A stretch of DNA of 38,213 nucleotides from a virus (lineage: Duplodnaviria; Heunggongvirae; Uroviricota; Caudoviricetes). The translations under genes were made by a program, and so were the position numbers. The notes under the pieces were generated by a model. It had not been told where the DNA came from, ran no database searches, and saw only the letters and a list, made by a program, of their open reading frames with translations. Below are positions 1 to 38,213 of the stretch, piece after piece (positions within the stretch are counted from its first letter, which is position 1; each line of letters starts with the position of its first letter). The stretch is taken from the IMG/VR virus record IMGVR_UViG_2526164668_000029, positions 1 to 38,213 of that record, one strand, 5' to 3'.

Positions 1-483
1 ATGACGAAGAAAAAAGCACATAAACCTGGTTCAGCGACCATCGCGCTTAACAAGCGCGCCCGTCACGAATACTTTATCGAAGAAGAGTTCGAAGCGGGAC
101 TTGCCCTGCAAGGCTGGGAGGTTAAATCCCTGCGCGCAGGAAAAGCCAATATCAGCGACAGCTACGTCCTTCTGCGTGACGGAGAGGCATTTCTGTTTGG
201 CGCTAACATCACGCCAATGGCCGTGGCCTCCACGCATGTGGTGTGCGATCCTACCCGTACCCGCAAGTTACTTCTCAACCAACGCGAACTGGACTCATTG
301 TACGGTCGCGTCAATCGAGAAGGCTATACCGTAGTGGCGCTCTCCCTGTACTGGAAAAATGCCTGGTGCAAAGTGAAAATCGGCGTCGCCAAAGGTAAAA
401 AACAGCACGATAAACGTTCAGATATCAAAGAACGCGAATGGCAGGTGGATAAAGCACGTATCATGAAAAACGCCCACCGTTAA
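1..483 (+). CDS. smpB: SsrA-binding protein SmpB
   Basis: 160-aa ORF whose translation I recognise as enterobacterial SmpB; lies immediately upstream of the tmRNA gene, the conserved arrangement. Confidence 0.97.
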
Positions 484-697
484 ACCTGCACTCCAATTAT
501 TGACCAGTTCCTCACCGCGCCTCCCTCTCCGGCGGCGCGAATGAACATCTTATTGGCTATCACATCCGACACAAATGTTGCCATCCCATTGCTTAATCGA
601 ATAAAAATCAGGCTACATGGGTGCTAAATCTTTAACGATAACGCCATTGAGGCTGGTCATGGCGCTCATAAATCTGGTATACTTACCTTTACACATT

Positions 698-1060
698 GGG
701 GCTGATTCTGGATTCGACGGGATTTGCGAAACCCAAGGTGCATGCCGAGGGGCGGTTGGCCTCGTAAAAAGCCGCAAAAAATAGTCGCAAACGACGAAAA
801 CTACGCTTTAGCAGCTTAATAACCTGCTTAGAGCCCTCTCTCCCTAGCCTCCGCTCTTAGGACGGGGATCAAGAGAGGTCAAACCCAAAAGAGATCGCGT
901 GGAAGCCCTGCCTGGGGTTGAAGCGTTAAAACTTAATCAGGCTAGTTTGTTAGTGGCGTGTCCGTCCGCAGCTGGCAAGCGAATGTAAAGACTGACTAAG
1001 CATGTAGTACCGAGGATGTAGGAATTTCGGACGCGGGTTCAACTCCCGCCAGCTCCACCA
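698..1060 (+). ncRNA. ssrA: tmRNA (transfer-messenger RNA, SsrA)
   Basis: Starts GGGGCTGATTCTGGATTCGAC, contains the tag reading frame gcaaacgacgaaaactacgctttagcagcttaa (ANDENYALAA-stop), ends with the tRNA-like GGTTCAACTCCCGCCAGCTCCACCA; 363 nt. Confidence 0.95.
1015..1060. repeat. prophage attachment-site direct repeat (ssrA-proximal copy, the last 46 nt of ssrA)
   Basis: atgtaggaatttcggacgcgggttcaactcccgccagctccacca occurs here and again, identically, at 34499-34544. Confidence 0.85.
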
Positions 1061-1070
1061 AATAAATCAA

Positions 1071-1103
1071 GGGGTTACGTGAAAGCGTAGCCCCTTTTTC
1101 TTT
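1071..1103 (+). terminator. putative intrinsic terminator downstream of ssrA
   Basis: Imperfect hairpin ggggttacg / cgtagcccc followed by tttttcttt. Confidence 0.45.
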
Positions 1104-1183
1104 GGTAGTGGCGGCAAAATGGCGACAGACTTTTGCGTCCATCTTGCCTGTCGCCATCTTGAAATCATGCAAAGAGGTTTCAC

Positions 1184-1666
1184 ATGGAAGAACTTCACTT
1201 TGTTTACATCAATGCAAATGGTCGTATCGCTGTTCACTCTATACAGAGCATCAGTTATAGCGAAAATCATATACAGGGCATTTGTAAGAACACCGATCGA
1301 ATAAAAACCTTCCGAAAAGACCGCATTCTTAAACAGTACGATTCACCAGAACAAGCCATTCAGGAATGCGCGTCATTCCTCCCCGAAAGCTACTCACATC
1401 TCACTAAGCAGTCTGGTCCGAAAAAAAATACATTCGATGTGTGTTTCACCGGATTTAAGAAAGCAGATAAAGAAAGATTGGTTGATAAGGCGAATGAACA
1501 AGGATTAACGGTAAGAACCTCTATAACCCAAAGCCTTCAGATGCTCTGTTGCGGTTACAATGCAGGCCCATCAAAAGTATCGGCAGCCAGGATGAAAGGC
1601 ACAATCATCATAGATGAGCCTGGCTTTATACATTTTCTTGAAACGGGTGAGATCCCAGATGAATAA
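1184..1666 (+). CDS. hypothetical cargo protein with a BRCT-like C-terminal domain and a possible WYL-like N-terminal domain
   Basis: 160-aa ORF, visibly AT-rich against the flanking phage genes. C-terminal stretch VCFTGF...LTV...CCGYNAGPSKVSAARMKGTIIIDEPGF resembles the BRCT domain of NAD-dependent ligases. N-terminal ...HIQGICKNTDRIKTFRKDRI resembles the end of a WYL domain (weaker). Confidence 0.65.
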   Translation: MEELHFVYINANGRIAVHSIQSISYSENHIQGICKNTDRIKTFRKDRILKQYDSPEQAIQECASFLPESYSHLTKQSGPKKNTFDVCFTGFKKADKERLVDKANEQGLTVRTSITQSLQMLCCGYNAGPSKVSAARMKGTIIIDEPGFIHFLETGEIPDE

Positions 1667-1667
1667 A

Positions 1668-1685
1668 AACCTGCCGTAGCAGGTT
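1668..1685. terminator. putative bidirectional terminator between the cargo ORF and ogr
   Basis: Hairpin aacctgc-cgta-gcaggtt flanked by an A-run on one side and a T-rich run on the other, between convergent genes. Confidence 0.4.
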
Positions 1686-1692
1686 CTCTTTC

Positions 1693-1911
1693 TCAAAAAT
1701 TCATATGCCCCTGACCACCTGGCAATGGATGTGGAGGAGCAGTAGCAATCAGTGCGGGTGTCACAATAAACCGGACCACTGTTTCATGAGTAACAAAAGT
1801 GCTCCCGCAGTTAATATTTTGGCACTGGCAGTAACGCTCTTTGGTGCTTTCAGTTACTTGAAAACTGCTCCTTGTGTGTGCCGCATGACCACACTTTGGA
1901 CAATTCATCAT
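1693..1911 (-). CDS. ogr: late-gene transcription activator Ogr (zinc finger)
   Basis: MMNCPKCGHAAHTRSS...ERYCQCQNINCGSTF has the C-x2-C...C-x4-C spacing and the P2 Ogr-like C-terminus PHPLPGGQ; about 72 aa from the internal Met, the ORF track start at 1956 is probably too far upstream. Confidence 0.85.
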   Translation of the reverse strand: MMNCPKCGHAAHTRSSFQVTESTKERYCQCQNINCGSTFVTHETVVRFIVTPALIATAPPHPLPGGQGHMNF

Positions 1912-1979
1912 ATCCAGATCCCTACCTTTGCTATCAGAATCATTGTAATGATACACAAAATATCAATATTGAGAACACT

Positions 1980-3080
1980 TTATTCCATTTCAAGATCATC
2001 AATCTTCACTTCGAGTTCAATACTGGTTGTAAAACCGTTATTCGGGCTGACGGTATGTGTCAGAGTCGTAATGGTCCATTCCGCATCATCTATCGGCTGT
2101 TTAAAACCACTGACCTTCACAGGCATTTCCGTGTAGAGATCTGCCCGCCCTTCTGCCAGTTGTAGCGAAAATGACGCAACGCCGCGTTGCAGGCGTTCCC
2201 ACTGCATTTTCGCCGCTCGTTCGGCGTTGCTCCGGTTGGCATAAGTGCGATTAAGTACCAGCACGTTTTCATCCGTACCCACCAGGTAATCGCCCTGCTT
2301 CGCTTCTGGCTCTTTCTTCTGCTTCTTAGTTCTGCGCTTACGCTTCACCGTGGTGCTTTCTTTCTTCGCAGGTTCGCGGGTATGCAACCAGCTGGCAATT
2401 ACGCCCGTGTAGGCTCCGCGATCTGCCAGGGTAAATCGGTGACTGTCGCCGTCCTTGCGTGTGATAGTGATCACTGGCAGAGGTTTACCAGTGGCGCTTT
2501 TGCCCTGCCCCTGCCGGATGAATAACAGATTGCCATTTTTCACCGACGCGATGGCACCGTACTGTCGCGCCAGCCGCATCAGAAAACTGCCGTCACTCTC
2601 ATTAGTCTGGTCTATATGCTCCACGGGCTTATCCGACAGGTCTTTACCCAGTGCCATCTTCAGCTTGTGCCGCGCGGCTATTTCCTTCACCACTTCCCCG
2701 ACGGTGGTCTTATGCCACGATTTTTCACGGCGGGTATTCAGCGTTTCCCGAAAATCAGCACTTCGCGCCCGGATAGTCAGGCGGTCCGGTGCGCCAGTGT
2801 GTTCAATCTCGTCCACTGTGAATGCCCCTTTCGGGAAAAGCGGCTGCCCCTTCCAGCCCAGCGCCAGCGTAATAACCGCACCACGGCGCGGCAGCACGAT
2901 TTTTCCGTCAGCGTCATCCAGCTCCAGATCAAGCTGGTCCGCTTCAAAGCCCCGGTTATCCGTCAGCGTCAAACTCATCAGGCGGTTATCCAGCACAGTG
3001 GTGATATCCCTGCCCTCAATACTGATGCTGAATGCGGGAGTTTTGTTGCCTTTGTTAAGCAGTTCAGAGCTGAAATTCAC
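1980..3080 (-). CDS. D: tail protein D
   Basis: 366-aa ORF in the gpD position and of gpD size, directly upstream of ogr and overlapping U by 4 nt. Confidence 0.88.
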   Translation of the reverse strand: MNFSSELLNKGNKTPAFSISIEGRDITTVLDNRLMSLTLTDNRGFEADQLDLELDDADGKIVLPRRGAVITLALGWKGQPLFPKGAFTVDEIEHTGAPDRLTIRARSADFRETLNTRREKSWHKTTVGEVVKEIAARHKLKMALGKDLSDKPVEHIDQTNESDGSFLMRLARQYGAIASVKNGNLLFIRQGQGKSATGKPLPVITITRKDGDSHRFTLADRGAYTGVIASWLHTREPAKKESTTVKRKRRTKKQKKEPEAKQGDYLVGTDENVLVLNRTYANRSNAERAAKMQWERLQRGVASFSLQLAEGRADLYTEMPVKVSGFKQPIDDAEWTITTLTHTVSPNNGFTTSIELEVKIDDLEME

Positions 3081-3562
3081 GACAGCAGCCCTCCCACCGT
3101 TTTACTGATATCGCTTAAGGCAGACGTTGCCGTGTCCTGCAGATTATTCAGTTGCGCACTGAGATCACCGAACATATCGGACAGGGATTCATCCACTCGT
3201 TTGAGCGACAGGGTGAACTCAATCCGGCGCGGCATACCGTCGCGGAAAAACTCCGTTTTAGTCTGATTCAGTCCCTCAATCACATACATGCCGTAAATCG
3301 TGCCGCTGCCTTCAATCAGGGGCCATGCTTTCCCCTGTTCTGCCATCTGCTCCAGTGCCAGCAACGACAGCCTGCCGCCTGTTATTTCCGGCATAAGAAC
3401 ACCGGAAAGCGTCAGCATGTCGTTTTCCGGTCCCAGAAACTGCGTGGACGGACGTCGGTTTACCCGACTGTTTGCCGCATGTCGCCAGCTGCGTTGATAC
3501 TGCAGTTCCTGATACGGAACGGTGCGCAGCATAAACACGTACAATCCCAGCACCATCATCAT
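3077..3562 (-). CDS. U: tail protein U
   Basis: 161 aa, between T and D, overlapping stop/start with both. Confidence 0.85.
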   Translation of the reverse strand: MMMVLGLYVFMLRTVPYQELQYQRSWRHAANSRVNRRPSTQFLGPENDMLTLSGVLMPEITGGRLSLLALEQMAEQGKAWPLIEGSGTIYGMYVIEGLNQTKTEFFRDGMPRRIEFTLSLKRVDESLSDMFGDLSAQLNNLQDTATSALSDISKTVGGLLS

Positions 3563-6500
3563 GCGTCGTATCCCCCCTGATCGCTGTAGTTACTCCTGGC
3601 TTTTGCCTTCAGCCTGCGTTCACGTTCATCAAGCTGGCGTGCCACCTCCCGCGCAATATCCTGCGCACTTTGTCCTGGCTGCGTCTGAATGATGATCTGC
3701 GTCGGTGCCTCAATCCGTTGAACGAGCGGCACAGTGGCTGCGCGACTCACAATTGCTTCTCCACCTTTCGCGGGAAGTGCCAAAGGGTGCAACGGTGGAA
3801 GCTCTGCTGGCGCGGCAGCAACGCCCATCATTCCGGCAACAACGGCAGCCAGTGCAGCTGTATTTCTCCGGCTGGTCACATTTGCCGGGCCGTTAACAAT
3901 TTCCGGCCCGTTTTCACCGACGATGCCAAACTGCCCGCGCGGGATATACCCGCCGCTGTCATACATCCCCGCAAAGCCATATCCCCATGATGGAAAACCA
4001 CCCGATGGCATCATCACTTTACCGTCTGCATTCACCGTCGCAGGTTGCTGACGCGTCACGCTTTCCGGCAGTTTTGCCTTTGCGGCCTCTTTACTGACAA
4101 TGCCGAGCTTCTCCAGCAACCAGGAAACGCCGGATTTCAGGGAGTCCAGCGGATGCATGACCATATTCAGCCCTTCCGCCAGTGCCTCCCCGAATCGCCG
4201 CCCCATTGCCGCTGCGCTCTGCAGTTCGGCAGAGGTCGACTTAACGGGCGTCAGCAGATCATTAAACCAGCCCCACAGCGCCTGCACTTTGTCGCCAATC
4301 CACTGGAACACGGGCTTAAGCGGTTCGAACGCTGCACTGATGGGACCTGCCGCCGCTTTGAATCCTTCCACCACGCCACCGAGAAATGCGGTGATGGGTT
4401 GCCAGTATTTCCAGACAACCAGCGCCACGCCCGCCAGTGCAGTAACCACAAGACCTATCGGACTGAGCAGAGCACCTAACAGACCAGATATGGCATACAG
4501 GGCAACGCGCAGCATCGCCAGTGGACCAGATGCCAGTACTCGCAGCACCGTGCCTGCGGCGGCCAGTCCACCGCGCAGTACCGCCAGAGGATTCATAAAC
4601 ATCACAGCAACAGCACGTAAACCGGATAATCCAGACAGCAAAAGTGCAACCGGCGCACCTGCTATAGTTTTCAGGACATTTCCCGTCAGTGATGCCGTGC
4701 GGCGCAAAGACGACAACGGCGCAGTAAGTAAACCTGCGGCGTTGCCCGATGAAGCAAGCCCGCGTCGCAGCAGTGCCAGTGGTGCGCCAGCCAGCCAGGA
4801 CAACGCGCTGCTGGTTCGAGTTACTGCTGCCGTAACGGAAGATAACGTTTTGATACCCAACACAGAGAATCCCAGACGGATCACTGCCAGCGGCCCCAGC
4901 ACTGCAGCCAGCGCCACCGCTAAGGTGCCGAGGCCGACGGTAACCGCAGCCACAACAGCCGATGCTTTCATCAGTGTGCCTGTCAGTTCCGGGTTAGCTT
5001 CCACCCAGCGACGCAACGCCCCCGTGACGCTTTTCACCGTGTACAGAATATCCATCAGCGGCTGGCGCAGCGTTTCGCCCAGGCTGCTGAAGGTGTTCTG
5101 CGCTCCGGTTTTGACCAGCAACCACTGCGCAGAAAGTGAATCCTTGTTAATGTCGGATTCTTTCTGCATGGAGCCGAGCGCATCATTGCCCGCTGTCAGT
5201 TTTAACTGACGCTGCAGTTCCGGCAGGTTGTTTGCCAGTTTCGCCGCGTCATCGCCAAACTCTTTACCAAACAACATAGTCATGGCAGACAGGCGCTTGT
5301 CCTGCGGCAGCGCGTTTACCTTCTCCAGCACGCGCTGGATGGTTCCCATCGCATCCTTCGTCATCTGCTTTTCAATCACTTCAGGATTGAGTTTCAGCAG
5401 ATTCATCCCTTCAAAGAAACTCTTGCTTTGCATGGTGGCAATGGACAATTCACGCACCATCGCGTTTGCTGCACTGGCTGCAACCTCTGGCGCAGCGCCC
5501 AGTGTCAGGAAGGTGGAACCCAGCGCCGCCGCTTTACGATAATCCAGACGGTCAGCCACACCGCCCAGACGTTGCATCACATCAATGATGTCTGCCCCTT
5601 TCGACATGGCGTTATCATCCAGATAGTTCAGCGCATCACCGAGCTGTTCAATATTGCGGGTGGGGATTTTGTAGAGCTGGGCGATTTTCCCCAGACTTTC
5701 TGACAGTTCATCCGCTGGCAGCTCAAAGGCTGTTGCCGCCTTTGCTGCCGTACTGGCGAAGGCCAGCAGGTCACGTTTCTGATCTTCCCAGCTGTCGTCA
5801 GGGTTTGCGACGTTCATGCGCGCACCACCTTCAACCAGTGCAGCGAAGTCCACCGCACCGTTTTCCATCGGCAACTGTTCGCTGGCAGCCTTGATGGCAT
5901 CCTGCATTTCATAAAAACGTGCAGTGCGGTTGCCATTATCGTCACGCAGACCATTGACCTGCTTTGCCACACCTTTCATGGCATCTTCCATGCTGGTATA
6001 GCTTTTTACTGCCGCCATCACTGGCGCACCCATTGCCAGCCCTGCAGCCGTGGTGGTGGCTCCGGCACCTGCAATACGATCACGCACCTCCAGCGAACGG
6101 GTATAACTGGCACGCGCTGCATTCATCCTGCGCTGAGCTTCCCCCAGTCGCTTCAGCCGCGCCTCCTGTTTCGAAAGTTCCTGGTTATAACGTGATGTTT
6201 CACGGGCTAAACGGGCAGTTGCTCCCGCATCGTCTTTCGCAGAAATTCCCGCCCGGTACAGTTCAGCACGCACAAGCGCCGTCTGCTGCTGCAGCTTTTT
6301 CTGGCGTTCTTCCAGGCGCTGAACAGCCAGCCGTTGACGGCCCAGAGCAACAACCTGACGTTGCGAAGGCGGCCCCATCGCTCCCAGTTCCTGACTGAGC
6401 AAATTTGCACGCTGGCGGGCATAGTTCAGCCTGTCGCCTAATTTCTGATTTTCTGCCTGCAGCTTTCGGAAGCTGTCCAGACTGCTCCCGGCCTGATCAA

Positions 6501-6636
6501 GCTGCTTTATTGCATCGCGGGATTTTTTGACAGCAGCAGCCAGTTCTCTTGAACTGGCCTGCGCAGATCGAAATGGGCGGGTGAGCTTGTCAACCGCATT
6601 AAGAATGACCTGCAGACGCAGGTTGTTATCACTCAT
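3559..6636 (-). CDS. T: tail tape-measure protein T
   Basis: 1025-aa Ala/Leu-rich ORF with coiled-coil N-terminus and hydrophobic central segments, in the gpT position. Confidence 0.9.
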   Translation of the reverse strand: MSDNNLRLQVILNAVDKLTRPFRSAQASSRELAAAVKKSRDAIKQLDQAGSSLDSFRKLQAENQKLGDRLNYARQRANLLSQELGAMGPPSQRQVVALGRQRLAVQRLEERQKKLQQQTALVRAELYRAGISAKDDAGATARLARETSRYNQELSKQEARLKRLGEAQRRMNAARASYTRSLEVRDRIAGAGATTTAAGLAMGAPVMAAVKSYTSMEDAMKGVAKQVNGLRDDNGNRTARFYEMQDAIKAASEQLPMENGAVDFAALVEGGARMNVANPDDSWEDQKRDLLAFASTAAKAATAFELPADELSESLGKIAQLYKIPTRNIEQLGDALNYLDDNAMSKGADIIDVMQRLGGVADRLDYRKAAALGSTFLTLGAAPEVAASAANAMVRELSIATMQSKSFFEGMNLLKLNPEVIEKQMTKDAMGTIQRVLEKVNALPQDKRLSAMTMLFGKEFGDDAAKLANNLPELQRQLKLTAGNDALGSMQKESDINKDSLSAQWLLVKTGAQNTFSSLGETLRQPLMDILYTVKSVTGALRRWVEANPELTGTLMKASAVVAAVTVGLGTLAVALAAVLGPLAVIRLGFSVLGIKTLSSVTAAVTRTSSALSWLAGAPLALLRRGLASSGNAAGLLTAPLSSLRRTASLTGNVLKTIAGAPVALLLSGLSGLRAVAVMFMNPLAVLRGGLAAAGTVLRVLASGPLAMLRVALYAISGLLGALLSPIGLVVTALAGVALVVWKYWQPITAFLGGVVEGFKAAAGPISAAFEPLKPVFQWIGDKVQALWGWFNDLLTPVKSTSAELQSAAAMGRRFGEALAEGLNMVMHPLDSLKSGVSWLLEKLGIVSKEAAKAKLPESVTRQQPATVNADGKVMMPSGGFPSWGYGFAGMYDSGGYIPRGQFGIVGENGPEIVNGPANVTSRRNTAALAAVVAGMMGVAAAPAELPPLHPLALPAKGGEAIVSRAATVPLVQRIEAPTQIIIQTQPGQSAQDIAREVARQLDERERRLKAKARSNYSDQGGYDA

Positions 6637-7065
6637 CGTTGGCCCCGCTTCTCTGAATCGCTTTATACCGCCATTCCAGCACTTCGGTCAGCGGCATAAC
6701 GTCAGTAACGGATGGCGGCCAGTGAAAGATGGTGGCGATATCTGCCACCAGATCGTCAACCGTCAGGCTGTCGGTAAACCGGCAAGCACCGACTTCTTCA
6801 ACAAAAAAGTGACAACCTCAACCGACATGGCAGTGAGATCTGCCGGGTCCATCTCTGCGATTTCCTGTGCAGTCAGTGCCGGACTGGAGATGCGGGGGAT
6901 CACGGTCATCATCGCGTTCACATCCATATCCATAATGGCCTGCAGGCGTGTGCCGCGCAGCGCACCGGACTGCGGTTTACGCAGCACAATTTCGGTAATT
7001 TCTGTTTTACCGCGCATGATGGGAGTATCCAGTTTAATAGTCTTTTCAGTCTGCTTATCGCTCAT
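6629..7065 (-). CDS. E+E' tail chaperone made by programmed -1 frameshift
   Basis: Minus-strand T_TTT_TTG heptamer at 6802-6808; hand translation of the -1 frame runs open to a TGA at 6629-6631, ending ...LTEVLEWRYKAIQRSGANDE and overlapping the T start. Confidence 0.6.
6763..7065 (-). CDS. E: tail assembly chaperone E
   Basis: 100-aa ORF between FII and T; carries a slippery heptamer near its 3' end (see E+E'). Confidence 0.85.
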   Translation of the reverse strand: MSDKQTEKTIKLDTPIMRGKTEITEIVLRKPQSGALRGTRLQAIMDMDVNAMMTVIPRISSPALTAQEIAEMDPADLTAMSVEVVTFLLKKSVLAGLPTA

Positions 7066-7119
7066 TTTGCTGTCCTGTAAATTGGGTTCTGGCGCGGCAT
7101 TCCGCGCCGTTCAGATACA

Positions 7120-7635
7120 TCAGAGGCCGAGGGCGTTGCGGTGCGCTTCCATCAGGTCCACACCGTCCACAATTTCCACCATGTTGATAAGGTCCACTTC
7201 ATAGAGCACCTCACCATTGATAGTCAGCTTCGCGTAGCTGTTGGTACTGGTCACTTTGGTGGTGTTGCTTTCGCCCGTCTTCCACTCGCCGGAATCCACT
7301 TCTTTGTGACGTCCACGCACCACAAGCTCCACGGCCTGCACTTCTCCGGTATCGTCACGCTGGATAGAGCCGGTGAAGCGCAACTGGATGCCATCCACCG
7401 TGGCTTTGCCCATCTGTTTAAACAGCAGCAGTTCAGTACCACCAATGGAAAATTCTGTGTCCAGCGCACTGTCATCAAGCCCCAGATCCACATCCACTGC
7501 ACCCGGCATTCCGCCGCCGCGATACTTCTCATATTTGCGGGTGAATTTCGGCAGCGTCAGCGACTCAACGATCCCCTGCCAGTTGTTCCCGTCATTAAAC
7601 AGGTTCAGGTGTTTTAATTTGCGTGGTAAAGCCAT
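7120..7635 (-). CDS. FII: major tail tube protein FII
   Basis: 171 aa, MALPRKLKHLNLFNDG... N-terminus, downstream of FI. Confidence 0.9.
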   Translation of the reverse strand: MALPRKLKHLNLFNDGNNWQGIVESLTLPKFTRKYEKYRGGGMPGAVDVDLGLDDSALDTEFSIGGTELLLFKQMGKATVDGIQLRFTGSIQRDDTGEVQAVELVVRGRHKEVDSGEWKTGESNTTKVTSTNSYAKLTINGEVLYEVDLINMVEIVDGVDLMEAHRNALGL

Positions 7636-7644
7636 GTTGTCCCC

Positions 7645-8817
7645 TTACGCGCTGACCTGGCTAGAGAAATTCACCAGGTACTGATCGGTGATGCGCTGAC
7701 GCAGCATCAGGTTTTCAAGTGGCGGCACTGGCGTGTAGTCGTAGTCGATGGTGAGTTTTCCGGCTTTCAGCGTGTCTTTGTCGTTCACCGACTCATCCAG
7801 CCAGCAATCACCACCAATGAGATAGCCCTGACTGACCAGGCTGCGCATTTTGGCGCGGATACCCTCGATAATGTCGCGGGCCAGCGACGGGTTAAGCGGT
7901 TTATCCACCGCCCACATGTGTGCTTCTGCCATCGTGTCCATCAGCACCTGCGCCGTGCGGGTGTAGTTTTCGAAGGCAAAGAGCGGGTCATCACTCAGGC
8001 AGCGGGAACCCCAGAAGCGGAAACCGTCTTTACGCACAAGCGTGGTGACGTCGTTCTGGTTCAGCAGACCTGCATCGGTTGCCGGGTCCTGCAGATCCCA
8101 GAACACATCAGCAGAAATTCCGGTGACACCGTTCACGCCCACGTTGGACAGGCTTTTGTGCCATCCGGTCTGCTCGTCAATTTTGGCGCGCAGACCAAGC
8201 GCACGGGCGGTGGCATATGCCGTTGCTTCGGCATTCAGCACCGTGTCCCAGCCAGTAAAGTCAGGCCAGATCAGCATCCCTTCGCGCTGGCTGAAGTTTT
8301 CACGGTAAGTGATCGCCTCCTGTACCGTCTTGCAGCCATACGCTGACAGGTAAGCAAATCCACGCAGGCTTTGCGCCACGCTCAGCAACTCAGTAGCTAC
8401 CGCCTTGGTGTCGTGGCCTGGCACGCCGAGAATGCGCGGTTTAACGCCGAGCTGTGACTGGGCAGATAACAGGGCTTTCATGCCTGTTTTTTTACCTTCA
8501 GCAGTCACTGCGCCGATGATATTGGTCGTGGTTTCTTCTTCCGTTTCACCCTGCGGCACACGCACAACAACGGTCACGGGTTTTGCCTGGTCAGCGATGG
8601 CGTCCAGCGAACGGGCCAGCGTACCGGACTCACCCGCTTTACCGCTGGCAGTCAGCACATCAGTGATCAGCACGGGTTTATTAAGAGGAAACATTTTTGC
8701 ATCGGCATCATCGCCCGTGCAGACCATACCCACGATGGCGGTGCTCACCGTGGTAATGGATCGGGTGCCTTCGTTGACTTCAACAACGCGCACTCCGTGG
8801 TGGTAATCCTGAGCCAT
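7645..8817 (-). CDS. FI: contractile tail sheath protein FI
   Basis: 390 aa, recognisable as P2 gpFI (…WPDF..WDTV…[12 protein letters not shown]…). Confidence 0.9.
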
Positions 8818-8893
8818 AGTGGCGAACCTCCTGATTGGATTAGGCTTCGCCCTATGTTGAAGTGATTGTGCCTGACAAACAGCTAAGCGCAGT

Positions 8894-8911
8894 TGTGTCG
8901 TTATTCACACA
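8894..8911. promoter_or_regulatory. candidate Ogr-dependent late promoter element upstream of FI
   Basis: TGT-N12-ACA dyad (TGTgtcgttattcacACA) about 80 bp upstream of the FI start. Confidence 0.45.
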
Positions 8912-8959
8912 AAATAACGGTATTTGTCCGCTTACAGGAAAAATCAAAATAATGCTGAC

Positions 8960-9526
8960 TCAGGGCGATTCATTGTTCTCATTCGCCGGAAATTTTCTAT
9001 AAATGGTAGAAACGCCCACATCAAAAATCAGTGCAATACGCTGTCTTGATTCTCCGGCCTCGAGTAAACGTCCAATCTGTGCCCACTGTTCGGTAGTCAA
9101 CTTAGGACGGCGTCCACCTACTCTGCCTTTAGCACGAGCTGCAGCCAGCCCTGCCCTGGTACGTTCAACTATCAGTTCGCGTTCCATTTCAGCCAGGGCA
9201 CCCATGACATGAAAAAAGAAACGGCCCATTGGGGTACTGGTATCAATACTGTCAGTCAGACTTCTGAAATTCACGCCGCGCTGGCGCAACTCTTCTATCA
9301 GAGTAACAAGATGCCGCATACTGCGCCCCAACCTGTCCAGCTTCCAGACAACCAGTGTGTCACCTGCCGATAGTGTCCTGAGCAGTTTTTTAAGCCCCGG
9401 TCTGTCGGACTTAGTACCACTGATTTTGTCCTCAAAAATCCGCTCACATCCCGCGCAGTTCAGTGCATTACGTTGCAAATCGGTGTTCTGGTCATTTGTT
9501 GACACGCGTACATAGCCAATAAGCAT
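8960..9526 (-). CDS. serine DNA invertase (Hin/Gin/Cin/Pin family)
   Basis: MLIGYVRVSTNDQNTDLQRNAL... is the Gin/Hin N-terminus with the catalytic Ser; C-terminal HTH. True start is the internal Met at 9526, preceded by an in-frame upstream extension in the ORF track. Confidence 0.9.
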   Translation of the reverse strand: MLIGYVRVSTNDQNTDLQRNALNCAGCERIFEDKISGTKSDRPGLKKLLRTLSAGDTLVVWKLDRLGRSMRHLVTLIEELRQRGVNFRSLTDSIDTSTPMGRFFFHVMGALAEMERELIVERTRAGLAAARAKGRVGGRRPKLTTEQWAQIGRLLEAGESRQRIALIFDVGVSTIYRKFPANENNESP

Positions 9527-9553
9527 GATCAATCCCCTGAATAAAAACCGGGG

Positions 9554-10102
9554 ATGATGCCAGTTAGCCATTATCTCTGCATTTTCATAAACGTTGGTTT
9601 GGGAGAAGGCTCTGCATTACCTGTTGGTGTGCCTGTTCCGTGGCCTTCAGTCACACCGCCAACAGGCTGGCTGAAATGCAACGGTGCGGCTTTTTCTGCT
9701 GAAGAATACCCGGAACTGGCAAAGGCTTACCCGACCAATAAATTGCCTGATTTACGCGGTGAATTTATTCGTGGCTGGGATGACGGTCGCGGGATTGATA
9801 CTGGTCGCGCTTTGCTTAATTGGCAGCCACACACAATTTTGGACCATGCACACTATATGGAATTATGGACAGGGGACGGACTCGCCGCAGGAAGTGCACG
9901 GGAAGGAGTAAACCCAGGAATACTGGCTACATACGGTGACGGGGGAATAGTTAAAACGGACGAACCCGGTCTTAAGGTGCCTTCCTCACTACGAGCTATT
10001 AGTACTCGTAGTGTAAAACGTTTTGGTGAAATTAGTGGAAATGTAGGTACAGAAACTCGTCCTCGTAACATCGCTTTTAATTATATCGTAAGGGCCGCAT
10101 GA
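9554..10102 (+). CDS. alternative tail-fibre C-terminal cassette, expressed only after inversion
   Basis: Downstream of the crossover motif (encoding GLGE) it reads ...LPVGVPVPWPSVTPPTGWLKCNGAAFSAEEYPELAKAYP, a typical fibre tip; the in-frame stub upstream of the crossover is not a real N-terminus. Confidence 0.65.
   Translation: MMPVSHYLCIFINVGLGEGSALPVGVPVPWPSVTPPTGWLKCNGAAFSAEEYPELAKAYPTNKLPDLRGEFIRGWDDGRGIDTGRALLNWQPHTILDHAHYMELWTGDGLAAGSAREGVNPGILATYGDGGIVKTDEPGLKVPSSLRAISTRSVKRFGEISGNVGTETRPRNIAFNYIVRAA
9583..9608. repeat. left crossover site of the invertible tail-fibre segment
   Basis: ttttcataaacgttggtttgggagaa is an inverted copy (22/26) of 11563-11588 and resembles gix/hix sites. 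Confidence 0.6.
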
Positions 10103-10704
10103 TGAATAAAGCTGTATTAAATAGCGAACTCATCACCACAAAGGCGGGAGACATTACCGTTTACAATTATGATGGTGAGACACGGGAATATATTTCCACA
10201 TCAACTGAATATCTTGCTGTGGGTGTCGGTATCCCGGCATGTTCCTGTTTAGATGCTCCTGGCTCATATAAAGCTGGTTATGCAATTTGCCGTTCTGCAG
10301 ATTTTAACTCATGGGAATATGTGCCAGACCATCGCGGTGAAATCGTCTATAGCACCGAAACAGGAGAATCAAAAGAAATCACAGCTCCGGGTGATTACCC
10401 TGAAAACACGACCACTATCGCTCCATTTACGCCATACGATAAATGGGATGGTGAGAAATGGGTGACCGATACTGAGGCACAGCATAGCGCAGCAGTCGAA
10501 GCGGCAGAAGCACAGCGTCAGTCACTGATTGATGCTGCAATGGCTTCCATTAGTCTGATTCAACTGAAATTACAGGCCGGGCGGAAACTGACGCAGGCAG
10601 AAACAACCCGGCTTAACGCTGTGCTGGATTACATTGACGCGGTGACTGCAACAGATACCAGCACCGCGCCGGATGTCATCTGGCCTGAACTGCCGGAGGC
10701 GTAG
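10099..10704 (+). CDS. tail fibre assembly protein for the alternative cassette
   Basis: 201 aa; C-terminal motif LNAVLDYIDAV...STAPDVIWPELP shared with the convergent assembly gene. Confidence 0.75.
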   Translation: MMNKAVLNSELITTKAGDITVYNYDGETREYISTSTEYLAVGVGIPACSCLDAPGSYKAGYAICRSADFNSWEYVPDHRGEIVYSTETGESKEITAPGDYPENTTTIAPFTPYDKWDGEKWVTDTEAQHSAAVEAAEAQRQSLIDAAMASISLIQLKLQAGRKLTQAETTRLNAVLDYIDAVTATDTSTAPDVIWPELPEA

Positions 10705-11119
10705 GCCATTCAATATCTGGAGCACTGGAGATATCAACCAGTTCCAGTGCGTCCAGATAATCCAGCCATAAATTATATTGTTCCAGCTCGTCACCTTTCA
10801 GACGACCAATAGCAGCTTTGCCAGGCCACTGATGGGTATTGATGTAGGTATTGACTTCAGAAACCAAAGATATTTTTTTCATTTCAGCCGTCAACACCTC
10901 ATCCTCTTTTGAAGGGGGTGGGGAATTAATCCATACTGGCAGTCCTGAACTGTCTGCGCCAATTTCTTTCCCTTCTGGATGCAGCCCAAGAAATTGCTCA
11001 TATGTTTCTCTGGTAATTTCAATAACATCATCAGGAAGCGTTCCCGCATCCTCATATTCTGGAAACAATTCTTGCAGATAAAAACTTTTACTTCCGGGTG
11101 AAAAGAATACTGAGTTCAT
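10676..11119 (-). CDS. tail fibre assembly protein (gpG-like)
   Basis: 147 aa directly downstream of H; C-terminal LWLDYLDAL...SSAPDIEWP motif. Confidence 0.8.
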   Translation of the reverse strand: MNSVFFSPGSKSFYLQELFPEYEDAGTLPDDVIEITRETYEQFLGLHPEGKEIGADSSGLPVWINSPPPSKEDEVLTAEMKKISLVSEVNTYINTHQWPGKAAIGRLKGDELEQYNLWLDYLDALELVDISSAPDIEWPTPPAVQAR

Positions 11120-11121
11120 TC

Positions 11122-12624
11122 TTACCGTCCAATGATTAACGCTGAGACGCTGGTATCTGAAGGAAAGGCTGCATTCAGTGGTTTGTCGACTTTGAACACA
11201 ATCGTATTATTCCCCCTGACAGCGGCAAAAGAACAAACTGCAGTCGCGTATGAACCTGTAATATTACTGGATACACCACCATAAGCTGTTGTTGATACCA
11301 GAGGGATAACGCCCAGCACCTTATTAGGAAATACAAAGGGCAATGTGGCTGTGGCAATATAAGACTTATTAGAGCCTGTAATGGCATAAGCATTATCAGT
11401 CATTCCATTCATCGCCACTGGACCGCTTATACTTACAGTAACCATCTGAATGATTAGCCCGTCAGGTTGACGAATCACAAAATTTCCATTGCCACCAGTA
11501 ACCGTCCAGAAAGACATATCAGGGATTTGGTTTTCCCCGTTGCCCACATTTCGTTTTGCCGCTTCTCCCAAACCAAGGTATGTGAGAAGACCAGCTACAT
11601 CCTTTCCACTCAAATTAGTCAGCGTATTGTCCAGCGGTTGTTTACCTGCCAGCGCATTAAGCATTGTCGTGGCAAAGTTCGGGTCATTCCCCAGCGCTGC
11701 CGCCAGTTCGTTCAGTGTATCCAGTGCCGCAGGTGCAGAACCCACCATTGCCGCAATCGCCGATTTCACAAATGCCGTGGTGGCAATCTGTGTATTGTTG
11801 ACCGACTGTGCCGCAGTAGGTGCGGTTGGCGTTCCGGTGAGTGCCGGACTCGACAGCGGCGCTTTCAGTGCCAGCGCATTGTTAATGGTGGTACTGAATT
11901 TCGGATCATTGTTAATGGCTGCGGCTATTTCTTTCAGCGTGTCCAGCGTGGCTGGCGCACCATTAATAAGAGCCGTCAGAGCCGCCTGAACAAACGCGGT
12001 GGTCGCAATCTGCGTGGTGTTATTCCCTGCGGCTGGCGTTGGCGCTTTGGGTGTCCCGGTAAACGTCGGACTTTCTTTGGGTGCATACTGTGAATGCGGG
12101 TCCGGTGCGGCAAGATGTTTTGCCATCTGATCATCCGCGTACACCTTCAGCTCCAGTGCCTTGTCATCCACATACTTGCGGGTTGCCAGCACTACGGCAG
12201 GGTCGATTTTCAGGGTGATATTGTCCGTGCTGCTGGTAATCAGCACCATGCGCACGGTCTGAGTGCGCCCGCTACCTTCAGCCAGTTGCGGCTTATAGCT
12301 TTCCGGGCAGTTGCCCACGGCAATCAATGCCCCGGACTCATCAAACAAGCCCACTTCACGTATCCACCAACCGCCCTCGTTTTCAGGGATCACCTGTTCG
12401 GCAATAATCTGGCTGCTGTTCTGCGGGTCGATATAGAGCATATTCAGCGCAGCCCGGCGTTTCTCATTTACCAGTGCAGTCTGCTTTGAGTCTGGCGTTG
12501 GCAATACTCCGCCGCCATCGCCGACCGCCATATGGGTAATTTTTAGCGGCACACCGAGCGCGGCGGCGCTGGCAAGTTTCGCCGCGCCAATATCCGTCAG
12601 CAGGGTATAAAATTTTGTGCTCAT
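11122..12624 (-). CDS. H: tail fibre protein H (currently expressed variant)
   Basis: 500 aa with repeated ...TTQIATTAFV... and ...DTL.E.AAA..NDP.F... motifs typical of P2 gpH; crossover site lies within its 3' third. Confidence 0.9.
   Translation of the reverse strand: MSTKFYTLLTDIGAAKLASAAALGVPLKITHMAVGDGGGVLPTPDSKQTALVNEKRRAALNMLYIDPQNSSQIIAEQVIPENEGGWWIREVGLFDESGALIAVGNCPESYKPQLAEGSGRTQTVRMVLITSSTDNITLKIDPAVVLATRKYVDDKALELKVYADDQMAKHLAAPDPHSQYAPKESPTFTGTPKAPTPAAGNNTTQIATTAFVQAALTALINGAPATLDTLKEIAAAINNDPKFSTTINNALALKAPLSSPALTGTPTAPTAAQSVNNTQIATTAFVKSAIAAMVGSAPAALDTLNELAAALGNDPNFATTMLNALAGKQPLDNTLTNLSGKDVAGLLTYLGLGEAAKRNVGNGENQIPDMSFWTVTGGNGNFVIRQPDGLIIQMVTVSISGPVAMNGMTDNAYAITGSNKSYIATATLPFVFPNKVLGVIPLVSTTAYGGVSSNITGSYATAVCSFAAVRGNNTIVFKVDKPLNAAFPSDTSVSALIIGR
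11563..11588. repeat. right crossover site of the invertible tail-fibre segment (inside H)
   Basis: ttctcccaaaccaaggtatgtgagaa, inverted relative to 9583-9608; encodes LTYLGLGE at the constant/variable junction of H. Confidence 0.6.
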
Positions 12625-13226
12625 GGATTCACTCTCATTGTGTCAATAACATGGACCGCCCCGCCTTCATGCGCGGTGCCGCCAGAAATAATTGTTTCGT
12701 TGATATACGGATAGATCGTGATTTCTTCGCCAAGATAGCTGGCGGCCCCCACCCAATGCGGACCGCTGGTCTGCAGATTGATGGACATGCCGATCATGTG
12801 ACGGCTACATGGTTTGGCATCGCTTATCAGCCGCTCAAGTTCCAGATAGGTATCTTCAGTGATGCCCTGGTCCTGCACGCCGATATCCAGGCGAAACGTG
12901 CCCGGTGTTTCTCCGGTCTGCCACCACTCAATAATGCGGATCAGGAATCCGAACGGTTCCACCACCCGCCGCACGGCACTGGTGGTTCCTTTATGCTGAT
13001 GAATATAAAAAGCATCCTTCACTACCTGGCGTTTGACGCTTTCTGTCCAGCCCTCGTCCCAGCGATCCACAGAGAACGCCCAGGCGAGATAAGGCAGGAA
13101 GCTGACCGGACAGGTAGCCGGACTCCACAAGTCACGCAGCGGCACCTGCAGATCAGAAATCCCGCTACAGGTTTGCGCCAGTCGGCGCTCCAGTGAAGTT
13201 GAACCCGGTGGCAGCAGACTATTCAT
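12621..13226 (-). CDS. I: baseplate protein I
   Basis: ...LPYLAWAFSVDRWDEGW... matches P2 gpI; overlaps J and H. Confidence 0.85.
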   Translation of the reverse strand: MNSLLPPGSTSLERRLAQTCSGISDLQVPLRDLWSPATCPVSFLPYLAWAFSVDRWDEGWTESVKRQVVKDAFYIHQHKGTTSAVRRVVEPFGFLIRIIEWWQTGETPGTFRLDIGVQDQGITEDTYLELERLISDAKPCSRHMIGMSINLQTSGPHWVGAASYLGEEITIYPYINETIISGGTAHEGGAVHVIDTMRVNP

Positions 13227-14127
13227 CCGTTCCTCCGTTGGTTACGCTCCACTGCGTACATGATGCCGCCTGTGTTTTGTTCAGGACCACATCCGCCAGA
13301 GGAGAAGCCAGCTCCACACGCTGCACACCCTCAACATGCAGGGCGGCAAAGATGGCGCTACGGCGAATATCCCGACCAAGACGCGTCTGACTGGCGATGT
13401 ACTTCTGCAGGCTGGCTTTTGCCGCTGCCATTACCGGCTCTGCTTCCGGTCCCGGATAGAGAAAAATGGTGGCTTCCACGCGATACGGGATGATTTCTGC
13501 GCTGCGAACCGTCAGACGGTCAGCCACCGGGCGGACGTTCTCACTGTTCAGAGCTTTTTCCACCACGTCCAGCAGGTCTTTTTCTGCAGTTCCATCGCCT
13601 TCGCGGCTAAGGACAGTCAGCACCACCTCTGCAGGTGCCGGGCTGGTTGCACTGGCATCCGCCACCCGACCGTCGGCGCTTCGGGCATGAAATTCATAAG
13701 CTGCAGTTGGCCCCGCAACAGAAAGCCCTTCAAAGGCTGCAGGCACACGCAGGCGTAACGCTTCATCGCTTTCCATCACAGCTGCAACGGGCGGCACAGC
13801 ATCATTATCAGCAGGCGTCACCGTCAGGCGTGTCACGTTGTAGTTGGCAGCGAGCTGGTCAAGATCGCCGCCCATCGCGTAAGCCACCATCACCGCCTGC
13901 GCGGCTTCGTTAATGCGCTGGCGCAGAAGCAACTCACGGTAAGCGTTCTCCTGCAACAATTTAGTGACGGGTTCAGATTCCAGTTCCAGCGTGCGGATCA
14001 TGGCTTCCTGCTCATCTTTCGGATGAAGCGCCACAAATTCTGCCTTGCGTTCGGCAAGCAGCGTCTCAAAGTCCGGCACATCCACAATCTGCGGTGCAGG
14101 CAACTGCGAAAGGTCAATCACTGCCAT
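13219..14127 (-). CDS. J: baseplate assembly protein J
   Basis: MAVIDLSQLPAPQIVD... aligns with the P2 gpJ N-terminus; start taken at the internal Met (ORF track start 14166 is probably an upstream extension). Confidence 0.85.
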   Translation of the reverse strand: MAVIDLSQLPAPQIVDVPDFETLLAERKAEFVALHPKDEQEAMIRTLELESEPVTKLLQENAYRELLLRQRINEAAQAVMVAYAMGGDLDQLAANYNVTRLTVTPADNDAVPPVAAVMESDEALRLRVPAAFEGLSVAGPTAAYEFHARSADGRVADASATSPAPAEVVLTVLSREGDGTAEKDLLDVVEKALNSENVRPVADRLTVRSAEIIPYRVEATIFLYPGPEAEPVMAAAKASLQKYIASQTRLGRDIRRSAIFAALHVEGVQRVELASPLADVVLNKTQAASCTQWSVTNGGTDE

Positions 14128-14473
14128 TCTCTGCTCCTGTTGATACGGAAAGGGACACAGGCACACCGTTATTCCGCCGCCCGGTCAGCTCCACCACCAT
14201 AGAACCGTCAAAGTTGCTGTTGATGGTGATGGAATCCAGCGTCAGCCGTGGCTCCCAGCGACTCAGCGCCACATACACTGCCGACATGACCTGCAGGCGT
14301 AATGCCGGATTTTGTGGCTGATCTATCAGTGCCGACAGTAGGGAACCATATTCCCGACGGGCAATGCGGCTACCCTGCGGCGTCAGCAGAATGTCCCGCA
14401 CCGACTGGCGCAGATGGTCAATATCAGTAATGACTTTGCCGCTGGTATTGTTCATCCCGCTATAAAGCGTCAT
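14114..14473 (-). CDS. W: baseplate protein W
   Basis: 119 aa in the gpW position, overlapping V and J. Confidence 0.85.
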   Translation of the reverse strand: MTLYSGMNNTSGKVITDIDHLRQSVRDILLTPQGSRIARREYGSLLSALIDQPQNPALRLQVMSAVYVALSRWEPRLTLDSITINSNFDGSMVVELTGRRNNGVPVSLSVSTGAENGSD

Positions 14474-15048
14474 ACCGGGCCTCCGGTTGTGTCGCCGCCT
14501 TTCAGGACGCCAGTATGCTGATGTGCATCAACCACAATTCCGTTAGAACTCATTGCACCGCCGCCCTGGGTAACGCCACCATTGATCACCACTTCGCTGT
14601 TAATGCGCGTGCGGTCAGCCTCCAGTACAAACTCATTGGTTTTCATGGTGATGTTGTCAGCGGCCTCAATGACCATTGATTTGATGCCCCTGACATACCA
14701 GCGCCCGGTGGCGGGTTCGTATTCAAACCAGCCACCGTCAGGATGTTCTGTCACGCAGGCGTCCGCCGACGTCGACGGTGGCGCGAACTGATTCGAATAG
14801 ATGGCGGGCAGCGCAAACGCGGTTTCCAGATTGCCTCCCAGACTCAGCAGCACCACCTGCTCACCTTCCGATGGTTTCCACCATGTGCAGGCATTACCCG
14901 CGCGCAGCGTCAGCCAGTTAATCCAGTTGGTTTCAAGGTCGCCCGTTTTCACCCGACAAAGCCAGTTTTCCCGGTCCACTTCGGTGACTACACCTGTGCG
15001 GATCAGATTGGTGATAAGGCGCATGATTTCGGTTAATTGTGCGTTCAT
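14470..15048 (-). CDS. V: baseplate spike/assembly protein V
   Basis: 192 aa, first gene of the V-W-J-I-H operon. Confidence 0.85.
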   Translation of the reverse strand: MNAQLTEIMRLITNLIRTGVVTEVDRENWLCRVKTGDLETNWINWLTLRAGNACTWWKPSEGEQVVLLSLGGNLETAFALPAIYSNQFAPPSTSADACVTEHPDGGWFEYEPATGRWYVRGIKSMVIEAADNITMKTNEFVLEADRTRINSEVVINGGVTQGGGAMSSNGIVVDAHQHTGVLKGGDTTGGPV

Positions 15049-15094
15049 AGGGAAAGGTTGCCATCAGGGGAAGAAAGGCGGCAGTGCTGCAACT

Positions 15095-15112
15095 TGTATC
15101 AGTGCTGATACA
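15095..15112. promoter_or_regulatory. candidate Ogr-dependent late promoter element upstream of V
   Basis: Perfect palindrome TTGTATCAGTGCTGATACAA containing TGT-N12-ACA in the S-V intergenic region. Confidence 0.5.
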
Positions 15113-15116
15113 AAGA

Positions 15117-15563
15117 TCACCCCGCCAGCCATTGCAGAATCATGTCGCGGGTCATTGCCTCAACATCATCATTTACACCCAGCAGGCGGCGCTCTGCGTA
15201 ACGAACCTCCGGTCCTTTGCGACTGACGCGATCACGCAGGCCGTAATGGTGAACACGGGCAATACGCTGCACCTTGCCTTCAAACTGTACGCTGGCAGAG
15301 TCGGCGCTGGCGGCAGTTTTCAGGTATTTTGTGGTGCGCAGCTTTGCAAACATCTGACGTTTGATGCGCCCCTTCTTGCTGCGTGCTGTTACCCTGCGCG
15401 GTTCATAACTGCTGCCATCTGGATTGCGCTGCATCCTGATATTCTGCTGCTGTGTCCGGCGCAGTTCCTGCGCCAGCTGGCGCATCATACGGCTTCTTGC
15501 GGCTGGCTCCAGATTCGCCAGCAAGGCACTCAGCCAGTCGTCCACCTTCTGCAATTCAGCCAC
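15117..15563 (-). CDS. S: tail completion protein S
   Basis: 148 aa, in the gpS position. Confidence 0.85.
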   Translation of the reverse strand: MAELQKVDDWLSALLANLEPAARSRMMRQLAQELRRTQQQNIRMQRNPDGSSYEPRRVTARSKKGRIKRQMFAKLRTTKYLKTAASADSASVQFEGKVQRIARVHHYGLRDRVSRKGPEVRYAERRLLGVNDDVEAMTRDMILQWLAG

Positions 15564-16008
15564 GTTTCACCGTCCACATTTCTTCAGGTTTATCGGGTTC
15601 CGCTACAGCTTCAACACTCGACACACTGCCGTCAGTACTGACCAGCACACGCTCCGTCAGTTGCAGGTTAAGGCTGATATCACAGACATCGTTGCGCACA
15701 ATATCCACCTCAAAGGTGAATAGTTTTTCCCGTAACGCCGGGTTATTGATGGCATCGGGCTGGTTATCACGCAGCCACAGCAAAACCGGGGCCATCAGCA
15801 GATTCTGGTCGCCGCTGAAATCCTCAATCACCACGTTGAGGGTATAATGGTACTCCCATGACATGGAGCTGGCCCCCGTGGCAACCAGCGAACCGTTATC
15901 CACAAACAGATGCAGTTTGTCCGGGTTATTGCGGACATAAGGCACTGCTTTATTGAGGGCGTGGCGCAGGGACTGTGGTTTGTTCACTGTTTCGCTCCTG
16001 ACACGCAA
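15556..16008 (-). CDS. R: tail completion protein R
   Basis: 150 aa, in the gpR position. Confidence 0.85.
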   Translation of the reverse strand: MRVRSETVNKPQSLRHALNKAVPYVRNNPDKLHLFVDNGSLVATGASSMSWEYHYTLNVVIEDFSGDQNLLMAPVLLWLRDNQPDAINNPALREKLFTFEVDIVRNDVCDISLNLQLTERVLVSTDGSVSSVEAVAEPDKPEEMWTVKRG

Positions 16009-16240
16009 TAATCATGTCCACTTTGTCTGCACAGACCGCCCAGGCGGCCTCCGTTTCATCCAGCAACGCATTCAGATCACCGTTAGTGCGCGGTGCTGCC
16101 TGCTCCAGCCGACACGGCGTCACTCGCGGACAACCACTGACGGTAAGCTGCACCTCCGGTGAGTGCCGGACGTTCCCGCAGCCGGATAATGTCAGCAGGC
16201 AAAGGAGTATCAGCCCAGCGGCGTAAATCCTCGTTCTCAC
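15950..16240 (-). CDS. lysC: outer-membrane spanin lipoprotein (LysC / Rz1-like)
   Basis: Signal peptide ending in lipobox LTLSGC, Pro-rich body; overlaps the i-spanin gene out of frame and runs into R. Confidence 0.65.
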   Translation of the reverse strand: MRTRIYAAGLILLCLLTLSGCGNVRHSPEVQLTVSGCPRVTPCRLEQAAPRTNGDLNALLDETEAAWAVCADKVDMIIACQERNSEQTTVPAPRPQ

Positions 16241-16511
16241 GTTTCAGTTCCTCGATCCGGCGTTGTCGTTGTCTCAGCTGTGCGCTGGTCCGTTCTGCTT
16301 CGGCATAGAGCCGCGCCTGCTCCCGGTTATTGGTTTCAGTCAGAATGGACAGGCTGATAAGCTGGCTGTTGCTCTTTGCCAGTGCCTGGCTTTTGCTCTG
16401 CAGCTCGTCTGCCTGCGTGCTGATGGTCTGGCTGGCATCAGCCAGCCGCCACGTCTGCCAGCCCAGCGCCGCCAGTAATAACGCCAGCACAACCAGCAGC
16501 AACCGGTTCAT
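16083..16511 (-). CDS. lysB: inner-membrane spanin (LysB / Rz-like)
   Basis: N-terminal TM helix LLLVVLALLLAAL followed by coiled-coil sequence. Confidence 0.75.
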   Translation of the reverse strand: MNRLLLVVLALLLAALGWQTWRLADASQTISTQADELQSKSQALAKSNSQLISLSILTETNNREQARLYAEAERTSAQLRQRQRRIEELKRENEDLRRWADTPLPADIIRLRERPALTGGAAYRQWLSASDAVSAGAGSTAH

Positions 16512-16885
16512 GCTGCTACCTGTTGCGCCATCTGATTACGGGTGATCCAGAAGGCAATAACGGTCAGTAGATAAAAGACCAGGGTAATAGCCCACCCCGT
16601 CCAGGCGAGACTTACAACAATCAGCAATCGCATCACCCAACTGGTAAATACGTTTTCTTTTCGGGTAATTGTCTTCAGCAAAGATGCCCTTAACTCCTGC
16701 CAGAGCGGGCCATTCTTAATTAACGCAGCCAGTGCTACCGGAATTACCGCCCATGTCAGCAAACAGGCTACCCAAACGCCGGACGCTGCCAGTACCGGAA
16801 AAATCCCCTGCGGATACACCATTGCTGCGATTAACAGCGCCATCCATAACATCAGAAACAGTCCGCTGATTAATTTCTTTTTCAT
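16508..16885 (-). CDS. lysA: lysis regulatory membrane protein LysA-like
   Basis: Multi-TM small protein between the endolysin and spanin genes; start taken at the internal Met MKKKLISGLF. Confidence 0.6.
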   Translation of the reverse strand: MKKKLISGLFLMLWMALLIAAMVYPQGIFPVLAASGVWVACLLTWAVIPVALAALIKNGPLWQELRASLLKTITRKENVFTSWVMRLLIVVSLAWTGWAITLVFYLLTVIAFWITRNQMAQQVAA

Positions 16886-16886
16886 T

Positions 16887-17399
16887 TCAGTTTGCTCCCT
16901 GTAAGCACCAGGCCATCTCCCGCGCACGGCGGTTATCCAGCCCCTGATTAAAAACACCTTTCACATAAACCCAGCGCGGCAACTGTCGGCACGCATCTGC
17001 CCAGCGCCGCTGATTGAGTAATTTCACCAGCGTGGAACTGCAGGCATTGCCCGTTCCCACGTTGAAGGCAAACGACACCGCAGCGTCATACACCTTCTGC
17101 GGCGGCTGTTGCTTCACACACCTTTCCAGCGCCCGCTCCACACGCAGCACGTTGGAGATCAGCCCTTCTGCTGCCTGTCGCTCCGTAATGGTTTTGCCGG
17201 GAATGACGCCTGACGTATTACCAATGCCGTCGGTCCAGACACCCGCGCTGCACTGATACGGCTGCAGACGACAACCTTCGTAATCGGCAATCAGTTTCAG
17301 CCCCTCCACGGAGGTGTGAAGCTGCTGAAAACCCGGCAGCGTGGCAGCAATAGCCAGCACGGCCCCGACAAGGCAGCGTTTAACGATTGATGGATTCAT
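16887..17399 (-). CDS. K: endolysin (lysozyme, gpK-like)
   Basis: 170 aa in the gpK position; N-terminal hydrophobic segment, then a lysozyme-like body. Confidence 0.85.
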   Translation of the reverse strand: MNPSIVKRCLVGAVLAIAATLPGFQQLHTSVEGLKLIADYEGCRLQPYQCSAGVWTDGIGNTSGVIPGKTITERQAAEGLISNVLRVERALERCVKQQPPQKVYDAAVSFAFNVGTGNACSSTLVKLLNQRRWADACRQLPRWVYVKGVFNQGLDNRRAREMAWCLQGAN

Positions 17400-17595
17400 A
17401 GTCCTCCCGCGAGATCTGCCCGTCGCGCAGAAGCTGGTAGGCTTTGTGTTTGTAGTACCAGTTGATAGCCAGCATCAGCACACCAATCATCAGGCCGCCC
17501 AGCGTTGAGGCATCCTTGATGGACAAATCGCCCAGCCAGGCCAGCACGACGGCGATGCAATACGTGATAAAGGCGCTGATTCGCTCAAGCGTCAT
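17380..17595 (-). CDS. Y: holin
   Basis: 71 aa with two hydrophobic helices and a charged C-terminus, directly upstream of the endolysin. Confidence 0.7.
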   Translation of the reverse strand: MTLERISAFITYCIAVVLAWLGDLSIKDASTLGGLMIGVLMLAINWYYKHKAYQLLRDGQISREDYESINR

Positions 17596-17598
17596 AAT

Positions 17599-17802
17599 TC
17601 AGTCCCATAGCTGGACGGTCTGCACGGTGGTGGTGGTCGGAATGTCCGGCAGCTCCACCTGCAGCCCGTGAGGTAAAAAGGGGCCGTATTCGGCAAGCCC
17701 CGGATTTGCCTTCAGTACCTGCTCCGTGACACCCTGCGTGCGCCCGTAATGACGCCAGCAAAGCGCGTCCACCGTGTCATACTGATGCGCACGCACTTTC
17801 AT
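17599..17802 (-). CDS. X: tail protein X
   Basis: 67 aa in the gpX position. Confidence 0.8.
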   Translation of the reverse strand: MKVRAHQYDTVDALCWRHYGRTQGVTEQVLKANPGLAEYGPFLPHGLQVELPDIPTTTTVQTVQLWD

Positions 17803-18329
17803 CAGATAAGCTCCACTGTGCAGTGCGGCGCATCCTGCACCCGGCTGATGGCCCAGCGGGCGTCACGCCACAAATCACCGCTGGCTTCTGCCAGTTCTTC
17901 GCCCCGCTTCACACCGGATGCCGTGGCGTCATAGTCCTGGTAACGTTCGTTGAGCATGGCGCGTGCCCAGCAGTAAACCGCGTTGAAATAGTGCTGAATG
18001 CGCTCGCTTTTGCCGTCCAGTTGTTCCGCCGGGACTTCTGCCAGCGAGGCATACCCCAGCATCTGCTGGCGTCTGCGAAACTCATACAGCTCTGCGTTGA
18101 CCTCCGAAATTGCCGACAGCGCAACCTGCTTTAAACGCGGCTGCGTCACCGTGCCATCAGTGCGCATCACGCTGCGAAACTCCGACAGGTCCACATCAGG
18201 CCAGAACGGCGTATTTCTGATGATTTCCGCCTGTTCCGGTGCCTGTTCTGGCGCAACAAACTTCATGCTGCTTTCTCCTGAAATAAAGGGCGGTGGACGG
18301 GGTTTTGATGTGGCAGTGCCTTTCGCCAC
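17802..18329 (-). CDS. L: capsid completion protein L
   Basis: 175 aa in the gpL position. Confidence 0.85.
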   Translation of the reverse strand: MAKGTATSKPRPPPFISGESSMKFVAPEQAPEQAEIIRNTPFWPDVDLSEFRSVMRTDGTVTQPRLKQVALSAISEVNAELYEFRRRQQMLGYASLAEVPAEQLDGKSERIQHYFNAVYCWARAMLNERYQDYDATASGVKRGEELAEASGDLWRDARWAISRVQDAPHCTVELI

Positions 18330-18361
18330 CCCGTGCCGCCCGTGCGCGGGGGCACGTTCTG

Positions 18362-19012
18362 TCAGCGGCTGTCATTGCGCAGTCTGCGCTCCAGCTGCTG
18401 TTTGTCTTTTTTCACGCCACAGCGGGGATCGAGCTGTAACGCATGGTTGAGATGATTAAGGGCGGAAGCCGGATTGCTTTCACTCAGAACAGCGCCAATC
18501 GCTTTATGCAGACGCGCCCGTGACTGGTCCGGCATATCCAGACCGTCTGTCAGCTCCAGCGTCTGCAGCAACAGATCGGCATCAAAGCCGGTGGCGGCAA
18601 GCATTGCGCTCTGCGCTGCATCTGCCATTTCCTCTGCCAGCACGGTCTGCACATTGCGGTTACCCAGCGGCATCACCCAGCCATGACGCAGGGCATGACG
18701 CCCGATCTCCAGCGCCCCGGCATAATCTCCGGCATCAATGCGCCACAGCATCACGTACATCAGCACGTCATCCTGTTGAGCGCCTCCGGCAGCCAGGACG
18801 CCCTCCGCCCAGGCGGCATATTTCGGCAGCAGCTCCACCTTTATTTCCGCTTTTTTGACCGTGGACTGAACGCCCTTGAGACGGCGGCGGTCTTCCGCCA
18901 GTTGCAGCAGCATCAGGTCATAGCCAGATGCGTGGCGAACGCTGCCGCCCTCGCGGGCGGCCTGTTCAGCCTGAACGCGCAGGCGATGCTGCCGTGCGGG
19001 ACTCAGGCTCAT
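18362..19012 (-). CDS. M: terminase small (endonuclease) subunit M
   Basis: 216 aa in the gpM position. Confidence 0.85.
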   Translation of the reverse strand: MSLSPARQHRLRVQAEQAAREGGSVRHASGYDLMLLQLAEDRRRLKGVQSTVKKAEIKVELLPKYAAWAEGVLAAGGAQQDDVLMYVMLWRIDAGDYAGALEIGRHALRHGWVMPLGNRNVQTVLAEEMADAAQSAMLAATGFDADLLLQTLELTDGLDMPDQSRARLHKAIGAVLSESNPASALNHLNHALQLDPRCGVKKDKQQLERRLRNDSR

Positions 19013-19015
19013 AGG

Positions 19016-28647: not shown

Positions 28648-29501
28648 GCACGTACTCCGTACACGGCAGAACTATCCACGCCACGCGAATAATCAAATCC
28701 CATCCAGCAGCACGGCCCGGAAACAGCAATGATTTCTGTTGCTGATTTACCCTCGCCAGCTGCCACACCGATGCTGCGTTTTACCTTGATATAGTGGTGA
28801 GTAAAATTGCGATACAGCGAACGGATCAGGGATGTGTCACTGTTAGAAACAATGACTGGATGTCCTTCTGATGACCGATGTTCAAGAACGGATGCCAGGT
28901 GATACTGGTCATCTTCAGTGAAACCATCAGTGTGATAGCCGGAAAACGTACCGTCATACGGCGGATCGCAATACACCACATCTCCCGCGTGCAACATTGC
29001 CAGCGTTTCATCGAAGCTGGCGCAGATAAATGTTGCCCGCTGGGCTTTTTCTGCAAATGCACGAATTTCTTTTTCAGGGAAATACGGATTTTTATAATTA
29101 CCGTAGGGAATGTTGAAATGCCCGCTCTTGTTATAGCGACATAAACCACGGTAACCGTGACGATTGAGATACAGGAAATATACCGCTTTCATGAAATCAG
29201 TAATTTCAGTGGAGTAATTAAACTCCTGCCTTATGTTGTAATAAGCCACCTCCCTGTTTGCGATCTCAAATAAAACTCTGGCGCGAGATATAAACGATTC
29301 ACAATCAGCGGCAACCTTTTTATAGAGGTTGATTAAATCAGGATTAATATCCGCAACCAAATAGCTGGGGTAATCCGTCTCCATCATCACAGCACAAGAA
29401 CCCGCGAAAGGTTCAACCAGTCGCGGGCCAGCAGGAAGGTGTTTTTTCAGTTCGGACATAATGGCGGTTTTATTACCCGCCCATTTCAGGATGGTGCTCA
29501 T
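28644..29501 (-). CDS. dam: DNA adenine methyltransferase (Dam-like, N6-adenine)
   Basis: DPPY catalytic motif (VYCDPPYDG) and N-terminal SAM-binding FAGS; stop overlaps the gene A start. Confidence 0.9.
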
Positions 29502-29725
29502 ACAGCACCTCCGTTGTAATGTTTACCTTTCAGCTCTGCGATTTCCTGACAGGTAATGCAAAGCTGCACTCCCGGAATGGCGCGGCGGCGTGCTGGCGGA
29601 ATTGGCGCTTCACACTCAATGCAAAGCACGCGAGACACGCCCGGTGTTTTGGCACGGGCAGCACGGATGTGGCGCTGGCGTTCTTCTTCAACGCGCTGCT
29701 GTACGAGATCCATTGCATCAGCCAT
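29498..29725 (-). CDS. TraR/DksA-type C4 zinc-finger protein
   Basis: 75 aa with CIEC...CITC pair, as in phage TraR-like proteins. Confidence 0.7.
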   Translation of the reverse strand: MADAMDLVQQRVEEERQRHIRAARAKTPGVSRVLCIECEAPIPPARRRAIPGVQLCITCQEIAELKGKHYNGGAV

Positions 29726-29964
29726 TAGTGGATCTCCTGCGCTTCGTTCTGGATTGCTTCAGCAGTCACACGCAGCAGTTCTGCCGCTTCGACGTGGTTT
29801 AGCTGGCGGGATGTAATATGACACGCCAGACTATCAAGGCGAGCTGCCATTGCTTCAGCCCTTGCTCGGCGTTCTTCCAGACGAGCCTCTGTCAGTAAAA
29901 TATTAAGCCCTGCGTCATCCGGTCCGGTTTTGGTCGTGAGGGTTTCAATATTACGCATAATCAA
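29725..29964 (-). CDS. hypothetical early-region phage protein
   Basis: 79-aa ORF in operon with the neighbouring early genes. Confidence 0.5.
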   Translation of the reverse strand: MIMRNIETLTTKTGPDDAGLNILLTEARLEERRARAEAMAARLDSLACHITSRQLNHVEAAELLRVTAEAIQNEAQEIH

Positions 29965-30025
29965 TTCTCCTGAATTTAGATAAAGGGATGCCTGGCGGGT
30001 TTACGCCATTAATTTCATTAGTTGG

Positions 30026-30367
30026 TTAATTCGGCATGGTTAGCCGTCTGGGAAATAAGCTCACCACTGCACGAAAATGATTCATTGCTTTAATCAACTC
30101 CCGCTTTTCGTCAGTGGTCAGCTCATTAATGCTGATGCTATGACGTTCAGCTGGAATTTTTGCCATAAAGAATATGGCAGCCAGTGCCCGTTTATTTTGT
30201 TCGCTATTAATATCCCGTGAATCACGCATATCTTTAATAAACCGCTCAAGCTCTGACTCAATATTCAGGCCAAAAACTTTCGCCCTTAACTCCGCAATGT
30301 GATTAAGTCCATTCAGGCGTTCACCTGGGCTTAATGGAACAGTCGCCGCAGTGCAATTAATTGCCAT
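30026..30367 (-). CDS. hypothetical early-region phage protein
   Basis: 113-aa ORF between cII and gene A. Confidence 0.5.
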   Translation of the reverse strand: MAINCTAATVPLSPGERLNGLNHIAELRAKVFGLNIESELERFIKDMRDSRDINSEQNKRALAAIFFMAKIPAERHSISINELTTDEKRELIKAMNHFRAVVSLFPRRLTMPN

Positions 30368-30389
30368 AATTCATATCCCCAAAACGCAA

Positions 30390-30614
30390 CTATCGTTGTT
30401 TGTTATTACGGTAACGTTCAAGAGGAGATACATTTTTTCGTATCGTCTCTTTAACCTGCTCTCCCCGTAAAAACGTCCCATCCTTTAGCGTGAAAAAGTA
30501 ACTGCCATCGCCCGACAACGACGGATAACAACAGAGCAAATCATCTTCAGGTACTGAATAACTCTCCCCTCTGTAACGAAACTGATAAACCACTTCACCT
30601 TCCGCTGCATACAT
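30390..30614 (-). CDS. hypothetical early-region phage protein
   Basis: 74-aa ORF with protein-like composition; overlaps the next ORF. Confidence 0.4.
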   Translation of the reverse strand: MYAAEGEVVYQFRYRGESYSVPEDDLLCCYPSLSGDGSYFFTLKDGTFLRGEQVKETIRKNVSPLERYRNNKQR

Positions 30615-30781
30615 TTTGACTTTCTCTGTTTCCTCGTGGTCAATTCAGACAGCAATTCGTCTTGTGAATGACATGGATGCCAGCGTTTTCCATCCTCACC
30701 CATGATCCAGCCGTGACCGTAGTGCATTGCCGGGCTTTGCTTTACCAGCAGCGATGCAAATGATGGTTCTTTCGTCAGCAT
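30485..30781 (-). CDS. hypothetical early-region phage protein (overlapping; may be the 5' part of a frameshifted gene)
   Basis: About 98 aa from the internal Met just downstream of cII; its C-terminal third looks non-protein-like and overlaps 30390-30614. Confidence 0.3.
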   Translation of the reverse strand: MLTKEPSFASLLVKQSPAMHYGHGWIMGEDGKRWHPCHSQDELLSELTTRKQRKSKCMQRKVKWFISFVTEGRVIQYLKMICSVVIRRCRAMAVTFSR

Positions 30782-30788
30782 AAGCACC

Positions 30789-31298
30789 TCACAGCAACCC
30801 GAATGAAGCACCGAGACCAGTTACGGTATCAACTGCACTTGCCATCGCAGGATTAGCCTGTAAACGGGCCTGCAATGAAACAGCAGCCAGCGCCATCAGT
30901 CGTGTAACAGAGTTAATGCTGCTGATCGCATCACGACGGCCTGCACTGGTTTTTACATCGCCAGAAACCGCACCAGCCGCGACACGCCCTATCTCTGCAG
31001 TTGCACTCATGACGTAATGCGGTAGTTTCTCTTTTGCCACCTCATTAATCGGAACACATGGCAGACAATGAATCTGTGCCAGAAAACCATCTACCAGCGT
31101 TGAATCTTCAGTCAGATCGGTAAGTAGCCAGATATCTCGTGCAGTGAGCTGATGCGGTTGTTCCGGGTTCAGCTTGTTACGCAGCGTCTGGACGTTCATT
31201 CCCGCGAGTTCTGCTAGCTTCGCCATATTGTGACGTAGTGCAAAAGCTCTACAGGCTTCATCAAAATGCGGATGTTTGGAAATCTTGTAATCAAACAT
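30789..31298 (-). CDS. cII: 186-type CII lysogeny-establishment activator
   Basis: 169 aa; MFDYKISKHPHFDEACRAFALRHNMAKLAELAGMNVQTLRNKLNPEQPHQ... matches coliphage 186 CII as I recall it. Confidence 0.75.
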   Translation of the reverse strand: MFDYKISKHPHFDEACRAFALRHNMAKLAELAGMNVQTLRNKLNPEQPHQLTARDIWLLTDLTEDSTLVDGFLAQIHCLPCVPINEVAKEKLPHYVMSATAEIGRVAAGAVSGDVKTSAGRRDAISSINSVTRLMALAAVSLQARLQANPAMASAVDTVTGLGASFGLL

Positions 31299-31330
31299 GG
31301 TGCTCCCTTAGAAAGTTCCCATAATTGAAA

Positions 31331-31573
31331 TTACTTACCAACAATGACGCGGAAGTTGGAATGACCGAGGGATTCACGGACCTGATCAGTTTTGTACATC
31401 AGATAACGCAGGCTTACGCGGCCTTTGTTTTTTTCTTTCTTGACCATGTACTTAGCGAGTTGACCATGGTGAATTTTTTGGTAAACAGACCCGCGGGAAA
31501 TCCCTTCCCATTCAGCGAATTCAGCAGGCGTAGCCATCTCTTTTGGTACACGAATTGAAATATCTGTGCTCAT
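31331..31573 (-). CDS. apl: Apl/Cox-type excisionase and lytic repressor
   Basis: 80-aa HTH protein, first gene of the leftward early operon, divergent from cI. Confidence 0.65.
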   Translation of the reverse strand: MSTDISIRVPKEMATPAEFAEWEGISRGSVYQKIHHGQLAKYMVKKEKNKGRVSLRYLMYKTDQVRESLGHSNFRVIVGK

Positions 31574-31675
31574 AGTGCAGTATCTCTTGGTTTAAGCTCG
31601 TTTTATGATGTTTAACCCCAACTTCTAAACTCTCATATTAGAAGTTAAACACAAAAATACGATCTCGTTATTGGA

Positions 31676-32326
31676 TTGTCAAATGGAGAGTTCATCTTGA
31701 AGATTAGTACAGGTGCAAATACGGGAGGGAGAGAGACCATCAAAAGGCTGATGACAGCCTATGGTTTCAACACTCAGATAGCGTTGGTTGAACACCTCGA
31801 AGCATCAAAAAGCACCATGGCAAACAGGATGTTACGTGATAGCTTCCCTGCTGACTGGGTTATTCAATGTGCCCTTGAAACAGGTATTTCTCTTCTTTGG
31901 CTGACAACGGGCCAAGGGGAAATGTATCCTCAAACAGAAGAAAAAAATAAGTTCAAAAACGAGAGTTCACCTATAGTTCGCCCCCTTTCAAAGATAGTTA
32001 TCCCATCAGTAAGGCAGGCAACCATTGAGAACGGAACGCTCGAAGAGATGGGGGATGTTTTCCTTGATCAGACTTTGATACCCGGAAAAGCCGAATATTG
32101 TTTGTACGTCAAAGCTAACGACGGCAATTACATTGTTGATACATCAACAAAACAGCTTAGTAACGGAATTTGGCTCATAGACATCGACGGTATGAAAAAC
32201 ATCGTCAAAATTGCGCGCATACCTGGAAACAAAATAGTAGTTAACCAAGATGACACTTCATTTGAATGTTCTGTAGATGATGTGGAAGTCGTAGGACGTG
32301 CAGTCAAAGTAATCAAGAACCTCTAA
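31676..32326 (+). CDS. cI: 186-type CI immunity repressor
   Basis: HTH N-terminus (...AYGFNTQIALVEHLE...CALETGISLLWLTTGQGE) followed by int; start codon uncertain (TTG at 31676 or ATG at 31751). Confidence 0.75.
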   Translation: MSNGEFILKISTGANTGGRETIKRLMTAYGFNTQIALVEHLEASKSTMANRMLRDSFPADWVIQCALETGISLLWLTTGQGEMYPQTEEKNKFKNESSPIVRPLSKIVIPSVRQATIENGTLEEMGDVFLDQTLIPGKAEYCLYVKANDGNYIVDTSTKQLSNGIWLIDIDGMKNIVKIARIPGNKIVVNQDDTSFECSVDDVEVVGRAVKVIKNL

Positions 32327-32329
32327 CTT

Positions 32330-33349
32330 ATGACCATCAGAAAACAGCCGAACGGAAAATGGTTGTGTGAGTGCTATCCCAATGGACGCAATGGTAAGCG
32401 CGTGCGTAAGCAATTTGCTACCAAAGGCGAAGCTATTGCATTTGAAAGCTTCACAATGGAAGAAGTGAACAAAAAACCATGGCTGGGGGAAAAGGAAGAT
32501 CGGCGACATTTATCAGAATTAATTGAGCTGTGGTATTCCCTGTATGGTCAAACACTCACAGACCCCAAGCGCCTCATGGCGAAACTTAGTATTATCTGTA
32601 ATGGTCTAGGCGATCCCATCGCTTCAGAACTGACAGCCGGTGACTTTACGAAATACCGCGAAGCACGGTTAAAAGGTGAAGTACGAAATGAAGATGGCAC
32701 GCTTATGTCGCCCGTTAAGCCCCGCACGGTAAACCTTGAACAGCGCAATCTATCATCTGTTTTTGGTACACTGAAAAAGCTGGGCCACTGGTCAGCCCCC
32801 AACCCGCTTGCCGGGCTGCCAACATTTAAAATTGCTGAGAGTGAATTGGCGTTCCTGACCCCGGAAGAAATTAAACGTCTGCTGGATGCCTGTGCTGATT
32901 CTCAAAACTCTAGTCTGCTGACGGTTGCAAAAATATGTCTGGCCACCGGCGCGAGATGGAGTGAAGCCGAAAACCTGCAGGGCCATCAATTATCAAAATA
33001 CCGGATCACCTACACCAAAACTAAAGGCAAGAAAAACCGAACCGTACCGATATCTCAGGAGCTATATGAAGAACTCCCCAAAAACAGGGGGAAACTATTC
33101 ACGCCCTGCAGAAAAGCTTTTGAGCGCGCAGTAAAACGAGCCGGTATAGACCTGCCTGAAGGCCAGTGCACACACGTGTTGCGCCATACATTCGCCAGTC
33201 ACTTCATGATGAATGGCGGAAACATATTGGTACTACGCGATATTCTTGGTCACTCTGATATAAAAATGACGATGGTTTATGCTCATTTTTCGCCAGATCA
33301 TTTAGAAGATGCTGTAACAAAAAATCCACTGGCTATGTTGGGATACTGA
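32330..33349 (+). CDS. int: tyrosine integrase (P2/186 type)
   Basis: 339 aa; catalytic region ...HVLRHTFAS...LGHSDIKMTMVYAHF with the R-H-R-Y residues. Confidence 0.9.
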   Translation: MTIRKQPNGKWLCECYPNGRNGKRVRKQFATKGEAIAFESFTMEEVNKKPWLGEKEDRRHLSELIELWYSLYGQTLTDPKRLMAKLSIICNGLGDPIASELTAGDFTKYREARLKGEVRNEDGTLMSPVKPRTVNLEQRNLSSVFGTLKKLGHWSAPNPLAGLPTFKIAESELAFLTPEEIKRLLDACADSQNSSLLTVAKICLATGARWSEAENLQGHQLSKYRITYTKTKGKKNRTVPISQELYEELPKNRGKLFTPCRKAFERAVKRAGIDLPEGQCTHVLRHTFASHFMMNGGNILVLRDILGHSDIKMTMVYAHFSPDHLEDAVTKNPLAMLGY

Positions 33350-33351
33350 TA

Positions 33352-34383
33352 ATGGAAAAAAGCATTAGCACATTTATGTACCTATCCGTTTTATTAGGTT
33401 GTATATTCTTATTTATAAAATATCGACTTTATGTTCTCGATCATAGAAGCCTGTTCCAACAACCCTTGTTCTGGGCTGCAATAGGCCTACCTTTATTCAC
33501 CAGCCTTTACTTTGGTTCTTTTGTCTGGATAGATAAAATACACTCTTTTAGTCTTACAAGTCACGGTTATGAGAGATTTTTAGATATCTCGAAATTACCA
33601 TTACTCATCCTTGCATCTGCAGTACCTTTAGTTTCAATAGTAAACAACCTACACAGAACCAAACAAACAGAAAAACAGATCTCAGAGGCAGAAAGGAAAA
33701 ACAGGGTAGATTTATATTACAACCACATGAAATTTCATCTTGATTTATATAAAAAAATCGAAGGAAAAAGAATAGGCAGCTACTACCCGGTTCAGGAAGC
33801 TCAAGCTGAAGCAATCTACCAACATTTTATAAAACATCCACAAGAACTATATAGAAAAGCATACCCACAATCTACGCCTGATGATTCTCAACAATTAGAT
33901 ATTAATGAGCAATTTGTTATTGATTTACACAAATGTTGGGTAGAAATCAACGCAAGACTCAAGCAATTATCCGAGAGTGAAAATCAAATACATCCTACAG
34001 AGGAACTTTGCACAACAAAGATGAGAATATTTGTAGGAGTTATGATTATTTATGAAAAAACTTGTAAACTGTTGTGTTTAGGTGGATTTCATTATAAAAA
34101 GTCATTTGTAATAAATGATAGTTATAATAAATACCAAGTTTATTCACCATTTTATGATTTTGGCACTCTGTACGAATCACTGCAATCCTTAGAAGAGATA
34201 ACCTACGCCTTCTTGGATACTTGCAGAAATGAAGTGGTAAACTTGTACTTCCCTATAGAAGATAAAATTTTGATATATGGTGAAGGGATTCTAGAGAATT
34301 GGTTCAAGTATTCTCAGTTCTTGATCACTATAGCTTATCAACCCGCCAAGATGTCTCGCTTACCCCAGCTGAGACGCGATTGA
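33352..34383 (+). CDS. hypothetical 3-TM membrane cargo protein between int and the attachment repeat
   Basis: 343 aa, very AT-rich; three N-terminal hydrophobic helices then a soluble domain; ATG 2 nt after the int stop. Confidence 0.7.
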   Translation: MEKSISTFMYLSVLLGCIFLFIKYRLYVLDHRSLFQQPLFWAAIGLPLFTSLYFGSFVWIDKIHSFSLTSHGYERFLDISKLPLLILASAVPLVSIVNNLHRTKQTEKQISEAERKNRVDLYYNHMKFHLDLYKKIEGKRIGSYYPVQEAQAEAIYQHFIKHPQELYRKAYPQSTPDDSQQLDINEQFVIDLHKCWVEINARLKQLSESENQIHPTEELCTTKMRIFVGVMIIYEKTCKLLCLGGFHYKKSFVINDSYNKYQVYSPFYDFGTLYESLQSLEEITYAFLDTCRNEVVNLYFPIEDKILIYGEGILENWFKYSQFLITIAYQPAKMSRLPQLRRD

Positions 34384-34498
34384 TGATGGCGACATTTTGG
34401 CGGCAGAGCTTTAAAAACAGATAAAACTGTCAAACACCACATAACACTAAAGTATTGTTTTTAAACATAAATCATTATTTTTTCTGTAGTAAAAATGG

Positions 34499-34544
34499 TA
34501 TGTAGGAATTTCGGACGCGGGTTCAACTCCCGCCAGCTCCACCA
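34499..34544. repeat. prophage attachment-site direct repeat (distal copy)
   Basis: Exact 46-bp copy of 1015-1060. Confidence 0.85.
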
Positions 34545-34709
34545 CTTTTTAGTTGTTTGAAGTTCAATGAAGTCTACTAAGCCCACACAGCACAAGCTCT
34601 GCGGGCTTTTTTACGTCTATTGTCGTCCAGTGAGAATTGCTGAGAACTACGAGTTATGGCACCCTGAATGGGACCCACTAAGAAGGGTCCAAAAACCGAG
34701 GGTCCCAAA

Positions 34710-35939
34710 ATGGCAAAAATCGCTAAGAAGCTCACTGACACTGAAATCAAAAGCACCAAGCCAGCCGATAAAGAAATCAACTTGTTTGACGGTGATGGTC
34801 TGATTCTACGAATCGCTCCTTTGGCGAAAGGAGGCAAGAAAAATTGGTATTTCAGGTATGCAGTACCAGTGAGCAAGAAAAGAACCAAAATGAGCCTTGG
34901 GACATATCCTCACCTTACCCTTGCAAGAGCCAGAGCCTTACGTGATGAATATCTCTCCTTTCTGGCAAATGGTGTTGATCCCCAAATCCATAACAACGAT
35001 AAGGCGAAGGCATTAAAGAGTGCTACTGAGCACACTCTCTAAGCCGTAGCGCGGAAATGGTTAGATGAGAAGGTAAAGACATCAGGTATCTCACAAGACC
35101 ATGCAGCAGACATCTGGCGCAGCTTAGAGAGAAATGTCTTTCCCGGTCTGGGTAATGTCCCTATCAATGAGATCCGACCTAAGCTCTTAAAACAACACCT
35201 TGATCCTATTGAGCAACGAGGCGTATTGGAAACTCTACGCCGTATCATTTCACGTCTGAATGAAATCTTCCGGTGGGCAGCTACTGAAGAACTTATTGAG
35301 TTCAACCCGGCTGACAACCTTGGTCAAAGATTCAGTAAACCAAAAAAGCAAAATATGCCTGCCCTTCCCCCAAGCGAATTGCCAAGGTTTATGGAATCTT
35401 TGACGAATGCGTCAATCCGGTTGGAAACACGTATGCTAATTGAATGGCAATTGTTGACATGGGTTCGTCCGGGTGAAGCCGTTCGCGCAAGGTGGTCTGA
35501 TATTGATACAACCAACAGCATTTGGAACATTCCTGCTGATTTCATGAAAATGAAAAAGCTTCACAAAGTTCCTTTGAGTAAAGAAGCTTTGCGCATCCTT
35601 GAATTAATGAAATCAATAAGTGGGCATAGAGAATGGGTTTTCCCCAGCATAAAAGCGCCTCTTAATCATATGCATGAACAAACAGCCAACGCAGCTATCA
35701 TCCGAATGGGGTTCGGAGGCGAGCTTGTAGCTCACGGTATGCGTTCTATTGCACGAACAGCGGCAGAGGAGTCTGGTAAATTCAGAGCTGAAGTTCTTGA
35801 GGCAGCGCTTGCCCACTCGAAAAAAGATGAAATTATCGCAGCATACAATCGTGCAGAATATCTGATAGAGCGACAGAGTTTGATGCAATGGTGGAGTGAT
35901 TACGTTCAAGCTCAAAGATCAAATGCTCTGGTAGCCTAA
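34710..35939 (+). pseudogene. P4/CP4-57-type tyrosine integrase interrupted by an in-frame TAA
   Basis: N-terminal part (to 35042) and catalytic part (35226-35939, HGMRS...AYNRAEY) are in the same frame, separated only by TAA at 35040-35042; the read-through translation is continuous and IntA-like. Confidence 0.8.
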
Positions 35940-35977
35940 GTATCAGAATAGCTAATATAATCCTGAAGGTAAAGAAA

Positions 35978-36166
35978 ATGGAAACCCTATTCAAAGTTTT
36001 TGAAAAATTTAGTTCCAGACCACTTTTTTTTATTTTTTTCGGACTCTCACTTTGTGAATTTTTTCAGAAACAATCTGTTCTGATGAATCCATCAGCAGAT
36101 AACATCGCGAAATTATTCGCAGCCATGATATTAGTTGTTTTTTTACTTGGGGATTTGAATGGCTAA
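35978..36166 (+). CDS. hypothetical small hydrophobic protein
   Basis: 62-aa ORF with a GAAGGT Shine-Dalgarno-like sequence upstream and two hydrophobic stretches. Confidence 0.3.
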   Translation: METLFKVFEKFSSRPLFFIFFGLSLCEFFQKQSVLMNPSADNIAKLFAAMILVVFLLGDLNG

Positions 36167-36464
36167 TCTTCAAGTTCAATGTAAACCTTGAACCTCATGA
36201 TCAAGGCGATATTGGACCAACAATTGGAACGGCTACTTTAGCTGTATACTTAGTTTATGCCTTTCACTTTCTCAGTGAAAATCCTGAAGCATTAAATTTA
36301 AAGTTATTAACTAACTCTGGCTTTATATACAGCACAACTCTATTATTATTCTCATTAGAATGCATGAAGCTTAGAAGACTTAAACAAAAATAAACAACAT
36401 CATTGTGATGATAAATATAAAATAGGCATGGCGAAAAAAAATCACCACGCCTAAAATATAATAA

Positions 36465-38213
36465 TTATGGTAGCATCATTGATACATAATCCACACCAAT
36501 CCTTGAGCTATACTGAGACGCTATAGCCTGATATCTTTCTGCATAACCAGTTCTCAGTTGAGATTTAAGTTTGAGTCGGACAGGAACATTTTGCACGTTG
36601 CCATCCATATTACTTAAAAACACGGCAGAAATAATATTTTTTTCTTCGCCATCAACTGTTGTTCCATGATTCAACACCACCATATAATCAACAACAGGAA
36701 GCGTTTTATCCCCTTCGAAAATAGAGAGATATTTTCTTTGATTTTTATGCATTACATATATATATTTCGAATGTTCAGCAAATGGCAATGCTTTACTCTG
36801 ACTGGCGTTAAAAAGCTCCAGAACTTTAATGAGCCTGTGCGGACTTAATCTTACATGGTGAGGGTCGTTACCCTGAGTAGGAACCAAATCACATGCCGCA
36901 GATACACATAAATACCATTTGTTCGACTCTGTATCAAAGAAAATAGTGCCAGTAGAAATATGACCATCTTCAAAATTCTTTGAAGACAAATTCATATTTA
37001 AAGCATGATACATTTCGTGATAAGTATCATTATTTGATGGCAGATCCATTTTTGAAGAGCAATATTGGAGCAATGCAGCAACTCCGCTGTTAGCGTATTC
37101 ATTTGAATAGCTATCAAAAACACTTTTGATAAATTCATCCAGCGTATTATTATTTTTAAGTCTTTGATAAAGCTCTTCTGATAAATTACCAAATACAAAG
37201 TCAATATTTCTACATCTAATATCAGGCGAGTCTGATTTTAATATCTCATTTAACCACGCAGCTTGACCGTAATGATCGTTAGCCAAATGATTTACAAAAG
37301 ATAAAGCCTCAGCTTCGATTGCATTCTGAATTTCAGATTTTATTAACTGATAATAAGATGGTTTCCATTCAATGAGAGAATCATTGAGAGTTTGCCAAAT
37401 CCTATCTCCATCGTTTTCATGATCATCTTGAACCTTATGAAATAGGGAGACAAAGATATTACCACATTGAATCCATTTTACTCCGCTTTCATCACCCCGA
37501 ATGACATTGCCAGATGTGTTGCTAGAAATAATTGCATTTCTAGACACAGCATATTCTGCAATCATTTTTGCAATGAAGTTTTTATCCTTTTGATCCTCCA
37601 ACACAGCATCATCATGTATTAATCTTTTAATTCTTCTACAAGGCTTACTGTCTTTAATATAGGCTATTGTTTCATCTCTTGTGAGAGCTTTATTACCATT
37701 ATCATTTAAGTTCGGTAATACAACGTCTTCCCAATAACTTTGGACATCTTCATTATCGTAGTCAATGATCAAGCTGTTGATATCCAGAGCACCTTTGAGA
37801 GTCGATGATATCTGCATCCAAACCGTTTCTAAATTCTCTCTAGTATATATTACAATCATATTTAAATGATCGGAGTCTTTCAAATCTTGTAATAGTTTAA
37901 GTGTTTTATCAGGTGCATTATTATCAAGATGATAATCTACAATAATAAGATCTGATTTTCTAATCCGATCCACATCGAAATTAACAGAACCATTGTCAAC
38001 ATCACAAATCATATTTTTAGATTGAAAAAAGCTCTCAAGAGTAGCGGCTCGTTTAGATGAGTCAATTTTGTTGTAGTCTAAATCAACTTCGTTATTCAAC
38101 GCCCTGATTGATTCAGAATACGTCAGAAAATCGTCATCAATCATGACAACGGAACGAATTGCATTTTCGCAGAAAGTTTTCTGGACAAGAGAATTATAAT
38201 TTGCCACTGTCAT
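36465..38213 (-). CDS. hypothetical 582-aa protein with receiver-like (REC-like) N-terminal domain
   Basis: AT-rich ORF; N-terminus VVMIDDDF...DLIIVDYHL...NMIVIYT matches the acidic-pocket, phospho-Asp and Thr positions of a CheY-like receiver fold; remainder unassigned. Start codon sits at the window edge. Confidence 0.7.
   Translation of the reverse strand: MTVANYNSLVQKTFCENAIRSVVMIDDDFLTYSESIRALNNEVDLDYNKIDSSKRAATLESFFQSKNMICDVDNGSVNFDVDRIRKSDLIIVDYHLDNNAPDKTLKLLQDLKDSDHLNMIVIYTRENLETVWMQISSTLKGALDINSLIIDYDNEDVQSYWEDVVLPNLNDNGNKALTRDETIAYIKDSKPCRRIKRLIHDDAVLEDQKDKNFIAKMIAEYAVSRNAIISSNTSGNVIRGDESGVKWIQCGNIFVSLFHKVQDDHENDGDRIWQTLNDSLIEWKPSYYQLIKSEIQNAIEAEALSFVNHLANDHYGQAAWLNEILKSDSPDIRCRNIDFVFGNLSEELYQRLKNNNTLDEFIKSVFDSYSNEYANSGVAALLQYCSSKMDLPSNNDTYHEMYHALNMNLSSKNFEDGHISTGTIFFDTESNKWYLCVSAACDLVPTQGNDPHHVRLSPHRLIKVLELFNASQSKALPFAEHSKYIYVMHKNQRKYLSIFEGDKTLPVVDYMVVLNHGTTVDGEEKNIISAVFLSNMDGNVQNVPVRLKLKSQLRTGYAERYQAIASQYSSRIGVDYVSMMLP

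Follow-up and report, generated by a model that had tools for sequence, protein, structure and literature searches.

The 38,213-nt stretch of DNA analyzed here (the window) carries two unrelated integrative elements in series at the ssrA (tmRNA) gene of E. coli: a Fels-2/186-type P2-like prophage next to ssrA and, behind it, an island with a P4-type integrase gene. The island probably came first and the phage later, and the probability of this reading as a whole was put at about 0.85. The evidence comprises a duplicated ssrA 3' end, the attP of a free phage, and the occupancy of the same site in other E. coli genomes.

Boundaries and content of the prophage

The ssrA gene is intact and encodes the tag peptide ANDENYALAA (ARAGORN), and its 3' end recurs in the same orientation on the opposite side of the prophage (attL and attR cores in Table 1). 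The original prediction had given this exact duplication a length of 46 nt; the exactness was upheld, but the repeat stops at 45 nt, position 1015 being G versus T at position 34499. Judging from 100 dinucleotide-preserving shuffles, zero chance copies of the 45-nt repeat are expected, even with three mismatches allowed. The core spans the T-arm, the 3' acceptor strand, and the CCA of tmRNA in the Rfam alignment and is conserved across Enterobacterales, sometimes in multiple copies, among the matches listed in an exact scan of species-representative genomes, S. enterica LT2 not being among those matches. Automated pipelines mis-annotate the orphan 45-nt fragment as a second tmRNA: a 177-nt call at positions 34368 to 34544 (Rfam and PGAP; 52 bits versus a threshold of 47) was rejected as an annotation artefact, and its match is confined to the last 45 to 50 nt, with 267 model positions skipped.

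The attP was reconstructed as right arm, 45-nt core, and left arm, and this synthetic sequence was compared with phage records. It is continuous in the free phage Cartapus (98% of the length at 92% identity, with an exact 45-nt core), in which the gene order is CI, int, cargo, attP, 160-aa open reading frame (ORF), ogr, and D. Partial matches were found in SEN8, RE2010, SopEPhi, and Fels-2, and the Fels-2 record annotates the region as attP. Since the Cartapus arms are joined through a single core, the repeats mark the exact ends of the prophage, which excludes everything from position 34545 onward. In agreement with this boundary, strains are 100% identical to the right of the attR core, whereas to its left the phage arms diverge. 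The final 45 nt of ssrA now come from the phage attP. The features by which Islander recognizes elements integrated at tDNAs are all present: an intact target gene, a 3' fragment of it displaced in direct orientation, a tyrosine integrase gene inside the interval, and a continuous attP in the free form.

The prophage unit, including one core, measures 33,484 bp, and 95% of the interval between the repeats is covered at 97% identity by Peduoviridae records, which bears out the P2/186-like prophage that had been predicted there. A P2-type late/structural module is represented by annotated homologues of D, U, T, sheath, tube, baseplate, N, O, P, and Q; the late region as a whole comprises ogr, D, U, tape measure, tube, sheath, baseplate, lysis, head, terminase, and portal genes, as well as a DNA invertase with an invertible tail-fibre segment (8960-11119). 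Integrase, Cox/Apl, and CI are each encoded by an intact phage gene. The integrase is full length relative to that of Salmonella phage SEN8, with which it shares 92% identity, compared with 39% for the P2 integrase. A switch of the 186 type is indicated by the CI domains, the Cox/Apl match to phrog_575, and the CII gene annotated in relatives, and the integrase targets an RNA gene through a long core, the 45-nt block within ssrA; integrases of the 186 type favour tRNA genes, and Fels-2 and SopEPhi use ssrA (PMC3448106).

Cargo genes occupy several positions. The PD-T7-1 gene lies in a variable slot beside the portal gene, where WP3-S18-ESBL-09 carries the reverse transcriptase of retron Ec67. 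The slot between int and attP holds different genes in other phages, and the 343-aa ORF found there had no match in Pfam, PADLOC, or NCBIfam. The 160-aa ORF near attL, which adjoins attP in Cartapus, gave a weak PADLOC match to PDC-S48. Gene A contains an additional T at about position 26931 and is intact in strain PSS-08-2; owing to this frameshift, which may be real or a sequencing error, the prophage as read does not represent a complete, potentially viable phage genome.

Table 1. Features of the ssrA locus in the 38,213-nt window
Feature	Positions	Strand	Basis
smpB (SsrA-binding protein), chromosomal flank	1..483	+	ORF; annotated smpB in matching genomes
ssrA (tmRNA gene), intact	698..1060	+	ARAGORN; Rfam RF00023, 295.8 bits, full length
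attL core, 45-nt identity block	1016..1060	+	Repeat; position in Rfam alignment
Fels-2/186-type P2-like prophage (Peduoviridae)	1061..34499		Repeat spacing; phage-record matches; gene content of relatives
Phage-supplied intrinsic terminator for ssrA, 12-bp stem then T-run	1069..1106	+	Same sequence after core in Cartapus attP
Cargo ORF adjoining attL, 160 aa, resembles BRCT/ligase C-terminus	1184..1666	+	phrog_2561, 2.4e-76
Late module	1693..23867		ORFs; annotation of collinear relatives
PD-T7-1 anti-phage defence gene	23915..25324	-	PADLOC PDLC04073, 1.3e-196
Phage replication endonuclease (gene A type), frameshifted	26232..28647	-	Split ORFs; alignment to intact 2415-nt allele
Cox/Apl-like excisionase and repressor	31331..31573	-	phrog_575, phrog_6912
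CI repressor (186 type)	31676..32326	+	Pfam Phage_CI_repr + Phage_CI_C
Phage integrase, 339-aa intact tyrosine recombinase, 186/Fels-2 type	32330..33349	+	Pfam Int_N + Phage_integrase
Variable cargo ORF between int and attP, 343 aa	33352..34383	+	phrog_17460 only
attP right arm, now attR arm	34386..34499	+	92-94% conserved among phages with different cargo
attR core, displaced 45-nt ssrA 3' fragment (phage/island boundary)	34500..34544	+	Repeat; strain comparison
Island left arm with own terminator-like hairpin (34594-34608 + T-run)	34545..34709	+	Abuts ssrA in island-only strains
P4-type integrase, pseudogene here	34710..35939	+	Pfam, NCBIfam, allele comparison
Small island ORF, frameshifted at about 36143	35978..36394	+	62 aa here, 138 aa in relatives
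Island cargo, 582-aa protein with Response_reg_2 receiver domain	36465..38213	-	Pfam PF19192

The island and its occurrence at ssrA

A P4-type integrase gene had been predicted directly past the distal repeat copy and reading away from it, and the ORF found there, which starts 166 nt beyond the copy, has this position and direction. The intact allele from EC5502, on which the domain tests were run, contains Arm-DNA-bind_3 (DUF4102; PF13356), Phage_int_M (PF22022), and Phage_integrase (PF00589) and scores 440.6 bits against NF007246 (NCBIfam; cut-off, 434), identifying it as P4 type (IntA/PRK09692-like). In the window, a TAA at positions 35040 to 35042 interrupts the gene at codon 111, where intact 409-aa alleles elsewhere have CAA. 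The integrase is 48% identical to IntA of CP4-57 and 50% identical to that of a P4-like satellite at ssrA. Three inactivating lesions were observed that the original prediction did not include, namely, this stop codon and the frameshifts in the small island ORF and in gene A, and they could be sequencing errors.

The island in relatives is about 6.7 kb long and consists of int, the small ORF, a HEF_HK/receiver pair, and IS3. The partner HEF_HK/HATPase_c gene (PF19191 and PF02518 in relatives) lies just past the end of the window, and the pair had no PADLOC match. The window ends at position 38213, inside the island, and the far end was seen in relatives only, where it consists of IS3 and a truncated ygaQ in island-only and tandem strains alike. 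No ssrA fragment was found past the island in four relatives (L001 to L004) by searches with a 25-mer allowing three mismatches, an ungapped 45-mer scan, an exact 24-mer, and deletion variants. The second member of the array thus has its own integrase gene (a pseudogene in the window), and these four relatives contain no distal ssrA fragment of its own; lacking such a fragment, it would be scored by Islander as a degraded neighbour and not as a second mapped island.

Comparison with strains that hold a single element, which had been proposed as a check, recovered island-only, phage-only, and phage-plus-island states. The island-only junction, in which ssrA directly abuts the island, was present in up to 978 of 5,426 complete E. 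coli genomes, a count that rests on 200 nt of island sequence and may take in related islands. The junction between ssrA and the phage left arm was found in 174 complete genomes, and the exact phage-island junction was found in about 63 complete E. coli genomes, with five at 99.5 to 99.8% identity. Strain 2012EL-2448 has the phage only, with the attR core followed by the native flank ATCATGATTGGACGG, which also follows the CP4-57 attR in K-12. In PSS-08-2, the window's prophage (100% identity over 11.7 kb) adjoins a genuine P4-like satellite with psu, delta, ash, icd-like, and primase-helicase genes, and the array carries a third, short ssrA fragment; in ACN001, a related phage is backed by a different island. 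Between strains, the island DNA is 99 to 100% identical, whereas the arms and cargo of the phages vary.

Each of the six tandem loci examined has the phage as the element next to ssrA. The identity blocks of P4-type elements at ssrA are only about 10 to 14 nt long (K-12 psaA and PSS-08-2), too short for a P4-type attR to act as the phage attB, for which 45 nt are needed; the 45-nt core is available only in full-length ssrA, and P2-type phages are therefore always found next to the gene.

Order of integration and alternative readings

In the favoured order, an island with a P4-type integrase would have entered ssrA at its very 3' end. An IS3-associated deletion would then have removed the island's distal attachment site along with ypjA, ileY, and the 5' portion of ygaQ, fixing the island in place. 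Later, the integrase of a Fels-2/186-type P2-like phage would have recombined an attP with a 45-bp core with the full-length ssrA, rebuilding an intact gene from phage-borne sequence with a phage-borne terminator and leaving the 45 nt that formerly ended ssrA stranded beyond the prophage, directly before the island integrase gene. Two successive integrations, island first, had been predicted, and strain comparison favours this order: the island is immobile and near-invariant, it is preceded by diverse phages, and one of these has an identical counterpart in an island-free strain.

The element boundaries, the independence of the two elements, and the attP structure are demonstrated by the data, and the order of events and the catalytic steps are inferred. 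The structure alone cannot order the events, since a phage that arrived first, followed by an island that entered the 45-nt fragment at the phage attR, gives the same map as that observed. P4-type elements use only the last 10 to 14 nt of ssrA, according to Table 1 of PMC10107115 and to the K-12 and PSS-08-2 blocks, so the 45-nt fragment, which ends in a complete ...CGCCAGCTCCACCA, could serve as a secondary attB. Such a reverse order is nevertheless unlikely in view of the island in relatives, which lacks a distal fragment and whose IS3/ygaQ scar is common to island-only and tandem strains, indicating that it was immobilized before diverse phages arrived. Furthermore, the island hardly varies while the phages do, the 11.7 kb of perfect identity links the window's phage to one in an island-free strain, and the island-only junction is far commoner than the tandem junction. 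Island-only strains could in principle derive from tandem strains through precise phage excision.

The remaining readings concern the nature of the distal DNA. A helper-satellite pair, with a P4-like satellite beside its P2-like helper, would fit the P4-type integrase and the true satellite behind the identical phage in PSS-08-2, but it is very improbable, because psu/sid/delta, ash/cnr, and alpha primase-helicase genes are absent from the island, both in the part within the window and in four relatives, and because the integrases of the island and of the PSS-08-2 satellite share only 50% identity. Even less credible is a single composite element in which the 34.5- to 38.2-kb region, including the P4-type integrase, belongs with the prophage. 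The two are adjacent, and some mobile elements carry two recombinases, but in Cartapus the right arm, core, and left arm are joined without island DNA, island-only and phage-only strains exist, and the neighbours of this phage vary from strain to strain; the Cartapus attP and the single-occupancy strains thus contradict the common element that had been named as grounds for abandoning the prediction. Misassembly of the second repeat or of the junction, at which the three frameshift or nonsense lesions might hint through imperfect sequence quality, has the lowest probability of all and is practically negligible, as about 63 independent complete genomes share this phage-island junction, with 99.5 to 99.8% identity in five.

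A more general proposal is that a Fels-2-type phage, free or integrated, may offer P4-type elements, its own P4-like satellites among them, a portable landing pad, because the short P4-type target ...CGCCAGCTCCACCA lies complete within its 45-bp attP core. In some arrays at ssrA, for example in PSS-08-2, the satellite would then have integrated into a helper attR, and helper and satellite would be physically linked. This proposal is doubtful; for any single array, the data cannot separate such an origin from the conventional order, and for the window it is unlikely, given the decayed island.

Comparison with known systems

The ssrA gene is a well-known integration hotspot, and the locus illustrates the stacking of elements there, with little importance beyond correct annotation. 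What is of use for strain biology is less the tandem itself than the defence cargo of the phage (PD-T7-1 and two cargo ORFs of unknown function) and of the island (the histidine-kinase-like HEF_HK/receiver pair).

The Islander database (PMC4383910) lists tandem arrays at tDNAs, which the window resembles in its intact tDNA, its elements in series, the direct-orientation 3' fragment between them, and its tyrosine integrases; in contrast, each member of an Islander array needs its own fragment, and the distal member here has none in relatives. CP4-57 of K-12 (intA/slpA) likewise has a P4-type integrase directly past ssrA and reading away from it, and it occupies the same place in the chromosome, between ssrA and ygaQ/glaH. 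Assignment of the island to this cryptic prophage was considered and rejected: the integrases are 48% identical, the island lacks alpA, yfjI, and other CP4-57 genes, and CP4-57 keeps a 13- to 14-nt attR (psaA, a delta-T variant), whereas the island has no psaA-like fragment in relatives.

Among phages, the closest known are Cartapus (Peduoviridae, Elveevirus) and its relatives 500465-1, SEN8, RE2010, and SopEPhi, with collinear P2-like genomes; Cartapus has an identical 45-nt attP core and arms at 92% identity. Cartapus differs in carrying RES-domain cargo in place of the 343-aa ORF, and the window has PD-T7-1 in the portal-proximal slot and a frameshifted gene A.

The closest precedent is Salmonella LT2, in which Fels-2 (P2 integrase) and Stm27X (P4 integrase) are both placed at ssrA in Table 1 of PMC10107115, citing Williams 2003. 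As far as that table describes them, the host species and the island differ from those of the window, where a nonsense mutation interrupts the integrase gene of a truncated island remnant. As here, a Fels-2-group phage with a P2-type integrase and an island with a P4-type integrase share the ssrA 3' end in one genome, and the displaced phage fragment keeps the wild-type CGCCAGCTCCACCA; the reconstructed attP has a partial match in the Fels-2 record. The tandem at ssrA is real but ordinary, a pairing already known and documented for Salmonella LT2.

Boundaries of the prophage at ssrA

The window opened with smpB-ssrA, a flank that was matched in all 5426 of 5426 complete E. coli genomes, and a single full-length tmRNA gene (tag ANDENYALAA; 295.8 bits) was identified by ARAGORN and Rfam. 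The longest direct repeat of the window was an exact 45-mer (start-to-start spacing, 33,484 bp), of which no chance copies would be expected, even with up to 3 mismatches. The original prediction of an exact duplication of the ssrA 3' end at both ends of the prophage was borne out except in its length, the repeat being 45 nt rather than 46 nt because the bases preceding the two copies differ (G at 1015 and T at 34499). In RefSeq (PGAP) annotation, the orphan attR fragment is labelled as a second ssrA tmRNA of 177 nt, in the window (34368-34544) as well as in an island-bearing E. coli relative (L004, 20024-20200) and in strain PSS-08-2 (L130, 20568-20744), and Rfam made the same call (52 bits; threshold, 47), with 267 model positions skipped in the alignment. 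The second tmRNA was rejected, the real alignment being confined to the last 45 to 50 nt, and such calls are a systematic annotation artefact at the ends of Fels-2-type prophages.

A synthetic attP, made by joining the right end of the prophage (34382-34544) in silico to its left end (1061-1183), was searched against a phage collection. The free Escherichia phage Cartapus carried the junction unbroken and without island DNA (98% coverage, 92% identity, and an exact 45-nt core), in the gene order CI, int, cargo, attP, 160-aa ORF, ogr, D. Partial matches were found in SEN8, RE2010, SopEPhi, and Fels-2, and the matched region is annotated as attP in the Fels-2 record. The unbroken junction in a free phage shows that the prophage ends precisely at the repeats and that everything from 34545 onward lies outside it, in agreement with the earlier assignment of the 34.5- to 38.2-kb region to a separate element. 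One terminator-like hairpin per element was located 3' of the ssrA end.

Gene content of the prophage and the island

Records of P2-like phages (Peduoviridae), among them Escherichia phage 500465-1 and Cartapus, covered 95% of positions 1061-24000 at 97% identity. A full P2-type late module was read from collinear annotated relatives and included the following: ogr, D, U, and the tape measure, tube, and sheath genes; a DNA invertase gene with an invertible tail-fibre segment; and baseplate, lysis, capsid, terminase, and portal genes. The serine DNA invertase (203 aa) was intact in the window; its counterpart in the related record CP019275.1 carries a frameshift. The window's invertase adjoined alternative ORFs for tail-fibre C termini and chaperones in opposite orientations, and the segment resembles a host-range switch of the Gin/Cin type. 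The early end was a 186-type switch, for which CII is annotated in relatives, and the phage integrase shared 92% identity with its counterpart in Salmonella phage SEN8 and 39% with P2 Int. The gene A-type replication endonuclease gene is intact, at 2415 nt, in EC5502 and PSS-08-2; in the window an additional T split it into ORFs of 579 and 273 aa, which would make the prophage replication-defective unless the T is a sequencing error. If the frameshift is real, the prophage would be unable to replicate but could probably still excise, since its Int and Cox/Apl are intact.

Features of the window
Feature	Position	Strand	Match or remark
tmRNA gene ssrA	698-1060	+	full length
45-nt repeat, proximal copy	1016-1060		ssrA 3' end
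Terminator-like hairpin, phage	1069-1096		
160-aa low-GC ORF, between attL and ogr	1184-1666	+	phrog_2561 ('DNA ligase'), 2.4e-76
Invertase and tail-fibre segment	8960-11119		
PD-T7-1 anti-phage defence protein match, 469 aa, low GC	23915-25324	-	PADLOC, 1.3e-196
Replication endonuclease (gene A type)	26232-28647	-	+1 T at ~26931
Cox/Apl	31331-31573		phrog_575
CI	31676-32326		Pfam Phage_CI_repr + Phage_CI_C
Phage integrase, intact, 339 aa	32330-33349		Int_N + Phage_integrase
343-aa ORF, between int and attP	33352-34383	+	phrog_17460 (function unannotated), sole match
45-nt repeat, distal copy	34500-34544		ssrA 3' end
Terminator-like hairpin, island	34594-34608		
P4-type integrase ORF	34710-35939	+	Arm-DNA-bind_3 + Phage_int_M + Phage_integrase; passes NCBIfam NF007246
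Small island ORF	35978-36394		frameshifted
Receiver protein	36465-38213	-	Response_reg_2 (PF19192)

The PD-T7-1-like gene occupied a variable slot after the portal gene, which in closely related prophages contained a retron Ec67 RT, a TIR-domain protein, a DUF262 protein, or a P-loop NTPase. A second variable slot, between int and attP, carried the 343-aa ORF in the window; EC5502 had an anti-phage dCTP deaminase there, and Cartapus had a RES-domain protein. The 343-aa ORF had 48 unnamed homologues, one of which had a HEPN-type Pfam match (PF18735). Its AlphaFold model, predicted with confidence (pLDDT 88), was mainly helical and matched no fold in the PDB; the ORF is a candidate for an uncharacterised gene of defence or exclusion. 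The 160-aa ORF resembled the BRCT-containing C terminus of NAD-dependent ligase or a DEDDh exonuclease, matched PADLOC PDC-S48 weakly, and was conserved next to attP in Cartapus, whose annotation calls it a 'putative exonuclease'.

Beyond the distal repeat, the expected P4-type integrase was present, with a P4-type domain set and an ORF beginning 166 nt past the repeat. Its identity was 48% with IntA of CP4-57, the K-12 cryptic prophage at ssrA, and 50% with the integrase carried by a P4-like satellite at ssrA. Codon 111 is TAA (35040-35042) in the window and CAA in other strains, which encode an intact 409-aa protein; the gene is a pseudogene in the window. The remainder of the island, read from relatives, comprised the receiver gene (frameshifted in EC5502), a HEF_HK/HATPase_c protein gene, and IS3, after which came a 5'-truncated ygaQ and then glaH. 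The cargo pair thus combined Response_reg_2 with HEF_HK/HATPase_c (PF19191 and PF02518; second gene at 23833-25551 of relative L001); the Response_reg_2 and HEF_HK families have been described for predicted NTP-dependent conflict systems, and the pair had no PADLOC match. The island was ~6.7 kb long and contained no satellite or phage genes.

No distal ssrA fragment of the island was found in the four island-bearing relatives inspected (L001-L004), all of which also lacked ypjA, ypjB/C, the tRNA-Ile gene ileY, and the 5' part of ygaQ and had IS3 abutting the truncated ygaQ downstream of the island, beyond the window. In contrast, K-12 and PSS-08-2 retain a short distal fragment (CCGCCAGC-CCACCA or CCGCCAGC----CCA), beyond which lie, in order, the native flank ATCATGATTGGACGG, ypjA, ileY, and ygaQ. 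This difference is consistent with one IS3-associated deletion having taken the island attR as well as the adjacent genes, a loss that would have fixed the island in place. The island, being without its own distal repeat, is a remnant and, by the strict definition of Islander, not a second mapped island.

Occupancy of ssrA and order of integration

The proposal of two independent elements was upheld by in silico comparison with single-element strains, in which island-only and phage-only states were both found. A synthetic ssrA-island junction was at least 80% covered in 978 of the 5426 genomes, a count that may include related islands, since the query held just 200 nt of island; at least 80% of 34300-38213 was present in 554 genomes. 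One island-only example, in the order ssrA-int-ORF-receiver-HK-IS3-ygaQ'-glaH, was a record labelled 'DH5alpha' (NZ_CP026085.1), a label that looks doubtful because ssrA bears this island instead of the CP4-57 of K-12 MG1655. The phage left arm of this type abutted ssrA in 174 genomes, and in the phage-only strain 2012EL-2448 the native flank, with an intact ygaQ, began immediately after the attR core. The junction of phage and this island was present in 63 genomes (3 inspected), and strain ACN001 had a related phage with another P4-integrase island. In PSS-08-2 (NZ_AP027679.1, 3448362-3471000), the prophage of the window (100.0% identity over 11.7 kb) lay next to a P4-like satellite that was genuine and complete, with int, psu, delta, ash, icd-like, and primase-helicase genes. 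Beyond the satellite, a third fragment of ssrA, shortened to CCGCCAGC----CCA, preceded the native flank, and this single attachment site thus holds a stack of P2-type helper and P4-type satellite.

We favour the reading, at a probability of roughly 0.85, that the two elements are independent and that the island was resident first. The map by itself is compatible with either order, because the 45-nt fragment includes the short P4-type target; a phage that arrived first could have received the island in its attR and left an identical map. Comparison between strains makes that reverse order improbable and favours the predicted succession of island and phage. The island, which is immobile, was found with its IS3/ygaQ scar both in strains that carry it alone and in tandem strains, and the phage of the window was identical to one in a strain with neither island nor scar. 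Moreover, the island was nearly invariant, with sequence to the right of the core at the phage-island junction 100% identical between strains, whereas the phages before it diverged in arms and cargo. With the island in place first, the geometry would follow: P4-type identity blocks at ssrA are 10 to 14 nt (also PMC10107115, Table 1), so a resident P4-type element would leave no second site for a phage needing 45 nt, which would have to enter full-length ssrA and would come to lie proximal to the gene. The phage was proximal to ssrA in six of the six tandem loci inspected.

Among the matches listed in species-representative genomes (L009-L088), the exact 45-mer was conserved in many genera of Enterobacterales, including Citrobacter, Enterobacter, Kluyvera, Pantoea, Xenorhabdus, Photorhabdus, and Serratia, and it was present in 2 to 3 copies in Franconibacter pulveris, Enterobacter sp. 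EA-1, and Citrobacter pasteurii. The multiple copies suggest the same kind of occupancy well outside E. coli.

Relation to known tandem arrays

Of all tDNA targets for integration, the tmRNA gene shows the strongest enrichment, and 125 tandem arrays with two or more members are catalogued in Islander (PMC4383910). The ssrA flank in E. coli and Salmonella has been described as a place of 'extreme prophage diversity' (PMC3603311), with a different element in each of E. coli W, K-12, B, and Crooks (PMC3032704), and ssrA is the integration site of Fels-2 and SopEPhi (PMC3448106). The arrangement in the window is real, was correctly interpreted from the start, and is ordinary; its exact junction occurs in dozens of public complete genomes. 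It is already known in kind, because such arrays are catalogued, tandem integration via a shared attB is the textbook view (PMC8112680), and the same pairing exists in Salmonella LT2. According to Table 1 of PMC10107115, which cites Williams 2003, LT2 ssrA carries Fels-2, with a P2 integrase and the wild-type fragment CGCCAGCTCCACCA, together with Stm27X, with a P4 integrase, the same combination of P2-type and P4-type integrases at ssrA as in the window.

Follow-up and report, generated by a model that had tools for sequence, protein, structure and literature searches.

A stand-alone WYL-BRCT protein in the lysogeny module of P2-like phages: a candidate sensor of DNA damage or foreign DNA

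The prophage Fels-2 and the prophage described here use the same integration site. In Fels-2, CI, Int, attP and ogr follow with no gene in between, and ogr adjoins attP. In the window, by which we mean the whole analysed stretch of 38,213 nucleotides (IMG/VR record IMGVR_UViG_2526164668_000029), an open reading frame of 160 codons with an ATG start (1184..1666, plus strand) lies between the attachment site and ogr. Is this ORF a real gene, what does it encode, and what could the protein do for the phage that carries it?

The locus between ssrA and ogr

The last 32 nucleotides of ssrA were found to be repeated at 34513..34544; the window therefore contains a prophage of approximately 33.5 kb integrated in ssrA. 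The features at its left end are as follows.

1..483, start of the window: smpB
698..1060, plus strand: ssrA (tmRNA gene)
1029..1060, plus strand: attL core at the 3' end of ssrA, with an exact 32-nt repeat at 34513-34544 (attR), none being expected by chance
1069..1096, plus strand: phage-supplied intrinsic terminator hairpin for ssrA, a 12-bp stem followed by a T run
1109..1127, plus strand: two direct copies of TGGCG(G/A)CA, putative (from sequence) Int arm-type sites of the P' arm
1129..1183, plus strand: cassette-specific 55-bp leader, the left insertion boundary relative to Fels-2
1173-1177, plus strand: ribosome-binding site AGAGG within the leader, 6 nt before the ATG of the ORF
1184..1666, plus strand: the 160-codon ORF
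1668..1685, either strand: hairpin with T runs on both strands, a probable bidirectional terminator between the ORF and ogr
1693..1911, minus strand: ogr (late-gene activator), the convergent neighbour of the ORF

The window matches the Fels-2 attP as far as position 1128. A 536-bp insertion (window 1129-1664), made up of the 55-bp leader and the ORF, then stands in place of 21 bp of Fels-2; its right boundary lies at 1665, and the hairpin at 1668..1685 is common to the Fels-2 ogr end. Beyond ogr, the D, U and tape-measure genes were found, all on the minus strand.

Homologs of the 160-aa protein numbered 112 at E ≤ 1e-3 in a 90%-clustered collection, mostly with lengths of 157-162 aa, and an exhaustive search of 50% representatives gave a family of at least 191 clusters at E<1e-30. 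Compared with alleles of approximately 70% amino acid identity, pN was approximately 0.2 and pS approximately 0.8, the latter with synonymous sites saturated; the values against close alleles were 0.009 and 0.027, respectively. Since there are 112 homologs and pN is far below pS, the ORF is not a chance one. Judged from these substitution rates, it is a real gene under strong purifying selection. The GC content was 41% in the ORF, 54-57% in the tail genes and 51% over the prophage as a whole; CI had a similar value (42%), and two other accessory genes of the prophage had 34-35%. The description of an AT-rich 160-aa ORF between the ssrA junction and ogr, given in an earlier sequence-only reading of this DNA, was thus accurate.

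At the right prophage end, CII and Apl (minus strand) are followed by CI, Int and a 343-aa gene (plus strand) and then by attR.

31676-32326, plus strand: CI, immunity repressor (Pfam Phage_CI_repr/CI_C)
32330-33349, plus strand: Int (Pfam Int_N/Phage_integrase)
33352-34383, plus strand: 343-aa membrane cargo gene (phrog_17460)
31676..34383, plus strand: lysogeny operon CI-Int-343-aa gene

Once circularised, the phage carries CI, Int, the 343-aa gene, attP and the ORF in this order. Integration separates the ORF from the CI-Int operon and puts it behind ssrA. The terminator at 1069..1096, which is kept in all ssrA-integrating relatives, separates the ORF from upstream transcription in the integrated and the circular form alike. 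Two promoters of its own were considered and rejected: the consensus scan of the leader revealed no sigma-70-like promoter, and the leader contained no Ogr-type TGT-N12-ACA dyad for an Ogr-dependent late promoter. Among relatives, conservation upstream of the ORF was restricted to the att arm.

A pair of TGGCG(A/G)CA motifs was also found at 34384-34410 on the attR side, directly past the stop codon of the 343-aa gene, and the pairs flanking the att core probably represent Int arm-type sites. The leader holds an inverted copy of the motif at 1149-1156, 28 nt before the ATG of the ORF, with which a 14-nt inverted repeat is formed (1115-1128 / 1148-1161). Because this inverted copy sits in the leader, Int binding to the arm-type motifs might affect the expression of the ORF.

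Several other features of the prophage are recorded here. The 343-aa protein has three predicted N-terminal transmembrane helices; its gene has 34% GC, lies between int and the P arm of attP, is not in Fels-2 and belongs to a PHROG family of unknown function, with no Pfam, PADLOC or NCBIfam match. It is a second att-flanking cargo gene, possibly encoding an exclusion or abortive-infection protein. A two-gene system of the ORF and the 343-aa protein across attP found no support, in that no homolog of the latter was found within ±6 kb in the CI-adjacent loci of the family. In the replication gene A (26232-28647, minus strand), residues 15-576 and 572-809 of Fels-2 A were matched in different frames, with a frameshift near 26932-26945; this prophage copy may be replication-defective, or else the split may be an assembly error. 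A 469-aa ORF (23915-25324, minus strand; 35% GC; no NCBIfam match) adjoins the portal gene, in the classical P2 old/tin cargo slot, and is probably another accessory or defence gene. Just past attR, two ORFs at 34668-35939 (plus strand) carry the arm-binding and the catalytic domain of a tyrosine integrase apart from each other, and resemble what is left of another, decayed element that lay in tandem at ssrA.

Domain architecture of the 160-aa protein

An AlphaFold2 (AF2) model of the 160-aa protein was built from 44 sequences, with a mean pLDDT of 91. The protein is divided as follows.

1184..1339, plus strand: WYL-type (Sm/SH3-like) beta-barrel of five strands, residues 1-52 (strands at residues 3-52 in the AF2 model)
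1346..1435, plus strand: two short helices and a flexible lysine-containing linker, residues 55-84 (AF2; pLDDT down to 68 at residues 71-80)
1436..1663, plus strand: BRCT domain of the LigA/RFC1 type, residues 85-160

The BRCT half was predicted to show a beta-alpha-beta-beta-alpha-beta-alpha fold. On residues 84-145, Pfam BRCT (PF00533) scored 18.6 bits against a gathering cut-off of 21.3 (E=0.0022), and the same model matched 37 of the 44 homologs, the best at 2e-6. When the family profile was compared with PDB sequences, the RFC1 BRCT (5e-5) and the Thermus LigA BRCT (7e-5) were retrieved. Pfam, the PDB profile and the AF2 fold thus agree with the earlier impression that the C-terminus looks like a BRCT domain. 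Residues T89, G90 and K131 were invariant in the 44 sequences, and K92/K93/K96 were 88-100% conserved; T89-G90 and K131 aligned with the FTG and GxxK of yeast and human RFC1 and of Thermus LigA. The S/T-G after beta1 and the Lys at the start of alpha2 make up the phosphate-binding pocket, as is established for BRCA1 and RFC1. The BRCT domains of LigA and RFC1 bind nicked or 5'-phosphorylated DNA. Since the BRCT domain of the 160-aa protein belongs to this DNA-binding type, the phospho-protein signalling once suggested for it is less likely. The BRCT half also bears the motif CCGYNAGPSK and a C-terminal ETGEIP tail.

In the model, the N-terminal barrel was nearest to solved WYL domains, and a separate model of residues 1-77 reached a pLDDT of 90 and a pTM of 0.75. 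The N-domain profile matched PafBC (2e-5) and PafC (5e-4) in the PDB and, more weakly, PafB, CapW and BrxR. The single 160-aa protein gave weak matches to WYL models (PADLOC, 0.041), and Pfam WYL was found in 5 of the 44 members; in the fused relative P0138, the segment homologous to the N-domain matched PADLOC WYL at 3.7e-9. The sequence-only reading had based its suspicion of a WYL domain on a TFRKDRI motif in the N-terminal half. This motif was located at residues 42-48, with T42 and F43 (nearly) invariant in the 44 homologs, and K-T-F-R-K-D-R-I aligned under the canonical R-x-F-R-x-x-R-I. The barrel model, the PafBC profile match and the P0138 segment all point the same way, and in the structure-based comparison that had been named beforehand as the test, the BRCT and WYL folds were both found.

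At the position of the W-Y-L triad, the protein has N28-H29-I30, compared with x-Y-I in the family consensus and W-H-V in CapW. Residues Y8, F43 and R47 were invariant, and a conserved basic cluster (K41/R44/K45/R47) was found in a barrel with a pI of 9.4. Such a basic barrel with its K/R cluster would be compatible with the binding of single-stranded nucleic acid. The WYL domains of CapW and DriD bind ssDNA on the equivalent face (PMC11662680); all WYL regulators characterised so far sense damage-derived ssDNA (PMC11662680). In the alignment, the ssDNA-contacting arginines R164 and R168 of CapW, which flank the triad, correspond to E27 and Q31 here, and therefore the ligand may differ.

The 160-aa protein contains no HTH (no HTH family match), no WCX and no catalytic domain, and its barrel begins at residue 3. 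With neither wHTH nor WCX, it is therefore not a transcription regulator of the CapW/BrxR type.

The closest deposited phages are the Escherichia phages 500465-1 (Wadgaonvirus) and Cartapus. The homolog is named 'DNA ligase' in 500465-1, in Mannheimia phage PHL101 and in its PHROG family, phrog_2561, and 'putative exonuclease' in Cartapus; the RefSeq name is 'BRCT domain-containing protein'. Taken at face value, these product names would make the protein a DNA ligase, an exonuclease or part of such an enzyme; in favour of this, the B subunit of split phage ligases does contain a BRCT domain (9hu3_B). However, the similarity was found to be limited to the BRCT domain. NCBIfam LigA TIGR00575 scored 17.6 bits against a cut-off of 444, at model positions 548-650 only, and the DEDDh exonuclease PRK06063 scored 24.9 bits against a cut-off of 389, at model positions 229-307 of 331 only. 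Moreover, no adenylation, OB, Zn, HhH or DEDD domain is present in the 160 residues, and no A-subunit gene adjoins the ORF. A catalytic ligase or nuclease was ruled out by this domain content, and the whole reading, subunits included, is considered extremely unlikely. Both labels can be traced to the BRCT domain, the one part shared with the C-terminus of LigA and with that of a DEDDh exonuclease from actinobacteria. The misannotation is propagating in NC_049342.1, NC_070909.1, NC_008201.1 and phrog_2561. The 500465-1 record was also found to contain several kb of host chromosome (smpB, recN, grpE and others). The best PADLOC match for the BRCT domain was the candidate defence protein PDC-S48 (E=4e-7, profile positions 334-406 of 411); membership in PDC-S48 was rejected, since the match is BRCT-only rather than full-length.

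Distribution of the family and its proposed role

We refer to the ORF and its homologs as the WYL-BRCT gene and to the encoded pair of domains as the WYL-BRCT module. The gene was found in 176 of 5426 complete E. coli genomes (approximately 3%). All 28 deposited phages with a homolog were temperate P2-like phages of 31-47 kb. A minority of homologs were orphans in the chromosome or lay in other islands, one example being beside an Mrr-type nuclease and a methylase.

Two main arrangements were observed. In ssrA-integrating prophages of Citrobacter, Klebsiella, Erwinia, Plesiomonas and Tatumella, the gene follows the att site and faces a convergent ogr, as in the window; by alignment, all loci of this kind lie at ssrA. 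In most related phages, the repressor is followed by the WYL-BRCT gene, by zero to two variable genes and then by Int, with 2-35 bp from the repressor stop to the WYL-BRCT start on the same strand. This second arrangement was found in Yersinia, Xenorhabdus, Rahnella, Acerihabitans, Brenneria, Hafnia, Parasalinivibrio, Aeromonas and Serratia, and in Mannheimia phage PHL101 and Vibrio phage PV94. In Marinobacter, where the repressor and the WYL-BRCT gene keep the 2-35 bp spacing, they are followed by a convergent D gene, and Burkholderia phages are organised likewise with one intervening gene. The repressors in front of the gene were of three types (186-type CI, HTH_3 and S24 LexA-like), and its orientation was always that of the repressor and Int. 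The identity between WYL-BRCT proteins was 69% where that of D was 62-87%, and 36-50% where CI had 27-37% and Int 44-59%. By these identities, the divergence of the gene tracks the phage backbone, against a simple picture of shuffled cargo.

The gene had been called a moron on first reading. It is indeed an accessory insertion beside att that is not in Fels-2. However, it is not a recent one: given its typical site directly after the repressor and its backbone-like divergence, it is therefore a long-standing resident of the lysogeny module.

The variable genes beside the WYL-BRCT gene in the repressor-Int slot encode KAP-family NTPases (PADLOC PDC-S20, PifA-like), PDC-S39, AbiTii and a bPH/SHOCT protein. 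The following were found directly downstream of it in other P2-like prophages.

L033 7644-9164, L036 6468-7922, L039 6527-8314 and L025 6696-7589: KAP NTPase (PDC-S20), PDC-S39 and AbiTii genes

The slot thus behaves as a variable cargo slot, in that the gene is not in Fels-2 and its homologs adjoin KAP NTPase/PDC-S20, PDC-S39 and AbiTii genes. The cI-int interval of K139-like phages is a defence hotspot (Rousset et al. 2022, PMC9122126). With these genes downstream of WYL-BRCT genes, the repressor-integrase interval is therefore a defence hotspot well beyond Vibrionaceae. Furthermore, the module occurs fused, at either end, to a domain of approximately 200 residues (phrog_31886/36782; P0113, P0149, P0163, P0173) with the motif W-T-Q-G-H-x-F-x-F, for which no match was found in Pfam, NCBIfam or PDB sequences. 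Other fusions join the module to transmembrane segments and a second WYL domain, or to further BRCT repeats. The nature of the 200-residue domain could show how the module is used.

What could such a protein do? With fair confidence, we infer that it is an enzyme-less binder of ssDNA, through the WYL domain, and of a 5'-phosphate DNA terminus, through the BRCT domain. The WYL barrel is predicted to bind ssDNA as in CapW, DriD and PafBC, and the LigA/RFC1-type BRCT with its T-G...K pocket is predicted to hold a 5'-phosphate terminus; acting jointly, the two domains would be directed at ss/dsDNA junctions, at gaps and nicks, and at ends that are resected or cohesive. Because the protein has neither an HTH nor an enzymatic domain, its output must lie in the occlusion of a DNA structure or the recruitment of a partner protein. 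In most relatives, the gene is presumably co-transcribed with the repressor, and the protein would therefore be made in lysogens.

In lysogens, the protein would most likely serve as an exclusion or defence factor, with DNA ends or replication intermediates of superinfecting phages as its targets. Such exclusion is the role that we favour, tentatively and at somewhat less than even odds. A function in the lysogen is suggested by the presumed co-expression with the repressor and by the defence-gene neighbours. The conserved pocket residues, the basic cluster of the WYL barrel, the repressor-linked position, the defence neighbours, the PDC-S48 match and the variable fusions would all be in line with exclusion. 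Against it, the protein carries no effector domain, and R164/R168 of CapW are not conserved. In the window itself, the gene is also cut off from CI-Int by integration and by the ssrA terminator, with no sigma-70 promoter evident.

The post-CI position in distant genera, the backbone-like divergence and the CI-like GC content are explained at least as well, and perhaps better, by a function in the phage lifestyle than by shuffled defence cargo. The nearest competitor of exclusion, possible though rather unlikely in our estimate, is a DNA-damage sensor that adjusts the prophage switch or the damage response of the host. Produced alongside CI, the protein would bind ssDNA gaps or 5'-P junctions after damage, independently of LexA. 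The outcome would be either more induction, with the protein serving for instance as a latent antirepressor or as a cofactor of Int/Apl, or less, with the protein competing with RecFOR/RecA loading at gap junctions. The slot directly 3' of three repressor types, kept across genera, argues for this reading, as do the tracking of the backbone, the GC match with CI and the inverted Int arm-type motif in the leader; so does the damage-derived ssDNA that all WYL regulators characterised so far sense (PMC11662680). On the other hand, neither an HTH nor a known repressor-binding motif is present in the protein, and the gene is dispensable, being not in Fels-2, and has homologs outside prophages. Moreover, the prophage already encodes a Fels-2/PSP3-type DinI/TumB gene, 100% identical over 77 residues, and therefore an SOS-linked route is probably present already.

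A third reading, anti-defence or genome protection, holds that the protein caps phage ends, nicks or ssDNA against host nucleases or DNA-sensing immunity, in a Gam-like manner. DNA ends and ssDNA are indeed its predicted ligands, and once the phage genome is circular, the CI-Int unit, which is transcribed early after infection, lies upstream of the gene. A structurally similar 162-aa protein was also found in Vibrio phage SSP002, which is outside the P2-like group. Nevertheless, among the deposited phages the gene itself occurred only in temperate P2-like ones, and mostly in the repressor operon, the sole unit that is on in lysogens and off in lytic growth. A protein made after injection, furthermore, cannot shield the incoming ends. 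Genome protection is thus considered improbable.

Exclusion remains the favoured role, and beyond it a broader proposal can be made. WYL-BRCT proteins would form a new class: sensors that stand alone, respond to DNA damage or foreign DNA, and do not work as transcription factors. Co-transcribed with the phage repressor, they would stay latent until host damage or a superinfecting phage gives rise to ssDNA/5'-phosphate junctions, and would then act by BRCT-mediated recruitment or occlusion, with exclusion or a LexA/RecA-independent flip of the switch as the result. This proposal is offered as a speculation with a low chance of being correct in full. Even so, the protein is a good candidate for a DNA-damage or foreign-DNA sensor and is simple to test genetically. 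A two-module protein of 160 residues, conserved in P2-like phages of many genera, would amount to a minimal device for reading damaged DNA or the structures of foreign DNA. Its function, once known, would show how prophages use ssDNA or DNA-end signals without RecA/LexA, and would also mend the recurrent 'DNA ligase' and 'exonuclease' misannotation in phage genomes.

Relation to known systems

The combination of WYL and BRCT in one protein had been regarded as unusual, a view that was overstated in that the combination is not unique: WYL-BRCT fusions are listed among the domain architectures of Makarova et al. 2014, and the family comprises at least 191 clusters at 50% identity, a PHROG family and a RefSeq name. 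In the literature searched on WYL with BRCT in phages, and on BRCT in anti-phage defence or P2-like prophages, the 2014 listing of architectures was found, but no functional study. The supplementary tables of Rousset et al. 2022 contain no BRCT entry. They do list, upstream of Kiwa in the P4 satellite hotspot, an HTH-less WYL protein of 93 aa. Like the protein described here, it is short, HTH-less and located in a P2/P4-type cargo hotspot, and it has been proposed to regulate or sense; however, it has no BRCT domain and is tied to a two-gene effector, whereas the WYL-BRCT gene often stands alone. PDC-S48 has the same BRCT subtype at its C-terminus, but its N-terminal 330 residues have no counterpart here.

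With lambda rexAB, the likeness is one of position only, each gene lying directly downstream of the repressor with no relation in sequence or fold. In lambda, rexAB is an exclusion system and a switch modulator that is co-transcribed with the repressor.

The wHTH-WYL-WCX regulators (CapW, BrxR, PafBC and DriD) possess a wHTH and a WCX, both of which the 160-aa protein lacks. Its barrel precedes a BRCT domain and has N-H-I at the triad, where W-Y-L or W-H-V stands in these regulators; neither R164 nor R168, through which CapW contacts ssDNA, is kept. To our knowledge, WYL domains have so far been understood only as ligand sensors attached to transcription factors or enzymes, and LigA is essentially the one known bacterial source of DNA-binding BRCT domains. 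The BRCT domains of LigA and RFC1 (p140) are the closest subtype by sequence (E about 5e-5), and the T-G and G-x-x-K align; in contrast to LigA and RFC1, the protein here is stand-alone, with no ligase or clamp-loader modules and with the motifs CCGYNAGPSK and ETGEIP of its own. What appears to be new, as read from its sequence, is a WYL sensor without a transcription-factor chassis, joined to a putative DNA-binding BRCT domain in the lysogeny module of P2-like phages.

Follow-up and report, generated by a model that had tools for sequence, protein, structure and literature searches.

The locus described here raises the question of whether a P2-like prophage exchanges the tip of its own tail fiber by inverting a short segment of its DNA. 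The window, by which we mean the whole stretch of DNA analyzed (38,213 nucleotides), appears from its sequence to hold a complete P2-like (Peduoviridae) prophage at ssrA of E. coli, which ends in 45-bp att repeats and, by the annotation of E. coli PSS-08-2, carries genes for integrase, CI, replication, capsid, terminase, lysis and tail functions. Its tail-fiber gene H (11122-12624, - strand) encodes 500 amino acids, composed of a constant part and the current tip. An invertase module lies in the gap that separates FI from a Tfa gene (gene G in P2); in P2 itself this G-FI gap contains fun(Z) together with the activator site for the promoter pF. A preliminary description had read this region as an invertase-controlled tail-fiber switch, and every element that it named was found where it had been placed. 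We consider it very probable that gene H of this P2-like prophage is governed by a Pin/Gin/Cin-type invertase that switches a 1981-bp segment. Such a device would belong to an ordinary and already known class of phage systems, with nothing new in kind.

Recombination sites of the Din subclass occur as two inverted 26-bp sequences, each with a 2-bp core, common to both sites, between imperfect half-sites of 12 bp. As had been proposed, the window contains such a pair, one site inside H and one beside the invertase gene. Site 1 (9582-9607, + strand; TTTTCATAAACG-TT-GGTTTGGGAGAA) is located 56 bp upstream of the invertase start, and site 2 (11563-11588, - strand, read 11588-11563; TTCTCACATACC-TT-GGTTTGGGAGAA) lies within H, where it spans codons 346-354. 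Their inner halves are identical at 12/12 positions and their outer halves at 8/12; the core is TT in both (TT/AA), the orientation is inverted, and the half-sites of both fit the pattern TTNTCNNAAACC, as expected of Din-subclass sites. A search of all 38,213 bases with the family-type pattern TTNTCNNAAACCNNGGTTTNNGANAA, allowing at most three mismatches, returned these two sites and no others, while shuffled sequences gave a mean of 0.01 matches and two matches in 0/100 shuffles. Considered as an inverted repeat, the arms (9582-9608 and 11562-11588) measure 27 nt each, are 85% complementary, are separated by 1953 nt and share a longest contiguous identity of 15 bases. The comparison with a known consensus that had been suggested was run with pix, cix and gix from the e14, P1 and Mu records, and both sites align to these with a TT core. 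Site 1 is identical at 26/26 positions to the site adjoining pinE in e14, and at 25/26 to the invertase-adjacent site in the P2-like locus of EPEC E2348/69.

Between the core dinucleotides lie 1981 bp (9595-11575), in agreement with the anticipated segment of about 2 kb, and these are inverted with respect to the ~99.9% identical DNA of PSS-08-2. The constant part of H, residues 1-350 (11575-12624, - strand), carries the Pfam Phage_tail_fib N-terminal domain (6.1e-65), remains outside the segment and is collinear in both orientation states. Inside, the segment is divided between its strands in the manner first described, with the current H C-terminus and its assembly gene on one and an alternative C-terminus with its own assembly gene on the other. 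The variable tip of the current orientation, residues 351-500 plus stop (11122-11574, - strand), matches PHROG 12714 at 7e-48 and, weakly, Gp53-like_C, and is followed by a TfaP-like Tfa chaperone of 147 aa (10676-11119, - strand; Pfam Caudo_TAP 6.8e-28; PHROG 188) that is 56% identical to e14 TfaP. The alternative tip, predicted to be silent, comprises 168 codons from GLGE plus a stop (9596-10102, + strand) and resembles e14 StfE (60% identity; Pfam Collar 5.6e-15; PHROG 523 tail collar fiber 3.3e-71); its TfaE-like chaperone of 201 aa (10099-10704, + strand; Pfam Caudo_TAP 5.2e-33; PHROG 105) is 93% identical to e14 TfaE. The two Tfa genes converge with a 29-bp overlap and are only 31% identical over 80 residues. 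The layout is thus that of a host-range switch, each tip being followed by its own Tfa chaperone and the two cassettes being convergent. Both variable regions begin at a common GLGE junction, as previously noted, and this is encoded in either case by the inner half-site, as residues 351-354 in H and 15-18 in the + strand open reading frame. The further suggestion that the alternative cassette is promoterless is plausible but stops short of proof, a simple scan of the + strand near 9400-9600 having turned up no sigma-70-like site.

Enzymes of the Din subclass are proteins of ~190 aa in which an N-terminal catalytic domain with a nucleophilic Ser9/10 is joined to a C-terminal helix-turn-helix domain. 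The serine DNA invertase of the window (8960-9526, - strand; 188 aa; Pfam Resolvase 2.9e-53 and HTH_7 1.7e-15) conforms to this architecture in its catalytic and helix-turn-helix domains, its size and its Ser9, and falls in the Pin/Cin/Gin/Hin subclass. Its identity is 85% with PinE of e14, 77% with Cin of P1 and 75% with Gin of Mu, and it matches the Gin structure 3UJ3 at 1.8e-92. Its start is assigned to the ATG at 9526 (MLIGYVRVS) from the homologous Gin, Cin and Pin; the ATG at 9571, which would give the longest open reading frame, was rejected on the same grounds. All residues that were checked are present (S9, R7, D64, R65, R68, K46, K47, R50, H106, Q150, R153 and L154). In Hin, the residues that contact Fis and the enhancer are K47, K/R48 and K/R51 of the basic helix B and Q151, R154 and L155 of the DNA-binding domain, and a histidine at position 107, as in the wild type, is the sign of an enzyme that is not hyperactive (PMC3798978). 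Numbering in the window runs one below that of Hin, such that the counterparts of Hin 47, 48 and 51 are K46, K47 and R50, those of Hin 151, 154 and 155 are Q150, R153 and L154, and that of Hin 107 is H106; the subclass-specific residues for enhancer and Fis contact are therefore all present. The invertase is intact by these measures. An inactive enzyme or disrupted crossover sites, in combination with a lack of reads in the inverted orientation, had been named as grounds for abandoning the switch, and what was found instead is an invertase that retains its catalytic and subclass residues together with two intact sites. No clear sigma-70 promoter for the invertase gene emerged from a simple scan.

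Inversion in the Din subclass depends on a cis-acting enhancer of ~65 bp whose two ends each carry a Fis site; it is found toward the 5' end of the invertase gene, at a distance of ~100 bp from the closer recombination site. The P1 record annotates this element at cin nt 19-90, and the homologous stretch of the window (9437-9508), within the 5' end of the invertase gene, is a presumed Fis-binding enhancer, identical at 56/72 positions to that of P1 and at 63/72 to e14 pinE. Near its ends are two G-N13-C cores (9491-9505 and 9442-9456, gene nt 22-36 and 71-85), with centers 49 bp apart, that are conserved in Mu and e14, and the stretch ends ~86 bp from the center of site 1. The presumed enhancer is embedded in strongly conserved coding sequence, where synonymous-site conservation gave no clear excess (10/19 vs. 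45/112 codons for cin, 8/22 vs. 44/104 for gin). Taken with the contact residues of the enzyme, we infer that recombination here would depend on a Fis-bound enhancer within the invertase gene.

Whether the segment moves was addressed by inverting it in silico at the central TT, an operation that leaves the alternative tip in frame behind H residues 1-350 and yields a fiber of 518 aa identical to the annotated fiber of E. coli PSS-08-2. In the flipped state, 3.9 kb of the window differ from PSS-08-2 by one mismatch in 3901 bases, which is outside the segment, as opposed to 1468 differing positions in the unflipped state. Since the two prophages are ~99.9% identical over their whole length and differ by a single base over these 3.9 kb, the flip separating them must be very recent. 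The same comparison is compatible with an exchange point only at the core dinucleotide or in the inner arm. The exchange interval thus starts at the core and each outer half-site stays in its flank, the outcome expected if a serine invertase makes the cut. Both orientations are present in public genomes, with 20 complete genomes of close relatives in the orientation of the window and 30 in the opposite one. The isolates 1604D011 and 1504D004 have flanks that are 100% identical (9.8 kb compared), equal genome lengths and the module at the same coordinates, in opposite orientation. This pair also shows 16 additional differences within the segment. In the phages 500465-1 and Kp4845-2, related segments are flipped with breakpoints exactly at these sites. 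Comparison across strains consequently indicates that the segment does invert and that the exchange takes place at the core dinucleotide.

The Mu G and P1 C segments, to which the locus was originally likened, are apt comparisons for mechanism and layout, but the nearest relative in sequence is the P segment of e14 with Pin (E. coli K-12: pinE, stfE, tfaE, tfaP, stfP/ycfK). The e14 element has the same gene order as the window, namely a constant fiber part, [tip, Tfa / Tfa', tip'] and the invertase, and its inversion has been shown experimentally (PMC4272514). However, e14 is lambdoid and defective, and its fiber genes have decayed (stfE is annotated as a pseudogene), whereas the module of the window, linked to an N-terminal domain of the P2 H type, belongs to a P2-like myovirus that appears complete; the two also differ in the outer half of the site in the fiber gene and in the sequence of the expressed tip. 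In Mu, as in the window, a constant part (Sc) lies outside the G segment and two convergent tip and chaperone cassettes lie inside it, and gin is situated just past the far site, in the same direction as the fiber gene and with the site upstream of its 5' end. The gix sites likewise measure 26 bp and follow the same half-site pattern, but their core is TC and the two are identical, in contrast to the TT core and unequal outer halves found here. The G segment is ~3 kb rather than 1.98 kb, and BLASTP of the tips and chaperones of the window against Mu S, S', U and U' detected no similarity. The cix sites of P1 share the TT core and 10/12 inner half-site bases. P1 has cixL overlapping the 3' end of its cin gene, which is directed toward the segment, unlike the Mu-like arrangement of the window with its site upstream of the invertase; the C segment is 4.2 kb, with tips unrelated to those of the window.

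Invertible fiber loci are also found elsewhere among P2-like elements, where they occupy the corresponding genomic position, the G-FI gap. Salmonella Fels-2 with Fin and carotovoricin Er reportedly have the same class of locus, a likeness that goes by description alone, and the gene set of the window recurs in the annotations of the phages Cartapus, 500465-1 and KP12. A survey of P2-like hotspots describes a DNA invertase in the Z/fun locus with neighboring genes inverted (bioRxiv 10.1101/2024.10.15.618418). Inversion has been demonstrated at a P2-like locus of EPEC E2348/69 (PMC4272514). That locus (NC_011601, 2977580-2979467) has a cassette 90-94% identical to that of the window and an invertase 80% identical, but differs in being a truncated remnant devoid of the constant part of H. 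A second P2-like locus of EPEC is a three-site shufflon with 215-bp repeats (PMC4272514), as opposed to just two short sites in the window.

The observations permit readings other than an active switch. The module could be one in which sites and invertase look intact yet no flipping takes place, the orientations in the databases being old and fixed by descent. No invertase promoter was recognizable in the scan, the orientations come from other genomes rather than from reads of the source strain, and the forward state at the EPEC locus accounts for 93% (PMC4272514), which implies that flipping can be slow or biased. We nonetheless regard this reading as very unlikely. Old orientations are difficult to reconcile with 3.9 kb that, once flipped, lie one base from PSS-08-2 in a prophage ~99.9% identical, or with isolates of opposite orientation that have 100% identical flanks, equal genome lengths and the same coordinates. 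The invertase, moreover, retains every catalytic and regulatory residue checked, and site 1 is the 26/26 match of a K-12 site that has been shown to flip, to about 51:49 (PMC4272514).

An orientation difference might also arise with no involvement of the invertase, either by RecA-dependent recombination between the inverted repeats or as an assembly error. Inverted repeats can indeed recombine through host functions or collapse in assemblers, and the 16 extra differences within the segment of 1604D011 and 1504D004 may reflect problems of consensus or polishing. Efficient exchange by RecA, however, needs far more than the 15 contiguous identical bases that the arms share, and a 27-bp repeat is too short to mislead modern assembly. 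Breakpoints recur at the exact sites in many independent genomes and phages, and an exchange interval that begins at the core dinucleotide, leaving the outer half-sites with the flanks, likewise argues against this origin, which we hold to be extremely improbable. A further reading accepts the switch but assigns its benefit to the bacterium, through diversity of a tailocin-like particle or another host trait, and not to the host range of a viable phage. In its favor, the same inversion operates in the P2-type tailocins carotovoricin Er and xenorhabdicin, according to references 46 and 49 as they are cited in PMC4272514, and the flipping locus of EPEC is itself truncated, a remnant. Against the apparent completeness of this prophage, from integrase to tail genes and with its att repeats of 45 bp, we find such a purpose scarcely credible.

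For an active phage switch, transcription would be supplied from outside the segment. A TGT-N12-ACA dyad upstream of V (15095-15112) is, by P2 precedent, a presumed Ogr-dependent late promoter, and the dyad scan placed another upstream of FI, the tail-sheath gene, at the far edge of the G-FI gap (8894-8911); the window contains only seven such dyads, four of which fall in the expected P2 late-promoter gaps. By analogy with P2, the dyad upstream of V presumably drives V-W-J-I-H-Tfa, an operon order taken from the PSS-08-2 annotation. A promoter in this position would drive whichever cassette is joined to H. Transcription would proceed through the constant part of H, across site 2 and into the segment, so that in the present orientation H would be made with its 150-residue tip and the TfaP-like chaperone, and the StfE-like Collar tip and TfaE-like chaperone would stay silent on the opposite strand. 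Invertase dimers bound at both sites would assemble with Fis on the enhancer in the initial ~90 bp of the invertase gene, cleave at the central TT and turn one subunit pair by 180 degrees. After religation the other tip would follow H residues 1-350 in frame (518 aa), with the other chaperone downstream.

A lysogenic population would in this way give rise to phage with two fiber types, presumably of two receptor specificities. BLASTP gives no similarity between the expressed and alternative tips, and the two belong to different PHROG families, which fits different receptors; that inversion would swap host range, as first proposed, is presumed by analogy. We think it possible, if rather unlikely, that where several P2-like prophages share an E. 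coli cell their near-identical modules interact, the invertases acting in trans on each other's segments and flipping being accompanied by gene conversion between paralogous cassettes. Such cross-talk would explain the second module carried by PSS-08-2 (90% identical), the 16 substitutions of the isolate pair that differs by a flip, which are mosaic and all within the segment, and the reshuffling of cassettes among relatives. If true, it would make the switch a hotspot for new combinations of tip and chaperone, beyond a two-state toggle.

The 1981-bp segment at 9595-11575, described in preliminary form as an invertase-controlled tail-fibre switch, occurs in nature in both orientations. When a version inverted in silico, with the exchange placed at the central TT, was used to search all complete E. 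coli genomes, its 3.9 kb aligned end to end with PSS-08-2 and showed one mismatch (window 11740, outside the segment). Left unflipped, the window differs from PSS-08-2 at 1468 positions over the same span, and without inversion its best full-length match among complete E. coli genomes reaches only 96.4%. The nearest relative is in the opposite orientation: over the entire prophage, PSS-08-2 shares ~99.9% identity with the window, and only the segment breaks collinearity. Of the genomes that cover 80% or more of the query, 20 carry the window state and 30 the opposite one. Two pig isolates, 1604D011 and 1504D004, have equal genome lengths, the same coordinates and flanks that are 100% identical, and differ by the flip. 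The flipped state is also seen in related segments of phages 500465-1 and Kp4845-2, whose breakpoints fall exactly at the window sites. The fusion is in frame in both states, giving an H of 500 aa unflipped and one of 518 aa flipped, the latter identical to the annotated PSS-08-2 fibre. The segment itself is confirmed, and its interpretation as an invertible tail-fibre switch is supported.

The recombination sites are as first described: a 26-bp inverted pair, one within H and one beside the invertase gene. A repeat finder run on the window returned arms at 9582-9608 and 11562-11588 (27 nt, 85% complementary, with 1953 nt between them), within which the sites read, from outside to inside, TTTTCATAAACG-TT-GGTTTGGGAGAA at 9582-9607 (+) and TTCTCACATACC-TT-GGTTTGGGAGAA at 11563-11588 (-). 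The two sites share the inner half and the central dinucleotide and differ at four positions in the outer half. A degenerate family site pattern allowing up to three mismatches matches only these two places in the 38-kb window against a mean of 0.01 in shuffled sequence, so the pair is real rather than a chance occurrence. A shufflon was also considered, and neither the repeat nor the pattern search found additional sites in the window, so the switch is a plain two-state one. When the assumed crossover was slid along the arms, the PSS-08-2 arrangement was reproduced only when the exchange fell on the core dinucleotide or inside the inner arm that the two sites have in common, and the outer half-sites remain with their flanks after exchange; this fits a serine invertase, for which staggered cleavage at the core predicts such an outcome. 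In either frame Gly-Leu-Gly-Glu is specified by the inner half-site, as residues 351-354 in H and as residues 15-18 in the plus-strand open reading frame, which bears out the GLGE junction proposed as common to the two variable regions.

The module sits among the tail genes of a P2-like prophage, which form a block on the minus strand: the tape measure (3559-6636), tail tube FII (7120-7635), tail sheath FI (7645-8817), the resolvase-family invertase gene (8960 to 9526 or 9571), fibre gene H (11122-12624) and baseplate genes I and J. Between the sites lie two convergent cassettes, each a tip with its own chaperone. The expressed tip, the last 150 codons of H, starts after the site (11574-11122, -) and is followed on its 3' side by a 147-aa Caudo_TAP chaperone (11119-10676, -); the silent tip is a 168-codon open frame with a phage tail Collar domain that starts at the other site (9596-10102, +), followed by a 201-aa Caudo_TAP chaperone (10099-10704, +). 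These frames and domains substantiate the opposed arrangement, with an assembly gene for each tip, that the preliminary description read on the two strands. In their last 80 residues the chaperones are 31% identical, and BLASTP found no similarity between the two tips. The silent open frame extends to an upstream in-frame ATG (9554-10102, +), and in many genomes annotation pipelines list this longer frame on its own, as a "phage tail protein" or a "hypothetical protein"; it is the silent half of the fibre gene and most likely no free-standing gene.

The invertase, placed beside its site as originally proposed, has 188 aa from the start indicated by homology (ATG 9526, MLIGYVRVS...), with the longest frame beginning at ATG 9571. 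Among characterised invertases, e14 PinE shares 85% identity with it, P1 Cin 77% and Mu Gin 75%; the protein also matches the solved Gin structure 3UJ3 at 1.8e-92, and it keeps its catalytic Ser9 as well as the conserved Arg and Asp residues. A basic helix-B, Fis-contacting residues in the DNA-binding domain and a wild-type His distinguish the enhancer-dependent subclass of invertases (PMC3798978), and the window protein has K46, K47 and R50 in helix-B, Q150, R153 and L154 in the DNA-binding domain, and His106. To judge from its sequence, the enzyme is intact. The P1 record places the recombinational enhancer at cin nt 19-90. The homologous stretch here, 9437-9508, is 78% identical to P1 and 88% to e14 and bears at its ends two G-N13-C cores that are conserved in Mu and e14. 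Over codons 7-30 there is no clear excess of synonymous-site conservation against cin or gin (identical codons among synonymous-eligible ones were 10 of 19 versus 45 of 112 in the rest of the gene for cin, and 8 of 22 versus 44 of 104 for gin). Because the same stretch also encodes the most conserved part of the invertase protein, and given the lack of a clear synonymous excess, we treat the enhancer within the invertase gene as putative. A simple scan of both strands over ~9400-9620 gave no convincing sigma-70 promoter for the invertase or the silent cassette, and totals were not above those of shuffles.

An alignment to the gix/hix/cix consensus had been suggested; made here with gix, cix and pix sites taken from the Mu, P1 and K-12 e14 records, the comparison shows that the two window sites have the right form for the family, with matching cores. 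The e14 site next to pinE (TTTTCATAAACG-TT-GGTTTGGGAGAA) is identical at 26 of 26 positions to the invertase-proximal window site, and the other e14 site (CTCTCGAAAACC-TT-GGTTTGGGAGAA) has the inner half and core of the window. P1 cixL (CAATCCTAAACC-TT-GGTTTAAGAGAA) and cixR (TTATCCAATACC-TT-GGTTTAAGAGAA) share the TT core, whereas both Mu gix sites (TTATCCAAAACC-TC-GGTTTACAGGAA) follow the same pattern with a TC core. Relative to e14, the silent cassette is homologous to StfE (60%) and TfaE (93%), and the expressed chaperone is 56% identical to TfaP; BLASTP matches of the window tips and chaperones to Mu S/S'/U/U', P1 S/Sv'/U/U' or P2 H/G were absent at E<0.01. The cassettes are e14-like. The likeness first drawn to both the Mu G and P1 C segments holds for Mu, in which the gene order and a site upstream of the invertase gene are as in the window, but not for P1 in placement, where cixL overlaps the 3' end of cin instead. 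The system belongs with the Din invertases and tail-fibre switches; in sequence it is closest to the e14 P segment with Pin, and in layout it matches the Mu G segment.

Such systems are well described. Using whole-genome sequencing with PCR confirmation, Goldberg et al. (PMC4272514) found inversion of the e14 segment of K-12 (about 51% forward) and of three prophage loci in EPEC E2348/69, two of them within P2-like prophages. The EPEC locus NC_011601 2977580-2979467 is 90-94% identical to the window in its cassette, 80% in the invertase and 25/26 at the site. A second P2-like locus of EPEC has three sites, unlike the two-state switch of the window. The same gene set is already annotated in many genomes in RefSeq and phage records, and essentially the same sequence is already on record.

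By analogy with the family, an invertasome with Fis would assemble on the enhancer inside the invertase gene, cleave at the TT core and rotate its subunits through 180 degrees; only the cassette joined to the late operon would be expressed, and the two tips would confer different receptor specificity. A fossil switch that no longer flips is unlikely, being hard to square with the near-perfect identity between the two states. Should the orientation difference instead stem from RecA exchange or assembly error, the arms would have had to suffice with only 15 identical bases and the breakpoints to recur at the same place, which makes this origin improbable as well. Domestication of the switch by the host is also unlikely, since the prophage appears complete.

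The module lies in the gap between the chaperone gene and FI, the same gap (the G-FI hotspot) that fun(Z) occupies in P2; according to a survey of hotspots in P2-like phages, the Z/fun locus often has a DNA invertase along with inversion of its neighboring genes (bioRxiv 10.1101/2024.10.15.618418). The edge of this gap is marked by an Ogr-type TGT-N12-ACA dyad that precedes FI (8894-8911), and another, upstream of V (15095-15112), would be the late promoter driving H. Candidate hairpins at which the V operon may end lie on the minus strand at 10672-10658 and 9565-9546. Only seven TGT-N12-ACA dyads occur in the window, and four (8894, 15095, 21003 and 21061) fall in P2 Ogr late-promoter gaps: those preceding FI and V, and the divergent gap of the capsid and terminase genes. 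A tmRNA lies at 698-1060, and a perfect 45-bp direct repeat (1016-1060 and 34500-34544), matching the ssrA 3' end, bounds a ~33.5-kb prophage integrated into the tmRNA gene. Between the portal and DinI-like genes, a 469-aa open reading frame (23915-25324, -) matches the anti-phage defence protein PD-T7-1 (PADLOC 1.3e-196), with no Pfam match, and looks like defence cargo in a known P2 hotspot. A 343-aa frame flanked by the integrase gene and the right att repeat (33352-34383, +) is a possible cargo gene; its sole match is PHROG 17460, of unknown function, with none in Pfam or PADLOC. Past the right att repeat, a short phage-integrase-family frame (35226-35939, +) and a large one with a Response_reg_2 domain that runs off the window end (36465-38213, -) suggest a second island stacked at ssrA.

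Related modules also coexist within single genomes. PSS-08-2 holds a second, different P2-like prophage near fieF/pfkA whose invertase-plus-segment module is ~90% identical to that of the window, which places two cross-compatible invertases and four sites in one cell (positions 8760-12229 of L012, a stretch of PSS-08-2, correspond to NZ_AP027679.1 18260-21729). E. coli NZ_OU342919.1 carries two related modules, one per orientation, at 7150-11038 and 4890936-4894824 (search matches H15 and H92). Between 1604D011 (stretch L006, 4758-5643) and 1504D004 (stretch L007), 16 substitutions are confined to ~900 bp of the segment. At these positions the two isolates have the window allele at 6 and 10 of 16, and that of the second PSS-08-2 module at 10 and 5 of 16, a mosaic of variants from other modules that could have arisen by gene conversion from one paralogous module to another, or as a polishing artefact. 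In a related prophage of 1604D011, a gene for a TIR-domain protein adjoins baseplate gene V (L006 9278-9853), possibly one more site of variable cargo.

Apart from its bearing on correct annotation, the finding is of little consequence. The 9554-10102 frame should not be annotated as a gene of its own, either orientation in an assembly stands for a mixed population, and host-range prediction for this prophage should allow for a fibre of 500 aa as well as one of 518 aa. As a bet-hedging device the module is standard, one lysogen being able to release phage of two fibre types, and the locus offers a clean natural example, in which the same sequence, one base apart, has been recorded in both states.

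Follow-up and report, generated by a model that had tools for sequence, protein, structure and literature searches.

Organization of the ssrA Locus

The DNA analysed here, hereafter the window, is the whole 38,213-nucleotide stretch of the IMG/VR record IMGVR_UViG_2526164668_000029, which opens with smpB (1–483) and the tmRNA gene ssrA (698–1060, + strand; recognized by ARAGORN, with the tag peptide ANDENYALAA). These are followed by a P2-family prophage of about 33.4 kb (1061–34499), which lies in the 3' end of ssrA between perfect 45-bp direct repeats. The left copy of the repeat is formed by the last 45 nt of ssrA itself (1016–1060), and the right copy (34500–34544, + strand), 100% identical to the left, is a displaced ssrA 3' end. 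The prophage carries its own P2-type integrase gene (32330–33349, + strand; Pfam Int_N and Phage_integrase), and 86–91% of it is covered at 97% identity by records of P2-family phages, such as Escherichia phage 500465-1. The insertion keeps a perfect CGCCAGCTCCACCA end, as is also listed for Fels-2 and SopE-phi in the compilation cited here (PMC10107115).

The sequence from 34545 onwards is what directly follows ssrA in E. coli OkiPb01675, and it belongs to an older remnant that has been displaced 33.5 kb downstream. The segment 34500–34544 has two roles, as attR for the P2-family prophage and as the border of the remnant on its left (attL) side. An Rfam partial match to tmRNA extends over 34368–34544, with homology to ssrA essentially confined to the 45 nt. 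The same junction between prophage and remnant, with an intact integrase gene downstream, is found in WP3-S18-ESBL-09 and other genomes. The locus as a whole is thus a tandem array of ssrA, a newer prophage, the displaced ssrA 3' end and an older P4-type element. Tandem arrays of elements at the tmRNA gene were described under the title "Traffic at the tmRNA gene" (Williams 2003, as cited in PMC10107115), and as far as that citation conveys, the present layout is the same; the combination of elements is strain-specific and nothing here is new in kind.

A hairpin followed by a T-run (34579–34616, + strand; stem 34594–34608, then TTTTT) lies just beyond the displaced ssrA end, and an analogous GC hairpin and T-run follows ssrA in K-12. 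The hairpin in the window, which is supplied by the remnant, is likely to represent the original ssrA terminator. An IsrM-like Rfam match to 34535–34612 (+ strand) falls far below threshold (53 bits, where the gathering score is 376), and probably reflects only the conserved terminator-like sequence at ssrA-linked islands. In strain C7, the left border of the remnant is an ssrA 3' copy with one mismatch (CCCGCTAGCTCCACCA), whereas the copy in the window is perfect; the histories of the two hybrid sites differ, because different prophages have inserted at ssrA.

The Integrase Gene and Its Internal Stop Codon

The first gene of the remnant is an integrase pseudogene whose whole frame of 409 codons occupies 34710–35939 (+ strand), with a TAA codon inside the frame. 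It begins 165 bp past the displaced ssrA end, a placement at the ssrA 3' end like that of CP4-57. The start ATG at 34710 is also the start chosen by PGAP in relatives, and the regular stop codon lies at 35937–35939. The premature TAA (35040–35042) is codon 111 counted from this ATG. The 5' fragment (34710–35042) contains codons 1–110, which encode the arm-type DNA-binding domain, together with the premature stop, and the remaining frame (35043–35939; codons 112–409 and the stop) encodes the core-binding and catalytic domains. The sequence-only reading had proposed that two integrase halves share one reading frame, and this is borne out both by the translation of 34668–35942, which is a continuous integrase-like protein with a lone stop after ...SATEHTL, and by the list of open reading frames, in which 34668–35042 and 35226–35939 are in the same frame.

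The read-through protein has the full Pfam architecture of a P4-type integrase, namely Arm-DNA-bind_3 (residues 8–95, E 2e-22), Phage_int_M (residues 112–204, E 4e-23) and Phage_integrase (residues 219–383, E 2e-19). It also passes the NCBIfam model PRK09692, with 440.6 bits against a cut-off of 434. The putative catalytic residues, assigned by homology, are R253 (in the motif VRPGE), K286 (HKVPLS), H342 and R345 (HGMRS), H369 (LAHS) and Y379 (AYNR), and these motifs line up with those of phage P4 Int and K-12 IntA. All six residues are encoded 3' of the TAA. With its domains, its catalytic residues and its full-length similarity to P4 Int, and with an open reading frame that is interrupted, the gene is a pseudogene member of the P4-type integrase family, and the family proposed for it from the sequence alone is upheld to that extent.

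The intact comparator is a 409-aa protein, WP_001341819.1, found for example in NZ_CP026085.1 (labelled "DH5alpha" in RefSeq, although the allele is non-K-12); hundreds of E. coli genomes have this intact allele. Over the 1,441 bp from 34560 to 36000, the sole difference between the window and the intact allele is T in place of C at 35040, which agrees with the earlier proposal that the TAA is the only lesion in the gene. The codon in intact relatives is CAA, and the ancestral codon 111 was thus Gln (CAA), converted to TAA by a C to T transition. Such a change would end translation after the arm-binding domain and before the core-binding and catalytic domains. Since the single TAA precedes every catalytic residue, the enzyme is disabled, and no functional recombinase can be made from the TAA allele.

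One might ask whether the split gene nevertheless functions, either through read-through or suppression of the TAA, or through separate arm-binding and re-initiated catalytic fragments. The N-terminal fragment of 110 aa makes up an entire arm-type DNA-binding domain, and PGAP calls an open reading frame of 194–214 aa, named "tyrosine-type recombinase/integrase", 3' of the stop. On the other hand, the allele is rare and is accompanied by other decay, as described below, and reading the sequence by eye revealed neither a recoding signal near the TAA nor a clear Shine-Dalgarno sequence ahead of the internal ATG at 35355. Recoding of TAA is not known in E. coli, and in lambda-family integrases a catalytic domain deprived of the arm-binding and core-binding domains is not expected to recombine att sites. 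We consider a functional split gene extremely improbable.

Relationship to K-12 IntA and Phage P4 Int

In a BLASTP comparison with phage P4 Int (NP_042035.1), the read-through protein shows 34% identity over 416 columns at full length (E 2e-82), and the two proteins have in common the arm-binding, core-binding and catalytic domains as well as the R..K..HxxR..H..Y motifs. Phage P4 targets leuX and has an intact, active integrase with a cognate excisionase, Vis. The element described here differs from it in that its integrase frame is broken at codon 111 and in that it is located at ssrA, not leuX.

IntA (SlpA) of the cryptic prophage CP4-57 in E. coli K-12 is likewise P4-type, and its gene, too, directly follows ssrA and has the same orientation. 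The global alignment with IntA of K-12 MG1655 (b2622) gives an amino acid identity of only 47% (196/419), however, and the cargo of the remnant consists of a 138-aa open reading frame, a Response_reg_2 gene and a HEF_HK gene in place of yfjH, alpA and yfjI. The gene was therefore rejected as an orthologue of the CP4-57 integrase, and K-12 IntA, at this level of identity, was dropped as a reference sequence. The label "P4/IntA-type" given to the gene earlier holds as regards the P4-type family, but not in the sense of orthology to K-12 IntA or CP4-57. CP4-57 is an element of about 22 kb which carries alpA and a degenerate attR (psaA) and which excises, whereas the element here is a 5.5-kb remnant with other cargo, in which alpA and attR were not found.

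The earlier statement that K-12 IntA has Leu where the window has the stop is correct for the aligned column, but the parent codon was Gln (CAA), and the K-12 protein is only 47% identical. The column of codon 111 contains Leu in K-12 IntA, Glu in P4 Int and Gln in the intact allele; the position is variable. A separate observation concerns the genome NZ_CP026085.1 (our locus L001), a 4.83-Mb sequence labelled E. coli DH5alpha, whose ssrA gene is followed by the non-K-12 remnant in the place that CP4-57 takes in K-12; at this locus it does not look K-12-derived, and its strain label may be wrong.

Distribution and Origin of the TAA Allele

A megablast search with 34560–36000 matched 561 complete E. 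coli genomes at an identity of at least 99%. Of the 581 complete E. coli genomes carrying the stretch, three contain the exact 61-mer with the TAA at its centre, namely C7 and C3 (both from cow) and OkiPb01675 (bovine faeces, Japan), and for all three PGAP labels the identical sequence "internal stop". Across the 3,669 bp from 34545 to 38213, the window matches C7 at 100% identity, and a lone 1-bp indel separates it from OkiPb01675. What precedes the remnant is different in each case: in OkiPb01675 the integrase gene directly follows ssrA, with no prophage in between; in C7 and C3 a lambdoid prophage with DarT/NADAR (DarTG) lies upstream of the remnant; and the P2-family prophage of the window is shared with none of the three.

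These contexts bear on whether sequencing or assembly could have introduced the TAA into a gene that is in fact intact. A single-base difference is what such an error might look like, but three further complete assemblies, obtained from two sources (C7 with C3, and OkiPb01675), show the identical base, and because their ssrA contexts differ from that of the window, an error is very unlikely. A substitution, moreover, is not the error type typical of long reads. The TAA is accordingly a genuine, rare and inherited allele.

As for its origin, the chromosomal backbone beyond the remnant differs between C7 and OkiPb01675 by one mismatch in 1,932 bp, whereas for strain 1639/77 the count in the same stretch is 45 mismatches in 1,784 bp, and two other strains with the intact allele are about 99% identical across the 8.6-kb locus. 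The near identity of the C7 and OkiPb01675 backbones past the remnant fits a single origin of the allele, most likely in a small and mostly bovine-associated lineage. The dead allele, standing as it does behind three different occupancies of ssrA, is a possible lineage marker.

Content and Right Border of the Remnant

The "island" to which the integrase gene belongs is a relic, about 5.5 kb long, of a P4-type integrative island. Its gene order is int, the 138-aa open reading frame, the gene for a 582-aa Response_reg_2 protein and the gene for a 572-aa HEF_HK/HATPase_c protein. The Response_reg_2 gene (PF19192; 36465–38213, - strand), identified by Pfam and by the annotation of relatives, has its start codon exactly at 38213, where the window ends. 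The right end of the remnant lies beyond this point, and the findings on it rest on relatives, including C7. In relatives, the HEF_HK/HATPase_c partner (PF19191) lies just past the point corresponding to the window end (4119–5837 in our locus L005). This pair, which some 500 E. coli genomes have conserved, was described by Bellieny-Rabelo et al. (2021, PMC8011034) as a two-component-like, paraMORC-related module with links to restriction-modification systems. The pair has no PADLOC model, and PADLOC returned zero matches on the cargo of the remnant.

In OkiPb01675, WP3-S18-ESBL-09 and the O103 strain RM8385, the remnant is followed by an IS3 element, by ygaQ without its N-terminus and then by glaH-lhgO-gabDTP, and the junction of remnant and IS3 is common to 484 genomes. 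In C7 and 1639/77 the gene order is the same, and the truncated ygaQ is reached without a full IS3. The chromosomal backbone picks up again at a point 1,164 bp within the K-12 ygaQ gene, and since it does so inside that gene, the right border of the remnant, as seen in the relatives, is a deletion junction rather than an att site. This ygaQ junction was present in every relative inspected, whether the integrase was intact or broken. A deletion mediated by IS3 is a possible cause. The IS3 copy of OkiPb01675 shows no 3-bp target duplication, its flanks being gcg and gaa, but in 1639/77 the same ygaQ junction contains a 15-bp filler and lacks IS3; the junction itself stands either way.

The relic itself is already known. 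GenBank entry AJ304858.2, from E. coli O111:H- strain 1639/77, describes a "remnant integrative element" at ssrA that is the same DNA with the same gene order and position, 99.9% identical over 5,091 bp to the copy in OkiPb01675, and annotated as intA, two hypothetical genes, a "histidin kinase-like protein" and b2657 as part of ygaQ. The entry covers CP-1639 together with its integration site (Creuzburg et al. 2005, Microbiology 151:941, as cited in PMC8065619). It differs from the window in that the integrase gene of 1639/77 is truncated by IS629, whereas that of the window is interrupted by a nonsense codon. As the RefSeq label for identical sequences was likewise in place, both the relic and the internal stop were known beforehand.

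Further Decay of the Remnant

The integrase is not the only gene of the remnant to have decayed. The 138-aa open reading frame (35978–36393, + strand; WP_000448925.1 in relatives), which encodes a hypothetical, membrane-like protein, is frameshifted in the window after about codon 55 by the shortening of a T8 run to T7 (at about 36131–36137), so that its frame now ends at 36166. The T7 run is also present in C7 (and C3), and PGAP calls no 138-aa gene in C7; the change could be real decay or a homopolymer sequencing error. C7 and C3 have in addition a 1.47-kb deletion, through which the HEF_HK gene has lost its 5' end and IS3 the greater part of its length. In other strains, the same integrase gene has been broken independently by insertion sequences, by IS1203 in E2855, by IS100 in 120899 and by IS629 in 1639/77.

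Attachment Sites and the Consequence of the Stop Codon

Recombination by tyrosine integrases of the lambda and P4 type requires both att partners, and excision usually requires a directionality factor as well. The left partner is present in the window (34500–34544). A right partner was not found in C7 or OkiPb01675: among the direct-repeat families of the relatives, none contains the ssrA end, and the terminal 23-mer of ssrA (up to 3 mismatches) and its 15-mer (up to 2 mismatches) match ssrA alone before the backbone resumes. Gapped local alignment of the 45-nt att sequence with the remnant in OkiPb01675, in C7 and in the window gave scores of 9–12, within the noise of shuffled sequences (mean 10.9, maximum 14). 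The degenerate attR of K-12 CP4-57, used as a positive control, scored 15, barely above the noise maximum, and the power of this test is modest, since an attR of the P4 type may be short and may have suffered damage. Among the four genes of the remnant, there was no AlpA/Vis/Xis-type gene (no match to an HTH or excisionase family), and hence no directionality factor was found.

The idea that a single nonsense codon had locked an otherwise excision-competent island in place has to be weighed against these results. The TAA abolishes the element's only integrase, and a precedent exists in CP4-57, whose excision is real, depends on AlpA-induced IntA and leaves a one-base deletion in ssrA that inactivates tmRNA (PMC10107115). 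The integrase of the remnant, however, is only 47% identical to IntA, and its cargo is unrelated to that of CP4-57. More importantly, relatives with an intact integrase hold the same 5.5-kb remnant with the same ygaQ junction, and in them, too, neither an attR nor an alpA/xis-type gene was found. An immobilizing effect of the stop is thus improbable, and the earlier interpretation is corrected on this point.

What we favour instead, with a probability of roughly 0.88, is an ordinary pseudogene in a known relic, that is, an island that was already immobile when the stop arose as a step of further neutral decay. The far attachment site was very probably lost before the stop, to judge from the shared ygaQ junction. 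With no attR and no directionality factor even where int is intact, we infer that the remnant would have been unable to excise before the mutation, and with the remnant already immobile, the stop would be a neutral loss and not a lock. In the window, a P2-family prophage has integrated in the ssrA 3' end of an E. coli chromosome, leaving the older relic downstream of its attR, and given three ssrA occupancies behind one TAA allele (P2-family here, lambdoid DarTG in C7 and C3, none in OkiPb01675), the later integrations would have used the phages' own integrases. The ssrA gene is accordingly still an active integration site for new phages, even though the resident element is dead.

A different view of the stop arises from the state of the gene in other strains. 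In a spread sample of full-length matches at an identity of at least 99%, the integrase frame is intact in about 22 of 23, which could mean that the gene is still useful; at a divergence of 0.2% or less, neutrality predicts the same mostly intact pattern. It is conceivable, yet in our estimation quite improbable, that the integrase has been kept intact in most of about 560 carriers through co-option, and that the TAA in bovine isolates represents the loss of a host-relevant function. A co-opted integrase might, for example, affect how other elements come and go at the ssrA hotspot, or it might work on hybrid att sites within tandem arrays. Were this so, the TAA allele would mark the loss of such a function and not neutral decay. 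Under the favoured reading of a neutral pseudogene, the outcome of the analysis is a correct annotation, in which the integrase is a pseudogene and the relic containing it at the ssrA hotspot is one already known, and its importance is small.

Accessory Genes of the P2-Family Prophage

Several genes of the prophage deserve mention in their own right. Just inside its left end, a stretch with a GC content of 0.43 contains two small open reading frames (1184–1666 and 1705–2136, both + strand), the first of which weakly matches PDC-S48, a PADLOC candidate (E 4e-7); for the second, no matches were found. At the opposite end, between the P2-type integrase gene and the prophage attR, lies a 343-aa open reading frame (33352–34383, + strand) with a GC content of 0.38 and a hydrophobic N-terminus, whose 3' end overlaps the Rfam partial tmRNA match by 16 nt. 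Searches of Pfam, PADLOC and NCBIfam gave zero matches to it, and it may be an uncharacterised accessory gene of the prophage.

A low-GC (0.36) cargo slot of the prophage holds a gene for a 469-aa homologue of the anti-phage protein PD-T7-1 (23915–25324, - strand; PADLOC E 1e-196), which is adjoined by a DinI-like gene (25646–25951, - strand). Because the closely related prophage of WP3-S18-ESBL-09 carries the retron Ec67 reverse transcriptase in the same slot, this slot looks like a variable defence hotspot.
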